A DNA stretch of 64,000 nt. It comes from Chiloscyllium plagiosum (taxonomy: Eukaryota). The DNA lies in the NCBI RefSeq assembly GCF_004010195.1, contig NC_057721.1, positions 44,719,240 to 44,783,239 on the forward strand, in the 5' to 3' direction. How positions within the stretch are numbered: position 1 is the stretch's first letter; every line of letters starts with the position of its first letter. The notes below the pieces were generated by a model, which saw only the letters and a program-made list of their open reading frames with translations, was not told the origin of the DNA and made no database searches. The position numbers and the translations under genes are program-made. Shown here one piece after another: positions 1 through 64,000 of this stretch.

Positions 1-791
1 CCAGTGATGATTCTTCAGAACAGTTTTGAAGAACAGTTTCTCCAGAAATTTATGTTTTTGTTTCAGATTTCCAATACTTGCATTTCTTTTTTTTATATTG
101 TGGTGTCTAAGGAGCTGTGGCAAGTTGTTGCTGTGTCTTTTGCAGGACACACTGCTGACTTCGTGTGTTCCTGTGTAGGGAGTGAATATTGCAGCCGTGA
201 GATGGGGTGCCAATCAAACAGGTTGCTTTGACCTGGATGGTGTCAAGCTTCTTGAGTGTTGTTGACCATGCTCTGAGATGTTGGGGATTGCTGTCCAAGA
301 TGGAGGCCCAGAGGAATAAGCAGCAAGATGGAATCACCAGATTACTGCTCTGACTTTCATGTCAGGACTTGTCCCTATCTAGTTTCCATCCATTCATTGG
401 GGCTAAAGGAAACTACATATCAATGAGGTGGAATTAGATAGTAATGGCATGGATGTAAAAACCCCTCTAGTTGCTTAATACCAAGATTCTTGTCTTGCCA
501 TTAAAAACTGATGAATCTCTTTTATTGATGCCAAGAATCTAATTTCTGCCATTTCCCCAAATGACTCATCAATGCTCATGTTGTTCAGGGCTGGGAGGAT
601 TCTACCAATGGTGCTATCTCGAAGAACAGCGAGGGAGTAATCCCTACTGGCCAAGCCAATAATTACCCCACAACAACTATTACAACAAGAAGTACTGTGA
701 CCCTTTTAGCTCTGGCTGAAGGGGAAACCTGTGAAAAGGCATTACTGAGATGCTGTGCACATGGAATTGGGCACAAAGTGAGTCAGATTAA

Positions 792-2540
792 CTGAGGAGT
801 AGACAGATAGGAGGCTGGAAAAACACAGCAAGCCGGGCAGCATCAGCAGGTGTAGAAATAGACGTTTCGGATGTAACCCTTCTTCAGGACTGGGGGTGGC
901 TGTAGGGGCATCTGCAGATAAAGGGAGTAGCGCGGGCAGGGTGGTGAAGTGGGGATAGGTGAAGACAGGCAGAAAGTATGACCTGGTTGGTCAATAGGGG
1001 AATGGATCCAGTTGGTGGCTGGGAGGAGAGGGAGAGGCTAGGAAGGGTGTCGGGGATGGAGAGGGAGGTATGTCAAATTGGAGAACTCAATGTTGAGTCC
1101 TCTGGGCTGTTGGGTTCCCAGGCGGAAGATAAGGTGTTGTTCCTCCAATAGACGTTGTATTTGTTTTGGCAATGGAGGAGGCCAAGGATGGTCATGCCGG
1201 AAAGGGAGTGGGTGGGGAATTGAAATGGGTGGTGACTGGAGGTCCGATCGGCCCCTGTGGACCCGGCTGCGATGTTGAGTTTATGTTCGGTCTCCCCGAT
1301 GTTGAGAAGATCACACTGAGAGCACCTGATGCAGTAAACTAGGGTGGAAGAGAGGCAGGTTGGCCTGTCTCACTTGGAAGGATTGTTTGGGGCCCTGGAT
1401 GGAAGTGAGGGGGTGCTCTACTGGCATGTTTTGCACCTTTTCTAGTGGCAGGGAAGGTACCTGTATGTTCGGTGGCAGGGGTGGCGTGAACCAACGAGTG
1501 TCGGAGGGAACAGTCCTTATGGAATGCAGACAGGGGTGGGGAGGGGAAGATGTTCTTGGTGGTGGGGTCTAGTTGGAGTTGGCAGAAATGTTTGAGGAAG
1601 ATGTGTTGAATGCAGAGACTAGTGGGGTGCAACGCATCCAACGCGTCATTCTCAAACACTTCCACAAACTCCAACTAGACCCCCAACACTAAGAACATCT
1701 TCCCCTCCCCAGCCCTCTCTGCATTCCACAAGGACCATTCCCTCTGACACTCCTTGGTTTATGCCACCTCCGCCACCGAACATCCAGGTACCTTCCCCTG
1801 CAACCAGAAAAAAATGCAAAACCTGCCAGTACACCACCCACTCACCTCCATCCACGGCCCCAAACAGTCCTTCCAGTTGAGACAGAGCTTCACCTGCCTC
1901 TCCTCCAACCTAGTTTACTGCATCAGGTGCTCTCAGTGTGATCTTCTCAACATCGGGGAGACCGAACATAAACTCAACATCGCAGCCGGGTAAGCTTAGG
2001 GAAAGCTCACCGAGCATCACAGCCGGGTCCACAGGGGCCAACTGGGCCTCCCAGTCACCAGCCATTTTAATTCCCCTTCCCACATCCTTTCCAACATGTC
2101 CATCCTTGGCCTCCTCCATTGCCAAAACCACAGCGCCTATTGGAGGAACAACACCTTATCTTCTGCCTCGGCACCCTACAGCCCAGAGGACTCAACATTG
2201 AGTTCTCTAATTTCAATTAACCTCTCTTTCTATCCTCTGACTCCCCTACCAGCTCCTCCCCCATCCCCCACTGCTCCCTGCTACCAACTAGATTCATTCC
2301 TCCCATTGACCAACCAGGTCGTACCCTCTACCTGTCTTCACCTATTGCCCCTTGACTACCCTGCCCCGACCTCCCCCTTTTATCTTCAGCTCCTCCCCAC
2401 TCCCACCCCCAGCCCTGAAGGAGGGTTACACCTGAAATGTCGACTTCTACACCTCCTGATGCTGCCTGGCTTGTTGTGTTCTCCCAGCCTCCTGCTTGTC
2501 TACCTTAAGTTCCAGCATCTGCAATTTTTTTTGTCTCTGT
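792..2540. mobile_element. Penelope-like element, inverted (fold-back) pair of 3' halves: minus arm ~792-1630, plus arm ~1640-2540 with degenerate GIY-YIG endonuclease
   Basis: The plus arm reads LVYCIRCSQCDLLNIGET...PVTSHFN (PLE GIY-YIG). The minus arm is its reverse complement. A direct repeat TCAGATTAA at 783-791 and 2541-2549 is a candidate TSD. Both arms end in hammerhead-like motifs (861-890 minus, 2412-2444 plus). Confidence 0.8.
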
Positions 2541-2589
2541 TCAGATTAAGAGAGGGGTCCTGAGATAGAGGCTGGTCAGTTAGAGCAAT

Positions 2590-2935
2590 ATCAAATTGTG
2601 TTTTGTGGGTTTTTGCTGGAAGCACACTGGTTGCTGAATTTCTTACATTAAAATCATGATTACAATCTAAAAACTTCATTACAAAACGCTGTGAAGTGTT
2701 TTGTAATGAAGTGCTACATAAATGAAAGTGTTTCCAATACTGTCACAAGAATGCGATTTGGAATTGTTTACATCCCCAAGAGAGTAGATAGGGCCCTGGT
2801 TTACCATCTCATCTGAAAGATGGATAGCTCAAACTCCCTCGCTGAAGTGACAGCGTGAGATGATCTCCTAGAGTTCGATTTGAATTCACAACCTTCTACC
2901 TCAGCGATGTGGGCGCTACCAGCTGAGACAAGGCT
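2590..2935. mobile_element. Old DeuSINE/SacSINE1-like fragments next to the TRIM45 promoter (3' tail on + at ~2590-2730; tRNA head plus Deu domain on - at ~2750-2935)
   Basis: The minus strand has a tRNA-like A/B-box head followed by TCTTTCAGATGAGATGGTAAACCAGG, which resembles the recalled Deu-domain consensus. The plus segment ends GCTACATAAATGAAAGT, like L2/DeuSINE tails. Confidence 0.55.
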
Positions 2936-2979
2936 GCTGCTTACTGATATGTTGATTTTTCTGTTCGCTGTACAGATAT

Positions 2980-3600
2980 TCCTAAATAATTGCGACATTT
3001 TGTGCAAGTTTGGCAGACTCGTGAACGCGCATGAGACGACATAAAAAGGGTAGACTTCTTATCACTTGCCCTCCGATCCTGCACTGGCAGCACCTTGCAG
3101 ATACTTCTGCCTGAAACGCCTCTTGGAAAACTCTTGGAGCATTGATCATCGAAAATGCACTTCCTGGGATCGACCTGAGGGTGGGAACTGCTGGTTGGCT
3201 TGCTCAGCTGTCAATCACAAAGGAAGTTAGGGTGGTGAGGAGTTAGAGTGAATAGTTTGGAAGTTTTTGTTCGAAACTTTATTCTGGACCAGCGGTGTTC
3301 TTTGTTCGGATTTTAAACAATGGAGAAAACCGAAAGGGGGGGTTATGGAAAGTTGAAGGGAGTTGGTGGTTCTGGTTGAGTGAATAGCAGGGATTGCGTT
3401 ACGAGTCGAGACCAGGTTAATTTATATTTAGCTGACGGGAAATCGACTGTTTCATGTTATATGGTGGTCCGCACTATAATGTCAATCACTGTCGCAATTT
3501 AATGATCGATGGCAAAGTTTTTCGAAAGATATCGATTTTAAACATTTGACAACAAAGCCTAACGCTATATTCAAGTTAAAAATACGGTTCTGCGGCTGGA
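2980..3600 (+). promoter_or_regulatory. Putative TRIM45 promoter / 5' UTR region
   Basis: Locally CpG-enriched, non-repetitive sequence upstream of the ATG. It contains an ETS core CACTTCCTGG (~3158), a PBX-PREP/MEIS decamer CTGTCAATCA (3208-3217) and a second TGTCAATCA (3480-3488). A possible non-coding-exon donor CAG|GTTAAT lies at 3415/3416. Confidence 0.55.
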
Positions 3601-3849
3601 AACATGTCTTGAATTTTTAGCCACCTTCCTGTGAATGGACTGGGATTTTTTTTGGAATATTTAATACATGTTTTCGAGCCCACAATATTCATCAATGGGC
3701 AGCTTAAGTTAAAAAGCAGAAATAATTAACATTTCAGATCTTACTTAACCAACTAGAATACTTAAGTTTTTGTTTTGGTTTTGAGATGTTGAATATACAT
3801 AGCACTTAGGAATTTGAATTAGATTTAGTTGTGTGCATATTATCCAAAA

Positions 3850-4289
3850 ATGTCGGAGAGTCAGGAAAATACCTTTGTACCAAGTTCAGCATCTCCAAGG
3901 AGCTGCAGGACGAAGTGTTCGATTTGTAAAAACCTGTACACTGATCCAAGGATCTTGCCTTGTCTTCATACGTTCTGCCTGGACTGTGTGAGTGGCTTAG
4001 AGCAGCTGTCCATTGCCAGGACTCAGAGGGAGGATGAGTCCTGGTCACTCGACTGCGCCGAGCCTAGGACCTGTATCCTGTGTCCAGTCTGTGACTGTGA
4101 AGTGAATGTACCTGCTGCTGGTCTGCGAGAACTGACCAGCAACCATCTCATTCAGAATGAAGTTTTCCTGGAAAGTCTGAGGAGACCTGACTACTGGCTA
4201 GTCTGTGATCTTTGTAACGATGGGAATGCTGAAACAAGGTGTCACATCTGCTCAACAAATCTCTGTGACTTCTGCTCTAAAGCACACAG
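3850..4289 (+). CDS. TRIM45: TRIM45 coding exon 1 (RING finger, start of B-box 1)
   Basis: ATG at 3850. RING CSIC...PCLHTFCLDC...CPVC and B-box CDLC...CHICSTNLCDFCSKAH. Donor AG|GTAAAA at 4289/4290, phase 2. Confidence 0.95.
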
Positions 4290-4351
4290 GTAAAACCCAG
4301 CTCTTTGGGGATGTTATCGGTTTCTGTTAAAGTTTTGTTTAATTCGATTCC

Positions 4352-4643
4352 ATCCCTGGGCAACTGTTTTTGTGGAGTTTACACATTTTCCTGTATCCGC
4401 ATGGATTTCCTCCAGGTACTCTGGTTTCCTCCCTCAGGCCAAAGATGTGCAGGTTAGTTGGATTGGTCATGGTTAATTACCCATGATGTCCAGGGATGTG
4501 CAGGCTAGGTGGGTTAGCCATGGGAAGTGCAGGATTACGGGGACAGGCTATGAGGCATGGGTCTGTGTGGGATGCTCTTTGGAAGGTCAGTGTGGACTTG
4601 ATGGGCCAAATGGTCTGCTTCCACGCTGTAGGGATTCTGTGAT
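4352..4643 (+). mobile_element. HE1-like V-SINE, 5'-truncated and diverged
   Basis: V-SINE core GTGGAGTTT...GGATTTCCTCCAGGTACTCTGGTTTCCTCCC...AAAGATGTGCAGGTTAG. Confidence 0.75.
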
Positions 4644-4866
4644 TCTACAATGTTTAAAAGCATCTGAGGATGGGTAAATACATAGGAAGAGTTTAGAGAG
4701 ATTTGGGCCAAATGCTGCCAAATAGGTCAGATTGGAATGTCTGGTTAGCATGGACAAGTTGGACTGAAGGGTTTGTTTCCATACCATGTGACTCTATAAC
4801 GAGAAAAAAATCTCATTTGCTATAAGAACAACTTGCACTTACATGACACCTATAAATATAGCAAAA

Positions 4867-5064
4867 ACAGAAATTGCTGAAGAAACTCAGCAGATCTGGC
4901 AGCATCTGTGGGAAGAAAGCAGAGTTAACATTTTGAATCACCAGACTTGAAACGTTAACTCTGCTTTCTTCCCACAGATGCTGCCAGACCTGCTGAGTTT
5001 CTCCAGCAATTCCTGTTCTTGTATCAGATTTCTAGCATCCACAGTTCTTTCTTTTTATTTTATG
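4867..5064. mobile_element. Fold-back PLE-tail insertion (GAAACGTTAACTCTG family)
   Basis: Near-perfect inverted repeat centred at ~4940. 14-bp TSD TAAATATAGCAAAA at 4853-4866 and 5065-5078. Confidence 0.8.
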
Positions 5065-5116
5065 TAAATATAGCAAAATGCCCAAAGACATTTCGCTGGG
5101 GAAGTTTAATACTTAG

Positions 5117-5334
5117 GAGAAAGTGAGGACTGCAGATGCTGGAAATCAGAGCTTAAAAATGTGCTGCTGGAAAAGTGCAGCAGGTCAGGCAGCATCAAAG
5201 GAGGAGGAGAATCGATGTTTCGGGCATAAGCCCTTCTTCAGGAAGCAGGGCTGAAGAAGGACTTCTGCCCGAAACGTCGATTCTCCTGCTCCTTTGATGC
5301 TGCCTGACTTGCGCTTTTCCAGCAGCACATTTTT
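5117..5334. mobile_element. Fold-back PLE-tail insertion with two outward-facing hammerhead motifs
   Basis: Inverted arms. TSD AAGTTTAATACTTAG at 5102-5116 and 5335-5349. CTGAAGA...GAAACGTC on + (5251-5282) and a CpG-decayed copy on - (~5211-5243). Confidence 0.8.
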
Positions 5335-7994
5335 AAGTTTAATACTTAGCCAGACAAGCAAAAAATAAGGCAAATGATGCAAAATGCATCAAAGTAGATT
5401 TTGAAGAGTCTTTTAAATTATGATATCAAGGTAGAGATTTAAATCCAGAGTTTCGGGCCCAGATAGCTGAAGGCACAGTCACCATGATGGAACAGTTAGG
5501 ACTGGAAATGCTGAAAGCAAGAAACTAGAATTAGAGGACAGCAGGAAGGTGGGACTGGAAGAGCTTACAAGGGTAGGCAGGGGTGAGGCTATATGTGAGA
5601 ATAAATATCTCAGAGGGTTGGGTGGCTGGGGGAGATAAGGAGAGATGAGACTTTGGAGTGATTTGAAAGTGAGAATATGTATTGCAAAATAGAAGTGTTG
5701 TTTAACCCCAAACCAAAATAGTCCAAAAATCACCAGATTGAACATGAATGGGAGGCTTGTTAGGGCTGAGTTCAAATAGTGACATCTCAGGGTAACAAAG
5801 CAGGTAGATGAAGTCTTTGCATCATTTGAGCTGAAACAGTGGTGAGGGTCAGATGATGTTACAGTCTGAATGATGCTGTGAATGCATGGATTGGAGCTGA
5901 TCTTGGCGTCAGGTGTGACATGAGGTTATGTACATCTGGTTTAATATTATACACTTGGATGGTGCTGGGTGGTAGAGTTATTGACAGGGAATGAATGCAA
6001 TGGTTTTGGTCTTTATAATATTCAGAAGGAGAACAGACAGTCTAATGCTGGAGAGGTCACGAGAAGTTGTAGTGTGGTAAAGCTGAGTCTCGCTGTTTGG
6101 ATGATGTACCTCACTGATAGCCTGTAGAAAAGAATAGGAAGGGGCCAGGTCTAGAGTGTGGGACTGGGAAGATAAACCATTGCAAGTGCTTCTCTGACAT
6201 TGATTTGAATAGTGATGTCCACATCCCAGGAGTGAATAATTAAAAAGGTCTTTGTCCCAGGAATCAACCCAATGAGCCTTCTGTGAACTGCCTCCAATGA
6301 AATCTATATCTCTTTAATGAGAAGTTCAAAACTGTACACAGTACCGTAGGGTGGTCTCACCAGTGCCCTAATGTGTTGGAGCGATACGTACCTACTTACA
6401 TATTACAGCCCATTTGCAATAATAGTCATTGTTCCATTTCCTATTCTAATTATTTGCTGTAACATATGGTGACACCCAGATCTCTCTGTACTGCAACATT
6501 CTTCCAGCTTTCCGCTTTAAAATAATATGCTGCTCTTCTTCCTACCAGCGTGGATAATTTTTTATTTCTCCCACAAAAGACTTTTGCTAAATTTATCCCA
6601 CTTAACTAACTAGACTATGTTTTCCAGCTTTCTGCTCCCTCCTCTTCTGGATAGGAGTTTTACATTTGTCATTTTTCAATCACCTGGGAACTTTTCAGAA
6701 TTTAGGGAATTTTGGAAGATTACAATCAATGCATCTCTTATCTCTGCAGGAACTTTGTCTGTCAGCTGTTAGTCTCATGAGTTTGTCAATTACTGTTTCT
6801 CAAGTGATTGTCTGTAATCCTCCCTCCTTTTTGCCTCCTGGTTTTCTTCTACTATAGAGATGGTTATTATTGTTTTCTCACAAGAATTTGAGATTTTACA
6901 AAAAAAAACTGCTGAAGAAACTCACCAGGTCTGGCAGTATATGTGGAGGGAGATACAGAGACAACCTTTTAAATCCCATTCTACTCTTCAGTAGAACTGA
7001 AGGGGGCTGGAAAAGTGAGCCTTGTGTTCCATTTTCATTCTGTGGGTGGAAAGGTAGGAGCGGTGATGGCAGAAAATGTAATTGAAATCTAATCTTGCTT
7101 GCATTTCTCTCTGGGTTTTCAAACTGCTCAAATTTAGAAAAATTATATCAGACACCTATAATTGAAGAATATGAAGTTTTGCAATGCAACACTATTATCC
7201 TATACTATACCTGTACTGACAAGTCTGATTCCTTTGCTGTTGATGTAAGAACATTGAAGCATAGTCTGATACCACTGTGTCCACCTGCAAGAGACAGTCA
7301 AAACTTAAAGATTCAAAAAGGACAATACTTGATTCACTGTTTTTAATTCACTGTTATACTGCTTGAACGTGTGTAATTTTGTTTTGATAATATGTTTAAT
7401 TGAATTTCACCAGCAGCTTCCCCTACTTTGCAAACAGAATGAATGTTAATGTAGTAGAAAAGCCGTAAATTAATGAGTGAAAATGAGTCATTCACCTGTT
7501 AGCTGTCTTTGATAGACAATGGACTGGGTGCTGGCAGGTGGCACTAGATTGGGTTGGGATATCTGGTCGGCATGGGCGAGTTGGACCGAAGGGTCTGTTT
7601 CTATGCTGTACGACTCTATGACTCTAAGGTAGAATCAACATATTCGTTCCAAGTCTCATCCATTTACTAGTTTTCCATTGCTAACATTATAATATATCAA
7701 TATTTACTTAAGCTATTCACTTTTGTTTTATATACTTATGGAAGCTTTTGTATTGATGTATTTTGCATTTAGTTTCATTATCTATTTTTCAATTTGTTTT
7801 TCAATCTCCCTTGGTTTGTTTCAAAACTTTTCCTAACTTCTTGCCAACTTCTAATTTCTGAAATTAACATGGTCATTCTAACAGATGAGAACCTTAACAA
7901 ACAATCCAGGTCTTTTTCAGTGTATAATTTCAGTTACATCACACTGTAAACCTTTGCTATAAATTCTGTGTCTCACAATCTTATACTCCACAAC

Positions 7995-8029
7995 CACCTG
8001 ATGAAGGAACAGCGCTCCGAAAGCTAGTG
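7995..8029 (+). ncRNA. Minimal type-I hammerhead ribozyme motif in a PLE 3' tail (~7880-8110), TRIM45 intron 1
   Basis: CAC-CTGATGA-A-GGAAC AGC GCTCC-GAAA-GC-TA^GTG: intact core, stem I CAC/GTG, palindromic stem III AGCT. Confidence 0.65.
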
Positions 8030-8353
8030 CTTCCAATTAAACCTGTTGGACTATAACTTGGTGTTGTGTGATTTTTAACTTTGTATACAACACCGGCATC
8101 TCCAAATCATGTTTAATTTCCACAGTATTTTACACTTTTGTTTTCCATTTAATGCCATCCATAACTTCGTTAATCAGCCACTATGGTTTATTCTTCTGGC
8201 TGAGTCTTTCTTTCTCAGCAAAATATATCTTTGTTGAGCATTATGATGTGAGTCATGATCATTTTAGAAATAAATGTATGTAATTAAAAATATAAAAACA
8301 TTCTGGTCATCATATGGTTAAAGCTCTAAAACAAATCCCTTCACCCCCTGCAG

Positions 8354-9090
8354 GAGGCAGAAGATGACTGCTTCTCACAATACAGTGGCGCTAACGGACC
8401 TACAAGGTGGAAATGAGAGAGTCAATAAGTCCATCATGTGCTCTGCTCATCCTGCAGAGGAGCTGAGGCTGTTTTGTGAGACATGTGATCGTTTGGTATG
8501 CAGGGATTGTTGTGTGGTGGATCACCGTGATCATAACTGTGATTTTGTCATGAGTGTCATTAACAAACATGGTGGCTTCATCAGGCAACTTCTGAAGCAA
8601 ACACAACCACATATTGCTGGATTGCAGGAGACTTTGCAAAGGATTGCAGATACGAGGCAGCTGGTGCAAAAGCGACTGAGAACTGTAACTGAAGAAATCA
8701 ATCAGTTTACAGAGGATTATATCAGGGCAATGGAGAAACATCGGAGCAGGCTTTTGAAAGAACTGGAAGAGCTGAGGATCCAGAAGGAGAACTCCCTGAA
8801 TCTTCAGCAGATCCAGTTACAACAGATCCTGGCAGATATGAAGACTGGAGTGGATTTCACTGAGCACTTGCTCACCAGTGGCTCTCCTGTGGAAATCCTC
8901 CTGACCAAACCTGTGGTAGTCAACCGTTTGAAGCTGCTGAATAAGACAAGTTACAGCACTCACCCCAGAGAGGATGATGGAATACAATTCCAGCAACAGG
9001 AGAAAGCGGTACAGTGTGACGGATTTGAGGTATTCGGAATCATTGTCACAAAGACACTTGATCCCAGCAAGTGTCTCCTTCAGGGTGAAG
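8354..9090 (+). CDS. TRIM45: TRIM45 coding exon 2 (end of B-box 1, B-box 2, coiled coil)
   Basis: Acceptor CCCCCTGCAG|G restores HRRQKMTASH across the junction. B-box 2 CSAHPAEELRLFCETCDRLVCRDCCVVDHRDH, then a long coiled coil. Donor G|GTAAGT at 9090/9091, phase 1. Confidence 0.96.
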
Positions 9091-9439
9091 GTAAGTGAGA
9101 GAAAGATGATCACAACTTTTCAAGTGTGGAATTCCTTTTAAAAGTGTTTGAAATATTCTTCCTCTTCAAATGGATTTGGGTGCAGTGTGAGAATTGGGGA
9201 TCACGTTACAAACTTCAGTGTGAGGTTGTGGCCAAGTGGAATGGTGGAAGTGCTAAATATGAAATAAGGACCATCCATTCGGATGTCTAGCAAATAAAGC
9301 ATTGAGAAAGCCTGTGATAAAGAAAGTAGGTAATGCTGTTGGTTCCAGGGTGGTAACATGCTGCTCGTGTTATGAAGGTAAGTCAAGGCCACGTCTGTTT
9401 TCCAGGTTTGCTTAGCACTATAACGAATGGGTGAAAAAA

Positions 9440-10500
9440 GAATATCTTGTAGACTTGGGCATTTACAGCACAGAAGCAAGCCATTTTGCCCGTAATGTCT
9501 TCGCCCACCAACAAAGATCTGATTACACCAATCTCACATTCCATCTCTTGGTCTATAAGCCTTGAATCTATCGCAATACAAGTAAATATGGAACTACAAA
9601 TTAAATATGACAAGTATTTCTGACTCAACCAGCCTTTCAGGCCCTAAGTTCCAGATTCCTGCCTGCCTTTGTGTGAAAAGCATTATCCTTGACTCTCTCT
9701 TCTTAGTCTCCTATCTTTTACCTTAGATTTATGGCCCCTGGATATTGACCTATTTTCTAATGAAAAGAAGTGCCTTTATATCCATCCATTTATGCCCCTC
9801 AAAACCTTGTACACCTCTACGTAGTCCCCTCTCAATCTTTACTACTTCAAAAAGAACAGTTCTAGCCTTTCTAATTTTTCCTCATGGCTCCGTTAAGTTT
9901 CCTCCTGATAAATCTCCTTTGCATCCTTTCTAGTGACCAGAACTGCCTGTGATACTCTGGTTGTGACCTAACCAGTGTTTTATACAACGGAGTTATTTCA
10001 GCATGACCTCCCTGCTTTTGTATTCTGTACCTCGCTAATAAAGGCAAGTATCTTATATGCCTTCTTAATCACTTTATCACAAGCCTTGCATCTTTCAGGG
10101 AATCTGTGAGCATGCACACTGAGGTCTCTCTGATTTCAATATGTGCTCAGGTCCCAGCATTTAATGTGTGTGCTTTGCATTGTTAGCCCTCACTAAATGC
10201 ATTAACCAGCTGAATTCCAGGCTGCATTCCTTTTGCCATTGCTGCATGACTACCTGACCAGTCCATTGGTGTCCTCCTATAGTTTATGGCTATTCTCCTC
10301 ACTTTTTACCACCCTACCAGTTTCTGTGTCATCCACAAACCTCTGATCATACCACCTATATTTAAGCCAAATCATTAACATGCATCTCCACAGCAAGGGC
10401 CCCACTATTGACTGGAAATAGACTTCTAATCACAGATTTATTCCTCTACCATCACCCTCTGTTTCCTGCCTCAGACAATTTTGCATCCACTGTTATCACT
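9440..10500 (-). mobile_element. Degraded CR1 LINE 3' portion
   Basis: The reverse complement resembles the RT C-terminus and 3' UTR of the younger CR1 copy at 27258-28533. Confidence 0.6.
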
Positions 10501-12719
10501 TTGTCGGAATCCCTTGGACACTTACATTCATCATGTTTTATCAGTAGCAAGAACAAATCATCACTCTATTCAGTCAGAATATTCAACAGGGTCAACATTG
10601 AATTAATCAGAAAGCTCATAACTGAGGCTGTAGAAACTTAAAAAAAAACTCTTTTCACATGAACTTTGCTTTGGTAACAGTGGTGAGACTGTCAGTGTTC
10701 TACAGAAACCGACAGCAGTTTTAGGAGTTCCCATGTGTGCAGAATAACGTGGAAATCCATTCGTTGCTGTCAGTGATAATAACAGAAAGTTCAGTAAATA
10801 ATCAGCAGTTCAGGAGCCTCGGTGGAGGGAGAAATAAAGACTGGAATCTTCACCTCCCTGAAAAGCAGCAGGGAAAGTATTGGGTGGGAATTTGATTGGG
10901 CAAGTTGGCATCGGGGGAGATCCTCACCAGCTTCCCAGCACGCCAACAGCCGGGACCCTTGACCTCTTCATGTCACTGCCACCATTAACTCCGTTCCTAG
11001 GTGGCAAAAACACTGGCCGCCTCCTCAATGGGTCAAAACCCTTGCAGCCAGATTAGTAAGTGGCAAGCCAACCCCCTGCCTTTGCTTCCAACCCTTTGAC
11101 TTTTGGCCTCTGACTGGCAGCTCCAAGCAGGCGGGGCATCACAGTCCCAGGTGGTGATCCTGGCCGAAAGCCCACCGAGTGATTTCTCCAAGCCTGACTG
11201 GTGGGCCTTTTGGTTCATCTTGATGGGTTTGGGGTCGGGGGCCCTCATTTATTCTTACCACTATCACCACGGTTACAGAAAATTCAGTCCAAGATTAATA
11301 TTTCAGGTCACAATCTTCCATTATAACTGGGCAAGTGAGAAATGTGAATATTTTAAGCAGTTGAAGAGTGGATAGGGCTTATTTTAAAGAAAAGAACAAA
11401 AGGGCAGGTCAGCGATAGGGTCGAAGGCAGGAGAAATTAAATGGCAAAAGTCTTGATGGTGCAAGGCAAAAGGGAGGTTTTAACATGACAAGTAAAGAAA
11501 CAAAAGATGTGTTTAATGGAGGTGTGAGCTTCAGAATCATGGGAAACTGTCATCTCAAAGGGTTTAAAAAAGAGAGAAAGCAAATATAGCAAAGTGAAAG
11601 CAAGCAAAGTTTCGATTGCAATTGCACCAGTGGAGGGCAGTGTATAACAGATGTTGCCACCCGTTGGGGTAGTGTGCTGTATATTGAACCCTAATATTCT
11701 GAGAATTGTACCAAATGTGAAAGTTTTTTTAAGGTACTTACTGTACCTCACTTCATCTGACTTTCAGACCAAGGTTGATAGAAAGTATGGACCAGGTTTC
11801 TATACCAACCAAGAATTATTATTTATTCCAAGTAATTCAACTTTAGCTGCATGGATATGAACTATTTACATATAACTAAAACTCTAATTCCCTTATAAAC
11901 TCCCCTTTATACACACCTGTACAAATAAATAGGAAAAATAGATTATTATCAGAGATAGAAAAAACTGCAAAGTCAATTGAGTGGTCTTTGTTTCCTGGTT
12001 CTAATGTTGAGGTAATTCCATAATAAAAACCAAAAGACCTGCGGATGCGAGAAAGCAAAAACAAAAACCGAAATTGCTGTAAAAGTTTCGCAGTTCTGAG
12101 GAAGGACAACTAGACTGAAATTTTACCTCTGATTTCTCTCCATAGCTGCTGCCAGACCTGCTTACCTTTTCCAGCAATTTCCTTTCTTATTTTGAGGTAG
12201 ACCTTCAGCTGGCCAGATTCCTGTGTTAGTCAGTTATCTTTCCCTGGATTACTTCTGCTGGTCGATTTTAAGAAATACAGAGTAACTGATTCAGTTGGAA
12301 AATGTCTTTGATGTATCATTTCAAAAGTCACAAGATATAGCAACTGCTGTAAGAAAAGTAATTGGTTTCCTTCAGGGTTTGAACTGATTTATTGACTGTT
12401 AGTTAGCTGAAAACTACAATCAGCTTCACTTGTAAACAACCCCTTGGTTTCTGATTGTCTGGACATTGCAGGAATCCAAAGCCACAAAAACAGAGTTCAC
12501 AACAGGTATTAAATTCCTTGTTGTGAACTTCTGCAGCCATCCTGGTAAATCATGTTTTTAAAAACAGCTCTTTCTCATTGCAGTTTCCGTTATCTGCCCC
12601 AGTATCACCTTTGTAGCTGGTATGATGTAGAGGGTGTAGGGCCCACAGATAGGCTATGGCCATGCTAACTTAACTGGATTTAACATCTCTTTCTACGACC
12701 TTCAAACCCATTGGTGGGG

Positions 12720-14710
12720 GAAACATTAAATCCAGAACATGGTTGCAGAGTGGCTAAGTTTGGGAAATAAATAATCCAAGGTTTAGAAGTGATGGGTAGA
12801 ATGGAAAAGGAGAAGGGGTTAGAACAAATAATAAATTATGGAATATATTCAATAGAGACAAGGAATAGCTGCCCAGCATATCAAGGAGTAGATTACTTTG
12901 TGTATAGCTTAGAAGCAACAAGAGGCAAATATCCCTAATGGGAGTACTTTATAGCCTCCATGTATGCTGCCAAATGGAATATAAATCAGGAAATTAGAGG
13001 GAGACATAACCAGGGTAATAAAGAAATCATGGGCATTTTCAATCAACTTTTTAAAGATTGTAACTAACAAGTTGCTAAAGGGGAAACCAGTGAATGTATT
13101 GTGCTTGGAATTTCAAACTTCATTCAATAAAGTGGCACATAAAAGGGTAATAAAGTGGCACATAAAAAGGTAATACCAAATATTAGACTCTTAGGATAGG
13201 GTCAATAGTCCTCATTAATGAATAGTGATTCTCCCAGACTGACGATACCCAGTCCTGCGTCTGCTCAACTGTTGTTGTTATTTCTCTCGCTGGGCTTGAT
13301 CTCCACCCATTGTTTACACCTCCTCCTCCCTCCACCCCTATCTTCAACATCTATACCAACCTTTTCCTAGTACACTCAGCCCTAAAGAAGGGTCAAAATC
13401 ATTTATTGTATCTGTTGCTCCCGATGCGGTCTCCTCTACATTGGGGAGACTGGGCGCCTCCTAGCAGAGCGCTTTAGGGAACATCTCCGAGACACCCGCA
13501 CCAATCAACCAAACCGCTCCGTGGCTCAACATTTCAACTCCCCCTCCCACTCTGCTGAGGACATGGAGGTCCTGGGCCTCCTTCACCGCCGCTCCCTCAC
13601 CACCAGATGCCTGGAGGGAGAACGCCTCATCTTCCGCCTCGGAACACTTCAACCCCAGGGCATCAATGTGGACTTCAACAGCTTCCTCATTTCCCCTTCC
13701 CCCACCTCATCCTAGTTTCAAACTTCCAGCTCCGCACTGTCCCCTTGACCTGTCCGGACTTGTCCGACCTGCCTAGCTCCTTTTCCACCTATCCACTCCA
13801 CCCTCTCCTCCCTGACCTATCACCTTCATCCCCTCCCCCACTCACCTATTGTACTCTATGCTACTTTCTCCCCATCCCCACCCTCCACTAGCTTATCTCT
13901 CCACGCTTCAGGCTCTCTGCCTTTATTCCTGATGAAGGGCTTTTGCCTGAAACGTCGATTTTGCTGCTCGTCGGATGCTGCCTGAATTGCTGTGCTCTTC
14001 CAGCACCACTGATCCAGAACCTAAAGAAGGGTCACTGGACCAGAAACATTAACTCTGCTTTCTCTTATTGTACTAGCAATTTCTGTTTTTTATTTTCGAT
14101 TTCCAACATATGCAGTTCTTTGATTTTCTTTGTATAAAATGGATTGGGGATTGGCTAATGGACAAGGAACATAAAGTAGGAATAAGTGAGGCATTTTGGG
14201 GTTAGTAGGCTTTAACTAGTGTGGTCTCAGAAGGATCAGTACTTGGACAACAGTTTTATACAATCCATTGACTTCAATGAGGAGGATTTGTCATGTGCAA
14301 GAGTTAACTGATGGTACAAAAGTAAATAGAAAAGAAGCTGAGTGAAAGTCACAAGGACAATGCAAAATGATTCAGAAAATTTAGCTGATTGAATATAAAA
14401 TGGAGAAGTGTGAAGCTACCTACTTTGATGGGAGTAGAAATATTTTAAAAGGGTGAGAGACTGGTAAATGTTTGCAATCAGAGACTTGAGAATACTTGTC
14501 CATGAATCACAAAGTTGACATGCTTTAGTAAGTATTTAGAAGAAATGATTGTATGTTAGACTTTGGTATGTTATAAAGGGATTCGACTATAAGAGTAAGT
14601 AAATGTTATAATAATTATAGAGAGCAGGGCTTTGTTGAGACCACACCTGAAATATTGTATATAGTTGCAGTTTCCTTGCCTAAGGACTGACATTCCAGAG
14701 GCAGTAACAG
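12720..14710 (+). mobile_element. Old CR1 ORF2 remnant (~12720-13230 and ~14140-14710) interrupted by PLE insertions
   Basis: Degenerate endonuclease and RT motifs (VYLDF..AF.KV.H-like, GV.QGSVLG-like, RPHLEYC-like) with many stops. Confidence 0.55.
13400..14020 (+). mobile_element. PLE 3' fragment: GIY-YIG C-terminus, 3' UTR and hammerhead motif (13925-13960)
   Basis: Translates as ..CSRCGLLYIGETGRLLAERFREHL...VAQHFNSPSHSAEDMEVLGL...RLIFRLGTLQPQGINVDF. Motif ATTC-CTGATGA-AGGGCTTTTGCCT-GAAAC-GTC^GATT. Confidence 0.8.
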
Positions 14711-15158
14711 GATGTTATGGATCTGGATTGTAGAGAGGCCACCCCAAACCTTGAAGTGACTTTGGATTTTTAAAGTTGCCTTATCCTAGTCAAATTTATA
14801 ATGGTTTTAATCAGTTAAAAGTTTTAAAAATCATATCTTCTAAAATAATGGAGTATTGGCTTGTTATGGCATAAAGACAGGCAGCTGAACCAAAGCAGAG
14901 CATTGCGTATGAAATAAGCAAACTTCACGCATAAGTGCAAGCATACACACATACGTACAAGCACAATGTTAAAAGGGGATTGTGACCAGTAAGACAAAAA
15001 TAATCAATGATTTAATGAGACAAGGCTGGCTTCCTGAATGCGGTCACCAGTAGCAAATTTTGCAATTATTTTGAAATCCATCCTTCCTGGTTTGTATTCT
15101 CCATAATTGCTTCTGTGGGAACCAGGCCACTTTCTTGGAGTGAGATTGGATTCACACA

Positions 15159-15475
15159 CACATGGCATAGTGGTTAGCACAGCTGCCTCATAGCGCCAGA
15201 GACCTCGGTTCAATTCCCGCCTTAGGCAACTGTCTGTGTGGAGTTTGCACATTCTCCCTGTGTCTGCGTGGGTTTCCTCCGGGTGCTCCGGTTTCTTCCC
15301 ACAGTCCAAAAATGTGTAGGTTAGGTGAATTGGCCATGCTAAATTGCCTGTAGTGTTAGGTGAACGGGTAAATGGGTCTGGATGGGTTGCTCTTCAGAGG
15401 GTCAGTGTCGACTTGTTGGGCTGAAGGATCTGGTTCCACATTGTAAGTAATCTAATCTAATCTAATTTAATCTAA
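15159..15475 (+). mobile_element. HE1-like tRNA-derived V-SINE
   Basis: A box TGGCATAGTGG, B box GGTTCAATTCC, V core and a (TAATC)n tail. Confidence 0.9.
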
Positions 15476-17211
15476 AATTAAACTATTGAAGTGCCCCAAA
15501 GTAATCACTTCAATGTTCATAACCAGATTTACGAATAACCAAGCCCAGAGTAATTAATTTCAAGACATTGGTTTTGTGTCTCAAACAAAGGGCTTAACAA
15601 TTTATTAACTAAAAACTAACATTAGCAGAGAGAAAATTAAGCCACATGGTAAGCTGATTAACATCTGTGCTTTAAACCTAAAATGTTTGATTTCTGACCC
15701 ATTCATACGGATAGACAGACAAACAAAACAAGCACAGTTAAGGGAATGAATAAAATTACAAAATTGGCCAGATTATTTAAATGGTTTTCACAATGCATTG
15801 TTTCACAGGCATAAATGTGGACTCCTTGGCTAGTTTTCCTAAAATGTTGATCAGGATCATCTTCTCAGTTCATTCAGGCAAATACAGCAGAACAGCTAAT
15901 GCAGCTTTTGTCTCTTTGGGTTTCCAGAAGTTGCTCTGTCAGATTAGGCAGGGTTCTTCAAATCTTTATTCTGTTGTAGCTGCAGCCCAAAACCATTTCT
16001 CAGAAAACATAGTTTAAAAAACATAACTTTAATTCTCGTTCTGCCCTGATCGACTCCCTAAGGCAGTTCAACAGCTGTTATCTGTTGAACATTGGGTCTC
16101 CTTCAAACACATTGAAGTCACCTCCCAGATAGCGACCTCATTAAAGGCCAAATTGGTTTAAATGCCTTGCTCTTTCAAGGGAGGGCGAACGTGGTTGGGG
16201 TCACTGTGACTGTTAAAAACATTTTAATCAAGTCTCAATCGTCAACTCGTCTCCAGGCTTAGCCTCACAAACGAACAAAGCTTGCCTGATATTTTCTTTT
16301 ATTTCCCAAAGTCCACCAGTCATTTCCAGCTCATTATTCAAAATTCAAAGAAGAATAAAATAAATAATAATCAGCAAGGGTTTTAACAATGTACATAATC
16401 CATAAAGTTGAATTGTCTCTTCCTCAATTGATTCTTCTCAATGCATTGCCAAAATGAGTGATTTCATTTTAACGATGAAATTTGCTTCATACGAAATTTG
16501 CTTCATACAAAACTTGCATAATATTAGCACAATGCATAAATTGGTTTCCCTACTGCTTTTTTCTATCAAAATCAACAGGAGATGATATCGAGAATTTTGT
16601 ATGGCTCAAATCCTCTATTGCATGCAATAGCCTGTAAAGTAGTATGGCGATTTTTCATAAAGCAGTAAATTTACTTGCATGGATTTCATCAATGATAACC
16701 AAGAGGACGGGAAAGTAAATAAGCATGTTGCAGTTACAGACATATAAAATAGTGAGTCTGGTTACTATAGTGACTTTACATATTTTTTGCTGCTCAGTGT
16801 GTGACTTCCCCACTATGTCTGAAAATTGCTTAGCGAGGAATAGATCTGAGGTAGTTTAAGACATTTGCATTATTGGATTGAACTCTTGGCTGCCATTTTG
16901 TTTCTCCTGTTCAGTGCAACTGAGCAAAAGTTAGGACATGCCCACTGATGTCTGGTGATTATTTTGATCTCTATCACCTTGTTTGACTAATTATGGCCTG
17001 CATTCTGAAAATTATTGGTCCTGCCCTTTCGGAGAGATGCTGGTACATGGTGAAAGGAAACAACATTTTTCATGAGTATGTGAGCTGCTCATGTGAGGAT
17101 GGTGATAGAAAATGCCCTGATTCCAAGACCAAGCAGACAGCTGTCGCCAAGAGAATTGAATGCTGTTATATTTCTTGCCAGTCAATGGATAGGGAGGTGA
17201 ATTGTTCCTGA

Positions 17212-17949
17212 AACAAAAATAGAAACTGCTACAGTATTTCAGCAGGTCTGGCAGCATCTGTGGAGAGAAATCAGAGTTAACATTTTGGGTCAAGTGATCC
17301 TTCCTCATGAGAATTTGTATAGGGTATAAGCAGGTTGGGAAAGAGTTAAGTTCTGAGTTTTGTGAAACCAAGATGTTTAGCTGAGCATGACTCAGATCAG
17401 ATAAGAACTTAGTTAACAATGGGGTGCAAGGGTAATGGGTTAACAAGTGGAAAAGCAGTCATTATGTGGAGCCATTAAACAATATTGGAAGCATTCCGTA
17501 TGTAAGGTCCGTTTAACAAGGTGAAAAGTATTCATTATGTGAAGCCAGTTAAAGTTAAGAACATTCATTGTGTAACACCAGATGGCTTAATCTTTGCTAA
17601 TGACACTCGCTGATTATAACAGTCACCCAATCAATATATATGTTGCCTTATCTGGATGCTCCTTCCTGTAAAATGACTATATGATTAATTAAAAAACTGC
17701 TCTTCCAGAGAAGACTGAAAGCTCATGTCCATGTGCACATGGGCGATCATTCTCTCTCTCCCTCGAGGACCCGGAATAAAGATGGAGGTAAAATTATACT
17801 GTGTCTGAGTAGTTTCCTTTGACTGAGAGAGGAAACGGGACTACACTCAGGGCTCTGATTTCTCTCCACAGATGCTGGCAGACCTGTTGAATTTTTATAG
17901 CACTTCCTATTTTTATTTGTGATTTACAGCATCCAGTGTTCTTTCAGTT
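17212..17949. mobile_element. Fold-back PLE-tail insertion hosting a solo LTR
   Basis: Inverted arms at ~17212-17307 and ~17850-17949. 14-bp TSD TGAATTGTTCCTGA at 17198-17211 and 17950-17963. Confidence 0.75.
17308..17845 (+). mobile_element. Solo LTR (ERV- or Gypsy-type), 538 bp
   Basis: TG...CA termini with a 4-bp TSD CTCA (17304-17307, 17846-17849). Imperfect CATTATGTG repeats in the U3-like part. AATAAA at 17775-17780. Confidence 0.7.
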
Positions 17950-18185
17950 TGAATTGTTCCTGACCTGTATTCAGACAAGATACTTCCACAGCACCTTCTA
18001 GTCAGTGCAGTGTTAGGGTGTGGATGGAGTCACATTGATGAAATTCATGATTTCTGTACATATTGGGCAAGCGGGACCTGTAGGAATATGTGATTTTTGT
18101 GTATTTATGTATTTCTTGTGTCAGCTGTTTTTGTACATAGGCAAGTGAATTCTCCATAATACAATGTTAATTTGCTCACACTCAG

Positions 18186-18315
18186 GCCTCCACGTGGCTC
18201 GGCAAGACCAGCCAAGTGTATTCGTACTGGTCTGTAATGACCAAACTGGGCAGCAGACAGAGCGAGGAGGTGAATCCATTCAGGTTGGCCTCTACAGCAA
18301 GAAAAATAAAGAATG
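18186..18315 (+). CDS. TRIM45: TRIM45 coding exon 3 (filamin repeat, N-terminal part)
   Basis: CTCAG|GC...GAATG|GTGAG, 130 nt, phase 1 to 2. Encodes GLHVARQDQPSVFVLVCNDQTGQQTERGGESIQVGLYSKKNKE, a filamin-type motif. Not in the ORF track. Confidence 0.92.
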
Positions 18316-19515
18316 GTGAGCGATTTAACTGTACCGTAAATTACTGCCTGACAAAATGTAGCACGAATACTGCATAAAGTGAGTTAAGTTTGGGTTACTG
18401 AACAGCACATCCAACCCTTGGAGGAACTCTGAGGGATCCCCATGTACATCTCCTGTCTAGTTTGGAAAATTTACTGTCCAGCCATTGCACAATCTAGGCC
18501 AACGTTCTTGTATGTACTGTAGCTTACTTACCAAAGGCGCAAATCACAGATAATCCCTCAAAATGCTTCTGCTCCTGAATCCTTTGAAAACAAATTCATT
18601 GACTTTAAATGGTCAAAGTTATTTCAAGATTGTTCCTAAATCTTTAGAGTAGTTTTGAAAAAAAAAATTGCTTACCTTCCTAAACATTCCCCATAGACTA
18701 AATTTAATTATCCGCCTATGCTGATTGTACTGGCTATTCACAAAATACTTGCACTATTGGTTGATCTCATTCCAGTCTTATTTTCTTCTTCAAGCTGTTC
18801 TTGTACGTAATAATGAAGCTTTTAAAGCAAAAGAGAAACAATGCTTTCATCTCCTTTCAATGACTTGCTGTTTTCTCTGGATGTTTCTATAGATTCCTTT
18901 GTAGGAACAAGAGAAATGCAGCATTGCTACATGGGCAAAAAGGCCAAGACCCCAATTCAACTCCCACTGTTCTGATCTTGATACAATCCATGACATAATG
19001 ATGGAGTTGATGATTAATCATGACAGCTAGTTTCTATCAATTACACTATAACAGGTCCGGACCGGAGGTCAAAAAGTCTCTAGTGGAAAAACTTTCTCAA
19101 AATAAGTCCAAAGTCACCTAATTTTCTCCCAACTATGTGTGCATAATGTATGCCATGCTCCACATTACTCCTATTATGTGGGGCTTCAATGATTGAATAT
19201 ACTGATGCATTTAATTAATATAACCTTACAATTTATTGTTGGGTTATTCTGAGAAATATTGAACTGAAGTTCAAAATTCTTAAGAAATATTCCATCTTGA
19301 ATATTAAAATAGACCAGTTGCTTACATTACATTTCAGTAATGGAATGTGAGTAATCCAGATATTAGTGAAGTCATGTGGTTTCCTCTTTATTTTTCATTT
19401 TGTGCCCACCTATATTTGTATGCTTTTTAAAAGGAATATTCAATCCTAAAATAATTTAATAGTAATCCATTGTTTAACTGAATGGAAAATGGGTGAATAC
19501 TTCTATTTCATGCAG

Positions 19516-19630
19516 CAGTCTCAAGACAATACTGCACGACAATCATGATGGAACTTATCGATTTATGTACACTCCTCGAGTATCAGGCTTGTATGAGGGA
19601 TATGTCTGTGTGAAGGGACAGCATGTACAG
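19516..19630 (+). CDS. TRIM45: TRIM45 coding exon 4 (filamin repeat)
   Basis: TGCAG|CAGT...GTACAG|GTGAGT, 115 nt, phase 2 to 0. Encodes SLKTILHDNHDGTYRFMYTPRVSGLYEGYVCVKGQHVQ (DNxDGTY..YTP filamin signature). Confidence 0.94.
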
Positions 19631-20249
19631 GTGAGTGAACAAAGGATGGAGGTCACAAGAGTGTATGTTGTCTTGGCTCTTCATATCTTTTGGATCCTGG
19701 CTTGAATACAACCTTTTCAGAGAGAGTTTAAAATAGTTCCTCTGTGTCTCTAAGTGAGTGTTGTGGTTGCATCTGACCACCTAAATATACTTGCGTCTGG
19801 AAGGCATGCACATGATCATGTAAAATATACACTTCTGATATACTGTACACTTTACTCAAAAAATGCCCCTAGAATATTTAAGTAGAAGCATTGTTGTTTT
19901 GTGGTTCATTTTATGGTGTGGAGAGTGAAATATAAGGTGTTTCTTTGTTCTTATGTGGATTATTTTATTGATCTGTTTCACAGCATTGCAATCTTTGCAG
20001 TAAGTTCTCTCTTCCCATTTTTAAAAAATCAGTACATGTTGATCAAATGTTGATTTGATGTCAAAGGCATTTATATTTTTCTCACCTCTTGGGTTCAGCT
20101 GTGTTCGAGTTTGAGCTGAGTGGCCCTGATAAAACCTAAACTTGGAGTCACTATCGGGTTATTGCAATGTCAGTACAACTTGATGGCACTGTCATTGACA
20201 CTTTTCATCAGATTGTCGATGACAGAGGTAAGTTAAATGGATTGTTGAA

Positions 20250-21090
20250 GAAAGATTATCTCAGCTCTGAGACATCACTGCAGGAGTTCCTCAAGATGGT
20301 GTCCTGGACTCAATCACCTTCAGTTTCATCAATCACCTTCCCTCCATCATAAGGTCAAAAAGTGGGGATGTTTGCAAAATATGCAGCACCATTTGCAGTT
20401 CCTCAGATACGAAGCAGTTCATGTTCAAATGCAATGAAATCTGGGCAATATCCAGGCTTGGGCTGACAAGTGGCAATTAACATTCATACCACACAAGTGA
20501 CAGGCAATGATTATCTCCTATAAGGCACAATCTAACCACTGCTCCTTGACATTCAATGAGGTCACTATCTCTGAATCTTCCACTGTCAACATCCTGTGGC
20601 TTACCATTGACCAGAAACTCAACTGGACTCACCACATAAATACAGTGGCTACAAGAGCAGGTCAAATGCTAGGAATACTGTGGTGACTATCTCACCTCCT
20701 GACTCCCCAAAACCTGTCTACCATCCACAAGGCACAATTAAGGAGTGTGAGAGAATACTCTCCATCTGCCTGAATGGGTGCAGCTCCAACAGCACTCAAG
20801 AAGTTTGACACCATCCAGGACAAAGCAGCCTGCTTAATTTGCTCCATGTCCACAAGTATCTACTTCCTCCACCACCGACATTCAGTAGCAGCAGTGAGTA
20901 CTAGCAATATTAGAAATTCACCAAAGGTCCTTATACAGTACCTCCCAAGCCCATGACCATGTCCACCTAGAAGGACAAGGGAAGCAGATACATGGGGCAA
21001 TCACCTGCAAATAACCCTCCAAAACATTCACCATCCTGACTTGGAAATATTTGCCTCTCCTTCATTGTGGCTGGGTCAAAATCCTGGAAC
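20250..21090 (+). mobile_element. Degraded LINE (CR1/L2-group) 3' fragment; a related fragment lies at ~110-280 on the minus strand
   Basis: GVPQ-like RT motif and RT C-terminal KFDTIQDKAACLI. The same sequence recurs reverse-complemented at the window start. Confidence 0.65.
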
Positions 21091-23684
21091 TATAGCCTTC
21101 TATCATAGGTAAAGTCAACAAGATATTTCCCCAGGTACTGACCCTTCTGGGATGTGCTTAAGTTCTCTGGTGGAAGGGGGAGGGGTCTAATGTCAGAGTA
21201 TGGGAGTGTGAGGGAAGCGAAGCTCCTGGACAACCAGTCAGAAATACCATTCCTTTTCTTGGTGCACTTTCCAGAATCACTGCAGCAGTCTCCTTAACAT
21301 ACTTGGCATTTGGTTAAATATGTTTCAGAACTCTGCAACTTCCATTTCTAATTCCTCGTGACTTTCTATAAGTGCCTCACATTTGTTCCATAGCTGGTCA
21401 CTGATTTAAGGACTTTCCACAATTTGCACCATATGCCCTCCTGTTCCATTCACTGATTCTTCAAAAGCTAACAAGACAGAAATTTTTCCTTTGAACTGTT
21501 CAAGATATGAATTTGCTGTTGGACAGCATTTATCAAATTATACAGACTGTGCTATGAATTACACCAGGAGCCCTTTAAAATGATCAGCTGACCTCGTAAC
21601 ATGATTCATTTCTGTGCGATGTAACCAACATGTATTAACGGACAGAATGCTATCCTATGTAGGCAAAATGATTTTACATATACATTGCTACTTCTTAATT
21701 GGCTTTAGCGGAATGGTGCCTGCCAATTTCTGTAGCACTCCCATAGCAAGACCCTGACAAATCAGAGTCTACCTGCTTGTTTTAAAAATGAACAGAGCCA
21801 GTTAACTGTTCATGCTGCATCTTCATGCCAACAACCAATTGGAATCCTTTCTCAAGCTATAGAAATTAGTGTTCTGCTTTCTTGTTTCCAAGTCGCAAGG
21901 AATGCAAGACAAAAAAACTTCACCTCTTGTCTCCTTTCAGCAAGGTATAAGTTCTGTAATACCAAGCAATTATTCACTCATTCCAATCACCAGCTGATCA
22001 TGAGTAGAGTTATAATATCTACAAGGTGCACAACAGCAATTCAGAAAGATCTCTGACAGCGTATTTCAAATTGATGACTTCTAGTGCCTAGCACAACAAG
22101 AACAATAGGTACACGGGAACACCACACCTGAAGTTCCCATCCAAGTCACACACTTCGCTGATTTTTAAACATATCACTGTGTTCTTCCATCATTGCTGTG
22201 TCCAAATCCTAACTTTTCCCTAGTGTTGTGTGTGTGTGCCTACTTTCTAAAGCACAATCAGTGATTGGTAGTGTGGTCCACATTCTATAAATTAATCAAT
22301 AAAAGTAATTTCGAACTCCAACAATCCATTAGTATTTTAAGAAGCTACATGAAAAACATGCTTTGACAACCTGTCAGAAGTGAGGTGCAATTCCCTGTTA
22401 CTCAGGCTAATTCCAGAAGGCATTTACTGCAGAGGTGATTTATCAACAATACTGTGCAGTTTGTATAAAATCTAATCATTCTTTCTACATCCCTACTTAC
22501 CTCTAATTATCTGCCCATTTTGATCTTTCACTATTTTAAGTTTGTAAGACTCATTTGGTTTTCTTATCTTCTGCTAATAACCCTTGTGTTTAATTTACTT
22601 TGGTGCACAATAAAAGTAGCTAAATTTAGACTTAATTGCAAAATGCCAGCAACAAACAATGAAGAAATGAACAAACAATATAATGCAATAAGAAGAGTCA
22701 AACCTGGATCAACTCAATCAGTTGGATCTTTAGAAATTCAAGATTTCAAGAACACTGCAACCCAAAATTATCTCTTTTCCATTCATGAGCTTTGTCACAG
22801 AAGCAAGGACCCACAAACATTATGGATTTGGTATAGCACCTCATTTTGAAGAAAAATTGCCGGCTGTTAATTTTAAGAAGGTGTGCGCATAATCTTTATC
22901 CCACTCAAGTGTATAATTTAACTGGGCATTTTGCAAAGCAGAAATTCTGCTTTGGCTAATTCTATGAAGCATTTATGTAAAACTGTTTCGTTTCTTTCTT
23001 GCAAAGGGAATGCTAAGGGTGATCTTGAAATGTTTTGAAATCTTTGAGAGAGTTGTAAGGATTGGAAAATAATAGTCAGAGCATTCAATATTTATTCCCC
23101 TGCTTTTCTTAGCAATCTGGCATACATCTCATCCAGGGCTGGTGATTAAATCTACTTTCAAAGACTGTAAACATCTTAATATTTCATCCCTCTCTTGTTT
23201 ATCACATTCAATGTTTCATATTCCTCCTCATTGATGACCGTGTTAAGATCATTCCCCTCTTGGCAAGATAGATATAAACATGCCTCAATTTTTCACCACC
23301 TCACACCAGTTACCATTTTAGGCTCTAATAGATCCTACACTTTTTTTCCTTGTCATCACCTGGTTTTTGTATTTACAAATATCATTGGATTTTACTTGCC
23401 AATATTATCTCATTCCCTTTTTTTCTAATATTTTTAAAAACATTTCAACTTTTATAGCTGCTATACTCCTGTCAGGCTTTCTGCACTGTTGAGTTCTCAG
23501 CATCTGACATAAGCTTCAATTTTTTTCCTCTTATCTTACCTTGCATACTCATGGATTGTCCAAGGGTCCTCAATTTGAGAGTCTCAGCTTTTATCTTTGA
23601 GAACATATTTGCTCGAAACCTTCAGTCTTTATCTTGAATGTCACCCACTGCTCTTAACACTTTCAATTTGTTGTTTTTCAACTA

Positions 23685-24020
23685 GAGTCATAGAGATGTA
23701 CAGCACGGAAACAGAACTTCACTCCAACCCATCCATGCCGACCAGATATCCCAACGCAATCTAGTCCCACCTGCCAGCACCCAGCCCATATCCCTCCAAA
23801 CTCTTCCTATTCATATACCCATCAAGATGCCTTTTAAATGTTGCAATTGTACCAGCCTCCACCACATCCTCTGGCAACTCATTCTACACATGGACCACCC
23901 TCTGCGTGAAAATGTTGCCCCTTAGGTCTCTTTTATGTCTTTCCCCTCTCACCCGAAACCTATGCCCTCTAGTTCTGGACTCCCCAACCCCAGAGAAAAG
24001 GCTTTGTCTATTTATCCTCT
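23685..24020 (-). mobile_element. CR1 LINE 3' end
   Basis: Reverse complement is nearly identical to 28200-28533. Confidence 0.85.
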
Positions 24021-24519
24021 CCATCTTAGCTTCGTAAAATTGGCCTTGTGCCAATGGACAAGTCTTTTTGCTGGATCAACAAATGTTTTGATAATAAATG
24101 AATTATGGTTATTACCAATAAATACTTTTAAGCTAATACACCTTCCACTTGGCTGGCTTCCTGAAACTAACTAAGATAGGTCTCCTTGAATATATCACTG
24201 TGCACTGATTTTATTCTGGTTAGAATTGGAATGGTTGAAATCCCTGACTGACACTACCCTTTTGCCTTTTATGATGTTGTTTGATAAAAAAGAAGAACAG
24301 GAGAAAGCTTGAGCAGAGCATAAATGGAGCATGGACTGCTTGTGCTGAATGTCCCATTTCCGTGCCATATTCTTTGTGTAATTCTAATGTTTCTTGGTGT
24401 ACTCTATGAACAAACCATTGCAAAATTTGTCCCTATGTTTTAGAAAGGGGTATTTTTCTCCCTTGTGGACTAATTCAATGCAATCTTACTTTGTATTTTT
24501 CCAGATCTCTGATTTACAA

Positions 24520-25095
24520 GTCCCAGGGTCATATGGCATGGAAACAGGCCCCTCAGTCCATCAGTCTGTACCAAGCTTGTTCCCAAACTAAACTAGTCTT
24601 GTCTGCTTGTGCTTGGCCCATATTCCTCCAAACCTTTCCTATTCATGAATTTATTCAAGTGTCTTTTAAATCATGTAAATATACCTGCATCCACCAGATT
24701 CTCTGACAGTTCATTCCACACATGAACTACTCTGTGTAAAAAAAAAAAAATTGTCCTCATATCATTTTTAAATCTTTCTCTCCTCAGCTTAAAAATATGC
24801 CCCTAGTTTTGAACTCCCCTCCCCTAGGGAAAAGACCCTTGTCGTTCACCTTATCTATGCCCCTCATGATTTTATAAACATCAAGGTCACTCCCTCAACC
24901 TCCTACACTCCTGTGAAAAAAATCTTTCCAGTTTATTTTTCTATCTCAAACTCTCCATTTCCTGCAACATCCTGGTGAATCTTTTCTGAACCCTCTCGGG
25001 TTAATAATATCCTTCCTATAACGGGGTTACCAGAACTGTATACAGTACTCCAGAAGAGGCCTCACCACTGTCCTATACAGTCTCAACATGATGAC
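24520..25095 (-). mobile_element. CR1 LINE 3' fragment
   Basis: Reverse complement matches the CR1 RT C-terminus (RPLLEYCIQFW, RVQKRFTRML). Confidence 0.8.
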
Positions 25096-27257
25096 CCTTT
25101 ATAAATAAATCTATCAGTTTTAATCTATGTATTTTAACACAAAAGGCCTTGTGTTCCTGATCAGGTGTTACATTGGATTTCTTATCCATTTCGGAGGGTA
25201 ATTAAAGTGGTCACTTTGGTGTGTGAGTGTAGTTACCTAATTCAGGTTAGGTTCAGGTGGATCCATTGCCTAAGCCACATCGTTTGGGTTTTTAATGACA
25301 ATCTCACAGCTTCACGGTTACTTGCTGCAATCTCCAGACTTAAAAGTGAAAAGAAAATCAAATTTCTTAAATTGGTTTGCTGGGATTTGAACTCTCATTC
25401 TCTGGAGTAGCCCAGTTTTCTACATTTAAAGTAATGACTTATAGTGTCATTCCCATAATACAAACATTATAAATATAACTTGGAGAGAAAACAGAATACT
25501 ACAGTGATTGAAATTTGCTCTTCAGTTCTGTAGCTGTGTATTTGGTCACTTCTGTGCTTAGAAGAAGGAGCAAATAACTTATAGAAGGCAGCATTTGTTT
25601 TGCTTTTTTTTTACATTGAAGAAAATTATTTTGTTTAATATATATTAAGTATTGGATGTAGGTTTGCTCGCTGAATTGGAAGATTCATTTCCAGACATTT
25701 TGTCACCTTACTAGGTAACATCTTCAGTGGGCCTCAGGCAAAGCACTGCTGAAAATTCCTGATTTCTTTTTATATGTTTGGTTTTCTTTGGGTATGGTGA
25801 TGTCATTTCCTGTTCTTTTTCTCAGGGGGCGGTAGATGTGTTTGTTGATAGAGTTCTGGTTGGAATGCCATGCTTCTAGGAATTCTCGTGCATGTCTTTG
25901 TTTGGCTTGTCCTAGGATGGATGTGTTAGTAGAAGAATCACGCCACTCCATCCACTCTACCCCAGAATTCCTGAAGACCATCAAAGACACTAAGATATGA
26001 GAGGATGAAATAATGGTCTCCTTTGATGTAACAGCCCTGTTTACATCAATCAACATTTACTTGGCTAAGGAAACACTAACTACACTATTAGAAGACCCAA
26101 AGACACATGCAACAATCGCCACTAACTTCATCAACAAGGACAGTATCGTCAAGATAGTGGACCTATGCCTTACCACCCACTTCACCTTCAACAACAAAAC
26201 CGACAGACAAACCAATAGAACACCCATGGGATCTCCAATATCAGGGTTCTTAGCAGAGGCAGTAATGCAGAAACTTGAACAAACAGCTCTGCCCACCATC
26301 CAACCCAAACTGTGGGTCTGCTACATGGATGACACCTTTGTCATCACTAAATGAAACAAATTAGAGGACACCTTCAAGACCATCAATAATACCCTTACTG
26401 GCATAAGATTCATTAAAGAGGAGGAAAACGACAATAAATTGCCATTCCTACATGTCACAGTAGAGTGAACAGCCAATGGGGAACTTCAAACCAGCGTCTA
26501 CAGGAAAACAACACATACAGAACAAATATTGAACTACAGAAGCAATCATCCCAACACCCACAAATGAAGCTGCATCAGAACATTATTTCAACGAGCTACC
26601 ACACACTGCAGCACAAAGGAACTATGCAGAGCAGAGGAAAATCACCTATACCATGTATTCAAAAAGAATGGGTACCCAATGAACACAGTCCGCCTATTTC
26701 TCAGCAACAAACCCAAACAAGCAGACAAAACACATCCAAAAACCCTAGCTACTCTCCCCTACATCAAAGACATTTCGGAAATGACTGCCAGACTACTCAG
26801 ACCCCTTGGCATCATGGTAGCCCACAAACCCACCAACACACTAAAACCGCAGCTAATGAACTTGAAAGACACTATACAGACAACAAGCAAAACTAATGTC
26901 ATTTACAAAATACCGTGCGAGGACAGTAACAAACACTACATTGGACAAACAGGCAGAAAACTAGCCACAAGGATACATGAACACCAACTGGCCACAAAAA
27001 GACATGACCCTCTCTCACTAGTATCCTTACATACAGATGAGGAAGGACACCACTTCGACTGGGACAATACATCCATCCTAGGACAAGCCAAACAAAGACA
27101 CGCATGAGAATTTCTAGAAGCATGGCATTCCAACCGGAACTCTATTAACAAACACATCGAGTTAGATCCCATCTACCACCCCCTGAGAAAAGGAACAGGA
27201 AATGACTTCACCACAGGAAATGACATCACCAACCTAAAGAAACCTAAACAAATAAAT

Positions 27258-28533
27258 TCTCGGCTTTGTGCATGGGAAATCATGTCTTAACTTGATTGAA
27301 TTTTTTGAGGAAGTAACACAGAGGATTGATAAGGGCAGAGCAGTAGATGTGATCTATATGGACTTCAGTTAGGTGTTCGACAAGGTTCCCCATGGGAGAC
27401 TGGTTATGAAGGTTGAATCTCACAGAATACAGGGAGAACTAGCCATTTGAATGCAGAACTAGATCAAAGGTAGAAGACAAAGGGTGGTGGTGGAGGGTTG
27501 TTTTTCAGACTGGAGGCCTGTGACCAGTGGAGGGCCACCAGGATCGGTGCTGGGTCCTCTACTTTTTGTTATTTACATCAATGATTTGGATGCGAGCATA
27601 AGAGGTACAGTTAGTAAGTTTACAAGTGACACCGAAATTGGAGGTGAAGTGGACAGCGAAGAGGGTAACCTTAGATTACAACAGGATCTTGACCAGATGG
27701 GCCAATGGGCTGAGAAGTGGCAAATGGAGTTTAATTCAGATAAATACGAGGTTGCGTTTTGGGAAAGCAAATCTTAGCAGGACTAATACACTTAATGGTA
27801 AGGTCCTAGGGAGTGGCGCTGAATAAAGAGACCTTGGAGTGCAAGTTCATAGCTCCTTGAAAGTGGAGTCGCAGGTAGATAGGAAACTGAAGAAGGCGTT
27901 TTGTATGCTTTCCTTTATTGGTCAGAGTATTGAGTACAGGACTTGGGAGGTCATGATGCGGCTGTACAGGACATTGGTTAGACTACTGTTGGAATATTGC
28001 ATGCAATTCTGGTCTCCTTCCTATTGGAAGGATGTTGCGAAACTTGAAAGGGTTCAGAAAAGATTTACAAGGACGTTGCCAGGGTTGGAGGATTTCAGCT
28101 ACAGGGAGAGGCTGAAAAGGCTGGGGCTGTTTTCCCTGGAGCGTCGGAGGCTGAGGGGTGACCTTTTGGAGGTTTACAAAATTATGAGGAGCATGGATAG
28201 GATAAATAGGCAAAGTCTTTTCCCTGGGGTCGGGGAGTCCAGAACTAGAGGGCATAGGTTTAGGGTGAGAGGGGAAAGATATAAAAGAGACCTAAGGGGC
28301 AACTTTTTCACGCAGAGGGTGATACGTGTATGGAATGAGCTGCCAGAGGAAGTGGTGGAGGTTGGTACAATTGCAACATTTAAGAGGCATTTGGATGGGT
28401 ATATGAATAGGAAGGGTGTGGAGGGATATGGGCCGGATGCTGGCAGGTGGGACCAGATTGGGTTGGCATATCTGGTCGGCATTGACGGGTTGGACCGAAG
28501 GGTCTGTTTCCGTTCTGTATGTCTCTATGACTG
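27258..28533 (+). mobile_element. Relatively young 5'-truncated CR1 (HER1-like) LINE inserted in the PLE 3' UTR
   Basis: RT motifs PVTSG.P.GSVLGPLLFVIYINDLD, LEYCMQFWSP, GLFSLERRRLRGDL. Short direct repeat TAAAT at 27253-27257 and 28534-28538. PLE sequence resumes afterwards. Confidence 0.9.
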
Positions 28534-28584
28534 TAAATAGAAAGCAGGAGTTTTCAGCAGTGCTTCGCCTGAGGCCCACTGAAG

Positions 28585-28903
28585 ATTAGATTAGATTACA
28601 TTACAGTGTGGGAACAGGCCCTTCGGCCCAACAAGTCCACACCCACCCGCCGAAGCGAAACCCACCAACACCCCTACATTTACCCCTTTTTAACCTAACA
28701 CTACGGGGAAATTTAGCATGGCCAATTCACCTGACCTGCACATCTTTGGACTGTGGGAGGAAACCGGAGCACCCGGAGGAAACCCACGCAGACACGGGGA
28801 GAATGTGCAAACTCCACACAGTCAGTCGCCTGAGTCGGGAATTGGACCCGGGTCTCTGGCGCTGTGAGGCAGCAGTGCTAACCACTGTGCCACCGTGCCA
28901 CCC
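28585..28903 (-). mobile_element. HE1-like V-SINE inserted in the PLE hammerhead core
   Basis: Full SINE on the minus strand with an (ATTAG)n tail. GAAGAT is duplicated at 28581-28586 and 28914-28919. Confidence 0.9.
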
Positions 28904-29073
28904 CCTAATAGGAGAAGATGTTACCTAATAGGGTGATGAAACGTCTGGAAATGAACCTTCCAGCTCAGTGAGCAAACATACATCTAAAACCTCAACCTGC
29001 GCTACAAATCTTCTCAAAACTTGCTAATATATTAAGTATAACATAACTTTGGTAACTGCTATTCTTTTCCCAG

Positions 29074-29200
29074 GGATCTCCATTCACTGTAACAGTCGCA
29101 AGTAAATTCCATAAGCACACTGGTATATTTCATTGCTGCACATTCTGTTCTAGTGGTGGACAAAAGGATGTCCGTTGTGGTTGCAGAGGCACAATGCCTG
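29074..29200 (+). CDS. TRIM45: TRIM45 coding exon 5 (end of filamin repeat, start of Cys/His-rich tail)
   Basis: TTTTCCCAG|GGA...CCTG|GTGAGT, 127 nt, phase 0 to 1. Encodes GSPFTVTVASKFHKHTGIFHCCTFCSSGGQKDVRCGCRGTMP. This frame is not in the ORF track. Confidence 0.94.
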
Positions 29201-29844
29201 GTGAGTTTAATAGAAAATCTCACTTGTAATTGTTCCATTGCAGATAGCCAGACATTGAATGATAAGACTGGGGCGAAATCCATTCAAAAGATCATTTACA
29301 GAGATAAACAATACAAACATGAACCCCTCAATTCTACAGCTATAGTTTCATATGCTTTATATTCTGAGAGGTGCGAGTGAAACACTATTTTAATGTTAAT
29401 CTTCTGAATGCAATGAAGCCTCAATTTTAATACACAATTAATAATAGACTCACGCCTCAGAATATGTATTTTAGTATGGATTGCATTATAATTTACATTT
29501 GCTGATTCTTTAATACATTGTTGATATACTTTATAAGTGAGTAACACAACTCACTGATCTTTTTTTTAAATTTCTTACTGTGTTGTAAATAAAAGTGATT
29601 TGACAGTCCATATAAATAATGTTTCAAAATAGAAAAAAATGAAACAGCACAAATAATATTGGCAAAGAATAGCTTTTTAAATTAATCCTCCCTAATTTAT
29701 TTTCTTAAAGTGTAAAAAATCATCTATGCAAATGGGAGGTTTTTTTTGTAGATTCTGAAGCTATACATGATTGTTTTGAAGTAATTAAATGTGAACAGAG
29801 AGGAAAAGGTGACTTATTCATGTATGCTGTTCCATCCAGCTCAT

Positions 29845-30715
29845 GAAAGAACAAAGAACACTACAGCACAGAAGTAGGCTCTTTGGCACTCCAAGTCTGC
29901 GCTCATACATTTTGTCCTTCCATACTAAAACTGTCTTCACTTACAGAATCCGTTTCCCTCTATTCCCTTCCTATTCATGTATTCATTCAGGTGCTGTTTG
30001 AATGCTGCTATTGTGTTTGCATCCACCACCACCTCTGACAGTACATTCCAGCCACTCACCACTCTTTGTGTGAAGAACTTGCCTCACATCTTTTTTTTTT
30101 AAACTTCCCCCAACACCTTGAATCTGTGTCCCGTAGTAATTGTCCCCTTCATCTTGGGAAGAAAACCTCATACTTTCCACTCTTTCTGTGCCATTCACAA
30201 TCTTATAAACTTCTATCAGGTCGCCCTTCAACTTCCTGGGTTCCAGTGAAAACAAACCCAGTCGATCCAACCTTTCTTCATAGCAAAATCCCCCATAACA
30301 GGCCAAATCCTGGTAAACCTTTTCTGTACCTTCAAAACATCCAAATCCTTCTGGTAGTGTGGTGATCAGAACTTTACAATATTCCAGATGTGGCCTAACC
30401 TGTCTATCCTTCTACTCAATGCCTCTTGCACTAAAGGCAAGCATGCCATAGCCCTGTTCTACTGCCTTATCTACCTGCATTGCCACCTTCAGTGATCTGT
30501 GGAACTACACACCCAGATCCCTCGGCATATCAATACTGCTAAGGGTTTTGCCATTCACTGTATAATTTTCACTGGTATTTGTCCTTCCAAAATGCATCGC
30601 CTCACATTTGTCCGGATTAAACTTCATCTGCCATTTTTCTACTTTTGCCTCCAACTAATCTATATCTGGCAGTATCCTCTGACAGTGTTCCTCACTATCC
30701 ACAATCCCACCAATC
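29845..30715 (-). mobile_element. CR1 LINE 3' fragment
   Basis: Minus-strand ORF YEERLDRLGLFSLEPRKLKGDLIEVYKI. Confidence 0.8.
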
Positions 30716-30903
30716 TCAACAACTTATTGAGAAAATACAATTCAGAGATTAGGGTTGAACATAAACCCTTGCCTTTTTATAGAAAGTAGAAATGTAGTTA
30801 GTGTGATGAAGGGCATTGTTTCTGACATGACACTGCATAAAATTTACAGGGATTGTTGAATCTACAGTATTATGAAACTTTGTTCTTTGTATTCAATTGG
30901 CAG

Positions 30904-31052
30904 GTGGGTACCAAGGCTGTGGACATGGGCATAAAGGACACCCGGGTCAGCCACACTGGTCCTGTTGTGGAAAGTTGACTGAACATTCAGAATGCCCTGG
31001 AACAATAAATAGCAATTCTCACCAGAGTCTGGTTAGAACTATTGCTTTGTAA
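30904..31052 (+). CDS. TRIM45: TRIM45 last coding exon
   Basis: TTGGCAG|GT, phase 1. Encodes GGYQGCGHGHKGHPGQPHWSCCGKLTEHSECPGTINSNSHQSLVRTIAL-stop (TAA 31050-31052), matching the recalled TRIM45 C-terminus. Exon sum 440+737+130+115+127+149 = 1698 nt. Confidence 0.95.
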
Positions 31053-31339
31053 AACAAAACCAAGACATGAAAACCACAAACCTAACATTGACCTTTGAAA
31101 ATTTTGCAGTGAAGTAATGACTGTTCAGCCAATCTAGAAAACTTTGTGATCTTCAGGTATGCTCAAAGCTCAGCCAGTTTAATGCCTGCTATAGTTTTTC
31201 ATGTAAGATGAGAACAGACATAGAAATGTTCTGATCTAACTATTGTTAATTACTTTTGGGGTCTTGTCAAAAGGACTAATTTATCCGTAATAATTCCAAG
31301 AGAAGTAACTTAAACATTCACTGAACCAACACCTTTTCA

Positions 31340-31672
31340 AATAAAAAGATCTGCAATTTAGGAATAACAAAGAAGTTACTGTAATTTTGTTGCAGATTTC
31401 ACAAATGAATACTCTACAGCACAGAGTGTAATAAAGGATCTAGTTTTTTTAATGAATTACCTTGTACTAGAAGCAATGCATTATTATGTTATAATACACA
31501 GAAATCATTTCAAAATACTAGAGATGTAATCAAAATACCGCAGCCTGAGCAACATTAATGGAAACTGCCATTTGGAATACTGTGATATACTTTGATGACA
31601 AACAATGGATTCAATTTAATTTGGTTCATTCAGACTTTTTTCTGACTAAATGGTACATGTTTTTGAAATAAA
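31340..31672 (+). terminator. Candidate TRIM45 polyadenylation signals
   Basis: AATAAA at 31340-31345, 31430-31435 and 31667-31672 in AT-rich, repeat-free 3' UTR sequence. Which one is used is unknown. Confidence 0.4.
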
Positions 31673-34600
31673 GATCTGGGTAAGGAGATATTGCATGTGC
31701 TATTTGTAGAAATGTAACCAATTAAATAACACAGTAATTTTGTATGTGCATTAAGTTTAGATTTGTCCAAAGTATACACATTTTGCATGCATACTCTATA
31801 TTAACATGGATTCATACTGAATGGAAGTGTAGCTCATACTCAAAGCAAAGATTAACTTTAGTGATCTCAATACTCTAGTCACAATTAAAATTAAATCAAT
31901 TTTATAAATTTCAAATAATGTCAACCATATAATGTACATTTTAACACCAGCTTTGTGCCAATTTGAAATACTTAAAGTTTATTTCAACCATTGTATTATA
32001 AACAGTGCATTTTAGGATGGGGTTCGCAGCTACTGTGTCCAGAAAGCAATTGAGACACTTAAATAACCTCTCAAGGCCTCATAAGATCATTATTGATATT
32101 CAGCTAGCAGTGAGTGGAGGAACTTGCCATAAGTGCATGTAGAGGGAACCAGCATCAGGAAGCAAAGGGAGGGGTCTGTGGTGGTATGAAGCTCTCCCTT
32201 CCCTCAACTAACTGTAATACCAGCAGTAGCTGCCACTATTGGTGGCATTGCCATTACTGCTACCAATATTGCGAGCTGCTGGCCTCTGGCTGACAACCCT
32301 TGGGCAAAGTGGGGAGTGGGTGAGGGAAGATACCCAAGATGTGGTAGTGCAGCAAATAAATGATGCTGGGGGAGGTACAGGTTTTCAAAAAAGGATACTT
32401 GCTGTCGAATAGGAACTTCATCATGATTGCTAGAGATGGGCAAGTGTGGGTGATGGACGACCCACATGAAATTCCATCAGTAGTGTGTGAGATGTTACTT
32501 TATTGTCTACCTTTTATACTCACCACTTAGATTAACACAACATGCTACTTATGGTAGCCTTTATATTGGCTCTGCTTAATCTACACAGTGTTTTGATCAT
32601 TCAAACTTATGGACCAATACAAACAAATGGCCTGACGGCTGAAGCAATTTAATGTGCCACGTTGAAGTGCTAGATTTTTTTAAATCCATCAGGATTTTCT
32701 TTATTTACTTTATTGTGATTTAGTTTTTTTTAAACTTGTACATCAGACTTTTAAAAGCTTGAATTTTAATTTATATGTAATGCACAAATTCAATGTTTAA
32801 CCCATTTAATAAAACTAATTTCAATGTATTAAGCTTTATCCGTTTGATTTCTGGACTGTGCTTGCATCCGGCATACATAGATTGATATTTTTATACTTAT
32901 AATGTAACAGCAAGTGTTCACAAGAAACACCCAAACTACAATAACCATGTATGGAAAGGACTTGAGTTTGACCGATGACAACAGCTGCCCAAATGCTTCA
33001 GATTATGAGACCAGACTGCTGTTATTGAGATGGGGGAACAGTCTATTTAATTTTTTTTGATCCTTGGAGCAGCACATTCTGGAACTGATGAGAAAACAGA
33101 TTACATCAACATTGTTACTGTGTGTGATATAACAAAATTAATTAATGACCTTAGAATAAAGGCACCTCGAGGTAATAATGAGCACAATATGATTTGAATG
33201 TTACATTCAACTTGAATGGGAAACAATGTGTCTAAGACTAGTATTTTAAACCTAAATAAAGACATGAGAGCTGAGTTAGCTGAAGTAAACTGGCATACTA
33301 GGCCAGGGGATGATCAATCGAAAAGCAGCAACAAGCATTTAAGGCGATATTTCAGAATATGTAACTATAAAGAAACATAATCAAATGATTCCCACCAACC
33401 ATGGCTGATTGAAGATGTTAGGGGAATCAACAAACTTAAGGAAAAGGCATATAACTGCAAAGTTGAGTGAAAGATCAGATTACTTGTCAGAATATAAAAA
33501 TGTCTGTGCATGAAGAAAAGGTTAATAAAGAGGAAGAAATTACAGTATGAGACAAAGTTTACAAAAGAATGCATTGCAGGAATTTCTATAGGTATTTAAA
33601 AGAGGAACGAGTCAATAAAGAGTGTTTGTTCTCAAGAATGAGGATAGGGAGTTAATAGTAGATAATAAAATGAAATGAATAAATATATATTTCTTTCTTC
33701 CTACAGAGGATAGAGAAAGTAATTCCAGTTTAGCTTAAATCATGAGGTGAAAAGGAGAAAAGAACTTTGTGAAATTGCAGTCTCAAGGGAAATGGTAATA
33801 AGCAAACTAATGAAATTGTGGGCTGACAAGTCTCCAGGTTCAGATGGACTTCATTCTAGGATATTAAGAGATGTTGCTAATAAGGTCATAGACACCATAA
33901 GACCACAGGACCATAAGTTATAGAAGCAGTCTTCTCCGTTATTTGATTATGGCTGATATATTTCTCAACCCCTGTCTTCTGCCTTCTCCCCATAACCTTC
34001 AATCCTCTCACTAATCAAGAACCTGTCTTAAGTGCACTCAATGACTTTGCCTCCACACCCTTCTGCAACAATGAGTTCCACAGACTAACTACCTCAGGCT
34101 AAAGAAATTCCTTCTCGCCTCAGTTGTAAAGGGTCATCCCTTCACTCTTAAGGCTGTGGCCTCAGGTTCTGGTCTTTCTTACTCCTGGAAACATTTTCTC
34201 AATGTCCACTCTATCCAGGCTTCTCTGCATTCAGTAAGTTTCAATGAGATTCCTCCCCAATGCTCTAAACCCCATCGAGTACAGAAGCAAAGTCCTCAGT
34301 TCTCATATGACAACCCCTTCAACCCACGATCATTCTTGTAAACCTATTCTGGACACCCTACGATACCAGCACATCCATTCTTCGAGATGGGGCCCGAAAC
34401 TGCTCTCAATATTTTAAATGCAGTCTGCCTTAGCAGGACATTTCTGCTGTCATGTTCTAGCCCTCTTGAAATGAATGCTAACATTGCATTTGCCTTTATA
34501 ACTGACAACTAAACCTGCATGTTAGCATTAATAGAATCCTGAACTTAGACTCCTAAGTCCCTTTGAACGTCTGATTTCTGAAGTCTTTCCCAGTTTAGAA

Positions 34601-35379
34601 AATAGCCGACCCCTCTATTCTTCCCACCAAAGTGCATAACCTCACACTTCCACATTGTATTCCAACTGCCAATTCTTTGTCCACTCTCTTTGCCTGTCCA
34701 AGGCCTTTTCCAGCCTTCTTGCTTCCTCAACACTATCTATCCCTACACCTATGTTTGTGTAATCTGCAAATTTAGCAACAATACCCTCAATTTCATCCAG
34801 ATCTTTAATGTGGTCCCAATGTGCAGAACTCCGCTATCCACTGCCTGCCATTCCAAAAAATATCCCTTTGTCCCTACTCTCTGCCTTATGTCAGTCAGCC
34901 AATCTTCTATCCATGGCAGTATTTTGCCCCTAATACTATGGGCTCTTATCTAGCTGGCAAAAGTGAGGACTGCAGATGCTGGAAATCAGAGTCTAGATTA
35001 GACTGCTCCTCGGATGCTGCCTGACTGGCTGTGCTTTTCCAGTACCACTCTAATTTAGACTCCTATCTAGCAGTCTCCTGTGTGGTCTTCTGGTAATCCA
35101 ATCCACGTCCATATGTAGATCTACTGATTAATTTTCCAAAAGTCCCTTTATTCAGAAAAGATTCCATCAGACTGGAAAGTTGCAAATATAACCCTTTAAA
35201 AAGGGAGAAAGGCAGGAAACTAAAGGCCTTATCTGTCATGGAGAAGATGTTAGAATTGATCATTGAAGAGATTATAGCTGCCCACTTAAATATAGTTTCC
35301 TGAAAGAGAATGGTGTTTAACCATTTATTGGAGTTATTTGAAGGAGTAATATGTCCTGTGGGTAAGGGGGAACCTTTGT

Positions 35380-35697
35380 GGGCGGCACGGTGGCACAGTG
35401 GTTAGCACTGCTGCCTCACAGCGCCAGAGACCCGGGTTCAATATCCGCCTCAGACGACTGACTGTGTGGAGTTTGTACGTTCTCCCCGTGTCTGCGTGGG
35501 TTTCCTCCGGGTGCTCCGGTTTCCTCCCACGGTCCAAAGATGTGCAGGGTCAGGTGAATTGGCCATGCTAAATTGCCCGTAGTGTTAGGTAAGGGATAAA
35601 TGTAGGGATATGGGTGGGTTGCGCTTCGGCGGGGCGGTGTGGACTTGTTGGGCCGAAGGGCCTGTTTCCACACTCTAAGTAATCTAATCTAATCTAA
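35380..35697 (+). mobile_element. HE1-like V-SINE, full length, CpG-rich (young)
   Basis: GGGCGGCACGGTGGCACAGTGGTTAGC head, V core, (TAATC)n tail. Confidence 0.92.
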
Positions 35698-35911
35698 TTT
35701 AGGTGTACTTGGAGTTCCAATAGGCACTTAATAAGGTACCACATCAAAGGTCTTTTTAAAAACATCAGGGCTGATTGTTTGGCATAACAAACTAACAGGG
35801 TTATGAGATTGGCTGGTACAGCACATATCAAGAAGCCTCATGGCACACTACCCTTTATTATGACAGAAACTGAACATAAACTAAGGAAGTTAATTAGATT
35901 TTTTTTTATTA

Positions 35912-36228
35912 ATTAGATTACTTACAGGGTGGAAACAGGCCCTTCGGCCCAACAAGTCCACACTGACCTGCCGAAGCGCAACCCACCCATACCCCTACCC
36001 CTACATTTACCCCTTTAACCTAACACTATGGGCAATTTAGCGTGGCCAATTCACCTGACCCTGCACATCTTTGGACTGTGGGAGGAAACCGGAGCACCCG
36101 GAGGAAACCCACGCAGACACGGGGAGAATGTGCAAACTCCACACAGTCAGTCGCCTGAGTCGGGAATTGAACCCGGGTCTCTGGCGCTGTGAGGCAGCAG
36201 TGCTAACCACTGTGCCACCGTGCCGCCC
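35912..36228 (-). mobile_element. HE1-like V-SINE, full length, young
   Basis: Reverse complement of the 35380 copy. Confidence 0.92.
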
Positions 36229-37349
36229 ATTACTTCAGTTGTACTTCAGTTATACAGAGGATTGGTGGGACCTCTTGGATACTGTGTGCAGCTTTGTTCT
36301 CCTCATTTAAGGAAGGATGTAAATGCATTTGAGGTAGTTCAGAGAAGGTTTACTGGATTGTTACCTAGAATGAGTGTGTTATCTTATCAAGCATGATTCT
36401 ACTGAAGTTCAGAAGTGTGTCGAATGATTATTTGAAGTGTATAAGATCCTAACTGGTCTTGACAATATGGACATGGAGAGAATGTTTCCTTTTGTAAGTC
36501 AGTCCAGAATTAGGGGGCACTATTTTAAAAATTGGAGTTACCATTTTATGACTTTTCGAGATTAGGAGATTTTTGTTTTCTCTCAGAGCATTGTGTGACT
36601 TTACATCTGTCTACTTCACAAGGCAGTCAAGGAGGAGTTATTGAATATTTGTAAATCAGAAACAGACAGATTCTTGTTGGGTAAGGGGATCAAATGGTAT
36701 CAGGGTAGATGGTAATGTTGCATTTGAAACATAAACATATTAACCATGATCTTATCAAATAGCAGGCCACGCTCATGGGACTGAGTAGTCTATTTCTGCT
36801 CCTGTTTTTTTGTGTGTCTTAACATTGACTGTTATATCCAATTACCTCCATATTTTTAAAGGATTTCATTTACTTAGAACTTAATAAAAGAAGTTTAGAC
36901 ACATAACAATCATGATTACAACTTAAACTTTTCACTGTACAAAACTTGGTCAAACACAATCAATGTCTTTGAACATGTTGGAAGAGAAATAAGTGCAATT
37001 TACCCTGCTTTTTCTTTGTGTAAGTTTAATCTTAATACACGTTGGTGCCCTGAGCCTGATTCTAAACCCATTGAACCACACGTTGTGCCCAGATGCACTC
37101 ACCACTGCTGGGATCTCCCTGAAGAGGTGCCATCTTTAAAACAATGCTGTGTATCTGGACAAGCACTCTTTGACTGGACGTACCCCACATATTTGCTGAC
37201 ATTTTTTCCAAACATATATGGCAAGAAAGAGTTGGCAGGGACCTGGATTTTCTGCTGATCAAGGTGGTGCAGAGGGTCATATCCTCATCCCCCTGGACCA
37301 GCAGTGGAAGCCTCAACACCAGACAATGGCAGCAATATTGGAAGAAAGA

Positions 37350-38830
37350 CAATGACAACAAAGAAAATTACAGCACAAGAACAGGCCTTTCGGCCCTCCA
37401 ATCTAGATCCTGTATCTAAACCTCTCACCTATTTTCTAAGAATCAGTGTTCTTCTGCTCCCTGCCCATTCACATACCAGTCTAGATATATCTTAAATGAT
37501 ACTATCGTGCCCGCCTCTACCAGCTCCGCTGGCAGCACATTCGAGGCTTCCACCACCCTCTGCATAAAGAACTTTCCATGCATATCTCCCTTCAACTTTT
37601 CCCCCTCACCTTAAATTCATGGCCCCTAGTAATTGAGTCCCTCACTCTGGGAAAAAGCTTCTTGCTACCCACCCTGTCAATACCTCGCATGATATTTTAG
37701 ACCTCTATCAGGTCCCCCCTCAACCTCTCTCTTTCTAATGAAAATAATCCTAACCTACTCAACCTCTTTTCCTAGCTAGCATCCTCCACACCAGGCAACA
37801 TCCTGGTGAACCTCCTCTTCACCTTCAAGCATCCACATCCTTTTGGTATTGTGGCGACCAGAACTGTATTCCAAATGTGGGCTGAACCAACATCTTATAC
37901 AACTGTAACATGACTTGCAACCCCTGTACTCAACACCCCATCCGTTGAAGGAAAGCATGCCGTGTGCCTTCTTGACCACTCTATCGACCTGCATTGCCAC
38001 CTTCAGAGTACAATGGACCTGAACATCCAAATCTCTCTGTACATCAATTGTCCCTAGGACATTTCCATTTACCGTATAGTTTGCTCTTGAATTGGATCTT
38101 CTAAAATGCACCACCTCATATTTGCCTGGATTGAACTCCATCTGCCATTTCTCTATCCATCTAGCTAGTACACCATGGACCCCATGCGACTTCACTTTCT
38201 CCATTTGCCTACAATGAGGAACCTTATCAACACCTTACTGAAATCCATGTATATGACATTTACAGCCCTTCCCTCATCAATCAATTTTGTCACTTCCTCA
38301 AAAAATTCTATTAAGTTGGTAAGACATGACCATCCCTGCACAAAACCTGGGCCTATCACTGATAAGCCCATTTTTGTTCCAAATGGAAATAGATCCTATC
38401 CCTCAGTATGTTGCCCAGCAGCTTTCCTACCACTGACATCAGACTCACTGGTCTATAATTACCTGGATCATCCCTGCTACCCTTCTTAAAGAAAGGGACA
38501 ACATTAGCAATTCTCCAGTCCTCTGGGACCTCACCAGTGTTCAATGATGCTGAAAAGATACCTGTTAAGGCCCTAGCTATTTCCTCTCTTGCTTTCCTCA
38601 GCAACCTGGGGTAGATCCCATCTGGACCTGGGGACTTGTCCACCTTAAGGTGTTTTAGAATATCTACACTTACTCTCTCCTTATGCCGACTTGATCTAGA
38701 ATAATCAAACATCTATCTATAACCTCAACATCTGTCCTGTCTCTCTCCTCAGTGAATACCAATGCAAAGTACTCATTAAGAATCTCATCCATTTTCTCTT
38801 ACTCCACACATAACTTCCCCCCTTTGGCCT
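37350..38830 (-). mobile_element. CR1 LINE fragment with internal deletions
   Basis: Minus-strand ORFs KVDKSPGPDGIYPRLL...PEDWRIANVVP...GNYRPVSL and WQMEFNPGKYEVVHF. Confidence 0.85.
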
Positions 38831-40615
38831 TGACTTCTTCACTCTGTGTCACTATCTTCTCTCAGATACCTCACACTCACTCTACTTCAACTGCCATACC
38901 TACCTTCCAACAAGGCTCATGTTCTACAGCTCTTATTGTTACCTGCAACATCTTCCCTCACTTGCTCTTACCCACTCAAACCCACACCATCACAAACCCT
39001 GCATGTCCTCTGCACTGCCTACTCTCTTGGTTGGGAGATCTGCTGACCTACGCCAGATGTAATGCGTGTGTCACCTATTTAATCTCCCTTAACACCAGTC
39101 CCTCTCAAGGAAAACGTCTCTCCCTTTTGAAGAGAGCATCCTAACTCTGACTGCACTGTGTGGCTGATTGACCATGTCCAGCCCCTAGCTTGCTATTGAA
39201 AGCTGGCCTTGACTTACTTGTTGGGATCCTGCAATCGAAGGCTTTGACCTGACTGAGGACTACTAACAAGCATAACAGGTTTCTTGGCTTTGTGCCTGCA
39301 CTAAACAGCACTGCAAGCCAGCAGTACTGAGAGCCTGGTGTCTCTCATTGAGAGGGTAAAGCACAAAAACTCAAGGCAAGGCAGGGATAACTTTGAGTTT
39401 CAAGATAGGCTCACGGAGAGTGAGCACTATGAGAAGAGTGAGCACACAGCTATAAATGCAAGTCCATGAGCTGGGTTCTGTGTTTCTGAGTGTAGAGTGG
39501 CCTTGCTGCAACATTACAATGATAGTTGTTGTTTTGCCTCAAGGTGCATATTGAAGCACACTAACAAACAGTAAGTGGATTGGATATGTGTCATGAAAGT
39601 CCCAGAGGCATATGTCCTTTGACATGTGATGTATATGACCAGTTCCTATGAAGTGCGCCCTGAAATGTTGGGGCCTGGGGTCCAATATAGAGGCTCTTAA
39701 CAGTCCATGGCAAGCTAATGTTGGTAGATACTTGGTCTGATTTTCATATTGAGATTTACTAGCATCAAATTTGCTTGCCGTGGAAGGTGGGATGGAAACA
39801 TACATATTAATGAGGTGAGATGTGTATTTAATAAAGTCATTAACAAACAATAATCCCCCTCTACAGGCAATCACTGGTCCTGAGCGAGAATATCACCTCA
39901 ATGCCCGAATCTTATTTAAAAGATGCATCAGGTTACTCCCAATATTGAGGTAGGCCTCACTGGATTTATTGTGCAATTCTGCCACATTTCTTACAATGGC
40001 CCAGATGATTCAGGCTGCTGTAAGATTCTGGCCCATATCTCACTTTCAATGTGGTTCTGTGATTGGACAGTATTTCTTGAACATTCCCAATCACTTGAAG
40101 ATTACACAAACAACCACTCTAAAATTATCAATCAGCCTTGCAATGCGGTTCACTTCTATTTGTTAAAATAGAATGACCTGTCCTTTGTAAGCAGAAAAAA
40201 ATGTCCAGTCATTGTATTTTTTTGAATTAAAAGAAAAAGTATGGGGACTATGATGTCCTTCGTCACTCTTCACAACAATGCTTCTACCAATCAGAATTGA
40301 TTTGGCAACCAATCAGCACCACTTGCTCATGAAGTATAAATTATTACTCCCTTTGAAGTTTGGTATACTTGCATTTGTCCTGGTGAGTGCAAGATGAAAA
40401 GCTTCAAAGCCTGTCTTAATTTGTATTCAGCAATTCTCAAATTCTTTACTACTAAGGAACCAATTTAGTTGCAACAACAAAACTGAGGCAAGAGGTCAAG
40501 TTGCAAAGTATGGCAACATTTTTGCTTTACATGTATTCAATCTCCTTTCATGCCATGAATCATGCAAGGTTACCAGCATAGGTTTCAGTTTATTTAGACC
40601 CCAATGTACTCTATT

Positions 40616-40899
40616 GGGCTGGTATGGTGGCTCAGTGGTTAGCCCTGCTACCTCACAGCAGCACAGGTCCTAGGTTCAATTCCAGCCTCCACACTGTGTG
40701 GAGTTTGCACATTCTCCCTGTGTCTGTATGGGTTTCCTCCCACAGTCTAAAGATGTGCAGGTCAGGTGAATTGGTCATGCTAAATTGCCCACAGTGTTAG
40801 GCACATTAGTCAGTGGGTATGGGTGGGTTACTTTCCAGAGGGTCAGTGTGGACTAGTTGGGCTGAAGGGCCCATTTCCACATTGTAGGTAATCTAATCT
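40616..40899 (+). mobile_element. HE1-like V-SINE, diverged
   Basis: A and B boxes, V core, TAATCTAATC tail. Confidence 0.85.
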
Positions 40900-41429
40900 A
40901 TAGCTTGCATATTCATCTTATACTTATTTACATTTTTCCTTTAAAAATACAATTACTCACAGTGACTATGCATGCTACACTTTAATAACCTACTGTATAA
41001 TTATATCTCTCCTAGTCTCTCTTCATTTTCTTAGTTGTTATTTTAAATTGATTAATCTTTGTCGTTGACTCTCCAACTAGACCAAATAGTCTTCCCCTAT
41101 TCTCCACATTAAAAGATTGATCATATAAAATTCTGTGAGCTCATTTCATGGCCTATTCTGTTCTGGTGGCATTAGTCCAAGTAACATTCAGTGCAGCAAA
41201 TCAGATAGGGTGCTTCTTGCCAAAAACTAACCTCTAAAAGTATGTAATTTTATAAAAATACATCACTGACCTGACCCTCCATGAATCAACTGATAACCAA
41301 TATTTTTGGAAATGTTCTTTAAATTCTCAGAAATTCATGGACCAAATAGATTTTTCAACAGAATATTTGAACAAAAAGGGACATTACTGGAAACAATTTT
41401 AGTCATGGAAAAGCATTTTCTATTACAGA

Positions 41430-41495
41430 AGAGGAAATGAAATTAATGCAACATTGTTGGACAGTGACGTTGGTTCAGCAAAAATGTGTGGTTGT
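41430..41495 (+). promoter_or_regulatory. Putative leukocyte-type promoter of the IgSF gene
   Basis: GGAAATGAAA (ETS-IRF composite GGAAnnGAAA) at 41433-41442, TGACGT (CRE-like) at 41465-41470 and TGTGGTT (RUNX) at 41487-41493. All lie within 90 nt of the ATG. Confidence 0.5.
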
Positions 41496-41516
41496 TTTTG
41501 TCACTGTGACCAAGGC

Positions 41517-41553
41517 ATGATGTTGACTGTTATGTTGCTTGTGTTTTCAGTCA
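41517..41553 (+). CDS. Leader (signal peptide) exon of a V-J-type IgSF receptor gene
   Basis: Encodes MMLTVMLLVFSV plus 1 nt, donor A|GTGAGT, phase 1. A 116-nt intron follows, ending TAATAG at 41669. Confidence 0.85.
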
Positions 41554-41669
41554 GTGAGTACATCAATTTTACTTTTAAGTAACATGCATGATTAATCATT
41601 TCGTATTGTGGCAGTCTTATTAGAATGGATCAAGTTTTTTTTACTATCTACAAAATTGTGTTGTAATAG

Positions 41670-42020
41670 GTGCTGCCACTGAACTGGAGCTGCTACAATC
41701 TCCCTCATCACTGAGGCTGCAGGAAGCCCATTCTGCCCGTTTCTCTTGCCTTCTACAACACAATGGCAATGCAGTGAATGGCAGTTTCTATTGGCATCAC
41801 ATTGAAATAACATTTAGTGAATCGCAAGTGAGAAATGTCAGTACTGAGGAAGATGGTCGTATCACTTTCTTCAGTAGCAACGTGCCTAGTTTCCACAGCG
41901 TATTGATCATTGAAGACGTTCGTTATGCTGACAGCGGTTTGTATTATTGTAACATGGCCATTCATGGAGGTTCACATCCAAGAAAGATCACTGGCACTGG
42001 GACTCGCCTAATTATTCAAG
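41670..42020 (+). CDS. Germline-joined V-J-type Ig domain exon, NKp30/NCR3-like
   Basis: 351 nt, phase 1-1, open. Encodes SAATELELLQSPSSLRLQEAHSARFSCLLQHNGNAVNGSFYWHHIEITFSESQVRNVSTEEDGRITFFSSNVPSFHSVLIIEDVRYADSGLYYCNMAIHGGSHPRKITGTGTRLIIQ. Canonical C, W (C+15), DSGLYYC (C+67) and J-like GTGTRL. Donor G|GTAAGG. Confidence 0.9.
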
Positions 42021-42439
42021 GTAAGGGAAAATACCTCGATGAAACTCCCTACAAGTTTGGGTTAGGCATTGAATTGGCCTCTAAAAAAGCACATTTTGTA
42101 CAGCTGAAAGTCCTACATGCCTCACTTGTTCTGTTTATGACCTATTAACATAAGAATGTGAGAAAGTCTGTAATCAAGCCATAAAGAGCTCCCTCCAGGC
42201 TGTTCTGACAGCGGTGTGGAACATACTCCACTGTCTGGTGTTCTGCCCAGTAGCGTCAGTTGAACAATCCTTTTTCAACACAAAAACGGATATTGTTGGC
42301 GAATCTGCACGTCTGGCAGTATCTGTGAGAGGATAGCAGAGTTAACGTTTCGAATCCAGTTACTTCCTCAGAACTCGTCCTTTTCTACTAGTCAACCATT
42401 CCCAGTGAATGGCTCGGCCTCGAATTTCACTTCGAACTT

Positions 42440-43462
42440 CGGGTGACCATCCTCCAAGGTGGACTTTGGGACAGGCAGCAGAGGAAAGTGGCCGAGCAGA
42501 GGCTGATAGCTAAGTTCGGTACCCATAGAGAGGGCCTCAACCGGGACCTTGGGTTCATGTCACATTACAGGTGGTCACCATTGCACTACACACACACACA
42601 GATATCCCTACACACACACACTCTCACATACACACGGACACAGGTACACACAGACACGCACACAGACACTCACACAAACCCTTATAGACACACACTCCCA
42701 CACTCACACATGCACCCCCTCACAGACTTAAGACACTCTGCACTCACTACACACACACACANNNNNNNNNNNNNNNNNNNNNNNNNNNNNNNNNNNNNNN
42801 NNNNNNNNNNNNNNNNNNNNNNNNNNNNNNNNNNNNNNNNNNNNNNNNNNNNNNNNNNNNNNNNNNNNNNNNNNNNNNNNNNNNNNNNNNNNNNNNNNNN
42901 NNNNNNNNNNNNNNNNNNNNNNNNNNNNNNNNNNNNNNNNNNNNNNNNNNNNNNNNNNNNNNNNNNNNNNNNNNNNNNNNNNNNNNNNNNNNNNNNNNNN
43001 NNNNNNNNNNNNNNNNNNNNNNNNNNNNNNNNNNNNNNNNNNNNNNNNNNNNNNNNNNNNNNNNNNNTCTCACTTTTTAGATTAGAATCAATCTAAACAT
43101 CATGGCATAGACAGAGAACACAGGGGGTTAACACCTTCAACATATTGTCTAGCTATCACCATTGTTAACAGCTAACCCGAGAATGCAACTTTAAAAAAAA
43201 GGTTTTGTGATTTACACATGAAAAAAGTGAAACTATCACTGTATTCTAACAGATGAAAGGCTTAACAGACAATCAATTTTTCAATGTATAATTTCAGTTA
43301 CATCACGCTGTAAATTTTTGCTATAAATTCTGTGTTACGATCAAGCCCTCCACTATCACCTGATGAAGGAGCGTCGCTCCGAAAGTTAGTGTGCTTCCAA
43401 TTAAACCTGTTGGACCATAACCTGGTGTTGTGTGATTTTTAACTTTGTACACCCCAGTCCAA
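42440..43462 (+). mobile_element. PLE 3' fragment (GIY-YIG C-terminus, CA-rich microsatellite, assembly gap, tail with hammerhead motif at 43357-43391)
   Basis: Reads VTILQGGLWDRQQRKVAEQRLIAKFGTHREGLNRDLGFMSHY. The tail is homologous to 7880-8110. Motif CAC-CTGATGA-A-GGAGC GTC GCTCC-GAAA-GT-TA^GTG. Confidence 0.75.
42762..43067. other. Assembly gap (306 N) in a CA-rich repeat
   Basis: Run of N. Confidence 0.99.
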
Positions 43463-45923
43463 CACCGGCATCTCCAAATCATTCGAATTTAACTGAGAGC
43501 CTTTTTTAATAAAATGTTTTAAGCGTCCTGTTATAATACACCGCTGAAGTGGGTGAGACTTGAATCTAGGTGAAGCTCAAGTCACACTGTCACCAGACCA
43601 CAAGAACCCAAAATAGCCAGTGATATTGTATTCACATATAGGTGACAAAACAGCCACAAAACTGAGCACAGAAAGGCATTTAGCGACCAACTTTGGGGAA
43701 ATTATATTAGATGTAAGATTTAATTGTACACGCCATAATGCATTCCTTCTTAGAATTTCTACAACATTAAAGCGCAATTAAATTATAACAGCAGCAAATG
43801 TCCTTTGGTTGCTATTTCAGAAATATACGCTGTTACAATAATACTCAATGGTGGAAAGATTGCAGAAGTACAGAAGACCATCAGTTCTCTTTCTCTGCAG
43901 GAGCAGCGCAGCCTTCCCCATGCCTGTACCCCTGCAGTATTTTTTAACCCTCCCACAAAGTGATTATCTAAATACCTTTGGAAATTTGCTAACTTTTCAG
44001 AAAGTTTTCCTCTGGTCCCCACAATTTTGGCAATGGAAACTATCTCGATTCTGGACCCCTCACGATGTTTCACACCTATCAAAATTCCTTTCAATCTTCT
44101 CTTTAAGGAGAACAATACCAGGACCCCAGGTAAATTTTATGGGGATATGTATTCAAATCCCACCATAACAGATGGTCAAATTTGGATCAATAAAAATCTG
44201 AAATTTTAAAACAAGCCAACCTAATGATGAGTAATGGTGACTGTCAATTTTTGTAAATATCTGTTCAGTTCACTTATGTATTTTAGGGAAGGAAACTGCT
44301 GTCCTTATCTGATCTAGTATACATATGGTTCCAGACACAGAAATATGGTTAACTCTTAACTGCTCAGTGCTAATTAAGAATGGACAATAAATGCTGGCTG
44401 AGCCAGTTACATCCACATCCATAAATGAGCTAACAAAAAAAAGTCCCTTGGCATTCCACTAATGCAGCCTGGAACATGCACACACTTACTGCCAATGAAT
44501 GATGCACATTGTCCCTTGGTATTAATGCTGAGGAATCCTTTAACTCTATCACCACTTTATCACCCTTCTTCATGTTTTACCATCAAAAAGGTCGACTCAT
44601 AACCATGCCTTCAAGTGTCAGTATTTATACTATATTTGGAAAACATTATTACATGACAAAGCTGTAACAAGGAGAAAATGCAATTTCAATGCTCAGCCGA
44701 ATAGAGTAGTTTTTTCCTATTGGCTGATTCTATTTGGTCCACTCCTTGTAGACTGAAAGGAGGTGGAAGCATCCTGTTGACTCGTCTTAGCTGAGATGTC
44801 TGTGGTGGTTAACCTCATCATGGGTGGGGGATTGCCAGAGGAAACTGCTTTTGAATCATTGTAAGGCTAGCTTCCTCATCCTGGCTCTGCTGCACAGACG
44901 CAAAGGCAGTCACCTCACAAGGAATGCCACATGGTTTCTCCGTGGTTCTTGGTGTGCACTCTGATCTCTGGAGGGGAGTATCAGCAGGGGCCCAACTGAG
45001 ACCCTCTTGAAATATTAAGGTGCTGCCAATGCCATTGTCAATCTAGAAAACATGAGGCTGCATCCTGTGGACATCAGCACACAGTTCCTTTATGCATTGA
45101 AGGTGCTGTCACCAATGGCTCAATGTTGTAGGTGTACTAAATAAATGAATACAGGATTTCAGGAAAACAGGACAGCAATCATTTGTTTCAGACACATATG
45201 TGAAGGGAAAGCCTTAATACGAAGCTTCAAGCTCAGTCTGTTGGCTTACAGAAAATCTTCAAGCTTTATACAGATTAAGCACTTATATTACAATCCCCAC
45301 ACTTTAAGATCCAAATGTCCCATTTTATCTTTGTTTTCCATAATCTTTCATAGGCATTGTCTGTTTTTTCACCTAAGGCCTCTGAAAATATGGCTTCGAG
45401 CCACTAACTTTGATAGTCTGAACGCTTTTTTGTTCTTCATTGCTTTACACATCTGTAGTTCCCCCATGCTTTGCTAGCTTTGTGTATTACTGACTGACTG
45501 CATGGCTAAAGCTTAACTCATTTAATCCTTTCACTCACCATATGGTTCACCAGTCTTTCATTGGAGAGGCTTATACACACACAGCCCTGAGCCATAACCA
45601 TGCACATGAACTGGATGGATTCTTACACTTTCAGCTCATGATCCTGCACAGCCTTGGGATACTCAGACCAGTAACAGAAGTGTTTCTACATTACAAGGCA
45701 GAAGCTGCATTCCTAGGACTCCTGAGGCTCTACATCTGCATACCTCAGCAAAGCTATGTTTGTCCTCCCTCCTTTGGGGGGAATTGCCCACTTCTATGTC
45801 TGCAACATTCTGATGGCTGATTCATGCTCCTCACCCAAAGTCAGTGATCTAATTGCATATGAGAATTCACTAAGATGAATGCAAACATGTACAGATTAGG
45901 TGGATTGGCCATGCTAAATTGCC

Positions 45924-46117
45924 TAGGAGAAAGTGAGGACTGCATATACTGGAGATCAGAGTCGACGAGTTTGGTGCTGGAAAAGCACAGCTGGTCAAGC
46001 AGCATCCGAGGAGCAGGAGAATAAGCCGTTCATCATTCCTGATGCCCCTAACATCGATTCTCCTCCTCCTCGGATGCTGCCTAACCGGCTGTGCTTTTCC
46101 AGCACCACACTCTTTGA
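45924..46117. mobile_element. Fold-back PLE tail inserted in an older V-SINE
   Basis: 15-bp TSD CCATGCTAAATTGCC at 45909-45923 and 46118-46132, with inverted arms. Confidence 0.8.
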
Positions 46118-46186
46118 CCATGCTAAATTGCCACATAGTGCCCAGGAATCTGCAGGTTAGGTGGGTTAGCTCTTGTAAATGCGGGG

Positions 46187-46509
46187 TTAGATTAGATTAG
46201 ATTACTTACAGTGTGGAAACAGGCCCTTCGGCCCAACAAGTCCACACCGACCCGCCAAAGCGCAACCCACCCAGACCCATTCCCCTACATTTATCCCTTC
46301 ATCTAACACTACGGGCAATTTAGCATGGCCAATTCACCTAACCTGCACATTTTTGGATTGTGGGAGGAAACCGGAGCACCAGGAGGAAACCCACGCAGAC
46401 ACGGGGAGAATGTGCAAACTCCACACAGAGAGTCACCTGAGGCAGGAATTGAACCCGGATCTCTGGCGCTGTGAGGCAGCAGTGCTAACCAATGTGCCAC
46501 CGTACCGCC
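46187..46509 (-). mobile_element. HE1-like V-SINE, full length
   Basis: Same family as the 35912-36228 copy. Confidence 0.9.
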
Positions 46510-48123
46510 AAGGGCAGTCTGGGTGGGATGCTGAGAGTCAGTGCAGACTCAGTGAGCTGATTGACCTCTATCTGCACTGTTGGGATTCTGCGATTATATC
46601 TACAATGTACAGATCGTGCATTTGTAAGGTGTGATGATGAGTGTTTGCTGATCATGTTGGCTTATAGATAGAGAGGGAGAGGTGGACATTAGCACGTGTG
46701 TGTGAGAAGAAATCATGAAATTTAGCATTGGAGAGTAGATATCTCTCTTGGAATGAGGCTTTCCAAAGAAAATTGGTGTTTGGCGTGCAGCTGAGTATGT
46801 GGAGTACATTACAACTCCTAATAAGTGCAATGTCATTTATAATCTAATCTCTACTATGAGTGCGAATTTTTCCCTGACTGACATCTTCATGGTGTATGAC
46901 TCTGACTCATACTCCCTCTTCTTTTAAGGTAATGATATGAAGATAGGTTACCCTATACCTCTTTGGGTACTCTCTTACGTTTCTGCTCATGGACGAAAGA
47001 GAGCGTGACAGAGCACTGTCAGTGGCAGCTGCTCCAGTTCATTGGGGTACATGAATCAATGCTGGCACGTCCTCAGCAGCATTCTGAATGTGAGCCATTC
47101 TGAGCATTTAATAATGGCCGAGGCACATGGATTCTCCTGGTAAGGAGTTGCATGCACCCTCAGATTCCTCAGTGTCTGTCGGCTGCAGCAAAAATCCAGC
47201 CTCTATGTATTTCATTGTCCTGGGAGCTTTGGCTTTGATTGTCGTACCTTTCCTTGTCAGGAGGGATGTAGTTTCACCTTATGTGATCCATGCCCTTTTT
47301 ATATTAGTCCACTGTTCCTTTAAGGTTTTGCCTACCAATCTTCCACTACAATGTACTACTGTGTGGCACCTGATGTAATCTCATGATTACCATCTTTGAA
47401 CCTAGATTGTCCTCCTTGGAGAAGGTTGAGAGGAGATGTGATAGAAGTTTTCAAGTCAGGAGGGGCTGAATAGGGTTGAGAGGCAGAAACTGTTTCCATT
47501 GACAAAATAACCGAGAATTAAAGAACATTTAAGGTGAATGGTTAAAAAAAAAGTAGAGTTTAGTGCGGAGTTATTCTTATAGTGAGTGGGGAGGAATTGA
47601 ATGCATTGCTTGAAATGGTGGAAACATATTCAATCATGGCTTATATAAAAGAATTGACAAGTAACTCAAAAGAAAAAAGTTCACAGCTACAGAAAAAGAC
47701 CAGAAATTTGCAGTGAGACAGCCTGGATACAAAGATCTCCTGTGCTGTAACCAATCTATGATTTAGTATTGATTTTGATATTCATTGTCCTACTTTTACA
47801 ATTTAACTTAAAATAATATATCAAATATATAATTTTAATGATAAATGACCATAAAAACTCTACTAAGGTCTCCCCTTACATGTTCTTTTCCCTGGCTAGA
47901 AATCAAAGCCTTTCCCAGTATTGCCTCAAATCCAGAATCCAGTTTCTAAAGATTAGCATCCTGGTTGTTTGTTGCATGTGGCATTTAGTACTTGATCCTC
48001 TCTCTTGTGCTTCTGCAACAAAGATTACACACAGTAGTTAATTTGTCATCTCACAATTACTTTGCACTGTTGGTCATGACTCCCTCTAACATATATTCTA
48101 ATGTTTGGGATGTATAGGTCATA

Positions 48124-48251
48124 GGAGAAAGTGAGGACTGCAGATGCTGGAGATCAGAGCTTAAAAATGTGTTGCTTGTAAAGCGCAGCAGGTCAGGCAG
48201 CATCAAAGGAGCAGGAGAATCGACATTTCGGGCATAAGCCCTTCTTCAGGA
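48124..48251 (-). mobile_element. 128-bp PLE tail beginning at the hammerhead motif
   Basis: 14-bp TSD ATGTATAGGTCATA at 48110-48123 and 48252-48265. Confidence 0.85.
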
Positions 48252-50212
48252 ATGTATAGGTCATACTCTTAATTGATTTTTATTTACCATTCCTCATTGG
48301 CTGGGCATGTTGACACGTTAAGTATTTATGTAAAGCACAACAAGATGACACCATCTCATTTCCTCTGCCTGTTGCCATGGTGACCAGATTATAAAAAAGA
48401 ATGTCCATGCCTTCATTTGGAAAGGACAACATTTGACTTGGGTTTGAAATCAAAGGCAAAGTAGTTTTACTTACATTTCTCTACTCTGGAAAATATCATT
48501 TTGATGACAAGGTGGAGCAGGGGAAGTGGCCGGATGGGAGGGGCTGGGCAGTTGTCATGATGATGGCTATTTGTCAGTCTGAGGCCCACTGCAGCTAACA
48601 GGAATAATTCCCAATTTCTTCCTGTCTGGAATTGAAACTCATAGGTTACAGTATGCTGGAATTCATTACAGACATCTAGGAGGTGGGATGAGGATTGAAG
48701 GCAAAATGTTTGGGATTAAAAAAGCTGAGAAAGACACAGAGGATGGTTTGTCTATGGAATGAGCTGCCAGAGGAGGTGCTGCAATCTGGTAGAATCACAA
48801 CACTGAAAAGGCATCTGGATGGATGCACGAATAGGAAGAGTTTAGAGAGAAATGGGACAAATGCTAACAAATGGGACTCAGCATGGACAAGTTGGACCCA
48901 AGATTCTGTTTCTGTGCTGTACAACTCTCCAACATTATGACTGTACTTAGACTTCTACGATTGTTTTGGCTTTATCCATGGAATTTGCAATAAAGCTTCT
49001 TTTTTTATTTTGAGTTACTTTATCTGGATAAATTTAGTTTGCCATTGTTCTGCTCATTTATAATTTTTATGCAAATTGCTCTGTATTGTTTGAGTTGCTT
49101 CTTTTGATGTGATTATGCCTTCTACTCATCAGCTTTTAACACTTCATATTAATAACTCAAATTCAATCATGCACATTAGAAATAGTGGTGATTTCACCTT
49201 GGAAACATGGGACATCCCTTCCAGTGCTTCCACCAATCTACTCCCCCACACTTTGTGATCAGATCTCTGTGAAGATTTTGTTTGCCACCTTAAATTTATT
49301 CCTTATATCAATTTCTAGGGTTGGATGTAAATGTCGCAAAATTTGGCAAAAGCAACTACCTAAGCTGCACCATTGTTCCTGAGATATTCTGAGTATCTGT
49401 TGATAGATAGACCACTTTTTTAGATTAAACTTTAACAGGTCATGCATTTCTTTATATTTATATATTGTGATTACAATAGATTGAAAAATGATCACACTTC
49501 TGAAACACTTACTGCTGAAAGTTTGTTTCTTAATACTAACTTTCTTAAATTTAATTTTCATAGATGTGATTCACAAGTATGAATTCTATGAAAGTAGGTG
49601 CATTATTTTATTGTTATTTTTCACTTTCCCGTCAGAATTGCCAGTTGATAATTTAATTATGTCTCATCATAAGTGAGGGTGGGCAGGAATAAAAGAAATG
49701 CAATGAGACAAAAAGGAACGTGCGTATTTGGAAAGGAAAGGAACTGACGGCAGTGAGTCCTCACAAGATGACTCTGCAGAACTTGACAATTGTGTTAAAA
49801 TTGTCAAGAACACCCAAAGAAATATTTTATTTTCATATTTTCCAAATGAAATATTATGCCTAGAATAAATAAATAATATTCAAAGATGAGCCTTTAATTC
49901 CTTCCAATTCTTTCTGAACTAGTTCTTGCAACTTGGATTAACTATTAATTGCTCGAAATTCTTTCAATGGAATGATTACCTACATCACCAAATGGCTGCT
50001 GTGCACTGCAGACATGACTTCAGAAGTCAGCTGCCTGCAACAGGACAGGTTGCAAGAAATGTTGGTGCATGAACCAATGCAGTCATTACTATCTATATTG
50101 TATGCAATACCAACATCTGTAGCACATGTGCCACTGAAGAGGAGGCTGAGGAGACAAGAAAAGGCTGGGGCTTTGGCAGGAGCTGGGACAAAATCCACTG
50201 CCAGGAGCAGGA

Positions 50213-50712
50213 NNNNNNNNNNNNNNNNNNNNNNNNNNNNNNNNNNNNNNNNNNNNNNNNNNNNNNNNNNNNNNNNNNNNNNNNNNNNNNNNNNNNNNNN
50301 NNNNNNNNNNNNNNNNNNNNNNNNNNNNNNNNNNNNNNNNNNNNNNNNNNNNNNNNNNNNNNNNNNNNNNNNNNNNNNNNNNNNNNNNNNNNNNNNNNNN
50401 NNNNNNNNNNNNNNNNNNNNNNNNNNNNNNNNNNNNNNNNNNNNNNNNNNNNNNNNNNNNNNNNNNNNNNNNNNNNNNNNNNNNNNNNNNNNNNNNNNNN
50501 NNNNNNNNNNNNNNNNNNNNNNNNNNNNNNNNNNNNNNNNNNNNNNNNNNNNNNNNNNNNNNNNNNNNNNNNNNNNNNNNNNNNNNNNNNNNNNNNNNNN
50601 NNNNNNNNNNNNNNNNNNNNNNNNNNNNNNNNNNNNNNNNNNNNNNNNNNNNNNNNNNNNNNNNNNNNNNNNNNNNNNNNNNNNNNNNNNNNNNNNNNNN
50701 NNNNNNNNNNNN
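50213..50712. other. Assembly gap (exactly 500 N, probably a scaffold join of unknown size)
   Basis: Round-number run of N. Confidence 0.95.
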
Positions 50713-50719
50713 TTCTTTC

Positions 50720-53500
50720 TATACAAGATTGAATTTCTACCTTAACATCACTTCCCACTCTATTGTCATACTTCTTAGTTATATCCTTTGATTCTGCTTG
50801 TGCTTTAAGACTATTGATCTTGGCCTTAAGCAAACTAATAGACCAAGCATCCATAGTCCTCTGGGATTTAAAAAAATTCCAACTATGTGATCTTTCAATA
50901 CCTCAATCTTAAATCTTATCCTGAAATTATCAGCCTTAGTCATAGCCTCTCTAGGCAGTGGAAAGAACTCTCCTTTCACTCTGTCCGGCTCTCTAAGACA
51001 TTTAAACATTTCAATGTGAATACATCTTTTCTAAACTTTGGAGGATATAGGCCAATTTTACATGCTTTTTCCTCAGGGAACCGTTTTCATTCAGAATTCA
51101 GCCTAGTACATGCACTATGCAACACCTCCAAGGTAACTAACATCCTCGCTTAAGTAAGGACACAAAGAAACATCAAAAATAGGAGGAGGAGTCAGCCATT
51201 CAGCCCTCTCAGCCTGCTGCACGAGTCAATATATTCATGGCTGATCGTCAAACACAGTACCCTGTCCTGATTTCTCCCCATAACCTTTGATCCCTTTAGC
51301 CACTAGAACTATATCTGTCAAGTTTTTGAAAACATTCAGTGGTTTGACCTCAACTGCTTTCTGTAGCAGATCAGTCCACAAGCTCACTAGTTTCTCCTCA
51401 ATGCAAGGCACTGTACAATTGAAGGAAGACATCCTTGCTCCTCTACTCAAATCCTCCCACTATGAAGACTAACAATAACATTCCCTTTCTTCACTGCCTG
51501 CTCCACCTGCATGCTTATTTTCAGTGACTGTTCTACAGGATACCCAGATCTCCCTGCACCTCCCCCTTTCCTAATCTATCACCATTCAGATGGTAATCTG
51601 CCTTACTGTTTTTACGACCAAAAAGGATAACCTCACATTTATCCATATTATATTGCATCTACCACACATTTACCCACTGACTCACTTATCCAAATCATAC
51701 TGAAGCATCTGCTTACAGCTCATCTTCCCACCCAGTTTTGTGCTCTCTCCAAACTTGGAGATATTCCATTTGGTTCCCTCATCTAATCATTAATATACAT
51801 TCGTGAATAGCTGGGGTCCAAGCACCGATCCCATTCGATACTGCCTGCCAGTTGGAAAAAGACCTGTTTATTCCTACACTCTGTACCCTGTCTGGCAGCT
51901 CATTCTCTATTCATGCCAGTGCATCATCCCCAATCCCACTTTAATTTTGCATGCAAATCTCTTCTATAGTACCTAATTGAAAACCTTCTGGAAGTCCAAG
52001 TAAACCATATCCACTGACACCCCCACATGATCCCTATTAGTCACATCCACAAAAAATTCTAGTGGATTTGTCAAGCATGATTTCCCTTTTGTAAATCCAT
52101 GCTGAATCTGTCCAGTCTTGTCACTGTTTTTCATTTTGTTATTAAGTGTTCTGCGATTAAATCTTTAATAAGGGACTGTAGCAATCTCAAGTGAACCAGC
52201 CTATACTTCCCTGTTTTCCCTTTAGTTCTTTATTTTAAATAGTTGGGTTACATTGGGTCTCCTCCAATCTGTAGGAACTTTTCCAGAGCCTATAGAAGCT
52301 TGAAAGATGACCACCAATGCACCCATTATTTTTACAGCCACTTCCTTAAATACTATGCGATATAGATTAATCAGGCCTGGAGATTTATTGGCCTGTACTC
52401 CCAGTAATTTCTCCAACACTATTTCCCTATTAACATTGATTTCCTTCAGTTCCTCCCTCTCACTAGACCCTGTTTTCCCCAACATTTTTGTCATGTTATT
52501 TATGTCCTTTGTGAAGACAGAACCAAAGCATGTTTTCAACTGGTCTACCATTTCTCTATGCACAGTACACTAGATGCAGTTTTGTCAAAACCCTATCATC
52601 AAGAAAAGTGACCATCATCCCAGAGGACTGCTCTCTGATTACAGATCAACAATTGGTGGTGGTTTAATCTGAGGGTCACCACAGCTCAGGCAAGGGGGTG
52701 AGCTTGTGAAGGCAGGACCTTCGAGTTAAGCCCACCTGGTGTGGGAATGGAACCAACTCTGTTTGTATCACTCAGTATCACAAACCAGCTAACTAGCTGT
52801 ATTTTTTTTGTTGTCTTTCTTGCTCTAGTTCAATTATTCCTGCCTGTAAATTGATTGATCTGAATAGACTGAAAATGTGTTGCTGGAAAAGCGCAGCAGG
52901 TCAGGCAGCATCCAAGGAGCAGGAGAATCAACGTTTCGGGCATGAGCCCTTCTTCAGGAAGCAGGGCTCATGCCTGAAACGTCGATTCTCCTGATCCTTG
53001 GGTGCTGCCTGACCTGCTGCGCTTTTCCAGCAACACATTTTCAGCTCTGATCTCCAGCATCTGCAGTCCTCACTTTCTCCTGATCTGAATAGACTGTAGG
53101 TCTAGACATCCCAAGTGCAAAATCACCAGAGACTGCCTGGTTATGCATTAAAAATGGGAAATACAAACATAGGCACATAGAAAATAGGAGCAGGAATAGG
53201 CCCTTCTGCCCTTCAGGTCTACTCTGCCAGTCAATACGATGGTGATTAATCAGTACCCTTTTTCCACTTTCACCAGTTGTCCTTTCATTCTGAGAACTAC
53301 ACCTAACTTCTTTTTGAAAACATTCACTCTTTTAGCCTCAACTGATACTTGTGGGAGAGAATTCCATACACTTACCATCCTCTGGGTGAAGGAATTCCTC
53401 CACATCTCAGTCCTAAATGCGCTACCTTGTATCCTTAAACTGTGACCTTTGGTTCTGGACTCCCTGGGCATCCAGAACATCCTCCCTGCATTTGACCTGA
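50720..53500 (-). mobile_element. Cluster of degraded CR1 LINE fragments (~50720-51160, ~51170-52560, ~53165-53500)
   Basis: Minus-strand ORFs ANKSPGLINLYRIVFKEVA..KVPTDWR and ESRTKGHSLRI...NSFTQRMVSVWNSLP. Confidence 0.75.
52872..53080. mobile_element. Fold-back PLE-tail insertion
   Basis: Near-perfect inverted arms. Direct repeat TGATCTGAATAGACTG at 52856-52871 and 53081-53096. Confidence 0.85.
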
Positions 53501-55189
53501 ACTAGTTCACAGAACTGTAATCTCTAAGCAAAATGTTTTCAAACAGTGCCTTTCACAACTTCAGACTATTAAGGGGCATTTCAGTCTATGAAGAATTTTT
53601 GTAAGATGTTATGTCGATAGGTGGTGCTATAATAGTTTTAAAATGTTTTACGTTATTTAAAATAATTATAGTACAATTTGCTTCTCTATTCTGTGTTCGG
53701 GAGGTAGTGCACTGTCTCCACGAGTAGGAACTAAACAAGTGTAAGCTTAGAGCAAAAATTCTGAGTAGATCTGTGATATTGTTTACCTTCTCTATCTATT
53801 TCTAATTGCTTTCTTCACGTTCCAATTAAAGTCACACCTCCTAATACATTTTATATTCCTATCATTGAGTTTTTGCTTGTGAATTCTGTATTATTTGGGT
53901 TTGTAAATGTTAATGCCTGGGACATGATTATATAAGAGAGCATATGACTCAGGGATATAGGGAGAATGATCATTGTTGAAACCATTAAAATCTTGCTGTA
54001 CAGAGTTATAATTCAGCAATATGTAATGATTCAGTTGTTATTTGAAAATACCGACAACTAAGTAATTATTTCAAAACTAGACTAACCAACTTTTATTTCT
54101 TCATGAGATATCTGCATCGATGGCTAGAACCAAATCAACCACATTGCTGTAAGTTTGCAGGCACACCTAGACCAGAGAGGGGTGGTAAATATACTTCCCT
54201 AAAGGGATTACTGAACCAAATGAGTGTTTATGACAATTTACAATGGTTACGTCATCACGTTTTGACTGACCTTTCATTGAATTCAAATTTTGACCATCTG
54301 CTCTGGTGGGATTCCAACATATGTCCCCTGAACAGTAACCTTGGGTCTGGATTACTAGTCAAGTTACATTACCCATTACCCTACCACTTCCTCCTAAACA
54401 ACATGGGAGCCACAGGGCTGGACTCCACACCACTGAAAATGTGATGCCAAAGCAGCATAGACAGTTGAAGAACTCCCAAAACAACTCCATAATCAAATTG
54501 TAGAATCAGAAAATCAACTTGCAGACATTTTGAAGGCTGTACAGAGAAGCATAGCAGTCTGTGAAGAAATTCCCAATCCCTTGGTTGCAAGCTTCGTGTA
54601 AGAGAATCAAACAACGATCATGGATGTGGTGAGTAAAAGATCACTTATAATGATGCATAAGGCAGATAGCTGTGTGACAATGGACCCTCTAAGTTGCATA
54701 AAAGCCATTTGAAGGTTCTAAGCATGCAGATTGACATGCTGGGACTTTGAGGTTTGGTTCTGGTCACCACTGCAGTGTCCTGGCCTGCACTGTAGGGAAA
54801 AAAGAATTACAGGGGACATAGTCTGGGAAAGCCAGATCCCTATTAAGAGCAGCTTACATTTAAAACCCTGCTGTCTTGGTCTGAGGACACCACCATTATA
54901 CACAGTGACAGCAAGATAGCACAACAAGAAAAATTAAAAAGTGGCTGCAAATATTCAATACTCCAAGGGAAACAGTAAAGAGACTATTGAAATATCTTAA
55001 AATAAAATGTTTTCAACAGCTTTGCATGGTTTGAGTGTACTATGTTTTGCTGAGGAATTCCCCAGGAAAGCCAGTGACTGCAAGAATCAATGAGGGGCTG
55101 AGCTGTGTGGGAAAGTTTCAAATACTGGAAAAAAAACTTAAACGATACAAAAGCTTAGAAAAATAATTGATTCTAAATTTTAACTATCT

Positions 55190-55900
55190 GTGAGAACTGG
55201 ATACATAACAGAGCCAAATTAAACTCAAAACTGGGCCCTTTGGAGAAAAGAGATTCTTGAGGTATTGAATTGCTTCGGGATTGGACAATAAGGCCGAAGC
55301 TAAACATGTCAACACATTGCTCCAAAGGAAAAAAAAGCAGACTTATTACAAAACAGGACATAAATGTGAAGAAGTCTTAAAAGCCTTCAATGACTCTTTC
55401 AGTCTGAGGAGCAACAGGATTCTGAAAAAGGACAAGTTCAACACAGGGTCCAGAAAACAGGTGAACCAGTAACTACTTTTATTAAAGACATTGCCAGCCC
55501 AGGTGAAAGGTTCAAGAATGGAGACTTATGACTAGAATTAATACAAGACTGCATAGCAGTTGGTATTGTTGATGAATACTTACCAAGCCTTTTGCAGTCT
55601 AAGGAGAGACATCACCATAGGCAAAGCAACACAGCTGATGAGACAAACAGAGGTCTGTAAATATAACAGGGCAATACTGGATAATAAAGAGAAACTTGGT
55701 TCGGGAAATCTCCAGTGACCAAAAAGTTCTTAACCACAGAATCATAAAAGAAGCATCAGAAAAGGAAGTATACATGGGAGAGCAAGTGCAAATCCGTAAA
55801 CCCTGCCAGTGCTATGATATCTTACAAATATTGCATAAAAATAGTCCATTTGAGAGGAAGTGATGAAGTACAAACTCTACCTTCACTGGTTTCAAAGAAA
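55190..55900 (+). mobile_element. Decayed Gypsy-type LTR-retrotransposon gag
   Basis: Joined across frameshifts it reads EEVLKAFNDSFSLRSNRILKKDKFN.RVQKTGEPVTTFIKDI...ELIQDCIAVGIVDE...ITIGKATQLMRQTE. This matches the recalled Gypsy gag pattern (ER..F..R.Q..GE....F...L; IRDRIVVGI.D). Confidence 0.7.
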
Positions 55901-57058
55901 TATTCTTCACACACAAAGCCATTAAGTTGAAGAACCTCCACAAAATAATTGTCTGGAACCTGCAGGAGTCCAGGAGAGTAAATAGGTAAGGAAGAGAAAG
56001 AAACACAGACTGAAAAGAAAGAGACCATAAAACGATAAAATACCAGAGCTGAATTAGGCCATCCAGTCTACCAAGCCAAGAGTGCGGTGCTGGAAAAGCA
56101 CAGCCAGTCACGCAGCATCTGAGGAGCAGGAGAATTGACGTTTCGGGCATAAGCACTTCATCAGAAAAGCCCAGCATCTGCAGTCCTCACTTTCTCCATT
56201 CAGTCTGTAGCTTGATGTTCATTCCCTTTTATTTTTGTTAGTCTGTTTTGCTAACACAGGGTAATAGTAGGATGTGTGACAACATGAAAGGCCCTCTTAA
56301 ATGTCCAATTGTTGCTCTTAAATGCTCACAGTGTAGTGCTTATGCTGAAAATGCAATTTGATTATTTACGAAACAACTCTCCTTTATGCCTTCAATAACA
56401 GAAAAATCAATCCTAGCTCTACTCATTCTTTGGAAATTATGGCTCAACAGATATGTTGTCCATCCAATAACCTGCCCTGGAAATCGATGTTTTATAACTA
56501 TCTTCTCTGGTGTTTTGCAGAATGAGGGAAGGCTGTTTCTGAACTATTATATAGCTATATTATTGATCTTACTTACAACCGACTGTTCAATCATTTAAGG
56601 AACTCAATACTCTTGTTTTTATACAAAATGAATACTGAAATGATTTTAATGTTAATTTAATGTAAATTCATAGATGGGGAACAACTCTGAAAAATATGTC
56701 AGTAATAGACTAATGTCTACTAGTATATGCTTATGAAACATATTAATTATTTTAGTCATTATTTGCATAAAAGCTTATTTGATTGGAACTAATTAACCTT
56801 GGTGAATTGTAATTACAATAACCGTGAATAAATGCAATTGATGAGATAATTATTTCCATTTGTTGTCCATTAATAAATTCATATTTAACAATAATGTTAT
56901 CAAATAAAGTGACAGCCAACTTAATCCTTTGTCATTGTTGAGAAAGTATTAAATGGTGAGAAACTATGATTTACACTCAGAACACACATATTTGTAATAA
57001 TTAATGAATTAAGTGAAGACAATTTGTTAGTAGCATGGGTCAGTATAATGTATTGTAG

Positions 57059-57169
57059 GAGAAAGTGAGGTCTGCAGATGCTGGAGATCAGAGCTGAAAA
57101 TGTGTTGCTGGACAGGCAGCATCCAGGGAACAGGAGAATCGACGTTTCGGGCATAAGCCCTTCTTCAGG
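57059..57169 (-). mobile_element. Short PLE tail with intact hammerhead motif (57137-57172)
   Basis: TSD AATGTATTGTAG at 57047-57058 and 57170-57181. The minus strand reads ATTC-CTGAAGA-A-GGGC TTAT GCCC-GAAAC-GTC^GATT. Confidence 0.85.
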
Positions 57170-57204
57170 AATGTATTGTAGCTATGACTTAATACGTCTT
57201 GTAC

Positions 57205-57510
57205 TAAGAGTTGAAAAATGTGGTGCTGGAAAAACACAGCAGGCCAGGCAGCATCCGAGGAGCAGGAGAATCGACGTTTCGGGCCTAAGCCCTTCTTCAG
57301 GAATGAGGCTGGTGTGCCAAGTGGGCTGAGATAAAAGGTAGGGGGGAGAGAATTTGGGGGAGGGGTGCTGGGAATACGATAGGTGGAAGGAGGTGAGGGT
57401 GATAGGCCGGAGAAGGGGTGGGGGCGGAGAGGTTGGGAAGAAGATGTCAGCTCAAGAGGGCGGTGCTGAATCCGATGGTTGGGACTGAGATAAGGTGGGG
57501 GGAGGTGAGT
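57205..57510 (-). mobile_element. PLE 3' UTR fragment with intact hammerhead motif (57269-57304)
   Basis: Homologous to 13700-14010 and 60660-60985. Confidence 0.8.
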
Positions 57511-58122
57511 GCCTCCCTCGTCAGGTCCACACCCTCCACCAACCCAACCTCTACTCTGTGCTACCTGTTTCCGAACACGATTTTAGAATACTTTAATCAT
57601 GCCTTCTAGATGAAGAATCCCTCCTGAAATTTTAGTAACAATAATGCTTATGATAGTCTATAGTACATAGAGAATATAAGACTTGTGAAGACATCACAAG
57701 GATGTATTCATGAATGTTCATGGAAGAATGGAGTGATACTCAATGAAAATACCAACTTTGTACCAGAAACAATTGGCTCATTTTCATTTACATCGACAGT
57801 AATACCTTGCTTCATACTTCCTGGGCTGTGGACAGCTATACCAAAAATAACAAATTCTGTTGAACTGTTGAATCAAAGTCTGACCTAAATTGGAAACAAT
57901 GGGAAGGTGTGAGCAGATTGGAGGTTCGGGTCAAACACTTATCCCTGGGGCATGGGTTAATGATTCTCCCATTTAGAAAAAGTCCCCAACAATTTTTCCT
58001 CTTCAAGCAATGTTTCATCCACTCCCAACAATTCCGTTGAACCCCAAATTTTGGAGATTATATTTATGAGGTAGAAATTGGGAAGTTCTTGGAAGGGAAC
58101 AGTAGATTAGGCATGGATGTTG

Positions 58123-58320
58123 GAGATGGAAATGTGTTGCTGGAAAAGCGCAGCAGGTCAGGCAGCATCTAGGGAACAGGAGAATCGACGTTTCGGGCAT
58201 TAGCCCTTCTTCAGGAATGAGGAAAGTTGGTCCAGCAGGCTAAGATAAAAGATAGGGAGGAGGGACTTGGGGGAGGGGCGTCGGAAATGTGATAGGTGGA
58301 AAGGGGTCAAGGTGAGGGTG
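58123..58320 (-). mobile_element. PLE 3' UTR fragment with intact hammerhead motif (58183-58218)
   Basis: 14-bp TSD AGGCATGGATGTTG at 58109-58122 and 58321-58334. Confidence 0.85.
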
Positions 58321-59214
58321 AGGCATGGATGTTGCTTCATGATCAGCAATGCAGTGATGGTGGCGACAACATGTTTAATAAACTAGAATAGAACATCATT
58401 TTACAGTTCCGGAACACTTCACAGATCCACTTGATCATTTTAGTCTGGTATCACAAATCATTCCAATTTCCAACCAGTTTTTGCACCCCAGGTTGTTTAT
58501 ATAAATGAGAAACAATGGTAAGGTGGGAGGGCTGAGTGGTCTCAACAATAGTCCATGAGTCATTGGCCTGTAGTTTTCTCCACCTTGATGTACCTCCAAT
58601 TAGCCATAAATTCCTTTGGACTCAGGAGGATGGGAAAAAACAGTGGTTGCAAGAGCTGCTCCTTTTTTTAAGTGTTGGAGGTGCTTTCGTCAAATTCCAG
58701 GAGCAGTAATTACTGTTTTATATGTTGTTGCATTGTTTTGGAACTTTGGGGAAAAATAGTCAAAACAACGACACTTTTAAAAGGGAGAAAGACAGACAAG
58801 TGGCAGCGAGCATGAAGTCAGTGAGAGAGAGAAAGAAAGAAACCTACACTGCTAACTGACAGCAATGAGTCTGCATAATTGCTGCCTTTGCTGTTTGAAT
58901 TCATGTATCTCTGGACATTGGAATGCGTCTCAGAAAAATTAACAAACAGCAAAATTCACAGGTGACCTTGGAAGAACCTGTGTGGGACAGCTCACAACAC
59001 AGATAAGTGTATAGTTTTTAACGTGTAACCTTGCTGTAAGTCTACAGTAGTGAGCAGAGTGGGCTCTTTCTTGATTATATGTTTTATGGAAATTTGTCTC
59101 TTGATTAAATTTTAAAAATATAAACTGTAAGTACTAGGTTAGCCTGGAGCACTTTTTTTTTAGAGCAAAAAGATGGTGCTATTTTCTGGGTGTGTAGATT
59201 GTGAAGCAACAAAG

Positions 59215-60600
59215 ACTGCCTTTAGCACAGTGATATGCTCTTGCTTTCCATTGGGAGTTTAGAGACAGTTTCCAAATCACTGATGATTATGTCTGCAGGA
59301 AGTGTCTTTGGTTGTGAATCCCTTCAGATTGAATGGATCGGTTGAAGCAGCAGTTAGAGGCAATAAGGAATTTACAAGAGCCAGGGATATGATGGATGGC
59401 AATTATAGGAAAGGAGAAAAGCCTCAGATACAGTCAGGTAGATGGGTTATCATGAGGAAATGTAGGAGAGGTAGGCAGGTAGTTCAGGAGTCACCTGTGG
59501 CTATCCCTATTTAAAACAAGTATGCTAAATTGGAAAATGTAGGGGGTGATAGACTCTGAGGGGAATATAGCACGAATAGCGAAGTTTCCGGTATCGCAAC
59601 AGGTTCTACTGTAATGAGGGGTATTTCAGGTTCCAAGCAATTGATTGTGACAGGGGACTCTGTAGTCAGAGACACAGGTCGACCTTTCTGTAGCCAGCAG
59701 TGAAAAATCAGAATGGTGTGTTGCCTCTCTGGTGCCAGAATCAATAATATCTCAGAGAGGTGCAGAATGTTCACAAAGGGGAGAGGGACTAGCAGGATGT
59801 AATTCTACACATTGGAATTAATGATATGGGAAGGGAAAAGGATGAGATTCTGAAGGAAGAATATAGAAAGTTGAGCAGGAATTTAAAAAGGAGGTCTGTG
59901 AGGGTAATAATATCTACTCCTGTAATAATAGCTACGTGCTAGTGAGGGTAGGAATAGGACGATAGAGCAGATGAATGCGTGGCTGAGGAGCTGGTGCAGG
60001 GGAGAAGGGTTCAACTTTTGGATCATTGGAATCTCTTCTGGGGTAGAAGTGACCTGTACAAGAAGGATGGACTGCACCTACATTGGAATGGGACTAATAT
60101 ACGAGCAGGGAGATTTGCAAGAGCTGCTTGGGAAAATTTAAGCTCGTAAGGTGGGGGGGGGGGGGTGGAACCCAGGGAAATAGTTTCAAAAGAGATCATT
60201 CTGAGACTGGTACAGTTGGGAAAGAGAGCAAGTCAAACAGTCAGGGCAGGCAGGAACAAAGCAAAAAACAAGGTAGGACTGAAAAATTAAACTGCATTTA
60301 TTTCAATGCAAGAGGCCCAACAGGGAAGGCAGATGAACTCGGGGCATGGTTAAGAACACGGGACTGGAATATCATAGCAATTACAGAAATGTGGTTCAGG
60401 GATGGACAGGATGGCAGGTTAATGTCCCAAAATACAAATGCTATAGAAAGGATGGAAAGGGGGAGCAGGAGAGGAGGGGGAGTGGTATTTTTGATAAGGG
60501 ATAGCAATATTGCTGAACTTAGGATATTCTTAGGAGTACATTCAGCAAACTTATTTGGGTGGAACTTAGAAATAGGAAAGGGATTGTATAATAGAAACCC
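59215..60600 (+). mobile_element. 5' part of a CR1 LINE: decayed ORF1 (zinc-finger/leucine-zipper plus SGNH esterase) and start of the ORF2 endonuclease
   Basis: ORF1 motifs DDYVCRKC, IVTGDSVVR, VCCLSGARI, VILHIGIND, NAWLRSWC, DLYKKDGLHL. ORF2 start LNCIYFNARG...IIAITEMW. Confidence 0.85.
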
Positions 60601-60634
60601 ACAGTGGGACAGAAAGGGACAGAGTATACAAGGT

Positions 60635-60987
60635 GACCCTCCAACCACAAGGGATGAACTCAGATTTCTCCAGTTTCCTCATTTCCCCTCCCCCTACCTT
60701 GTCTCAGTCAAATCCCTCAAATTCAGCACCGCCTTCCTAACCTGCAATCTTCTTCCTGACCTCTCCACCCCCACTCCACTCCGGCCTATCACCCTCACCT
60801 TGACCTCCCTCCACCTATCGCAATTCTAACGCCCCTCCCCCAAGTCCCTCCTCCCTACCTTTTATCTCTGCCTGCTGGACACACTTTCCTCATTCCTGAA
60901 GAAGGGCTTATGCCTGAAACATTGATTCTCCTGTTCCTTGGATGCTGCCTGACCTGCTGCGCTTTTCCAGCAACACATTTTCAGCTC
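60635..60987 (+). mobile_element. PLE 3' fragment with decayed hammerhead motif (~60892-60927)
   Basis: Homologous to the 13650-14010 and 58123-58320 tails. Confidence 0.75.
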
Positions 60988-60989
60988 AG

Positions 60990-63750
60990 GTATGATCTGT
61001 TTGCCATTATCGAGACATCTTTACAAGGAGATCAAAACTGTGAACTAGATATTCAGGGGTGCATAAATTTTCAAAAGCACAAGCATGAAGGAAACAGTGT
61101 TGAGGTAGCATTGTTGAAGAAAGGGATAAGTATGATAGGAAGACACAATCCTGTATGGGAAGATGTAGAATCCATATGGGTGGCAATAAGAAATAAAAAT
61201 GGGGTGATAAGGGCACCATAGGCCCAGCAGGCCATAGGGCAGACAGATTGAGAAGGAGAGTCTGTCACAGTAACCTCAGTTAGTGCAGGAATTTAACTCA
61301 CACACATCCAGATCACCAGTTGTCCAGCTAATTGAGCTAACCAAATCCCAGTAAAAAGGAGGAAGAAGATTATGGTAGAAGTAGTCTGCAGGTGCCTGTC
61401 TAACAGCAACTAAACAGTGGGAGAGAAAATAAATCAGAAGATACTGAAAACACATAAGAAAGGCAGCATCTTAACCATGGGTGACTTCAATCTTCATGTA
61501 CATATGAATTGTCAGATAAGCAGAGATAGCCACGAGGAAGAATTTATAGTGTGTATTCTGGACAGTCCTCTAAAATAATATGTTGTGTATTCAACTGGTG
61601 ATGTATAATGTGGCCAATAAATGATGTCAGAGTAAAAGCTGCCAGAAACAGTGAAACATGGTAGAATTCAGCATTCAGTTTGAGAGGGAGGAACATGGGT
61701 CAGAAACAACTGCACTGAGCTTAAATGAAGGCAATTACAAAGGAATAAGGGCAGAGGATGGCTGCAATGTAGTGGGAAAAGAGTTTAGCAGCAAAGACGA
61801 ATGAGGAACATTGGCAGATATACAATAAAAGAGTTAATGGCTTACAGCAAAGACAAACCTCACTGAGCAAGAAGGAATCTAGGAGGGGGTAAGCTAACCA
61901 TGGTTAACCTGAGAAGTTAAGAATAGCATCAAATTGAAGTAAATGACATACACTTTGGTGAAGATTAGTGGAAGGCCAAAGGATTGGGTACGTTTTAAAA
62001 ACCAACAAAAGAATTCTAAAAAGATGCTAAACATGGAGAAAATAGACTTTGAGGGGAAACTTGCAGCTAGACAAATAGCAAAAGGTTTATTAAATGTATA
62101 TAAAGTAATCGAAAAGTCAAAGTGAACATTGGCCCCTTTGAGACTGAAGCTGTGAAAATAATAATCTTTGAATTCCTACAGTGTGGAGGCACGCCATTCA
62201 GCTCATTGAGTCCACCCCCACCCTCCAAATACCAACTCATCCAGACCCAGCCCATCCCTCTAACGCTGCATTTTCCATGGCTAATCCATCTAATCTATAC
62301 ATCCCTGAACACGATGGCCAATTTAGCATGGCCAATCAACCTAACATGCATATCATTGGACTTGGGGAGGAAATCAGTGCACCCAGAAGAAACCCAAGCA
62401 GGCACAAGGAGAATGTGCAGACTCCACACAGACAGTTGTCTGAAGGTGGAACCAAACCTGGGTCCTCGACACTATGAGGCAGCAGTGCTAACCACAGAGC
62501 CATCGTGGGGCCCAAAGGGGAATAAGAAATTGACACAGGACTTGAGTTAACACTTTGAATCAATCTTCAAATTGGAAGACACTATTTGTTTTCCAAAATT
62601 ATTAAATATTCAAGGGGCAAAACGAAGAGAGGAAATAAATATAATAATTATTACTAAAGAACTAAAGTGTGATAAATCCCCAGAAACAGATGGGATGCAT
62701 CCTAAGATAGTAAAGGAAAGAGCTATAGAGGTAGGGGATGCACTGGTCATAATCTTCCAGGAATTCTTAGATTCTTTAAAATCCCAGAGTACTGGAAAAC
62801 TGCCAACATAACACTTTTATTTAAACAGGGAAGGTAGTTAGAAAAAAAGGCAGCTGGAGGCCAGTTAAATTCATGTCTGTTATTGGGGAAATGTGATGAA
62901 GAATGTAATAAGAAAGTATTTATAAATATGTAACATCATCAAGCAGAGTCATCAGGGCTTCATGAGGGAAAATCCATTCCTGACAAATTTACTTGAATTG
63001 TTTGATGAGATAACAAGCCTGTTAGATAAAGGGGGAAGCAATGCATGTAATGTATTTAGATTTTCAGAAGAAGTTTGATAAAGTACCAAACATTTGGCTA
63101 CTTCATAAGAGCCCATGGTGTTGGAGGTAGTACATTAACATGGATACAAGGCTGAGAGTTGGCAGAAAGTGAAGTCATTTTCAAGGAGGCAACCTGTGAT
63201 TGGTGGTGTGCCACAAGGATCATTACTGCGGTCACAATTATTTACAATATTTAATAATGACTTGGATGAGGTAAGTGAATGTTTGATAGTCAAGTTTGTG
63301 CATGACACAAAAGAAAGTGGGAAGGAAGTGTTGTGGATACTTGTGGGTTTTAAGAAAGCATTTGAGAAGTGACAACACATTAGGCTACCTAATATGGTGT
63401 TCACGTAAGCATGTTTGTAATATACAGAGGACTGACTAATAGAAGACAAAAAATTGTGATAAGAAGGTCCTTAACTTGTAACTAGTGGAGTGCCATGGGA
63501 TTAGCGATGGAGCCACAGGTAATTACAAAATATATTAATAACTTGGATGAGAAGTGAATGCACTTTAGCCAAATTTGTGGATGACACAAAAATAAATGGA
63601 AAGACAAGTGGTGAGGATGAGACAAAAAGTCTACAGAGGGTTATGGACAGGCTAGGCCAAAGGGAAAAGTTGGCACATGGAAAATAAAGTGGAAAAATAT
63701 GAGGTTATGCACATTATCAGGAAGCTGAACATTATTCACATGTAAAAAGA
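60990..63750 (+). mobile_element. Degraded CR1 ORF2 (endonuclease to RT) with nested insertions
   Basis: YDLFAIIET, VESIWVAIRN, MGDFN, DKSPETDGMHPKIVKE, GVPQGSLL, KFVDDTK. Confidence 0.8.
62170..62513 (-). mobile_element. HE1-like V-SINE, diverged
   Basis: V core and tRNA head on the minus strand. Confidence 0.8.
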
Positions 63751-64000
63751 CTAAAAGCTACAGGACAGGGGAAAGAAAGGTCACTGGACACCAAACTCTG
63801 ATTTCTCTCCACAGGTGGTGCTAGACCTGCTGAGATGTCCCAGCAATTTCTGTTTTGTTTCAGATTTCCAGCATTCAGAGTTCTTTTTTTGTTGAGAAAT
63901 ATACTGGCACTGCAGGCAGTCTAGAGAAGGTTCACTGAACTGTTGCTGCTTATTAGCTTATGCTGCTAATTAGGCCAAGGCTGTACTTATTTGAATATAG

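Follow-up and report, generated by a model that had tools for sequence, protein, structure and literature searches.

Results

Minimal hammerhead motifs in a shark genome

Taken together, our results indicate that the motifs recurring in this stretch of a shark genome are very probably minimal type-I hammerhead motifs (min-HHRs) in the pLTR end modules of Neptune- and Poseidon-type Penelope-like elements (PLEs), present as short, likely inert copies truncated at the 5' end. Using a descriptor for perfect cores (CUGANGA-n-stem II-GAAA-NN-UH, with nothing more demanded), we found 14 min-HHR motifs in the window (the whole 64-kb stretch of DNA that was analysed), compared with a mean of 0.15 and a maximum of 1 in 20 dinucleotide shuffles. 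Such a scan, allowing a loopless stem III, had been proposed in a first-pass annotation of this DNA and bore its expectation out. Seven further motifs were near-complete but decayed (2415, 6991, 14021, 17308, 25727, the split 28579/28914 and 40380), giving a total of 21, or one per 3.0 kb (one per 4.5 kb for perfect cores alone). This agrees with the roughly 20 recurrences of the core, about one per 3 kb, reported earlier, and every coordinate quoted there falls on a min-HHR-type motif (Table 1). All pairings were retained in only 7 of the 21 motifs, and a pairing or core base was lost in the other 14.

The outcome depended on the search model. A strict descriptor that required three contiguous stem I pairs recovered only 2 motifs in the window, missing family A because a U·U interrupts its contiguous stem I. 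An Rfam search of the window gave no hammerhead family among its 11 matches at E<=5, which were only hairpin-like miRNA models with scores below gathering. With a covariance model built from eight A and A' copies, 13 A/A' motifs and one D motif were found at E<=0.0003; B and C motifs were not recovered at E<=5, and the model is thus too sequence-bound to serve as a test of other families. An exact-pattern scan of viral and metagenome contigs gave no copy of the motif.

Table 1 Hammerhead motifs and associated element remnants in the window.
Feature	Position	Strand	Remarks
Family A min-HHR	5210..5245	-	Perfect core; 15.2-16.2 broken by CpG decay; arm of head-to-head insertion 5117-5337, 15-bp TSD
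Family A min-HHR	5251..5282	+	Perfect core; stem I without native 5' strand; second arm of 5117-5337
Family A (CUGAUGA sub-family) min-HHR	13925..13960	+	3' end of Neptune-type remnant; TRIM45 intron 2, sense
Head-to-head junction of two family A arms	46023..46059	.	Both start at ribozyme 5' edge, both internally deleted; insertion 45924-46118, 15-bp TSD
Family A min-HHR	48218..48253	-	Heads ~130-bp insertion with tail, 14-bp TSD; 5' end -5 to -2
Family A min-HHR (H17 = U)	52926..52961	-	Arm of head-to-head insertion 52869-53081, 16-bp TSD
Partial family A motif	52958..52987	+	Other arm of 52869-53081
Family A min-HHR	56133..56168	-	Perfect core, decayed stems; 5' end -3 adjoining inverted tail
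Family A min-HHR, intact	57137..57172	-	Heads short insertion, 12-bp TSD
Family A min-HHR, intact, long copy	57269..57304	-	132 nt upstream of 57137..57172, same strand
Family A min-HHR, intact	58183..58218	-	Copy extends to -107; 13-bp TSD
Family A min-HHR, long copy	60892..60927	+	CpG decay; reference for read/contig mapping
Family A' min-HHR	857..891	-	Outer end of large inverted PLE remnant, about 799-2540
Family A' min-HHR	2411..2445	+	A9 changed to G; other arm of remnant about 799-2540
Family B min-HHR (CUA site)	7995..8029	+	TRIM45 intron 1, sense
Family B min-HHR	43357..43391	+	Every pairing retained
Family C min-HHR	25691..25730	-	G12 changed to A; A9-U-G10.1 reads AUG, opens frame
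Family C min-HHR, split	28576..28948	+	~330-bp SINE-like insert; 6-bp duplication at 28581/28914
Family D min-HHR	12092..12128	+	Perfect core, decayed stems
Family D motif, decayed	14021..14054	+	5' part at 13378-13395; split because a family A element inserted (15-bp TSD)
Family D motif, decayed	17275..17308	-
Family D motif	42340..42375	-	Perfect core and stem I; stem II damaged
Family D motif, much decayed	6959..6995	-
Possible sixth type (AAGCTT palindrome)	40377..40412	+	Single worn copy
GIY-YIG endonuclease remnant	13392..13715	+	Upstream of 13925..13960 motif; 88% identical to Chiloscyllium RT-CxxC-GIY-YIG protein
Two inverted Neptune-type linker/GIY-YIG remnants	1166..2190		1166-1635 minus, 1691-2190 plus
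C-terminal end of PLE endonuclease	42434..42571	+	93% to Chiloscyllium protein; upstream of 43357..43391 across assembly gap
RT + GIY-YIG remnant without CxxC linker (Penelope/Poseidon type)	25932..27104	+	Between two family C motifs; whole insertion has 13-bp TSD
Downstream module common to A, A' and D	48124..48217	-	Nested stem-loop, open frame MLPDLL.FSS, tail

Families and covariation

Five families (A, A', B, C and D) could be constructed from the window motifs. A, A' and D belong together in a single Neptune-like lineage, so the claim of at least five co-varying families holds for the number built, but the independent lineages are three; the families already named were confirmed except for the AAGCTT type, and the sub-family A' (887, 2415) had been overlooked. 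The unpaired base between A9 and 10.1 is A in families A, A' and B and in 4 of 5 D copies, and U in C; it was required by the perfect-core descriptor and left free in the strict one, whose perfect-core matches have it. G10.1-C11.1 is the majority pair, or is seen as its C-to-T decay, in all five families. The palindromic 15.2-16.2 is C-G in A, A', C and D and G-C in B, and is paired in 11 of the 14 perfect-core motifs, with no stable helix III. Helix I is short, with 3-4 pairs in A', B, C and D and, in family A, two pairs, a U·U and one further pair. As the U·U was present in all nine copies carrying that position, the full ATTC/GATT duplex previously drawn for family A is incorrect. For family B, given earlier as CAC/GTG with GGAGC/GCTCC and AGCT, the copy at 7998 has AGCT but a stem II mismatch, and the one at 43360 combines a full stem II with AGTT. 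The GTT/AAC type (family D) is decayed as described, but the quoted GTT strand is absent in 14021 and 17308.

At the family level 34 of 35 stem pairs are paired, the sole exception being the U·U in stem I of family A. For the 20 cells not demanded by the descriptor, 19 were paired compared with a permutation mean of 11.4 (P = 1.5e-4), and treating A, A' and D as a single lineage left the signal in place (P about 2e-4 or less). Pairs were scored by position in a script since MAFFT misplaced C and D across families, and the sample is small, with five families in all, of which A', B and C are each represented by one or two copies. The covariation anticipated across families was therefore found, in few families of which some are related. 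Across lineages whose flanks are unrelated, the two catalytic boxes, U16.1-H17 and three helices have been preserved as a set.

The AAGCTT copy at 40377, a putative type of its own, has a core with one change (CTGGTGA), at most 2 pairs in stem II and no 3' strand of stem I, and folding does not give a hammerhead. It has no second copy in the window and no PLE remnant.

Association with Penelope-like elements

The motifs lie downstream of RT/GIY-YIG remnants, directly for A, A' and C, across an assembly gap for B, and via the shared module for D, which has no protein remnant of its own within the window. Profile scores were E 5e-9 (RVT_1) and 8e-5 (GIY-YIG) at 25932-27104, and E 1.5e-5 (GIY-YIG) at 13395. 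A CxxC zinc-finger-like linker between RT and EN was found in the nearest relatives, P0002 and P0031, from which A, A' and B appear to be Neptune-type, with Nematis also possible. The window holds broken remnants only and no full element with two pLTRs and an intact ORF. The bases of the MLPDLL.FSS frame also form a conserved stem-loop; no database protein could be tied to this frame, and none of six relatives begins with it. A candidate start codon lies about 18-22 nt past the cut site in A, A' and D.

TSDs of 12-16 bp were found at 8 of the 20 intervals searched, in addition to three 8-9-nt matches. Insertions show 5' truncation and adjacent inverted copies, with one tailed and one tail-less end in inverted pairs (the 30-40-nt tail is optional) and two alternative 3' ends among inserted copies. 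These TSDs, inverted pairs and tails are those of PLEs and, together with the position of the motifs in the 3' end modules, uphold their earlier assignment to these elements.

Decay after insertion

Private non-CpG changes numbered 5/264 in core and stems versus 17/592 downstream (P = 0.49), whereas all private changes numbered 5/264 versus 43/592 (P = 0.001); 17 of 94 CpG sites were changed. Judging by these changes, inserted copies decay neutrally and selection is visible between lineages only, so that the selection on the fold previously read from compensatory changes stands between lineages but does not extend, as excess conservation, to inserted copies. Most copies are worn and probably inert where they lie.

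Our family statistics come from the 64-kb window and one mapping of reads and contigs onto the element. If the window is typical, the genome would hold 10^5 to 10^6 perfect cores, a load extrapolated from the window because summed contig depth is no copy number. A very large genome-wide load, as suggested before, would fit this figure, but since inserted copies show no excess conservation it would consist mostly of dead monomers.

Many insertions begin at the ribozyme 5' edge

The 5' end lies between -12 and +1 in 6 of 11 family-A insertions, and in none of the 11 at the cut site (+28). Likewise, among the loose ends on the 5' side in contigs of two species, the two most frequent lie at about -4, with mixed flanks, and contig depth on the element rises at about -4 and not at the cut site. 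Many insertions thus start at the ribozyme 5' edge rather than at the cut site, and uncut RNA is therefore the likely template of reverse transcription. Starts and ends of single-cell RNA reads did not pile up at any point of the element (fragmented polyA library, a weak test), and run X22 yielded no mapped reads. We found no published description of this 5'-edge start in the portions of text covered and in the literature matches listed, although the supplements of PMC11167929 and PMC4209133 may show 5' boundaries, and the Penelope literature on strong-stop or template switch gave none on such starts among the matches listed.

Cleavage in an active parent element would require a dimer, helix III being built by the 4-nt palindromes of two copies, and would probably be aided by the element's protein; such cleavage would be why each lineage keeps the fold. 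Reverse transcription would start on uncut RNA about 60 or 100 nt past the cut site and would often stop at the ribozyme 5' edge, which is most likely where the RNA begins; this early stop would yield ribozyme-headed stubs of 90-130 bp, which would decay neutrally after insertion. Folding energies do not favour unaided dimer cleavage. The hammerhead is not the lowest-energy fold of the family A monomer, and for the only pair of intact same-strand neighbours (57300/57168) the dimer fold lies about 17 kcal/mol above the lowest fold in a model without core contacts. A further step, possible but doubtful, is that the PLE messenger opens with the ribozyme, whose first paired base would be the capped start, with stubs as strong-stop cDNAs of uncut RNA and full elements made by a jump to the 3' pLTR. 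If so, self-cleavage would act as an off switch, taking away the cap in A, A' and D or the start codon in C, and not as a template-making step, and the hundreds of thousands of 90-130-bp stubs would resemble the first step of retroviral reverse transcription.

The 5' clustering could also arise in the same elements from junction chemistry, through microhomology of the target end with the element's CATT, a hairpin stall, or self-complementary cDNA ends in head-to-head pairs, and we consider this a substantial possibility, if somewhat below even. In its favour, 3-4 nt at the 5' junction are common to the element and each of the two TSD-flanked short copies, a competing hairpin reaches into the core, overlapping -2 to +10, two inverted pairs allow a junction at -3 or at -10/-12, and the Anolis endonuclease prefers ATT (PMC11167929). 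Arguing against it, five of the six long A and A' copies have a sequence resembling the initiator consensus, YYANWYY, with its A at -4, though YYANWYY is also present elsewhere upstream and is missing from B, C and the three D copies examined. Moreover, the ATT just past the cut site marks no comparable boundary in the depth profile. It is quite unlikely that the short units instead form a non-autonomous family of their own (SINE-like or a non-LTR retrozyme) spreading via ribozyme-cut, circularised RNA. Fixed boundaries and great abundance would suit such a family, as would the derivation of animal retrozymes from pLTRs (bioRxiv 10.64898/2026.07.22.740005) and the contig joints of +81..+91 to about -3/-4, which are head-to-tail units; however, the joints shown are on 1-4 contigs each, the window has no tandem array, short and long copies form one continuous sequence, and units begin upstream of the core and not at the cut site.

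The motif might be retained not for cutting but as a promoter, as a translation start or for binding protein, with the hammerhead vestigial in these lineages. The start codon within the family C motif and the weak stem I of family A would fit, as would the Anolis cleavage mutants that still insert in vitro with no RNA reads ending at the cut site (PMC11167929), and Naiad PLEs thrive without HHRs (PMC8557442). We regard this as unlikely, because a promoter would not need the boxes, U16.1-H17 and three helices that are co-kept across lineages. That single genomic copies are active ribozymes retained by the host for processing its own transcripts is highly improbable: four perfect cores are in sense orientation within TRIM45 introns and 2,856 of about 13 million RNA reads (run X21) fall on the element, but these reads derive from both strands, core and stems lack excess conservation after insertion, and two thirds of the motifs (14/21) are damaged.

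Comparison with known systems

Min-HHRs in pLTRs of metazoan PLEs were described in 2014 by Cervera and De la Peña, with weak dimer cleavage (PMC4209133), and, going by the portions of that paper covered, the window motifs are these min-HHRs in a carpet-shark-like genome. They agree with the published motif in the extra base after A9, G10.1-C11.1, the palindromic 15.2-16.2 and the short stem I. Both sets are type-I without loop 3, with several co-varying families per genome and mostly single motifs from truncated elements, some in close opposite-strand pairs. Unlike in that set, a U·U interrupts stem I of family A, and our extrapolated 10^5 to 10^6 contrasts with about 4,000 in the coelacanth and 9,000 in Xenopus tropicalis, obtained with another descriptor; 5'-end clustering is not described in the portions covered. 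One supplement table of that paper has no shark term, although another supplement may hold shark examples, and 'hammerhead ribozyme' was not found in the shark literature among the matches listed. As the class is already described, a new catch by itself alters little. Nevertheless, the stock of hammerhead motifs in shark genomes may far exceed any other known, giving sufficient variation for a strong covariation model.

Animal non-LTR retrozymes, which occur in one chondrichthyan, are likewise non-coding, hammerhead-bearing and pLTR-related (bioRxiv 10.64898/2026.07.22.740005; see also PMC7229834). They are tandem units each with a ribozyme, whereas the window copies are dispersed monomers or head-to-head pairs with TSDs; tandem ribozyme units are absent from the window and head-to-tail joints are rare in contigs.

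In the Poseidon element PAc of Anolis carolinensis (Frangieh et al. 2024), cleavage is protein-assisted and uncut RNA is the template (PMC11167929). Cleavage was demonstrated for PAc, and for the window motifs it is predicted. Our elements differ in that A, A' and B are Neptune-type (CxxC linker) and the candidate start codon of A, A' and D follows the cut site. That copies start at the front edge of the ribozyme and not at the cut site argues against cut RNA as template and bears on the role of PLE hammerheads. As in PAc, the ribozyme lies at the pLTR/ORF junction, the family C ORF beginning at stem II, two downstream RT start sites give an optional tail, and the template appears to be uncut RNA (PMC11167929).

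Recurrent hammerhead motifs in five families

A descriptor in which CUGANGA and one additional base precede stem II, followed by GAAA, two nucleotides and UH, found 14 perfect-core motifs in the window, compared with a mean of 0.15 and a maximum of 1 in 20 dinucleotide shuffles. With one core change tolerated, 22 motifs were found versus 5.3 expected; this level is thus partly noise, and only copies with family-matching flanks were retained. The total of 21 motifs (14 perfect-core and 7 decayed but near-complete), or one per 3.0 kb, agrees with the roughly 20 copies at about one per 3 kb proposed in the first-pass annotation, which correctly read them as hammerheads of Penelope-like elements (PLEs), real and well above chance. 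Six more stubs, each without part of the motif, lie beyond these 21. An Rfam search of the window gave no hammerhead family among 11 matches at E ≤ 5.

The same annotation proposed five or more families. Five could be built (A, A', B, C and D), four of them among those it named and A' missed by it, but the module downstream of the ribozyme is common to A, A' and D, so that the independent lineages number only three. The stem I 5' strand of family D, AGUU, is known from two copies, both at inversion junctions, and the upstream sequence of the 14021 copy differs from it.

The compensatory stem changes proposed between families were borne out. Each family was represented by its commonest letter at a position, ties between two copies being settled in favour of the letter that pairs; on this basis 34 of 35 positions pair. 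The descriptor made no demand on 15.2-16.2 or on the first three pairs of stem I, and there 19 of 20 were paired versus a permutation mean of 11.4 (P = 1.5 × 10−4). After A, A' and D had been merged into a single lineage, pairing held at 20 or 21 of 21 (P = 1.7 × 10−4 or less), both P values being optimistic owing to the tie rule and the few copies. The pair G10.1-C11.1 is the majority pair, or a C-to-T decay of it, in all five families, and stem I pair 1 is plainly seen in copies as C-G, A-U and U-A.

Motif families and other features (window positions; TSD, target-site duplication)
Feature	Positions	Description
Family A		10 perfect-core copies; stem II GGGC/GCCC; stem I of two pairs, U·U, one more pair
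Family A'	887, 2415	G-C in place of the U·U of A; U-A at stem II top
Family B	7998, 43360	CAC/GUG; five-pair stem II; G-C at 15.2-16.2; CUA site
Family C	25727, 28579/28914	CCA/UGG; seven-pair stem II; second copy interrupted by SINE-like insert with 6-bp duplication
Family D	12096, 14021, 17308, 42371, 6991	GUU site
Candidate among the decayed motifs	40380	
All core bases and pairings retained, G·U allowed (7 of 21)	13929, 43360, 48249, 52957, 57168, 57300, 58214	
TRIM45 exons	3850-31049, plus	91% to Stegostoma protein
Immunoglobulin V-set exon	41624-42148, plus	downstream of TRIM45
Nested insertion	13381-13395 / 14020-14034	15 bp duplicated; family A element inside family D catalytic core, a PLE landed in the ribozyme of another PLE
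Head-to-head insertions	5236-5256, 52946-52966	separate, with identical unusual junction letters, suggesting a sub-family with different upstream able to hairpin over the core or, alternatively, a parent that was itself palindromic and was copied whole
Head-to-head structure	42280-43482	short arm family D, long arm ending in family B module; assembly gap; no TSD found when looked for; possibly a chimera of two families
Inverted pair	46023-46059	both arms without part of the ribozyme, deleted between short direct repeats, so junction no longer a perfect palindrome
Long inverted repeats	35379-36229, 45878-46359	35379 arms 212 nt, 96% complementary; both appear composed of a non-PLE SINE-like repeat
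22-codon frame MLPDLL.FSS...QHLQ	48124-48207 minus, 4957-5056, 2441-2540	common to A, A' and D; several third-position differences; same bases form the nested stem-loop; could be ORF start, RT-binding structure, or both
Family D, cut site to ATG	4950-4980, 17255-17285 minus	resembles branch point, pyrimidine tract and CAG acceptor; AG not conserved in A or A'

Association with PLEs and gene setting

About 210 nt upstream of the 13929 motif is a GIY-YIG remnant that shares 88% identity with a Chiloscyllium protein comprising reverse transcriptase (RT), CxxxxCxxC linker and GIY-YIG, and both A' motifs are the ends of arms of an inverted remnant of this kind. Between the family C motifs lies a remnant of RT and GIY-YIG that, lacking the linker, is of the Penelope/Poseidon type. 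The 43360 motif is downstream of the end of another PLE endonuclease, with an assembly gap between. Of the 20 intervals searched, 8 are bounded by duplications of 12-16 bp, and inverted pairs carry the tail, an optional 3' extension, at a single end, as described for PLEs (PMC8557442). In both family C copies A9, the extra U and G10.1 form an AUG that starts an open frame, resembling the Anolis element, whose ORF starts at stem II (PMC11167929).

The DNA of the window is carpet-shark-like and holds many repeats. TRIM45 introns contain four perfect cores in sense and one in antisense, and thus offer no sign of purging of sense copies.

Selection between lineages but not on inserted copies

We counted non-CpG differences from the majority letter in 13 family A arms. 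All such differences numbered 5/264 in core and stems versus 43/592 downstream (P = 0.001), and private ones 5/264 versus 17/592 (P = 0.49); CpG sites differed at 17/94. Selection on the fold, as earlier proposed, is therefore upheld between lineages but not on inserted copies. Parent sub-families changed outside the ribozyme while retaining the ribozyme itself, and dead copies accumulate changes evenly, as far as the low power of the 13-arm sample can show.

5' ends at the front edge of the ribozyme

Offsets are given from C3 of the core (0), with the ribozyme 5' (front) edge at about -4 and the predicted family A cut between +27 and +28. Six of 11 family A insertions have their 5' ends between -12 and +1 (P = 0.003 when each insertion is allowed a generous 0.15 chance), two of these being readable as -3 or as -10/-12; four extend 107 to about 540 nt upstream, one is at +35, and none of the 11 starts at the cut site.

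The long family A copy at 60700-61000 was compared, at 80% likeness, with DNA contig sets from two different species (X1, which may be the source of the window, and X13; about 60,000 matched records each) and two RNA runs (X21 and X22). Among the six loose ends listed per run (715 more lie beyond them), the 5'-side one before 60892 (-4) occurred in 228 and 266 contigs, although clipping near -4 is also expected from sub-families with different upstream. The other 5'-side one, before 60901, occurred in 283 and 279, with clipped letters matching the element on to about -4; both have mixed, AT-rich flanks (agreement 0.32-0.34). Contig depth, which is distinct from copy number, rose four- to five-fold over 60887-60908 and was nearly flat in the cut-site bin; a second increase, further on at 60931-60952, may reflect shorter stubs or related families. 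Run X21 gave 2,856 reads on the element; they map to both strands, and neither their starts nor their ends pile up. Run X22 gave none. Separately, 166 X21 reads with a loose end before 60888 and a single flank (agreement 0.89) point to one host transcript, well expressed and encoded elsewhere in the genome, that carries a copy starting at -8.

The parent element would retain the motif as a hammerhead dependent on a partner copy, the four-base 15.1-16.1 palindrome pairing with that of a second copy. The best predicted fold of the monomer is not a hammerhead, and in the single intact tandem pair the dimer fold costs about 17 kcal/mol more than the best one; both results are consistent with cleavage needing assistance. 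Reverse transcription would begin within the downstream nested stem-loop or immediately past it, yielding two 3' ends, and its template would be uncut RNA, because copies extend across the cut site. The simplest reading of the many copies that end at the front edge is that the RNA itself ends there, yet microhomology or a stall may explain the same pattern. A word with A at -4, which we take to be initiator-like, is present in 5/6 long A and A' copies and 0/7 B, C and D copies; it recurs at other upstream places.

Comparison with known systems

The window motifs are a further instance of a hammerhead kind already described. PLE expansion in shark introns was reported before (bioRxiv 10.1101/443036), and retrozymes are known in one chondrichthyan (bioRxiv 10.64898/2026.07.22.740005). 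If the window is typical, one perfect core per 4.5 kb would imply some 10^5 to 10^6 motifs per ~3 Gb genome, whereas the published counts of about 4,000 in coelacanth and about 9,000 in Xenopus came from another descriptor (PMC4209133). Palindrome-paired minimal hammerhead dimers cleave weakly in vitro (PMC4209133; reviewed in PMC6765202). The Anolis ribozyme needs the protein of its element in order to cleave, and it is dispensable for insertion in vitro (PMC11167929). Only for the concentration of 5' ends at the front edge did the literature searched yield no published description. In Drosophila Penelope the start site is further upstream, and helix I is where an intron ends (PMC2377424, PMC4209133), so the arrangement would differ by clade.

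What the first reader, a model, noticed from the sequence alone, without database searches (positions are those of the whole stretch)
41517..42020. Unannotated non-rearranging V-J immunoglobulin receptor gene (NKp30-like) beside TRIM45
Seen: a phase-1 leader exon, a 116-nt intron and an intact 117-codon V exon that already contains a J-like G strand (KITGTGTRLIIQ), with no recombination signal inside or after it. Known: germline-joined VJ domains define NKp30/NCR3, the CD28/CTLA4 family and proposed antigen-receptor precursors. By eye against recalled human NKp30, NGSFYW aligns to IGSVTW, QVRNVSTEEDGRI to EVRNGTPEFRGRL (shared N-glycan site), LIIEDVRYADSGLYYC to LHIRDVRGHDASIYVC and TGTGTRLII to TGNGTRLVV. 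Inference: a cartilaginous-fish NKp30-type receptor outside the MHC, at a position where I recall no such gene next to mammalian TRIM45.
Basis: partly seen in the sequence, partly recalled or inferred. Interest (0 to 1): 0.85.

Follow-up and report, generated by a model that had tools for sequence, protein, structure and literature searches.

The report
Shark germline-joined VJ receptor gene
A bamboo-shark gene next to TRIM45 encodes one antibody-like variable domain that is already joined in the germline, so it is a real but not unannotated innate-type immune receptor gene whose exact family and membrane anchor remain open.

Summary
The leader exon is 41517-41553, the intron is 116 nt, and the intact V exon is 41670-42020, ending KITGTGTRLIIQ before a GT donor. 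No 12- or 23-spacer recombination signal lies in or after it.

The gene is real. It matches Pfam V-set at 4e-9, folds as a V domain (pLDDT 90), and has a 50%-identical counterpart in Mustelus asterias.

It is not unannotated. NCBI lists it as XP_043556870.1, "CD8 beta chain-like", in Chiloscyllium plagiosum.

"NKp30-like" describes its grade; membership is not shown. Human NKp30 scores E 3e-6, but TCR-alpha V domains score better. Amphibian and shark VJ receptors score the same as an NKp30 orthologue, and the 12-domain tree is unresolved. The neighbour is TRIM45, not the MHC.

The 3' end is unresolved. NCBI's last exon has no membrane anchor and partly overlaps a decayed repeat. The Mustelus protein has a membrane segment carrying an arginine.

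The scan's first readers noted several other NKp30-like VJ genes elsewhere in this genome. I did not check those notes.

The parts
41517..41553 (+). Leader exon. It encodes MMLTVMLLVFSV plus the first base of a split Ser codon (phase 1), with donor GTGAGT. NCBI's model starts at the third in-frame ATG (MLLVFSVS).
41554..41669 (+). Short leader intron, 116 nt, GT...AG.
41670..42020 (+). Germline-joined VJ exon (V-set Ig domain). It has 116 whole codons (41672-42019), Cys26, Trp41, YYC93, two N-glycosylation sequons (NGS at residue 36, NVS at 55) and a J-like G strand TGTGTRLIIQ. It ends in phase 1 with donor GTAAGG. There is no RSS.
43821..43963 (+). Third and last coding exon of NCBI model XP_043556870.1 (EIYAVTIILNGG...NPPTK, then stop). 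The acceptor is good and AATAAA lies at 44189. There is no hydrophobic segment (best 17-residue Kyte-Doolittle mean 0.98). Its 3' part lies antisense over a decayed LINE-like reading frame, so it is probably not the ancestral C-terminus.
47164..47267 (+). Unproven candidate stalk-plus-membrane exon (DSSVSVGCSKNPASMYFIVLGALALIVVPFLVRRD). It is the strongest hydrophobic stretch downstream (mean 2.53). A CAG acceptor puts it in frame with the phase-1 end of the V exon. The donor is weak (GTAGTT), the membrane segment is uncharged, and it has no homologue or Pfam hit.

Best explanation
This is a genuine gene for a single-domain immune receptor of the germline-joined VJ kind, kept in at least two orders of galeomorph sharks. 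NKp30, CD8, CD79, SIRP and NITR belong to the same kind. It lies between TRIM45 and, according to unchecked scan notes, a B7-H4-like gene.

Shown: a split leader, a short leader intron and one exon encoding a complete V domain whose G strand already carries the J-like GxGTxL motif. No recombination is needed or possible.

Inferred mechanism:
- The domain is displayed on, or released from, a leukocyte.
- It binds a conserved, non-polymorphic ligand through its CDR1-like and FG (CDR3-like) loops. These are the best conserved parts between bamboo shark and Mustelus.
- The Mustelus protein continues into a stalk and a membrane segment carrying an arginine, followed by a four-residue tail. That is the architecture of an activating receptor that signals through an ITAM adaptor.
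- In the bamboo shark the only annotated 3' exon has no membrane anchor and partly overlaps decayed repeat sequence. Either the product there is soluble, or the true anchor exon has not been found.

By descent it is its own shark lineage. It resembles NKp30 in grade, but it is not shown to be an NCR3 family member, and it is not CD8 beta.
For: - Exon anatomy and splice sites are intact.
- Pfam V-set matches at 4.1e-09.
- AlphaFold model from 12 VJ domains: pLDDT 90.1, pTM 0.83, with the G strand split at the GxG bulge.
- Structural neighbours are V domains: skate IgNAR V at Z 16.2, TCR V at Z 15, CD79b at 14.6, CD8 beta at 14.0.
- Of 1.84 billion representative proteins, 77 match at E<=1e-3. 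Only one besides the gene's own product is close: Mustelus asterias XP_078088791.1, E 5e-28, 50% identity.
- The next best single domains reach only 38 bits against 113.
- Identity to Mustelus by region: 12 of 17 across Cys26-His42, 11 of 17 across YYC plus the FG loop, 8 of 20 and 10 of 28 in the C'-to-E part, 56 of 111 overall. Both N-glycosylation sequons are shared.
- The Mustelus tail has a 17-residue window of mean hydropathy 2.58 (VVRYILFVLLMCYFILV). The bamboo-shark tail reaches 0.98.
- No RSS.
- No constant-domain exon was detected in the window. All 109 tblastn alignments of the 77 hits fall on the V exon, except P0001's own exon 3. Of 18 stop-free stretches of 80 or more codons downstream, 10 were scanned against Pfam and none has an Ig domain.
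Against: - There is no expression evidence.
- The membrane exon was not found in the window. The Mustelus tail has no significant match downstream: best score 41 against 31-47 for 30 shuffles, and that match lies in a SINE.
- The two proteins' tails are unrelated: 1760 of 2000 shuffles score as well.
- Only two species have an annotated copy. Proteomes of the close relatives Hemiscyllium ocellatum and Chiloscyllium punctatum are in the database, yet they gave no hit within the length limits.
- The Mustelus model may itself be incomplete.
- Conservation of the loops rests on a single pair of sequences.
Confidence: 0.6

Rival explanations
1. It is a true member of the NKp30/NCR3 family: a paralogue left on the chromosome-1-type MHC paralogous region by the early genome duplications, working like NKp30 (activating, with a B7-family ligand).
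For: - Human NKp30 is the best non-rearranging hit among solved structures (E 3.2e-06).
- The window's VRNVSTEEDGRI aligns with human NKp30's VRNGTPEFRGRL, with the N-glycosylation sequon in the same column.
- The J-like strand TGTGTRLII aligns with TGNGTRLVV.
- The Mustelus orthologue has an arginine in its membrane segment, as I recall NKp30 does.
- Scan notes place a B7-H4-like gene about 11 kb past the window's end (unchecked).
Against: - Identity to an NKp30 orthologue is 30%, no higher than to skate, frog or caecilian VJ receptors at 32-34%.
- Single-domain scores tie at 35.9 against 36-38 bits.
- TCR-alpha V domains score higher in both searches of solved structures.
- NKp30 is not among the 50 best structural matches in either search.
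- In the tree, 8 of 9 inner branches are unresolved.
- The locus is not beside AIF1/LST1. A scan note places another VJ gene next to AIF1 on another piece of this genome (unchecked).
Confidence: 0.2
2. In the bamboo shark the gene is a decaying or truncated relic. The V exon is still open, but the anchor exon is lost, and transcripts, if any, end in repeat-derived sequence and give no working receptor.
For: - NCBI's terminal exon has no hydrophobic segment.
- Its 3' part and its 3' UTR lie antisense over a frame with collinear similarity to a LINE-like ORF elsewhere in the window (E 0.005 and 0.056).
- No counterpart of the Mustelus membrane exon was found.
- No RNA holder is on record.
- No hit came from the closest relatives' proteomes.
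Against: - The leader, both splice sites of the leader intron, the V exon's donor and all 116 codons are intact, with every canonical V-domain residue.
- By my own arithmetic, a random 116-codon frame stays open about 0.4% of the time.
- A 306-N run 0.74 kb after the V exon and a 500-N run further on could hide an exon.
- A frame-compatible membrane-like candidate exists at 47164-47267.
Confidence: 0.15
3. It is a CD8 beta homologue, as the NCBI name says.
For: - Mouse CD8 beta (3b9k_B) aligns structurally at Z 14.0 with 31% identity over 102 residues.
- A CD8 beta chain appears at E 2.7e-04.
- CD8 beta is also a VJ-type domain, as listed in the passage I read in PMC11599192.
Against: - CD8 beta ranks 60th of the 60 matches shown and is absent from the 60 shown.
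- Neither tail shows the Pro/Thr-rich composition I recall for the CD8 beta hinge (direct reading).
- No second V exon (a CD8A partner) is in the window.
- The neighbour is TRIM45.
Confidence: 0.03
4. It is a germline-joined copy of a rearranging TCR or Ig light-chain V gene. From recalled knowledge, sharks have such pre-joined clusters.
For: The best matches among solved structures are rearranged TCR-alpha V-J domains, aligned through the J motif. The split leader and short leader intron are typical of antigen-receptor V genes.
Against: - No constant-domain exon was found downstream.
- No protein among 1.84 billion representatives other than the Mustelus orthologue exceeds 39 bits for a single domain. 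It is therefore not a recent derivative of any annotated V gene.
- The locus is TRIM45, not an antigen-receptor locus.
- The arrangement is shared by two shark orders.
Confidence: 0.02

Closest known systems
NKp30 / NCR3 (natural cytotoxicity triggering receptor 3)
   Same: It has a single germline-joined VJ domain on one exon. The N-glycosylation sequon and the E..GR motif fall in the same alignment columns, and the J-like strand is GxGTRL(I/V)(I/V). The Mustelus orthologue has a membrane segment with an arginine.
   Different: Identity is only 30%, and no tree or score places it with NCR3 ahead of other VJ families. It sits beside TRIM45 rather than in the MHC class III region. No basic-residue membrane exon was found in the bamboo-shark window.
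CD8 beta chain (the name NCBI gives the gene)
   Same: VJ-type V domain. Structural alignment gives Z 14.0 with 31% identity.
   Different: The sequence score is weaker than for TCR-alpha and NKp30. The tails lack the hinge composition I recall for CD8 beta, there is no CD8A neighbour, and the genomic region is different.
Rearranged TCR V-alpha-J and shark IgNAR V domains
   Same: These give the highest sequence scores (TCR-alpha, E 1.6e-07 and 8e-08) and the highest structural scores (IgNAR V Z 16.2, rmsd 1.6 over 103 residues). The split leader and short leader intron are also shared.
   Different: There is no RSS, the J is fused in the germline, no C exon follows, and it is not in an antigen-receptor locus.
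UrIg / UrIg2 (non-rearranging shark VJ-C1 genes, PMC12227049)
   Same: A non-rearranging VJ exon with a split leader in a shark, discussed there as a relic of the antigen-receptor precursor (passages read).
   Different: UrIg and UrIg2 carry three to eleven C1 domains and lie in the MHC or next to the IgH/TCR-alpha-delta cluster. Here no C1 exon was found, and the neighbour is TRIM45.
SIRP-like and amphibian VJ(-C1) receptors with ITIM tails (P0053 Rhinatrema, P0016 Leptobrachium)
   Same: These are the best non-orthologous single-domain scores (38.4 and 36.2 bits), at 32-33% identity, with the same TG.GT.L.V G strand.
   Different: Those proteins have C1 domains and long ITIM-bearing tails. 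This gene has a single Ig exon.
CD28/CTLA4 family (nine members, PMC11599192)
   Same: [quoted passage not shown]
   Different: The FG loop NMAIHGGSHPRKI has none of the family's EIP or PPP motifs. None of the synteny blocks in the section I read includes TRIM45 or VTCN1, and those words do not occur in the main text.

Membership tests
NKp30/NCR3 | Single V-type Ig domain with the J segment fused in the germline, on one exon | tested here: met
NKp30/NCR3 | Sequence groups with NCR3 orthologues rather than with other VJ families | tested here: inconclusive
   NKp30 scores E 3.2e-06 against TCR-alpha at 1.6e-07, and 5.8e-05 against 8e-08 with the two-shark profile. The NKp30 orthologue reaches 35.9 bits against 36-38 for other VJ receptors. 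The tree of 12 domains is a star. No shark or Xenopus NCR3 sequence was available.
NKp30/NCR3 | Stalk plus membrane segment with a basic residue for an ITAM adaptor (feature recalled) | tested here: inconclusive
   Not found in the window. Present in the Mustelus orthologue.
NKp30/NCR3 | Location in the MHC class III region beside AIF1/LST1 (recalled) | tested here: not met
   The upstream neighbour is TRIM45. A scan note puts a different VJ gene beside AIF1 (unchecked).
NKp30/NCR3 | Binds B7H6 | not testable with these tools
   Needs a binding assay.
CD8 beta | Best sequence relative is CD8B | tested here: not met
   E 2.7e-04, last of the 60 matches shown. Absent from the 60 shown.
CD8 beta | Hinge, membrane segment and adjacent CD8A gene (recalled) | tested here: not met
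   No second V exon in the window. The annotated tail has no membrane segment.
Rearranging Ig/TCR V gene segment | RSS (heptamer, 12 or 23 spacer, nonamer) at the 3' end of V, with a separate J | tested here: not met
   No match in or after the V exon at up to 3 mismatches. The J-like strand is in the same exon.
Germline-joined Ig/TCR cluster, UrIg/UrIg2, SIRP | VJ exon followed by one or more C1-set exons | tested here: not met
   No further Ig exon by tblastn of 77 Ig proteins. Of 18 stop-free stretches, 10 were scanned and 0 had an Ig domain. Two N runs remain unread.
CD28/CTLA4 family | FG-loop motifs (EIP or PPP) and the family's synteny blocks | tested here: not met
   FG loop read directly against the motifs and synteny markers in PMC11599192 section 16. 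TRIM45 and VTCN1 occur 0 times in its main text. Its supplementary data sheets could not be seen.

The most novel reading that the evidence does not exclude
The gene may be the shark survivor of an old receptor-ligand pair. In this reading an activating, NKp30-grade VJ receptor stayed genetically linked to B7-H4 (VTCN1) on the chromosome-1-type MHC paralogous region, as I recall NKp30 and B7H6 are linked in the Xenopus MHC.

If so, it would point to the kind of receptor that mammalian B7-H4 has lost or that still awaits discovery. A 2021 review states that no specific B7-H4 receptor has been recognised (passage read in PMC8509619).

It would also add a third chromosomal home for non-rearranging VJ genes, besides the MHC and the antigen-receptor complex.
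Probability: 0.07. Interest if true: 0.8.

Novelty: new member of a known kind. Interest (0 to 1): 0.45.

Why it matters
Germline-joined VJ domains are the nearest living models of the gene that the RAG transposon split to create antibodies and T-cell receptors. Their chromosomal homes are used to reconstruct the proto-MHC (passages read in PMC12227049 and PMC10751288).

A conserved shark VJ gene between TRIM45 and a B7-H4-like gene adds a locus outside the MHC and the antigen-receptor complex. Its activating-type counterpart in Mustelus gives a testable candidate partner for a B7-family ligand.

It also shows that automatic names for such genes mislead. Here the name is "CD8 beta chain-like".

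Tried and rejected
**Anchor exon**
- tblastn of the Mustelus protein against the window found only the V exon.
- A local-alignment scan of the Mustelus tail over the downstream + frames gave a best score of 41, inside the shuffle range of 31-47. That match lies in a tRNA-derived SINE, so I rejected it.
- The hydropathy scan gave 17 windows. Most are repeat-derived or AT-rich: the GCCLTGC motif recurs at four places, and 47754 lies at the end of a LINE copy.
- Only 47164-47267 was kept, as an unproven candidate.

**Tails**
- The tails of the two sharks' proteins are unrelated.
- blastn of the exon-3 region against the rest of the window found no repeat copy covering the exon. The repeat origin therefore rests on weak protein similarity only.

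**Structure and family placement**
- The first structure model, from 2 sequences, failed (pLDDT 43.9) and was replaced.
- The ESM Atlas gave only generic V-set clusters.
- The 12-domain tree resolved nothing beyond the shark pair. Rows were one domain each from 12 of the 77 hits, chosen for full-length domain matches. The other 65 were left out, and no named CD8B, CD79, CD28, TCR or IgL reference was available.

**Literature**
- The searches turned up no paper describing a VJ gene at TRIM45/VTCN1.
- Flajnik 2012 and Ohta 2015 are not held.
- Supplements are closed, so the gene tables of PMC11599192 and PMC12227049 were not seen.

**Unused tools**
- I left the third homologous-protein search unused, because its length limits would not reach a model containing the candidate exon.
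Each exon was translated or searched alone, and the joined step was left out. P0001, NCBI's own spliced model as returned by the tool, was used as it stands.
Full report
**What is there**

On the + strand an ATG at 41517 opens a 37-nt leader exon. It encodes MMLTVMLLVFSV plus one base and ends at a GTGAGT donor. A 116-nt intron ends in AG at 41669.

A 351-nt exon (41670-42020) then encodes 116 whole codons without a stop:

AATELELLQSPSSLRLQEAHSARFSCLLQHNGNAVNGSFYWHHIEITFSESQVRNVSTEEDGRITFFSSNVPSFHSVLIIEDVRYADSGLYYCNMAIHGGSHPRKITGTGTRLIIQ

It is followed by a GTAAGG donor in phase 1.

The peptide matches Pfam V-set at E 4.1e-09 over profile positions 1-108 of 109.

Scans for a recombination signal allowed up to 3 mismatches. 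The 12-spacer scan gave 4 matches against 0.96 expected. The 23-spacer scan gave 6 against 1.15 expected. None lies in or just after the V exon. Three of the six 23-spacer matches are identical copies of one repeat. So the V and J parts are fused in the germline and cannot rearrange.

**Whose genome, and is it annotated?**

The V-exon peptide is 100% identical to P0001. That is NCBI XP_043556870.1, "T-cell surface glycoprotein CD8 beta chain-like", from Chiloscyllium plagiosum, 171 aa, on an 88-Mb contig. It was the 1 significant protein among 5 candidates. The gene is therefore annotated, under a name taken from a weak best hit.

The NCBI model starts at the third in-frame ATG. It adds a third exon at 43821-43963.

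**Neighbourhood**

Upstream on the same strand lie three kinds of exon:
- RING plus B-box at 3829-4293.
- B-box plus coiled coil at 8364-9098.
- A filamin-type exon at 19493-19702, whose best solved relative is the filamin domain of human TRIM45 (2DS4, E 2.1e-09).

This architecture identifies TRIM45.

Unchecked first-reader notes of this scan place three genes past the window's end:
- a B7-H4-like gene about 11 kb past;
- a VJ-C1 receptor with an ITIM tail about 38 kb past;
- another NKp30-like VJ gene about 74 kb past.

The notes also mention several more NKp30-like VJ genes on other pieces, one of them beside AIF1. I could not read any of that DNA.

**Relatives**

HMMER against 1.84 billion representatives gave 77 proteins at E<=1e-3, 13 at <=1e-10 and 1 at <=1e-30. 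Most of the strong totals come from proteins with many V domains.

Best single-domain scores:

| Protein | Source | Bits |
|---|---|---|
| P0002 | Mustelus asterias XP_078088791.1, LOC144506486, 171 aa | 113 |
| P0053 | caecilian VJ-C1 receptor | 38.4 |
| P0058 | catshark single-V protein | 37.9 |
| P0016 | frog receptor | 36.2 |
| P0070 | NKp30 orthologue | 35.9 |
| P0072 | SIRP-like protein | 27.9 |

P0002 is 50% identical to the V exon. P0070 matches human NKp30 at 2.2e-37, which is why I treat it as an NKp30 orthologue.

A word-based search with the two-shark alignment found only the two shark proteins among 559 candidates. Proteomes of Hemiscyllium ocellatum, Chiloscyllium punctatum, Heterodontus, Scyliorhinus and others are in the database. 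The gene is therefore rarely annotated. A model outside the length limits would have been missed, though.

**Family placement**

- Solved structures, V exon as query: TCR-alpha V-J domains lead at E 1.6e-07, NKp30 follows at 3.2e-06, and CD8 beta is last of the 60 shown at 2.7e-04.
- Solved structures, two-shark profile as query: TCR-alpha is at 8e-08 and NKp30 at 5.8e-05.
- Alignment of 12 VJ domains (A3): identity to the window is 50% for Mustelus, 30% for the NKp30 orthologue and 23-34% for the others.
- Maximum-likelihood tree of those 12 rows: only the two sharks pair (support 82/91). Eight of nine inner branches are unresolved.
- Structure: the model built on A3 is confident (pLDDT 90.1, pTM 0.83) and is a V domain with the G strand broken at the GxG bulge.
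- Structural neighbours: skate and shark IgNAR V (Z 16.2, rmsd 1.6, 103 residues), TCR V-beta and V-delta (15.1-15.2), antibody V, CD79b (14.6), CD8 beta (14.0, 31% identity), CD8 alpha and PD-1. These scores lie close together and do not discriminate. NKp30 is not among the 50 listed in either search.

VRNVSTEEDGRI aligns with VRNGTPEFRGRL with a shared sequon, and TGTGTRLII aligns with TGNGTRLVV. In the same alignment most of the other VJ domains also carry an N-x-S/T sequon at or next to that column, and several share the following E..GR motif. TCR-alpha has EDGRF at the corresponding place.

My reading is that NKp30 describes the grade of this receptor, and that its family by descent has not been shown.

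It lacks the CD28-family FG-loop motifs and synteny markers. It also lacks the C1 exons of UrIg/UrIg2, SIRP or germline-joined Ig clusters.

**Conservation pattern**

Identity between bamboo shark and Mustelus by region:
- 12 of 17 from Cys26 to His42 (the CDR1-like loop and the start of strand C);
- 11 of 17 in YYC plus the FG loop;
- 8 of 20 and 10 of 28 in the C'-to-E part;
- 56 of 111 overall.

Both sequons of the bamboo-shark domain are shared. With only one pair of sequences this is suggestive, no more. It fits a receptor that recognises a conserved ligand with the face that antigen receptors use.

**The 3' end**

The Mustelus protein continues after the V domain with a 21-residue stalk, a membrane segment containing an arginine (VVRYILFVLLMCYFILV, hydropathy mean 2.58) and four more residues. 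This is the layout of an activating receptor.

The bamboo-shark model instead ends in 47 residues without any hydrophobic segment (best mean 0.98). They are unrelated to the Mustelus tail: 1760 of 2000 shuffles score as well.

That exon has a good acceptor and an AATAAA 226 nt after the stop. Its 3' part and its 3' UTR lie antisense over a frame with collinear, weak similarity to a LINE-like ORF elsewhere in the window (E 0.005 and 0.056). It looks like a lineage-specific, partly repeat-derived terminal exon.

No counterpart of the Mustelus membrane exon was found downstream.

The best hydrophobic candidate is 47164-47267 (DSSVSVGCSKNPASMYFIVLGALALIVVPFLVRRD). It is in frame with the V exon's phase through a CAG acceptor. 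Its donor is weak, and it has no homologue or Pfam hit.

A 306-N run begins 0.74 kb after the V exon, and a 500-N run lies further on. Either could hide an exon. I did not try to fill them.

**Expression**

No listed run that holds the stretch is on record as RNA. Four runs of one organism hold 80-91% of its sampled words, intron included, which looks like DNA. Runs of three other organism labels hold 6-28%.

Expression, splice junctions and the synteny of the Mustelus gene therefore remain untested.

**Verdict**

- It is already annotated, under a misleading name.
- It is not demonstrably an NCR3 family member.
- Its membrane anchor in this species is missing or unfound.

I rate it a new member of a known kind, of moderate interest. 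The interest comes from its position in an MHC-paralogous neighbourhood next to a B7-H4-like gene. B7-H4's mammalian receptor was still unidentified according to the 2021 review passage read.

**Papers seen**
- PMC12227049: outline and passages.
- PMC11599192: outline, section 16 and passages.
- PMC10751288: passages.
- PMC8509619 and PMC13560998: one passage each.
- All other papers: search listings only.

Noticed in passing
window 41493-41508 (- strand), 8 bp upstream of the leader ATG: A perfect RSS heptamer abuts a near-perfect nonamer with no spacer (CACAGTGACAAAAACA, 1 mismatch to the fused consensus). It is the only such site in 64 kb, against 0.08 expected; 8 of 100 shuffles had one. 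A zero spacer cannot serve RAG. It may be chance in A/T-rich DNA, but its position at the start of a VJ gene is odd.
   Followed up: partly
window 43915-44115 (- strand): A decayed LINE-like reading frame (FSLKRRLKG..., FQRYLDNHF...) is collinear with the ORF at 27839-28537. It lies antisense under the 3' end and the 3' UTR of NCBI's last exon.
   Followed up: partly
window 47164-47267 (+): A stalk-plus-membrane-like open stretch with a cysteine and an RRD stop-transfer lies in frame with the V exon through a CAG acceptor. Nothing supports it beyond hydropathy and phase.
   Followed up: partly
window 28851-28889 (-), 35394-35432 (+), 36176-36214 (-): Three identical RSS-like 23-spacer matches (CACAGTGGTTAGCACTGCTGCCTCACAGCGCCAGAGACC) are copies of one interspersed repeat. 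They explain most of the excess over chance.
   Followed up: no
window 52640-52850 (+): A tRNA-derived SINE-like element has a tail that translates to ITNQLTS plus a hydrophobic run. It mimics the Mustelus stalk and membrane sequence, and I rejected it as chance.
   Followed up: yes
window 3829-4293, 8364-9098, 19493-19702 (+): TRIM45 exons (RING/B-box, B-box/coiled coil, filamin) are spread over at least 16 kb, with many LINE and SINE copies in the introns and in the 20 kb before the VJ gene.
   Followed up: partly
sequencing runs X1-X5: Runs of three other coded organism labels hold 6-28% of the sampled 31-mers of 41500-42030. This suggests near-identical sequence in related species. Whether those runs are RNA or DNA is only guessed by the tool.
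   Followed up: no
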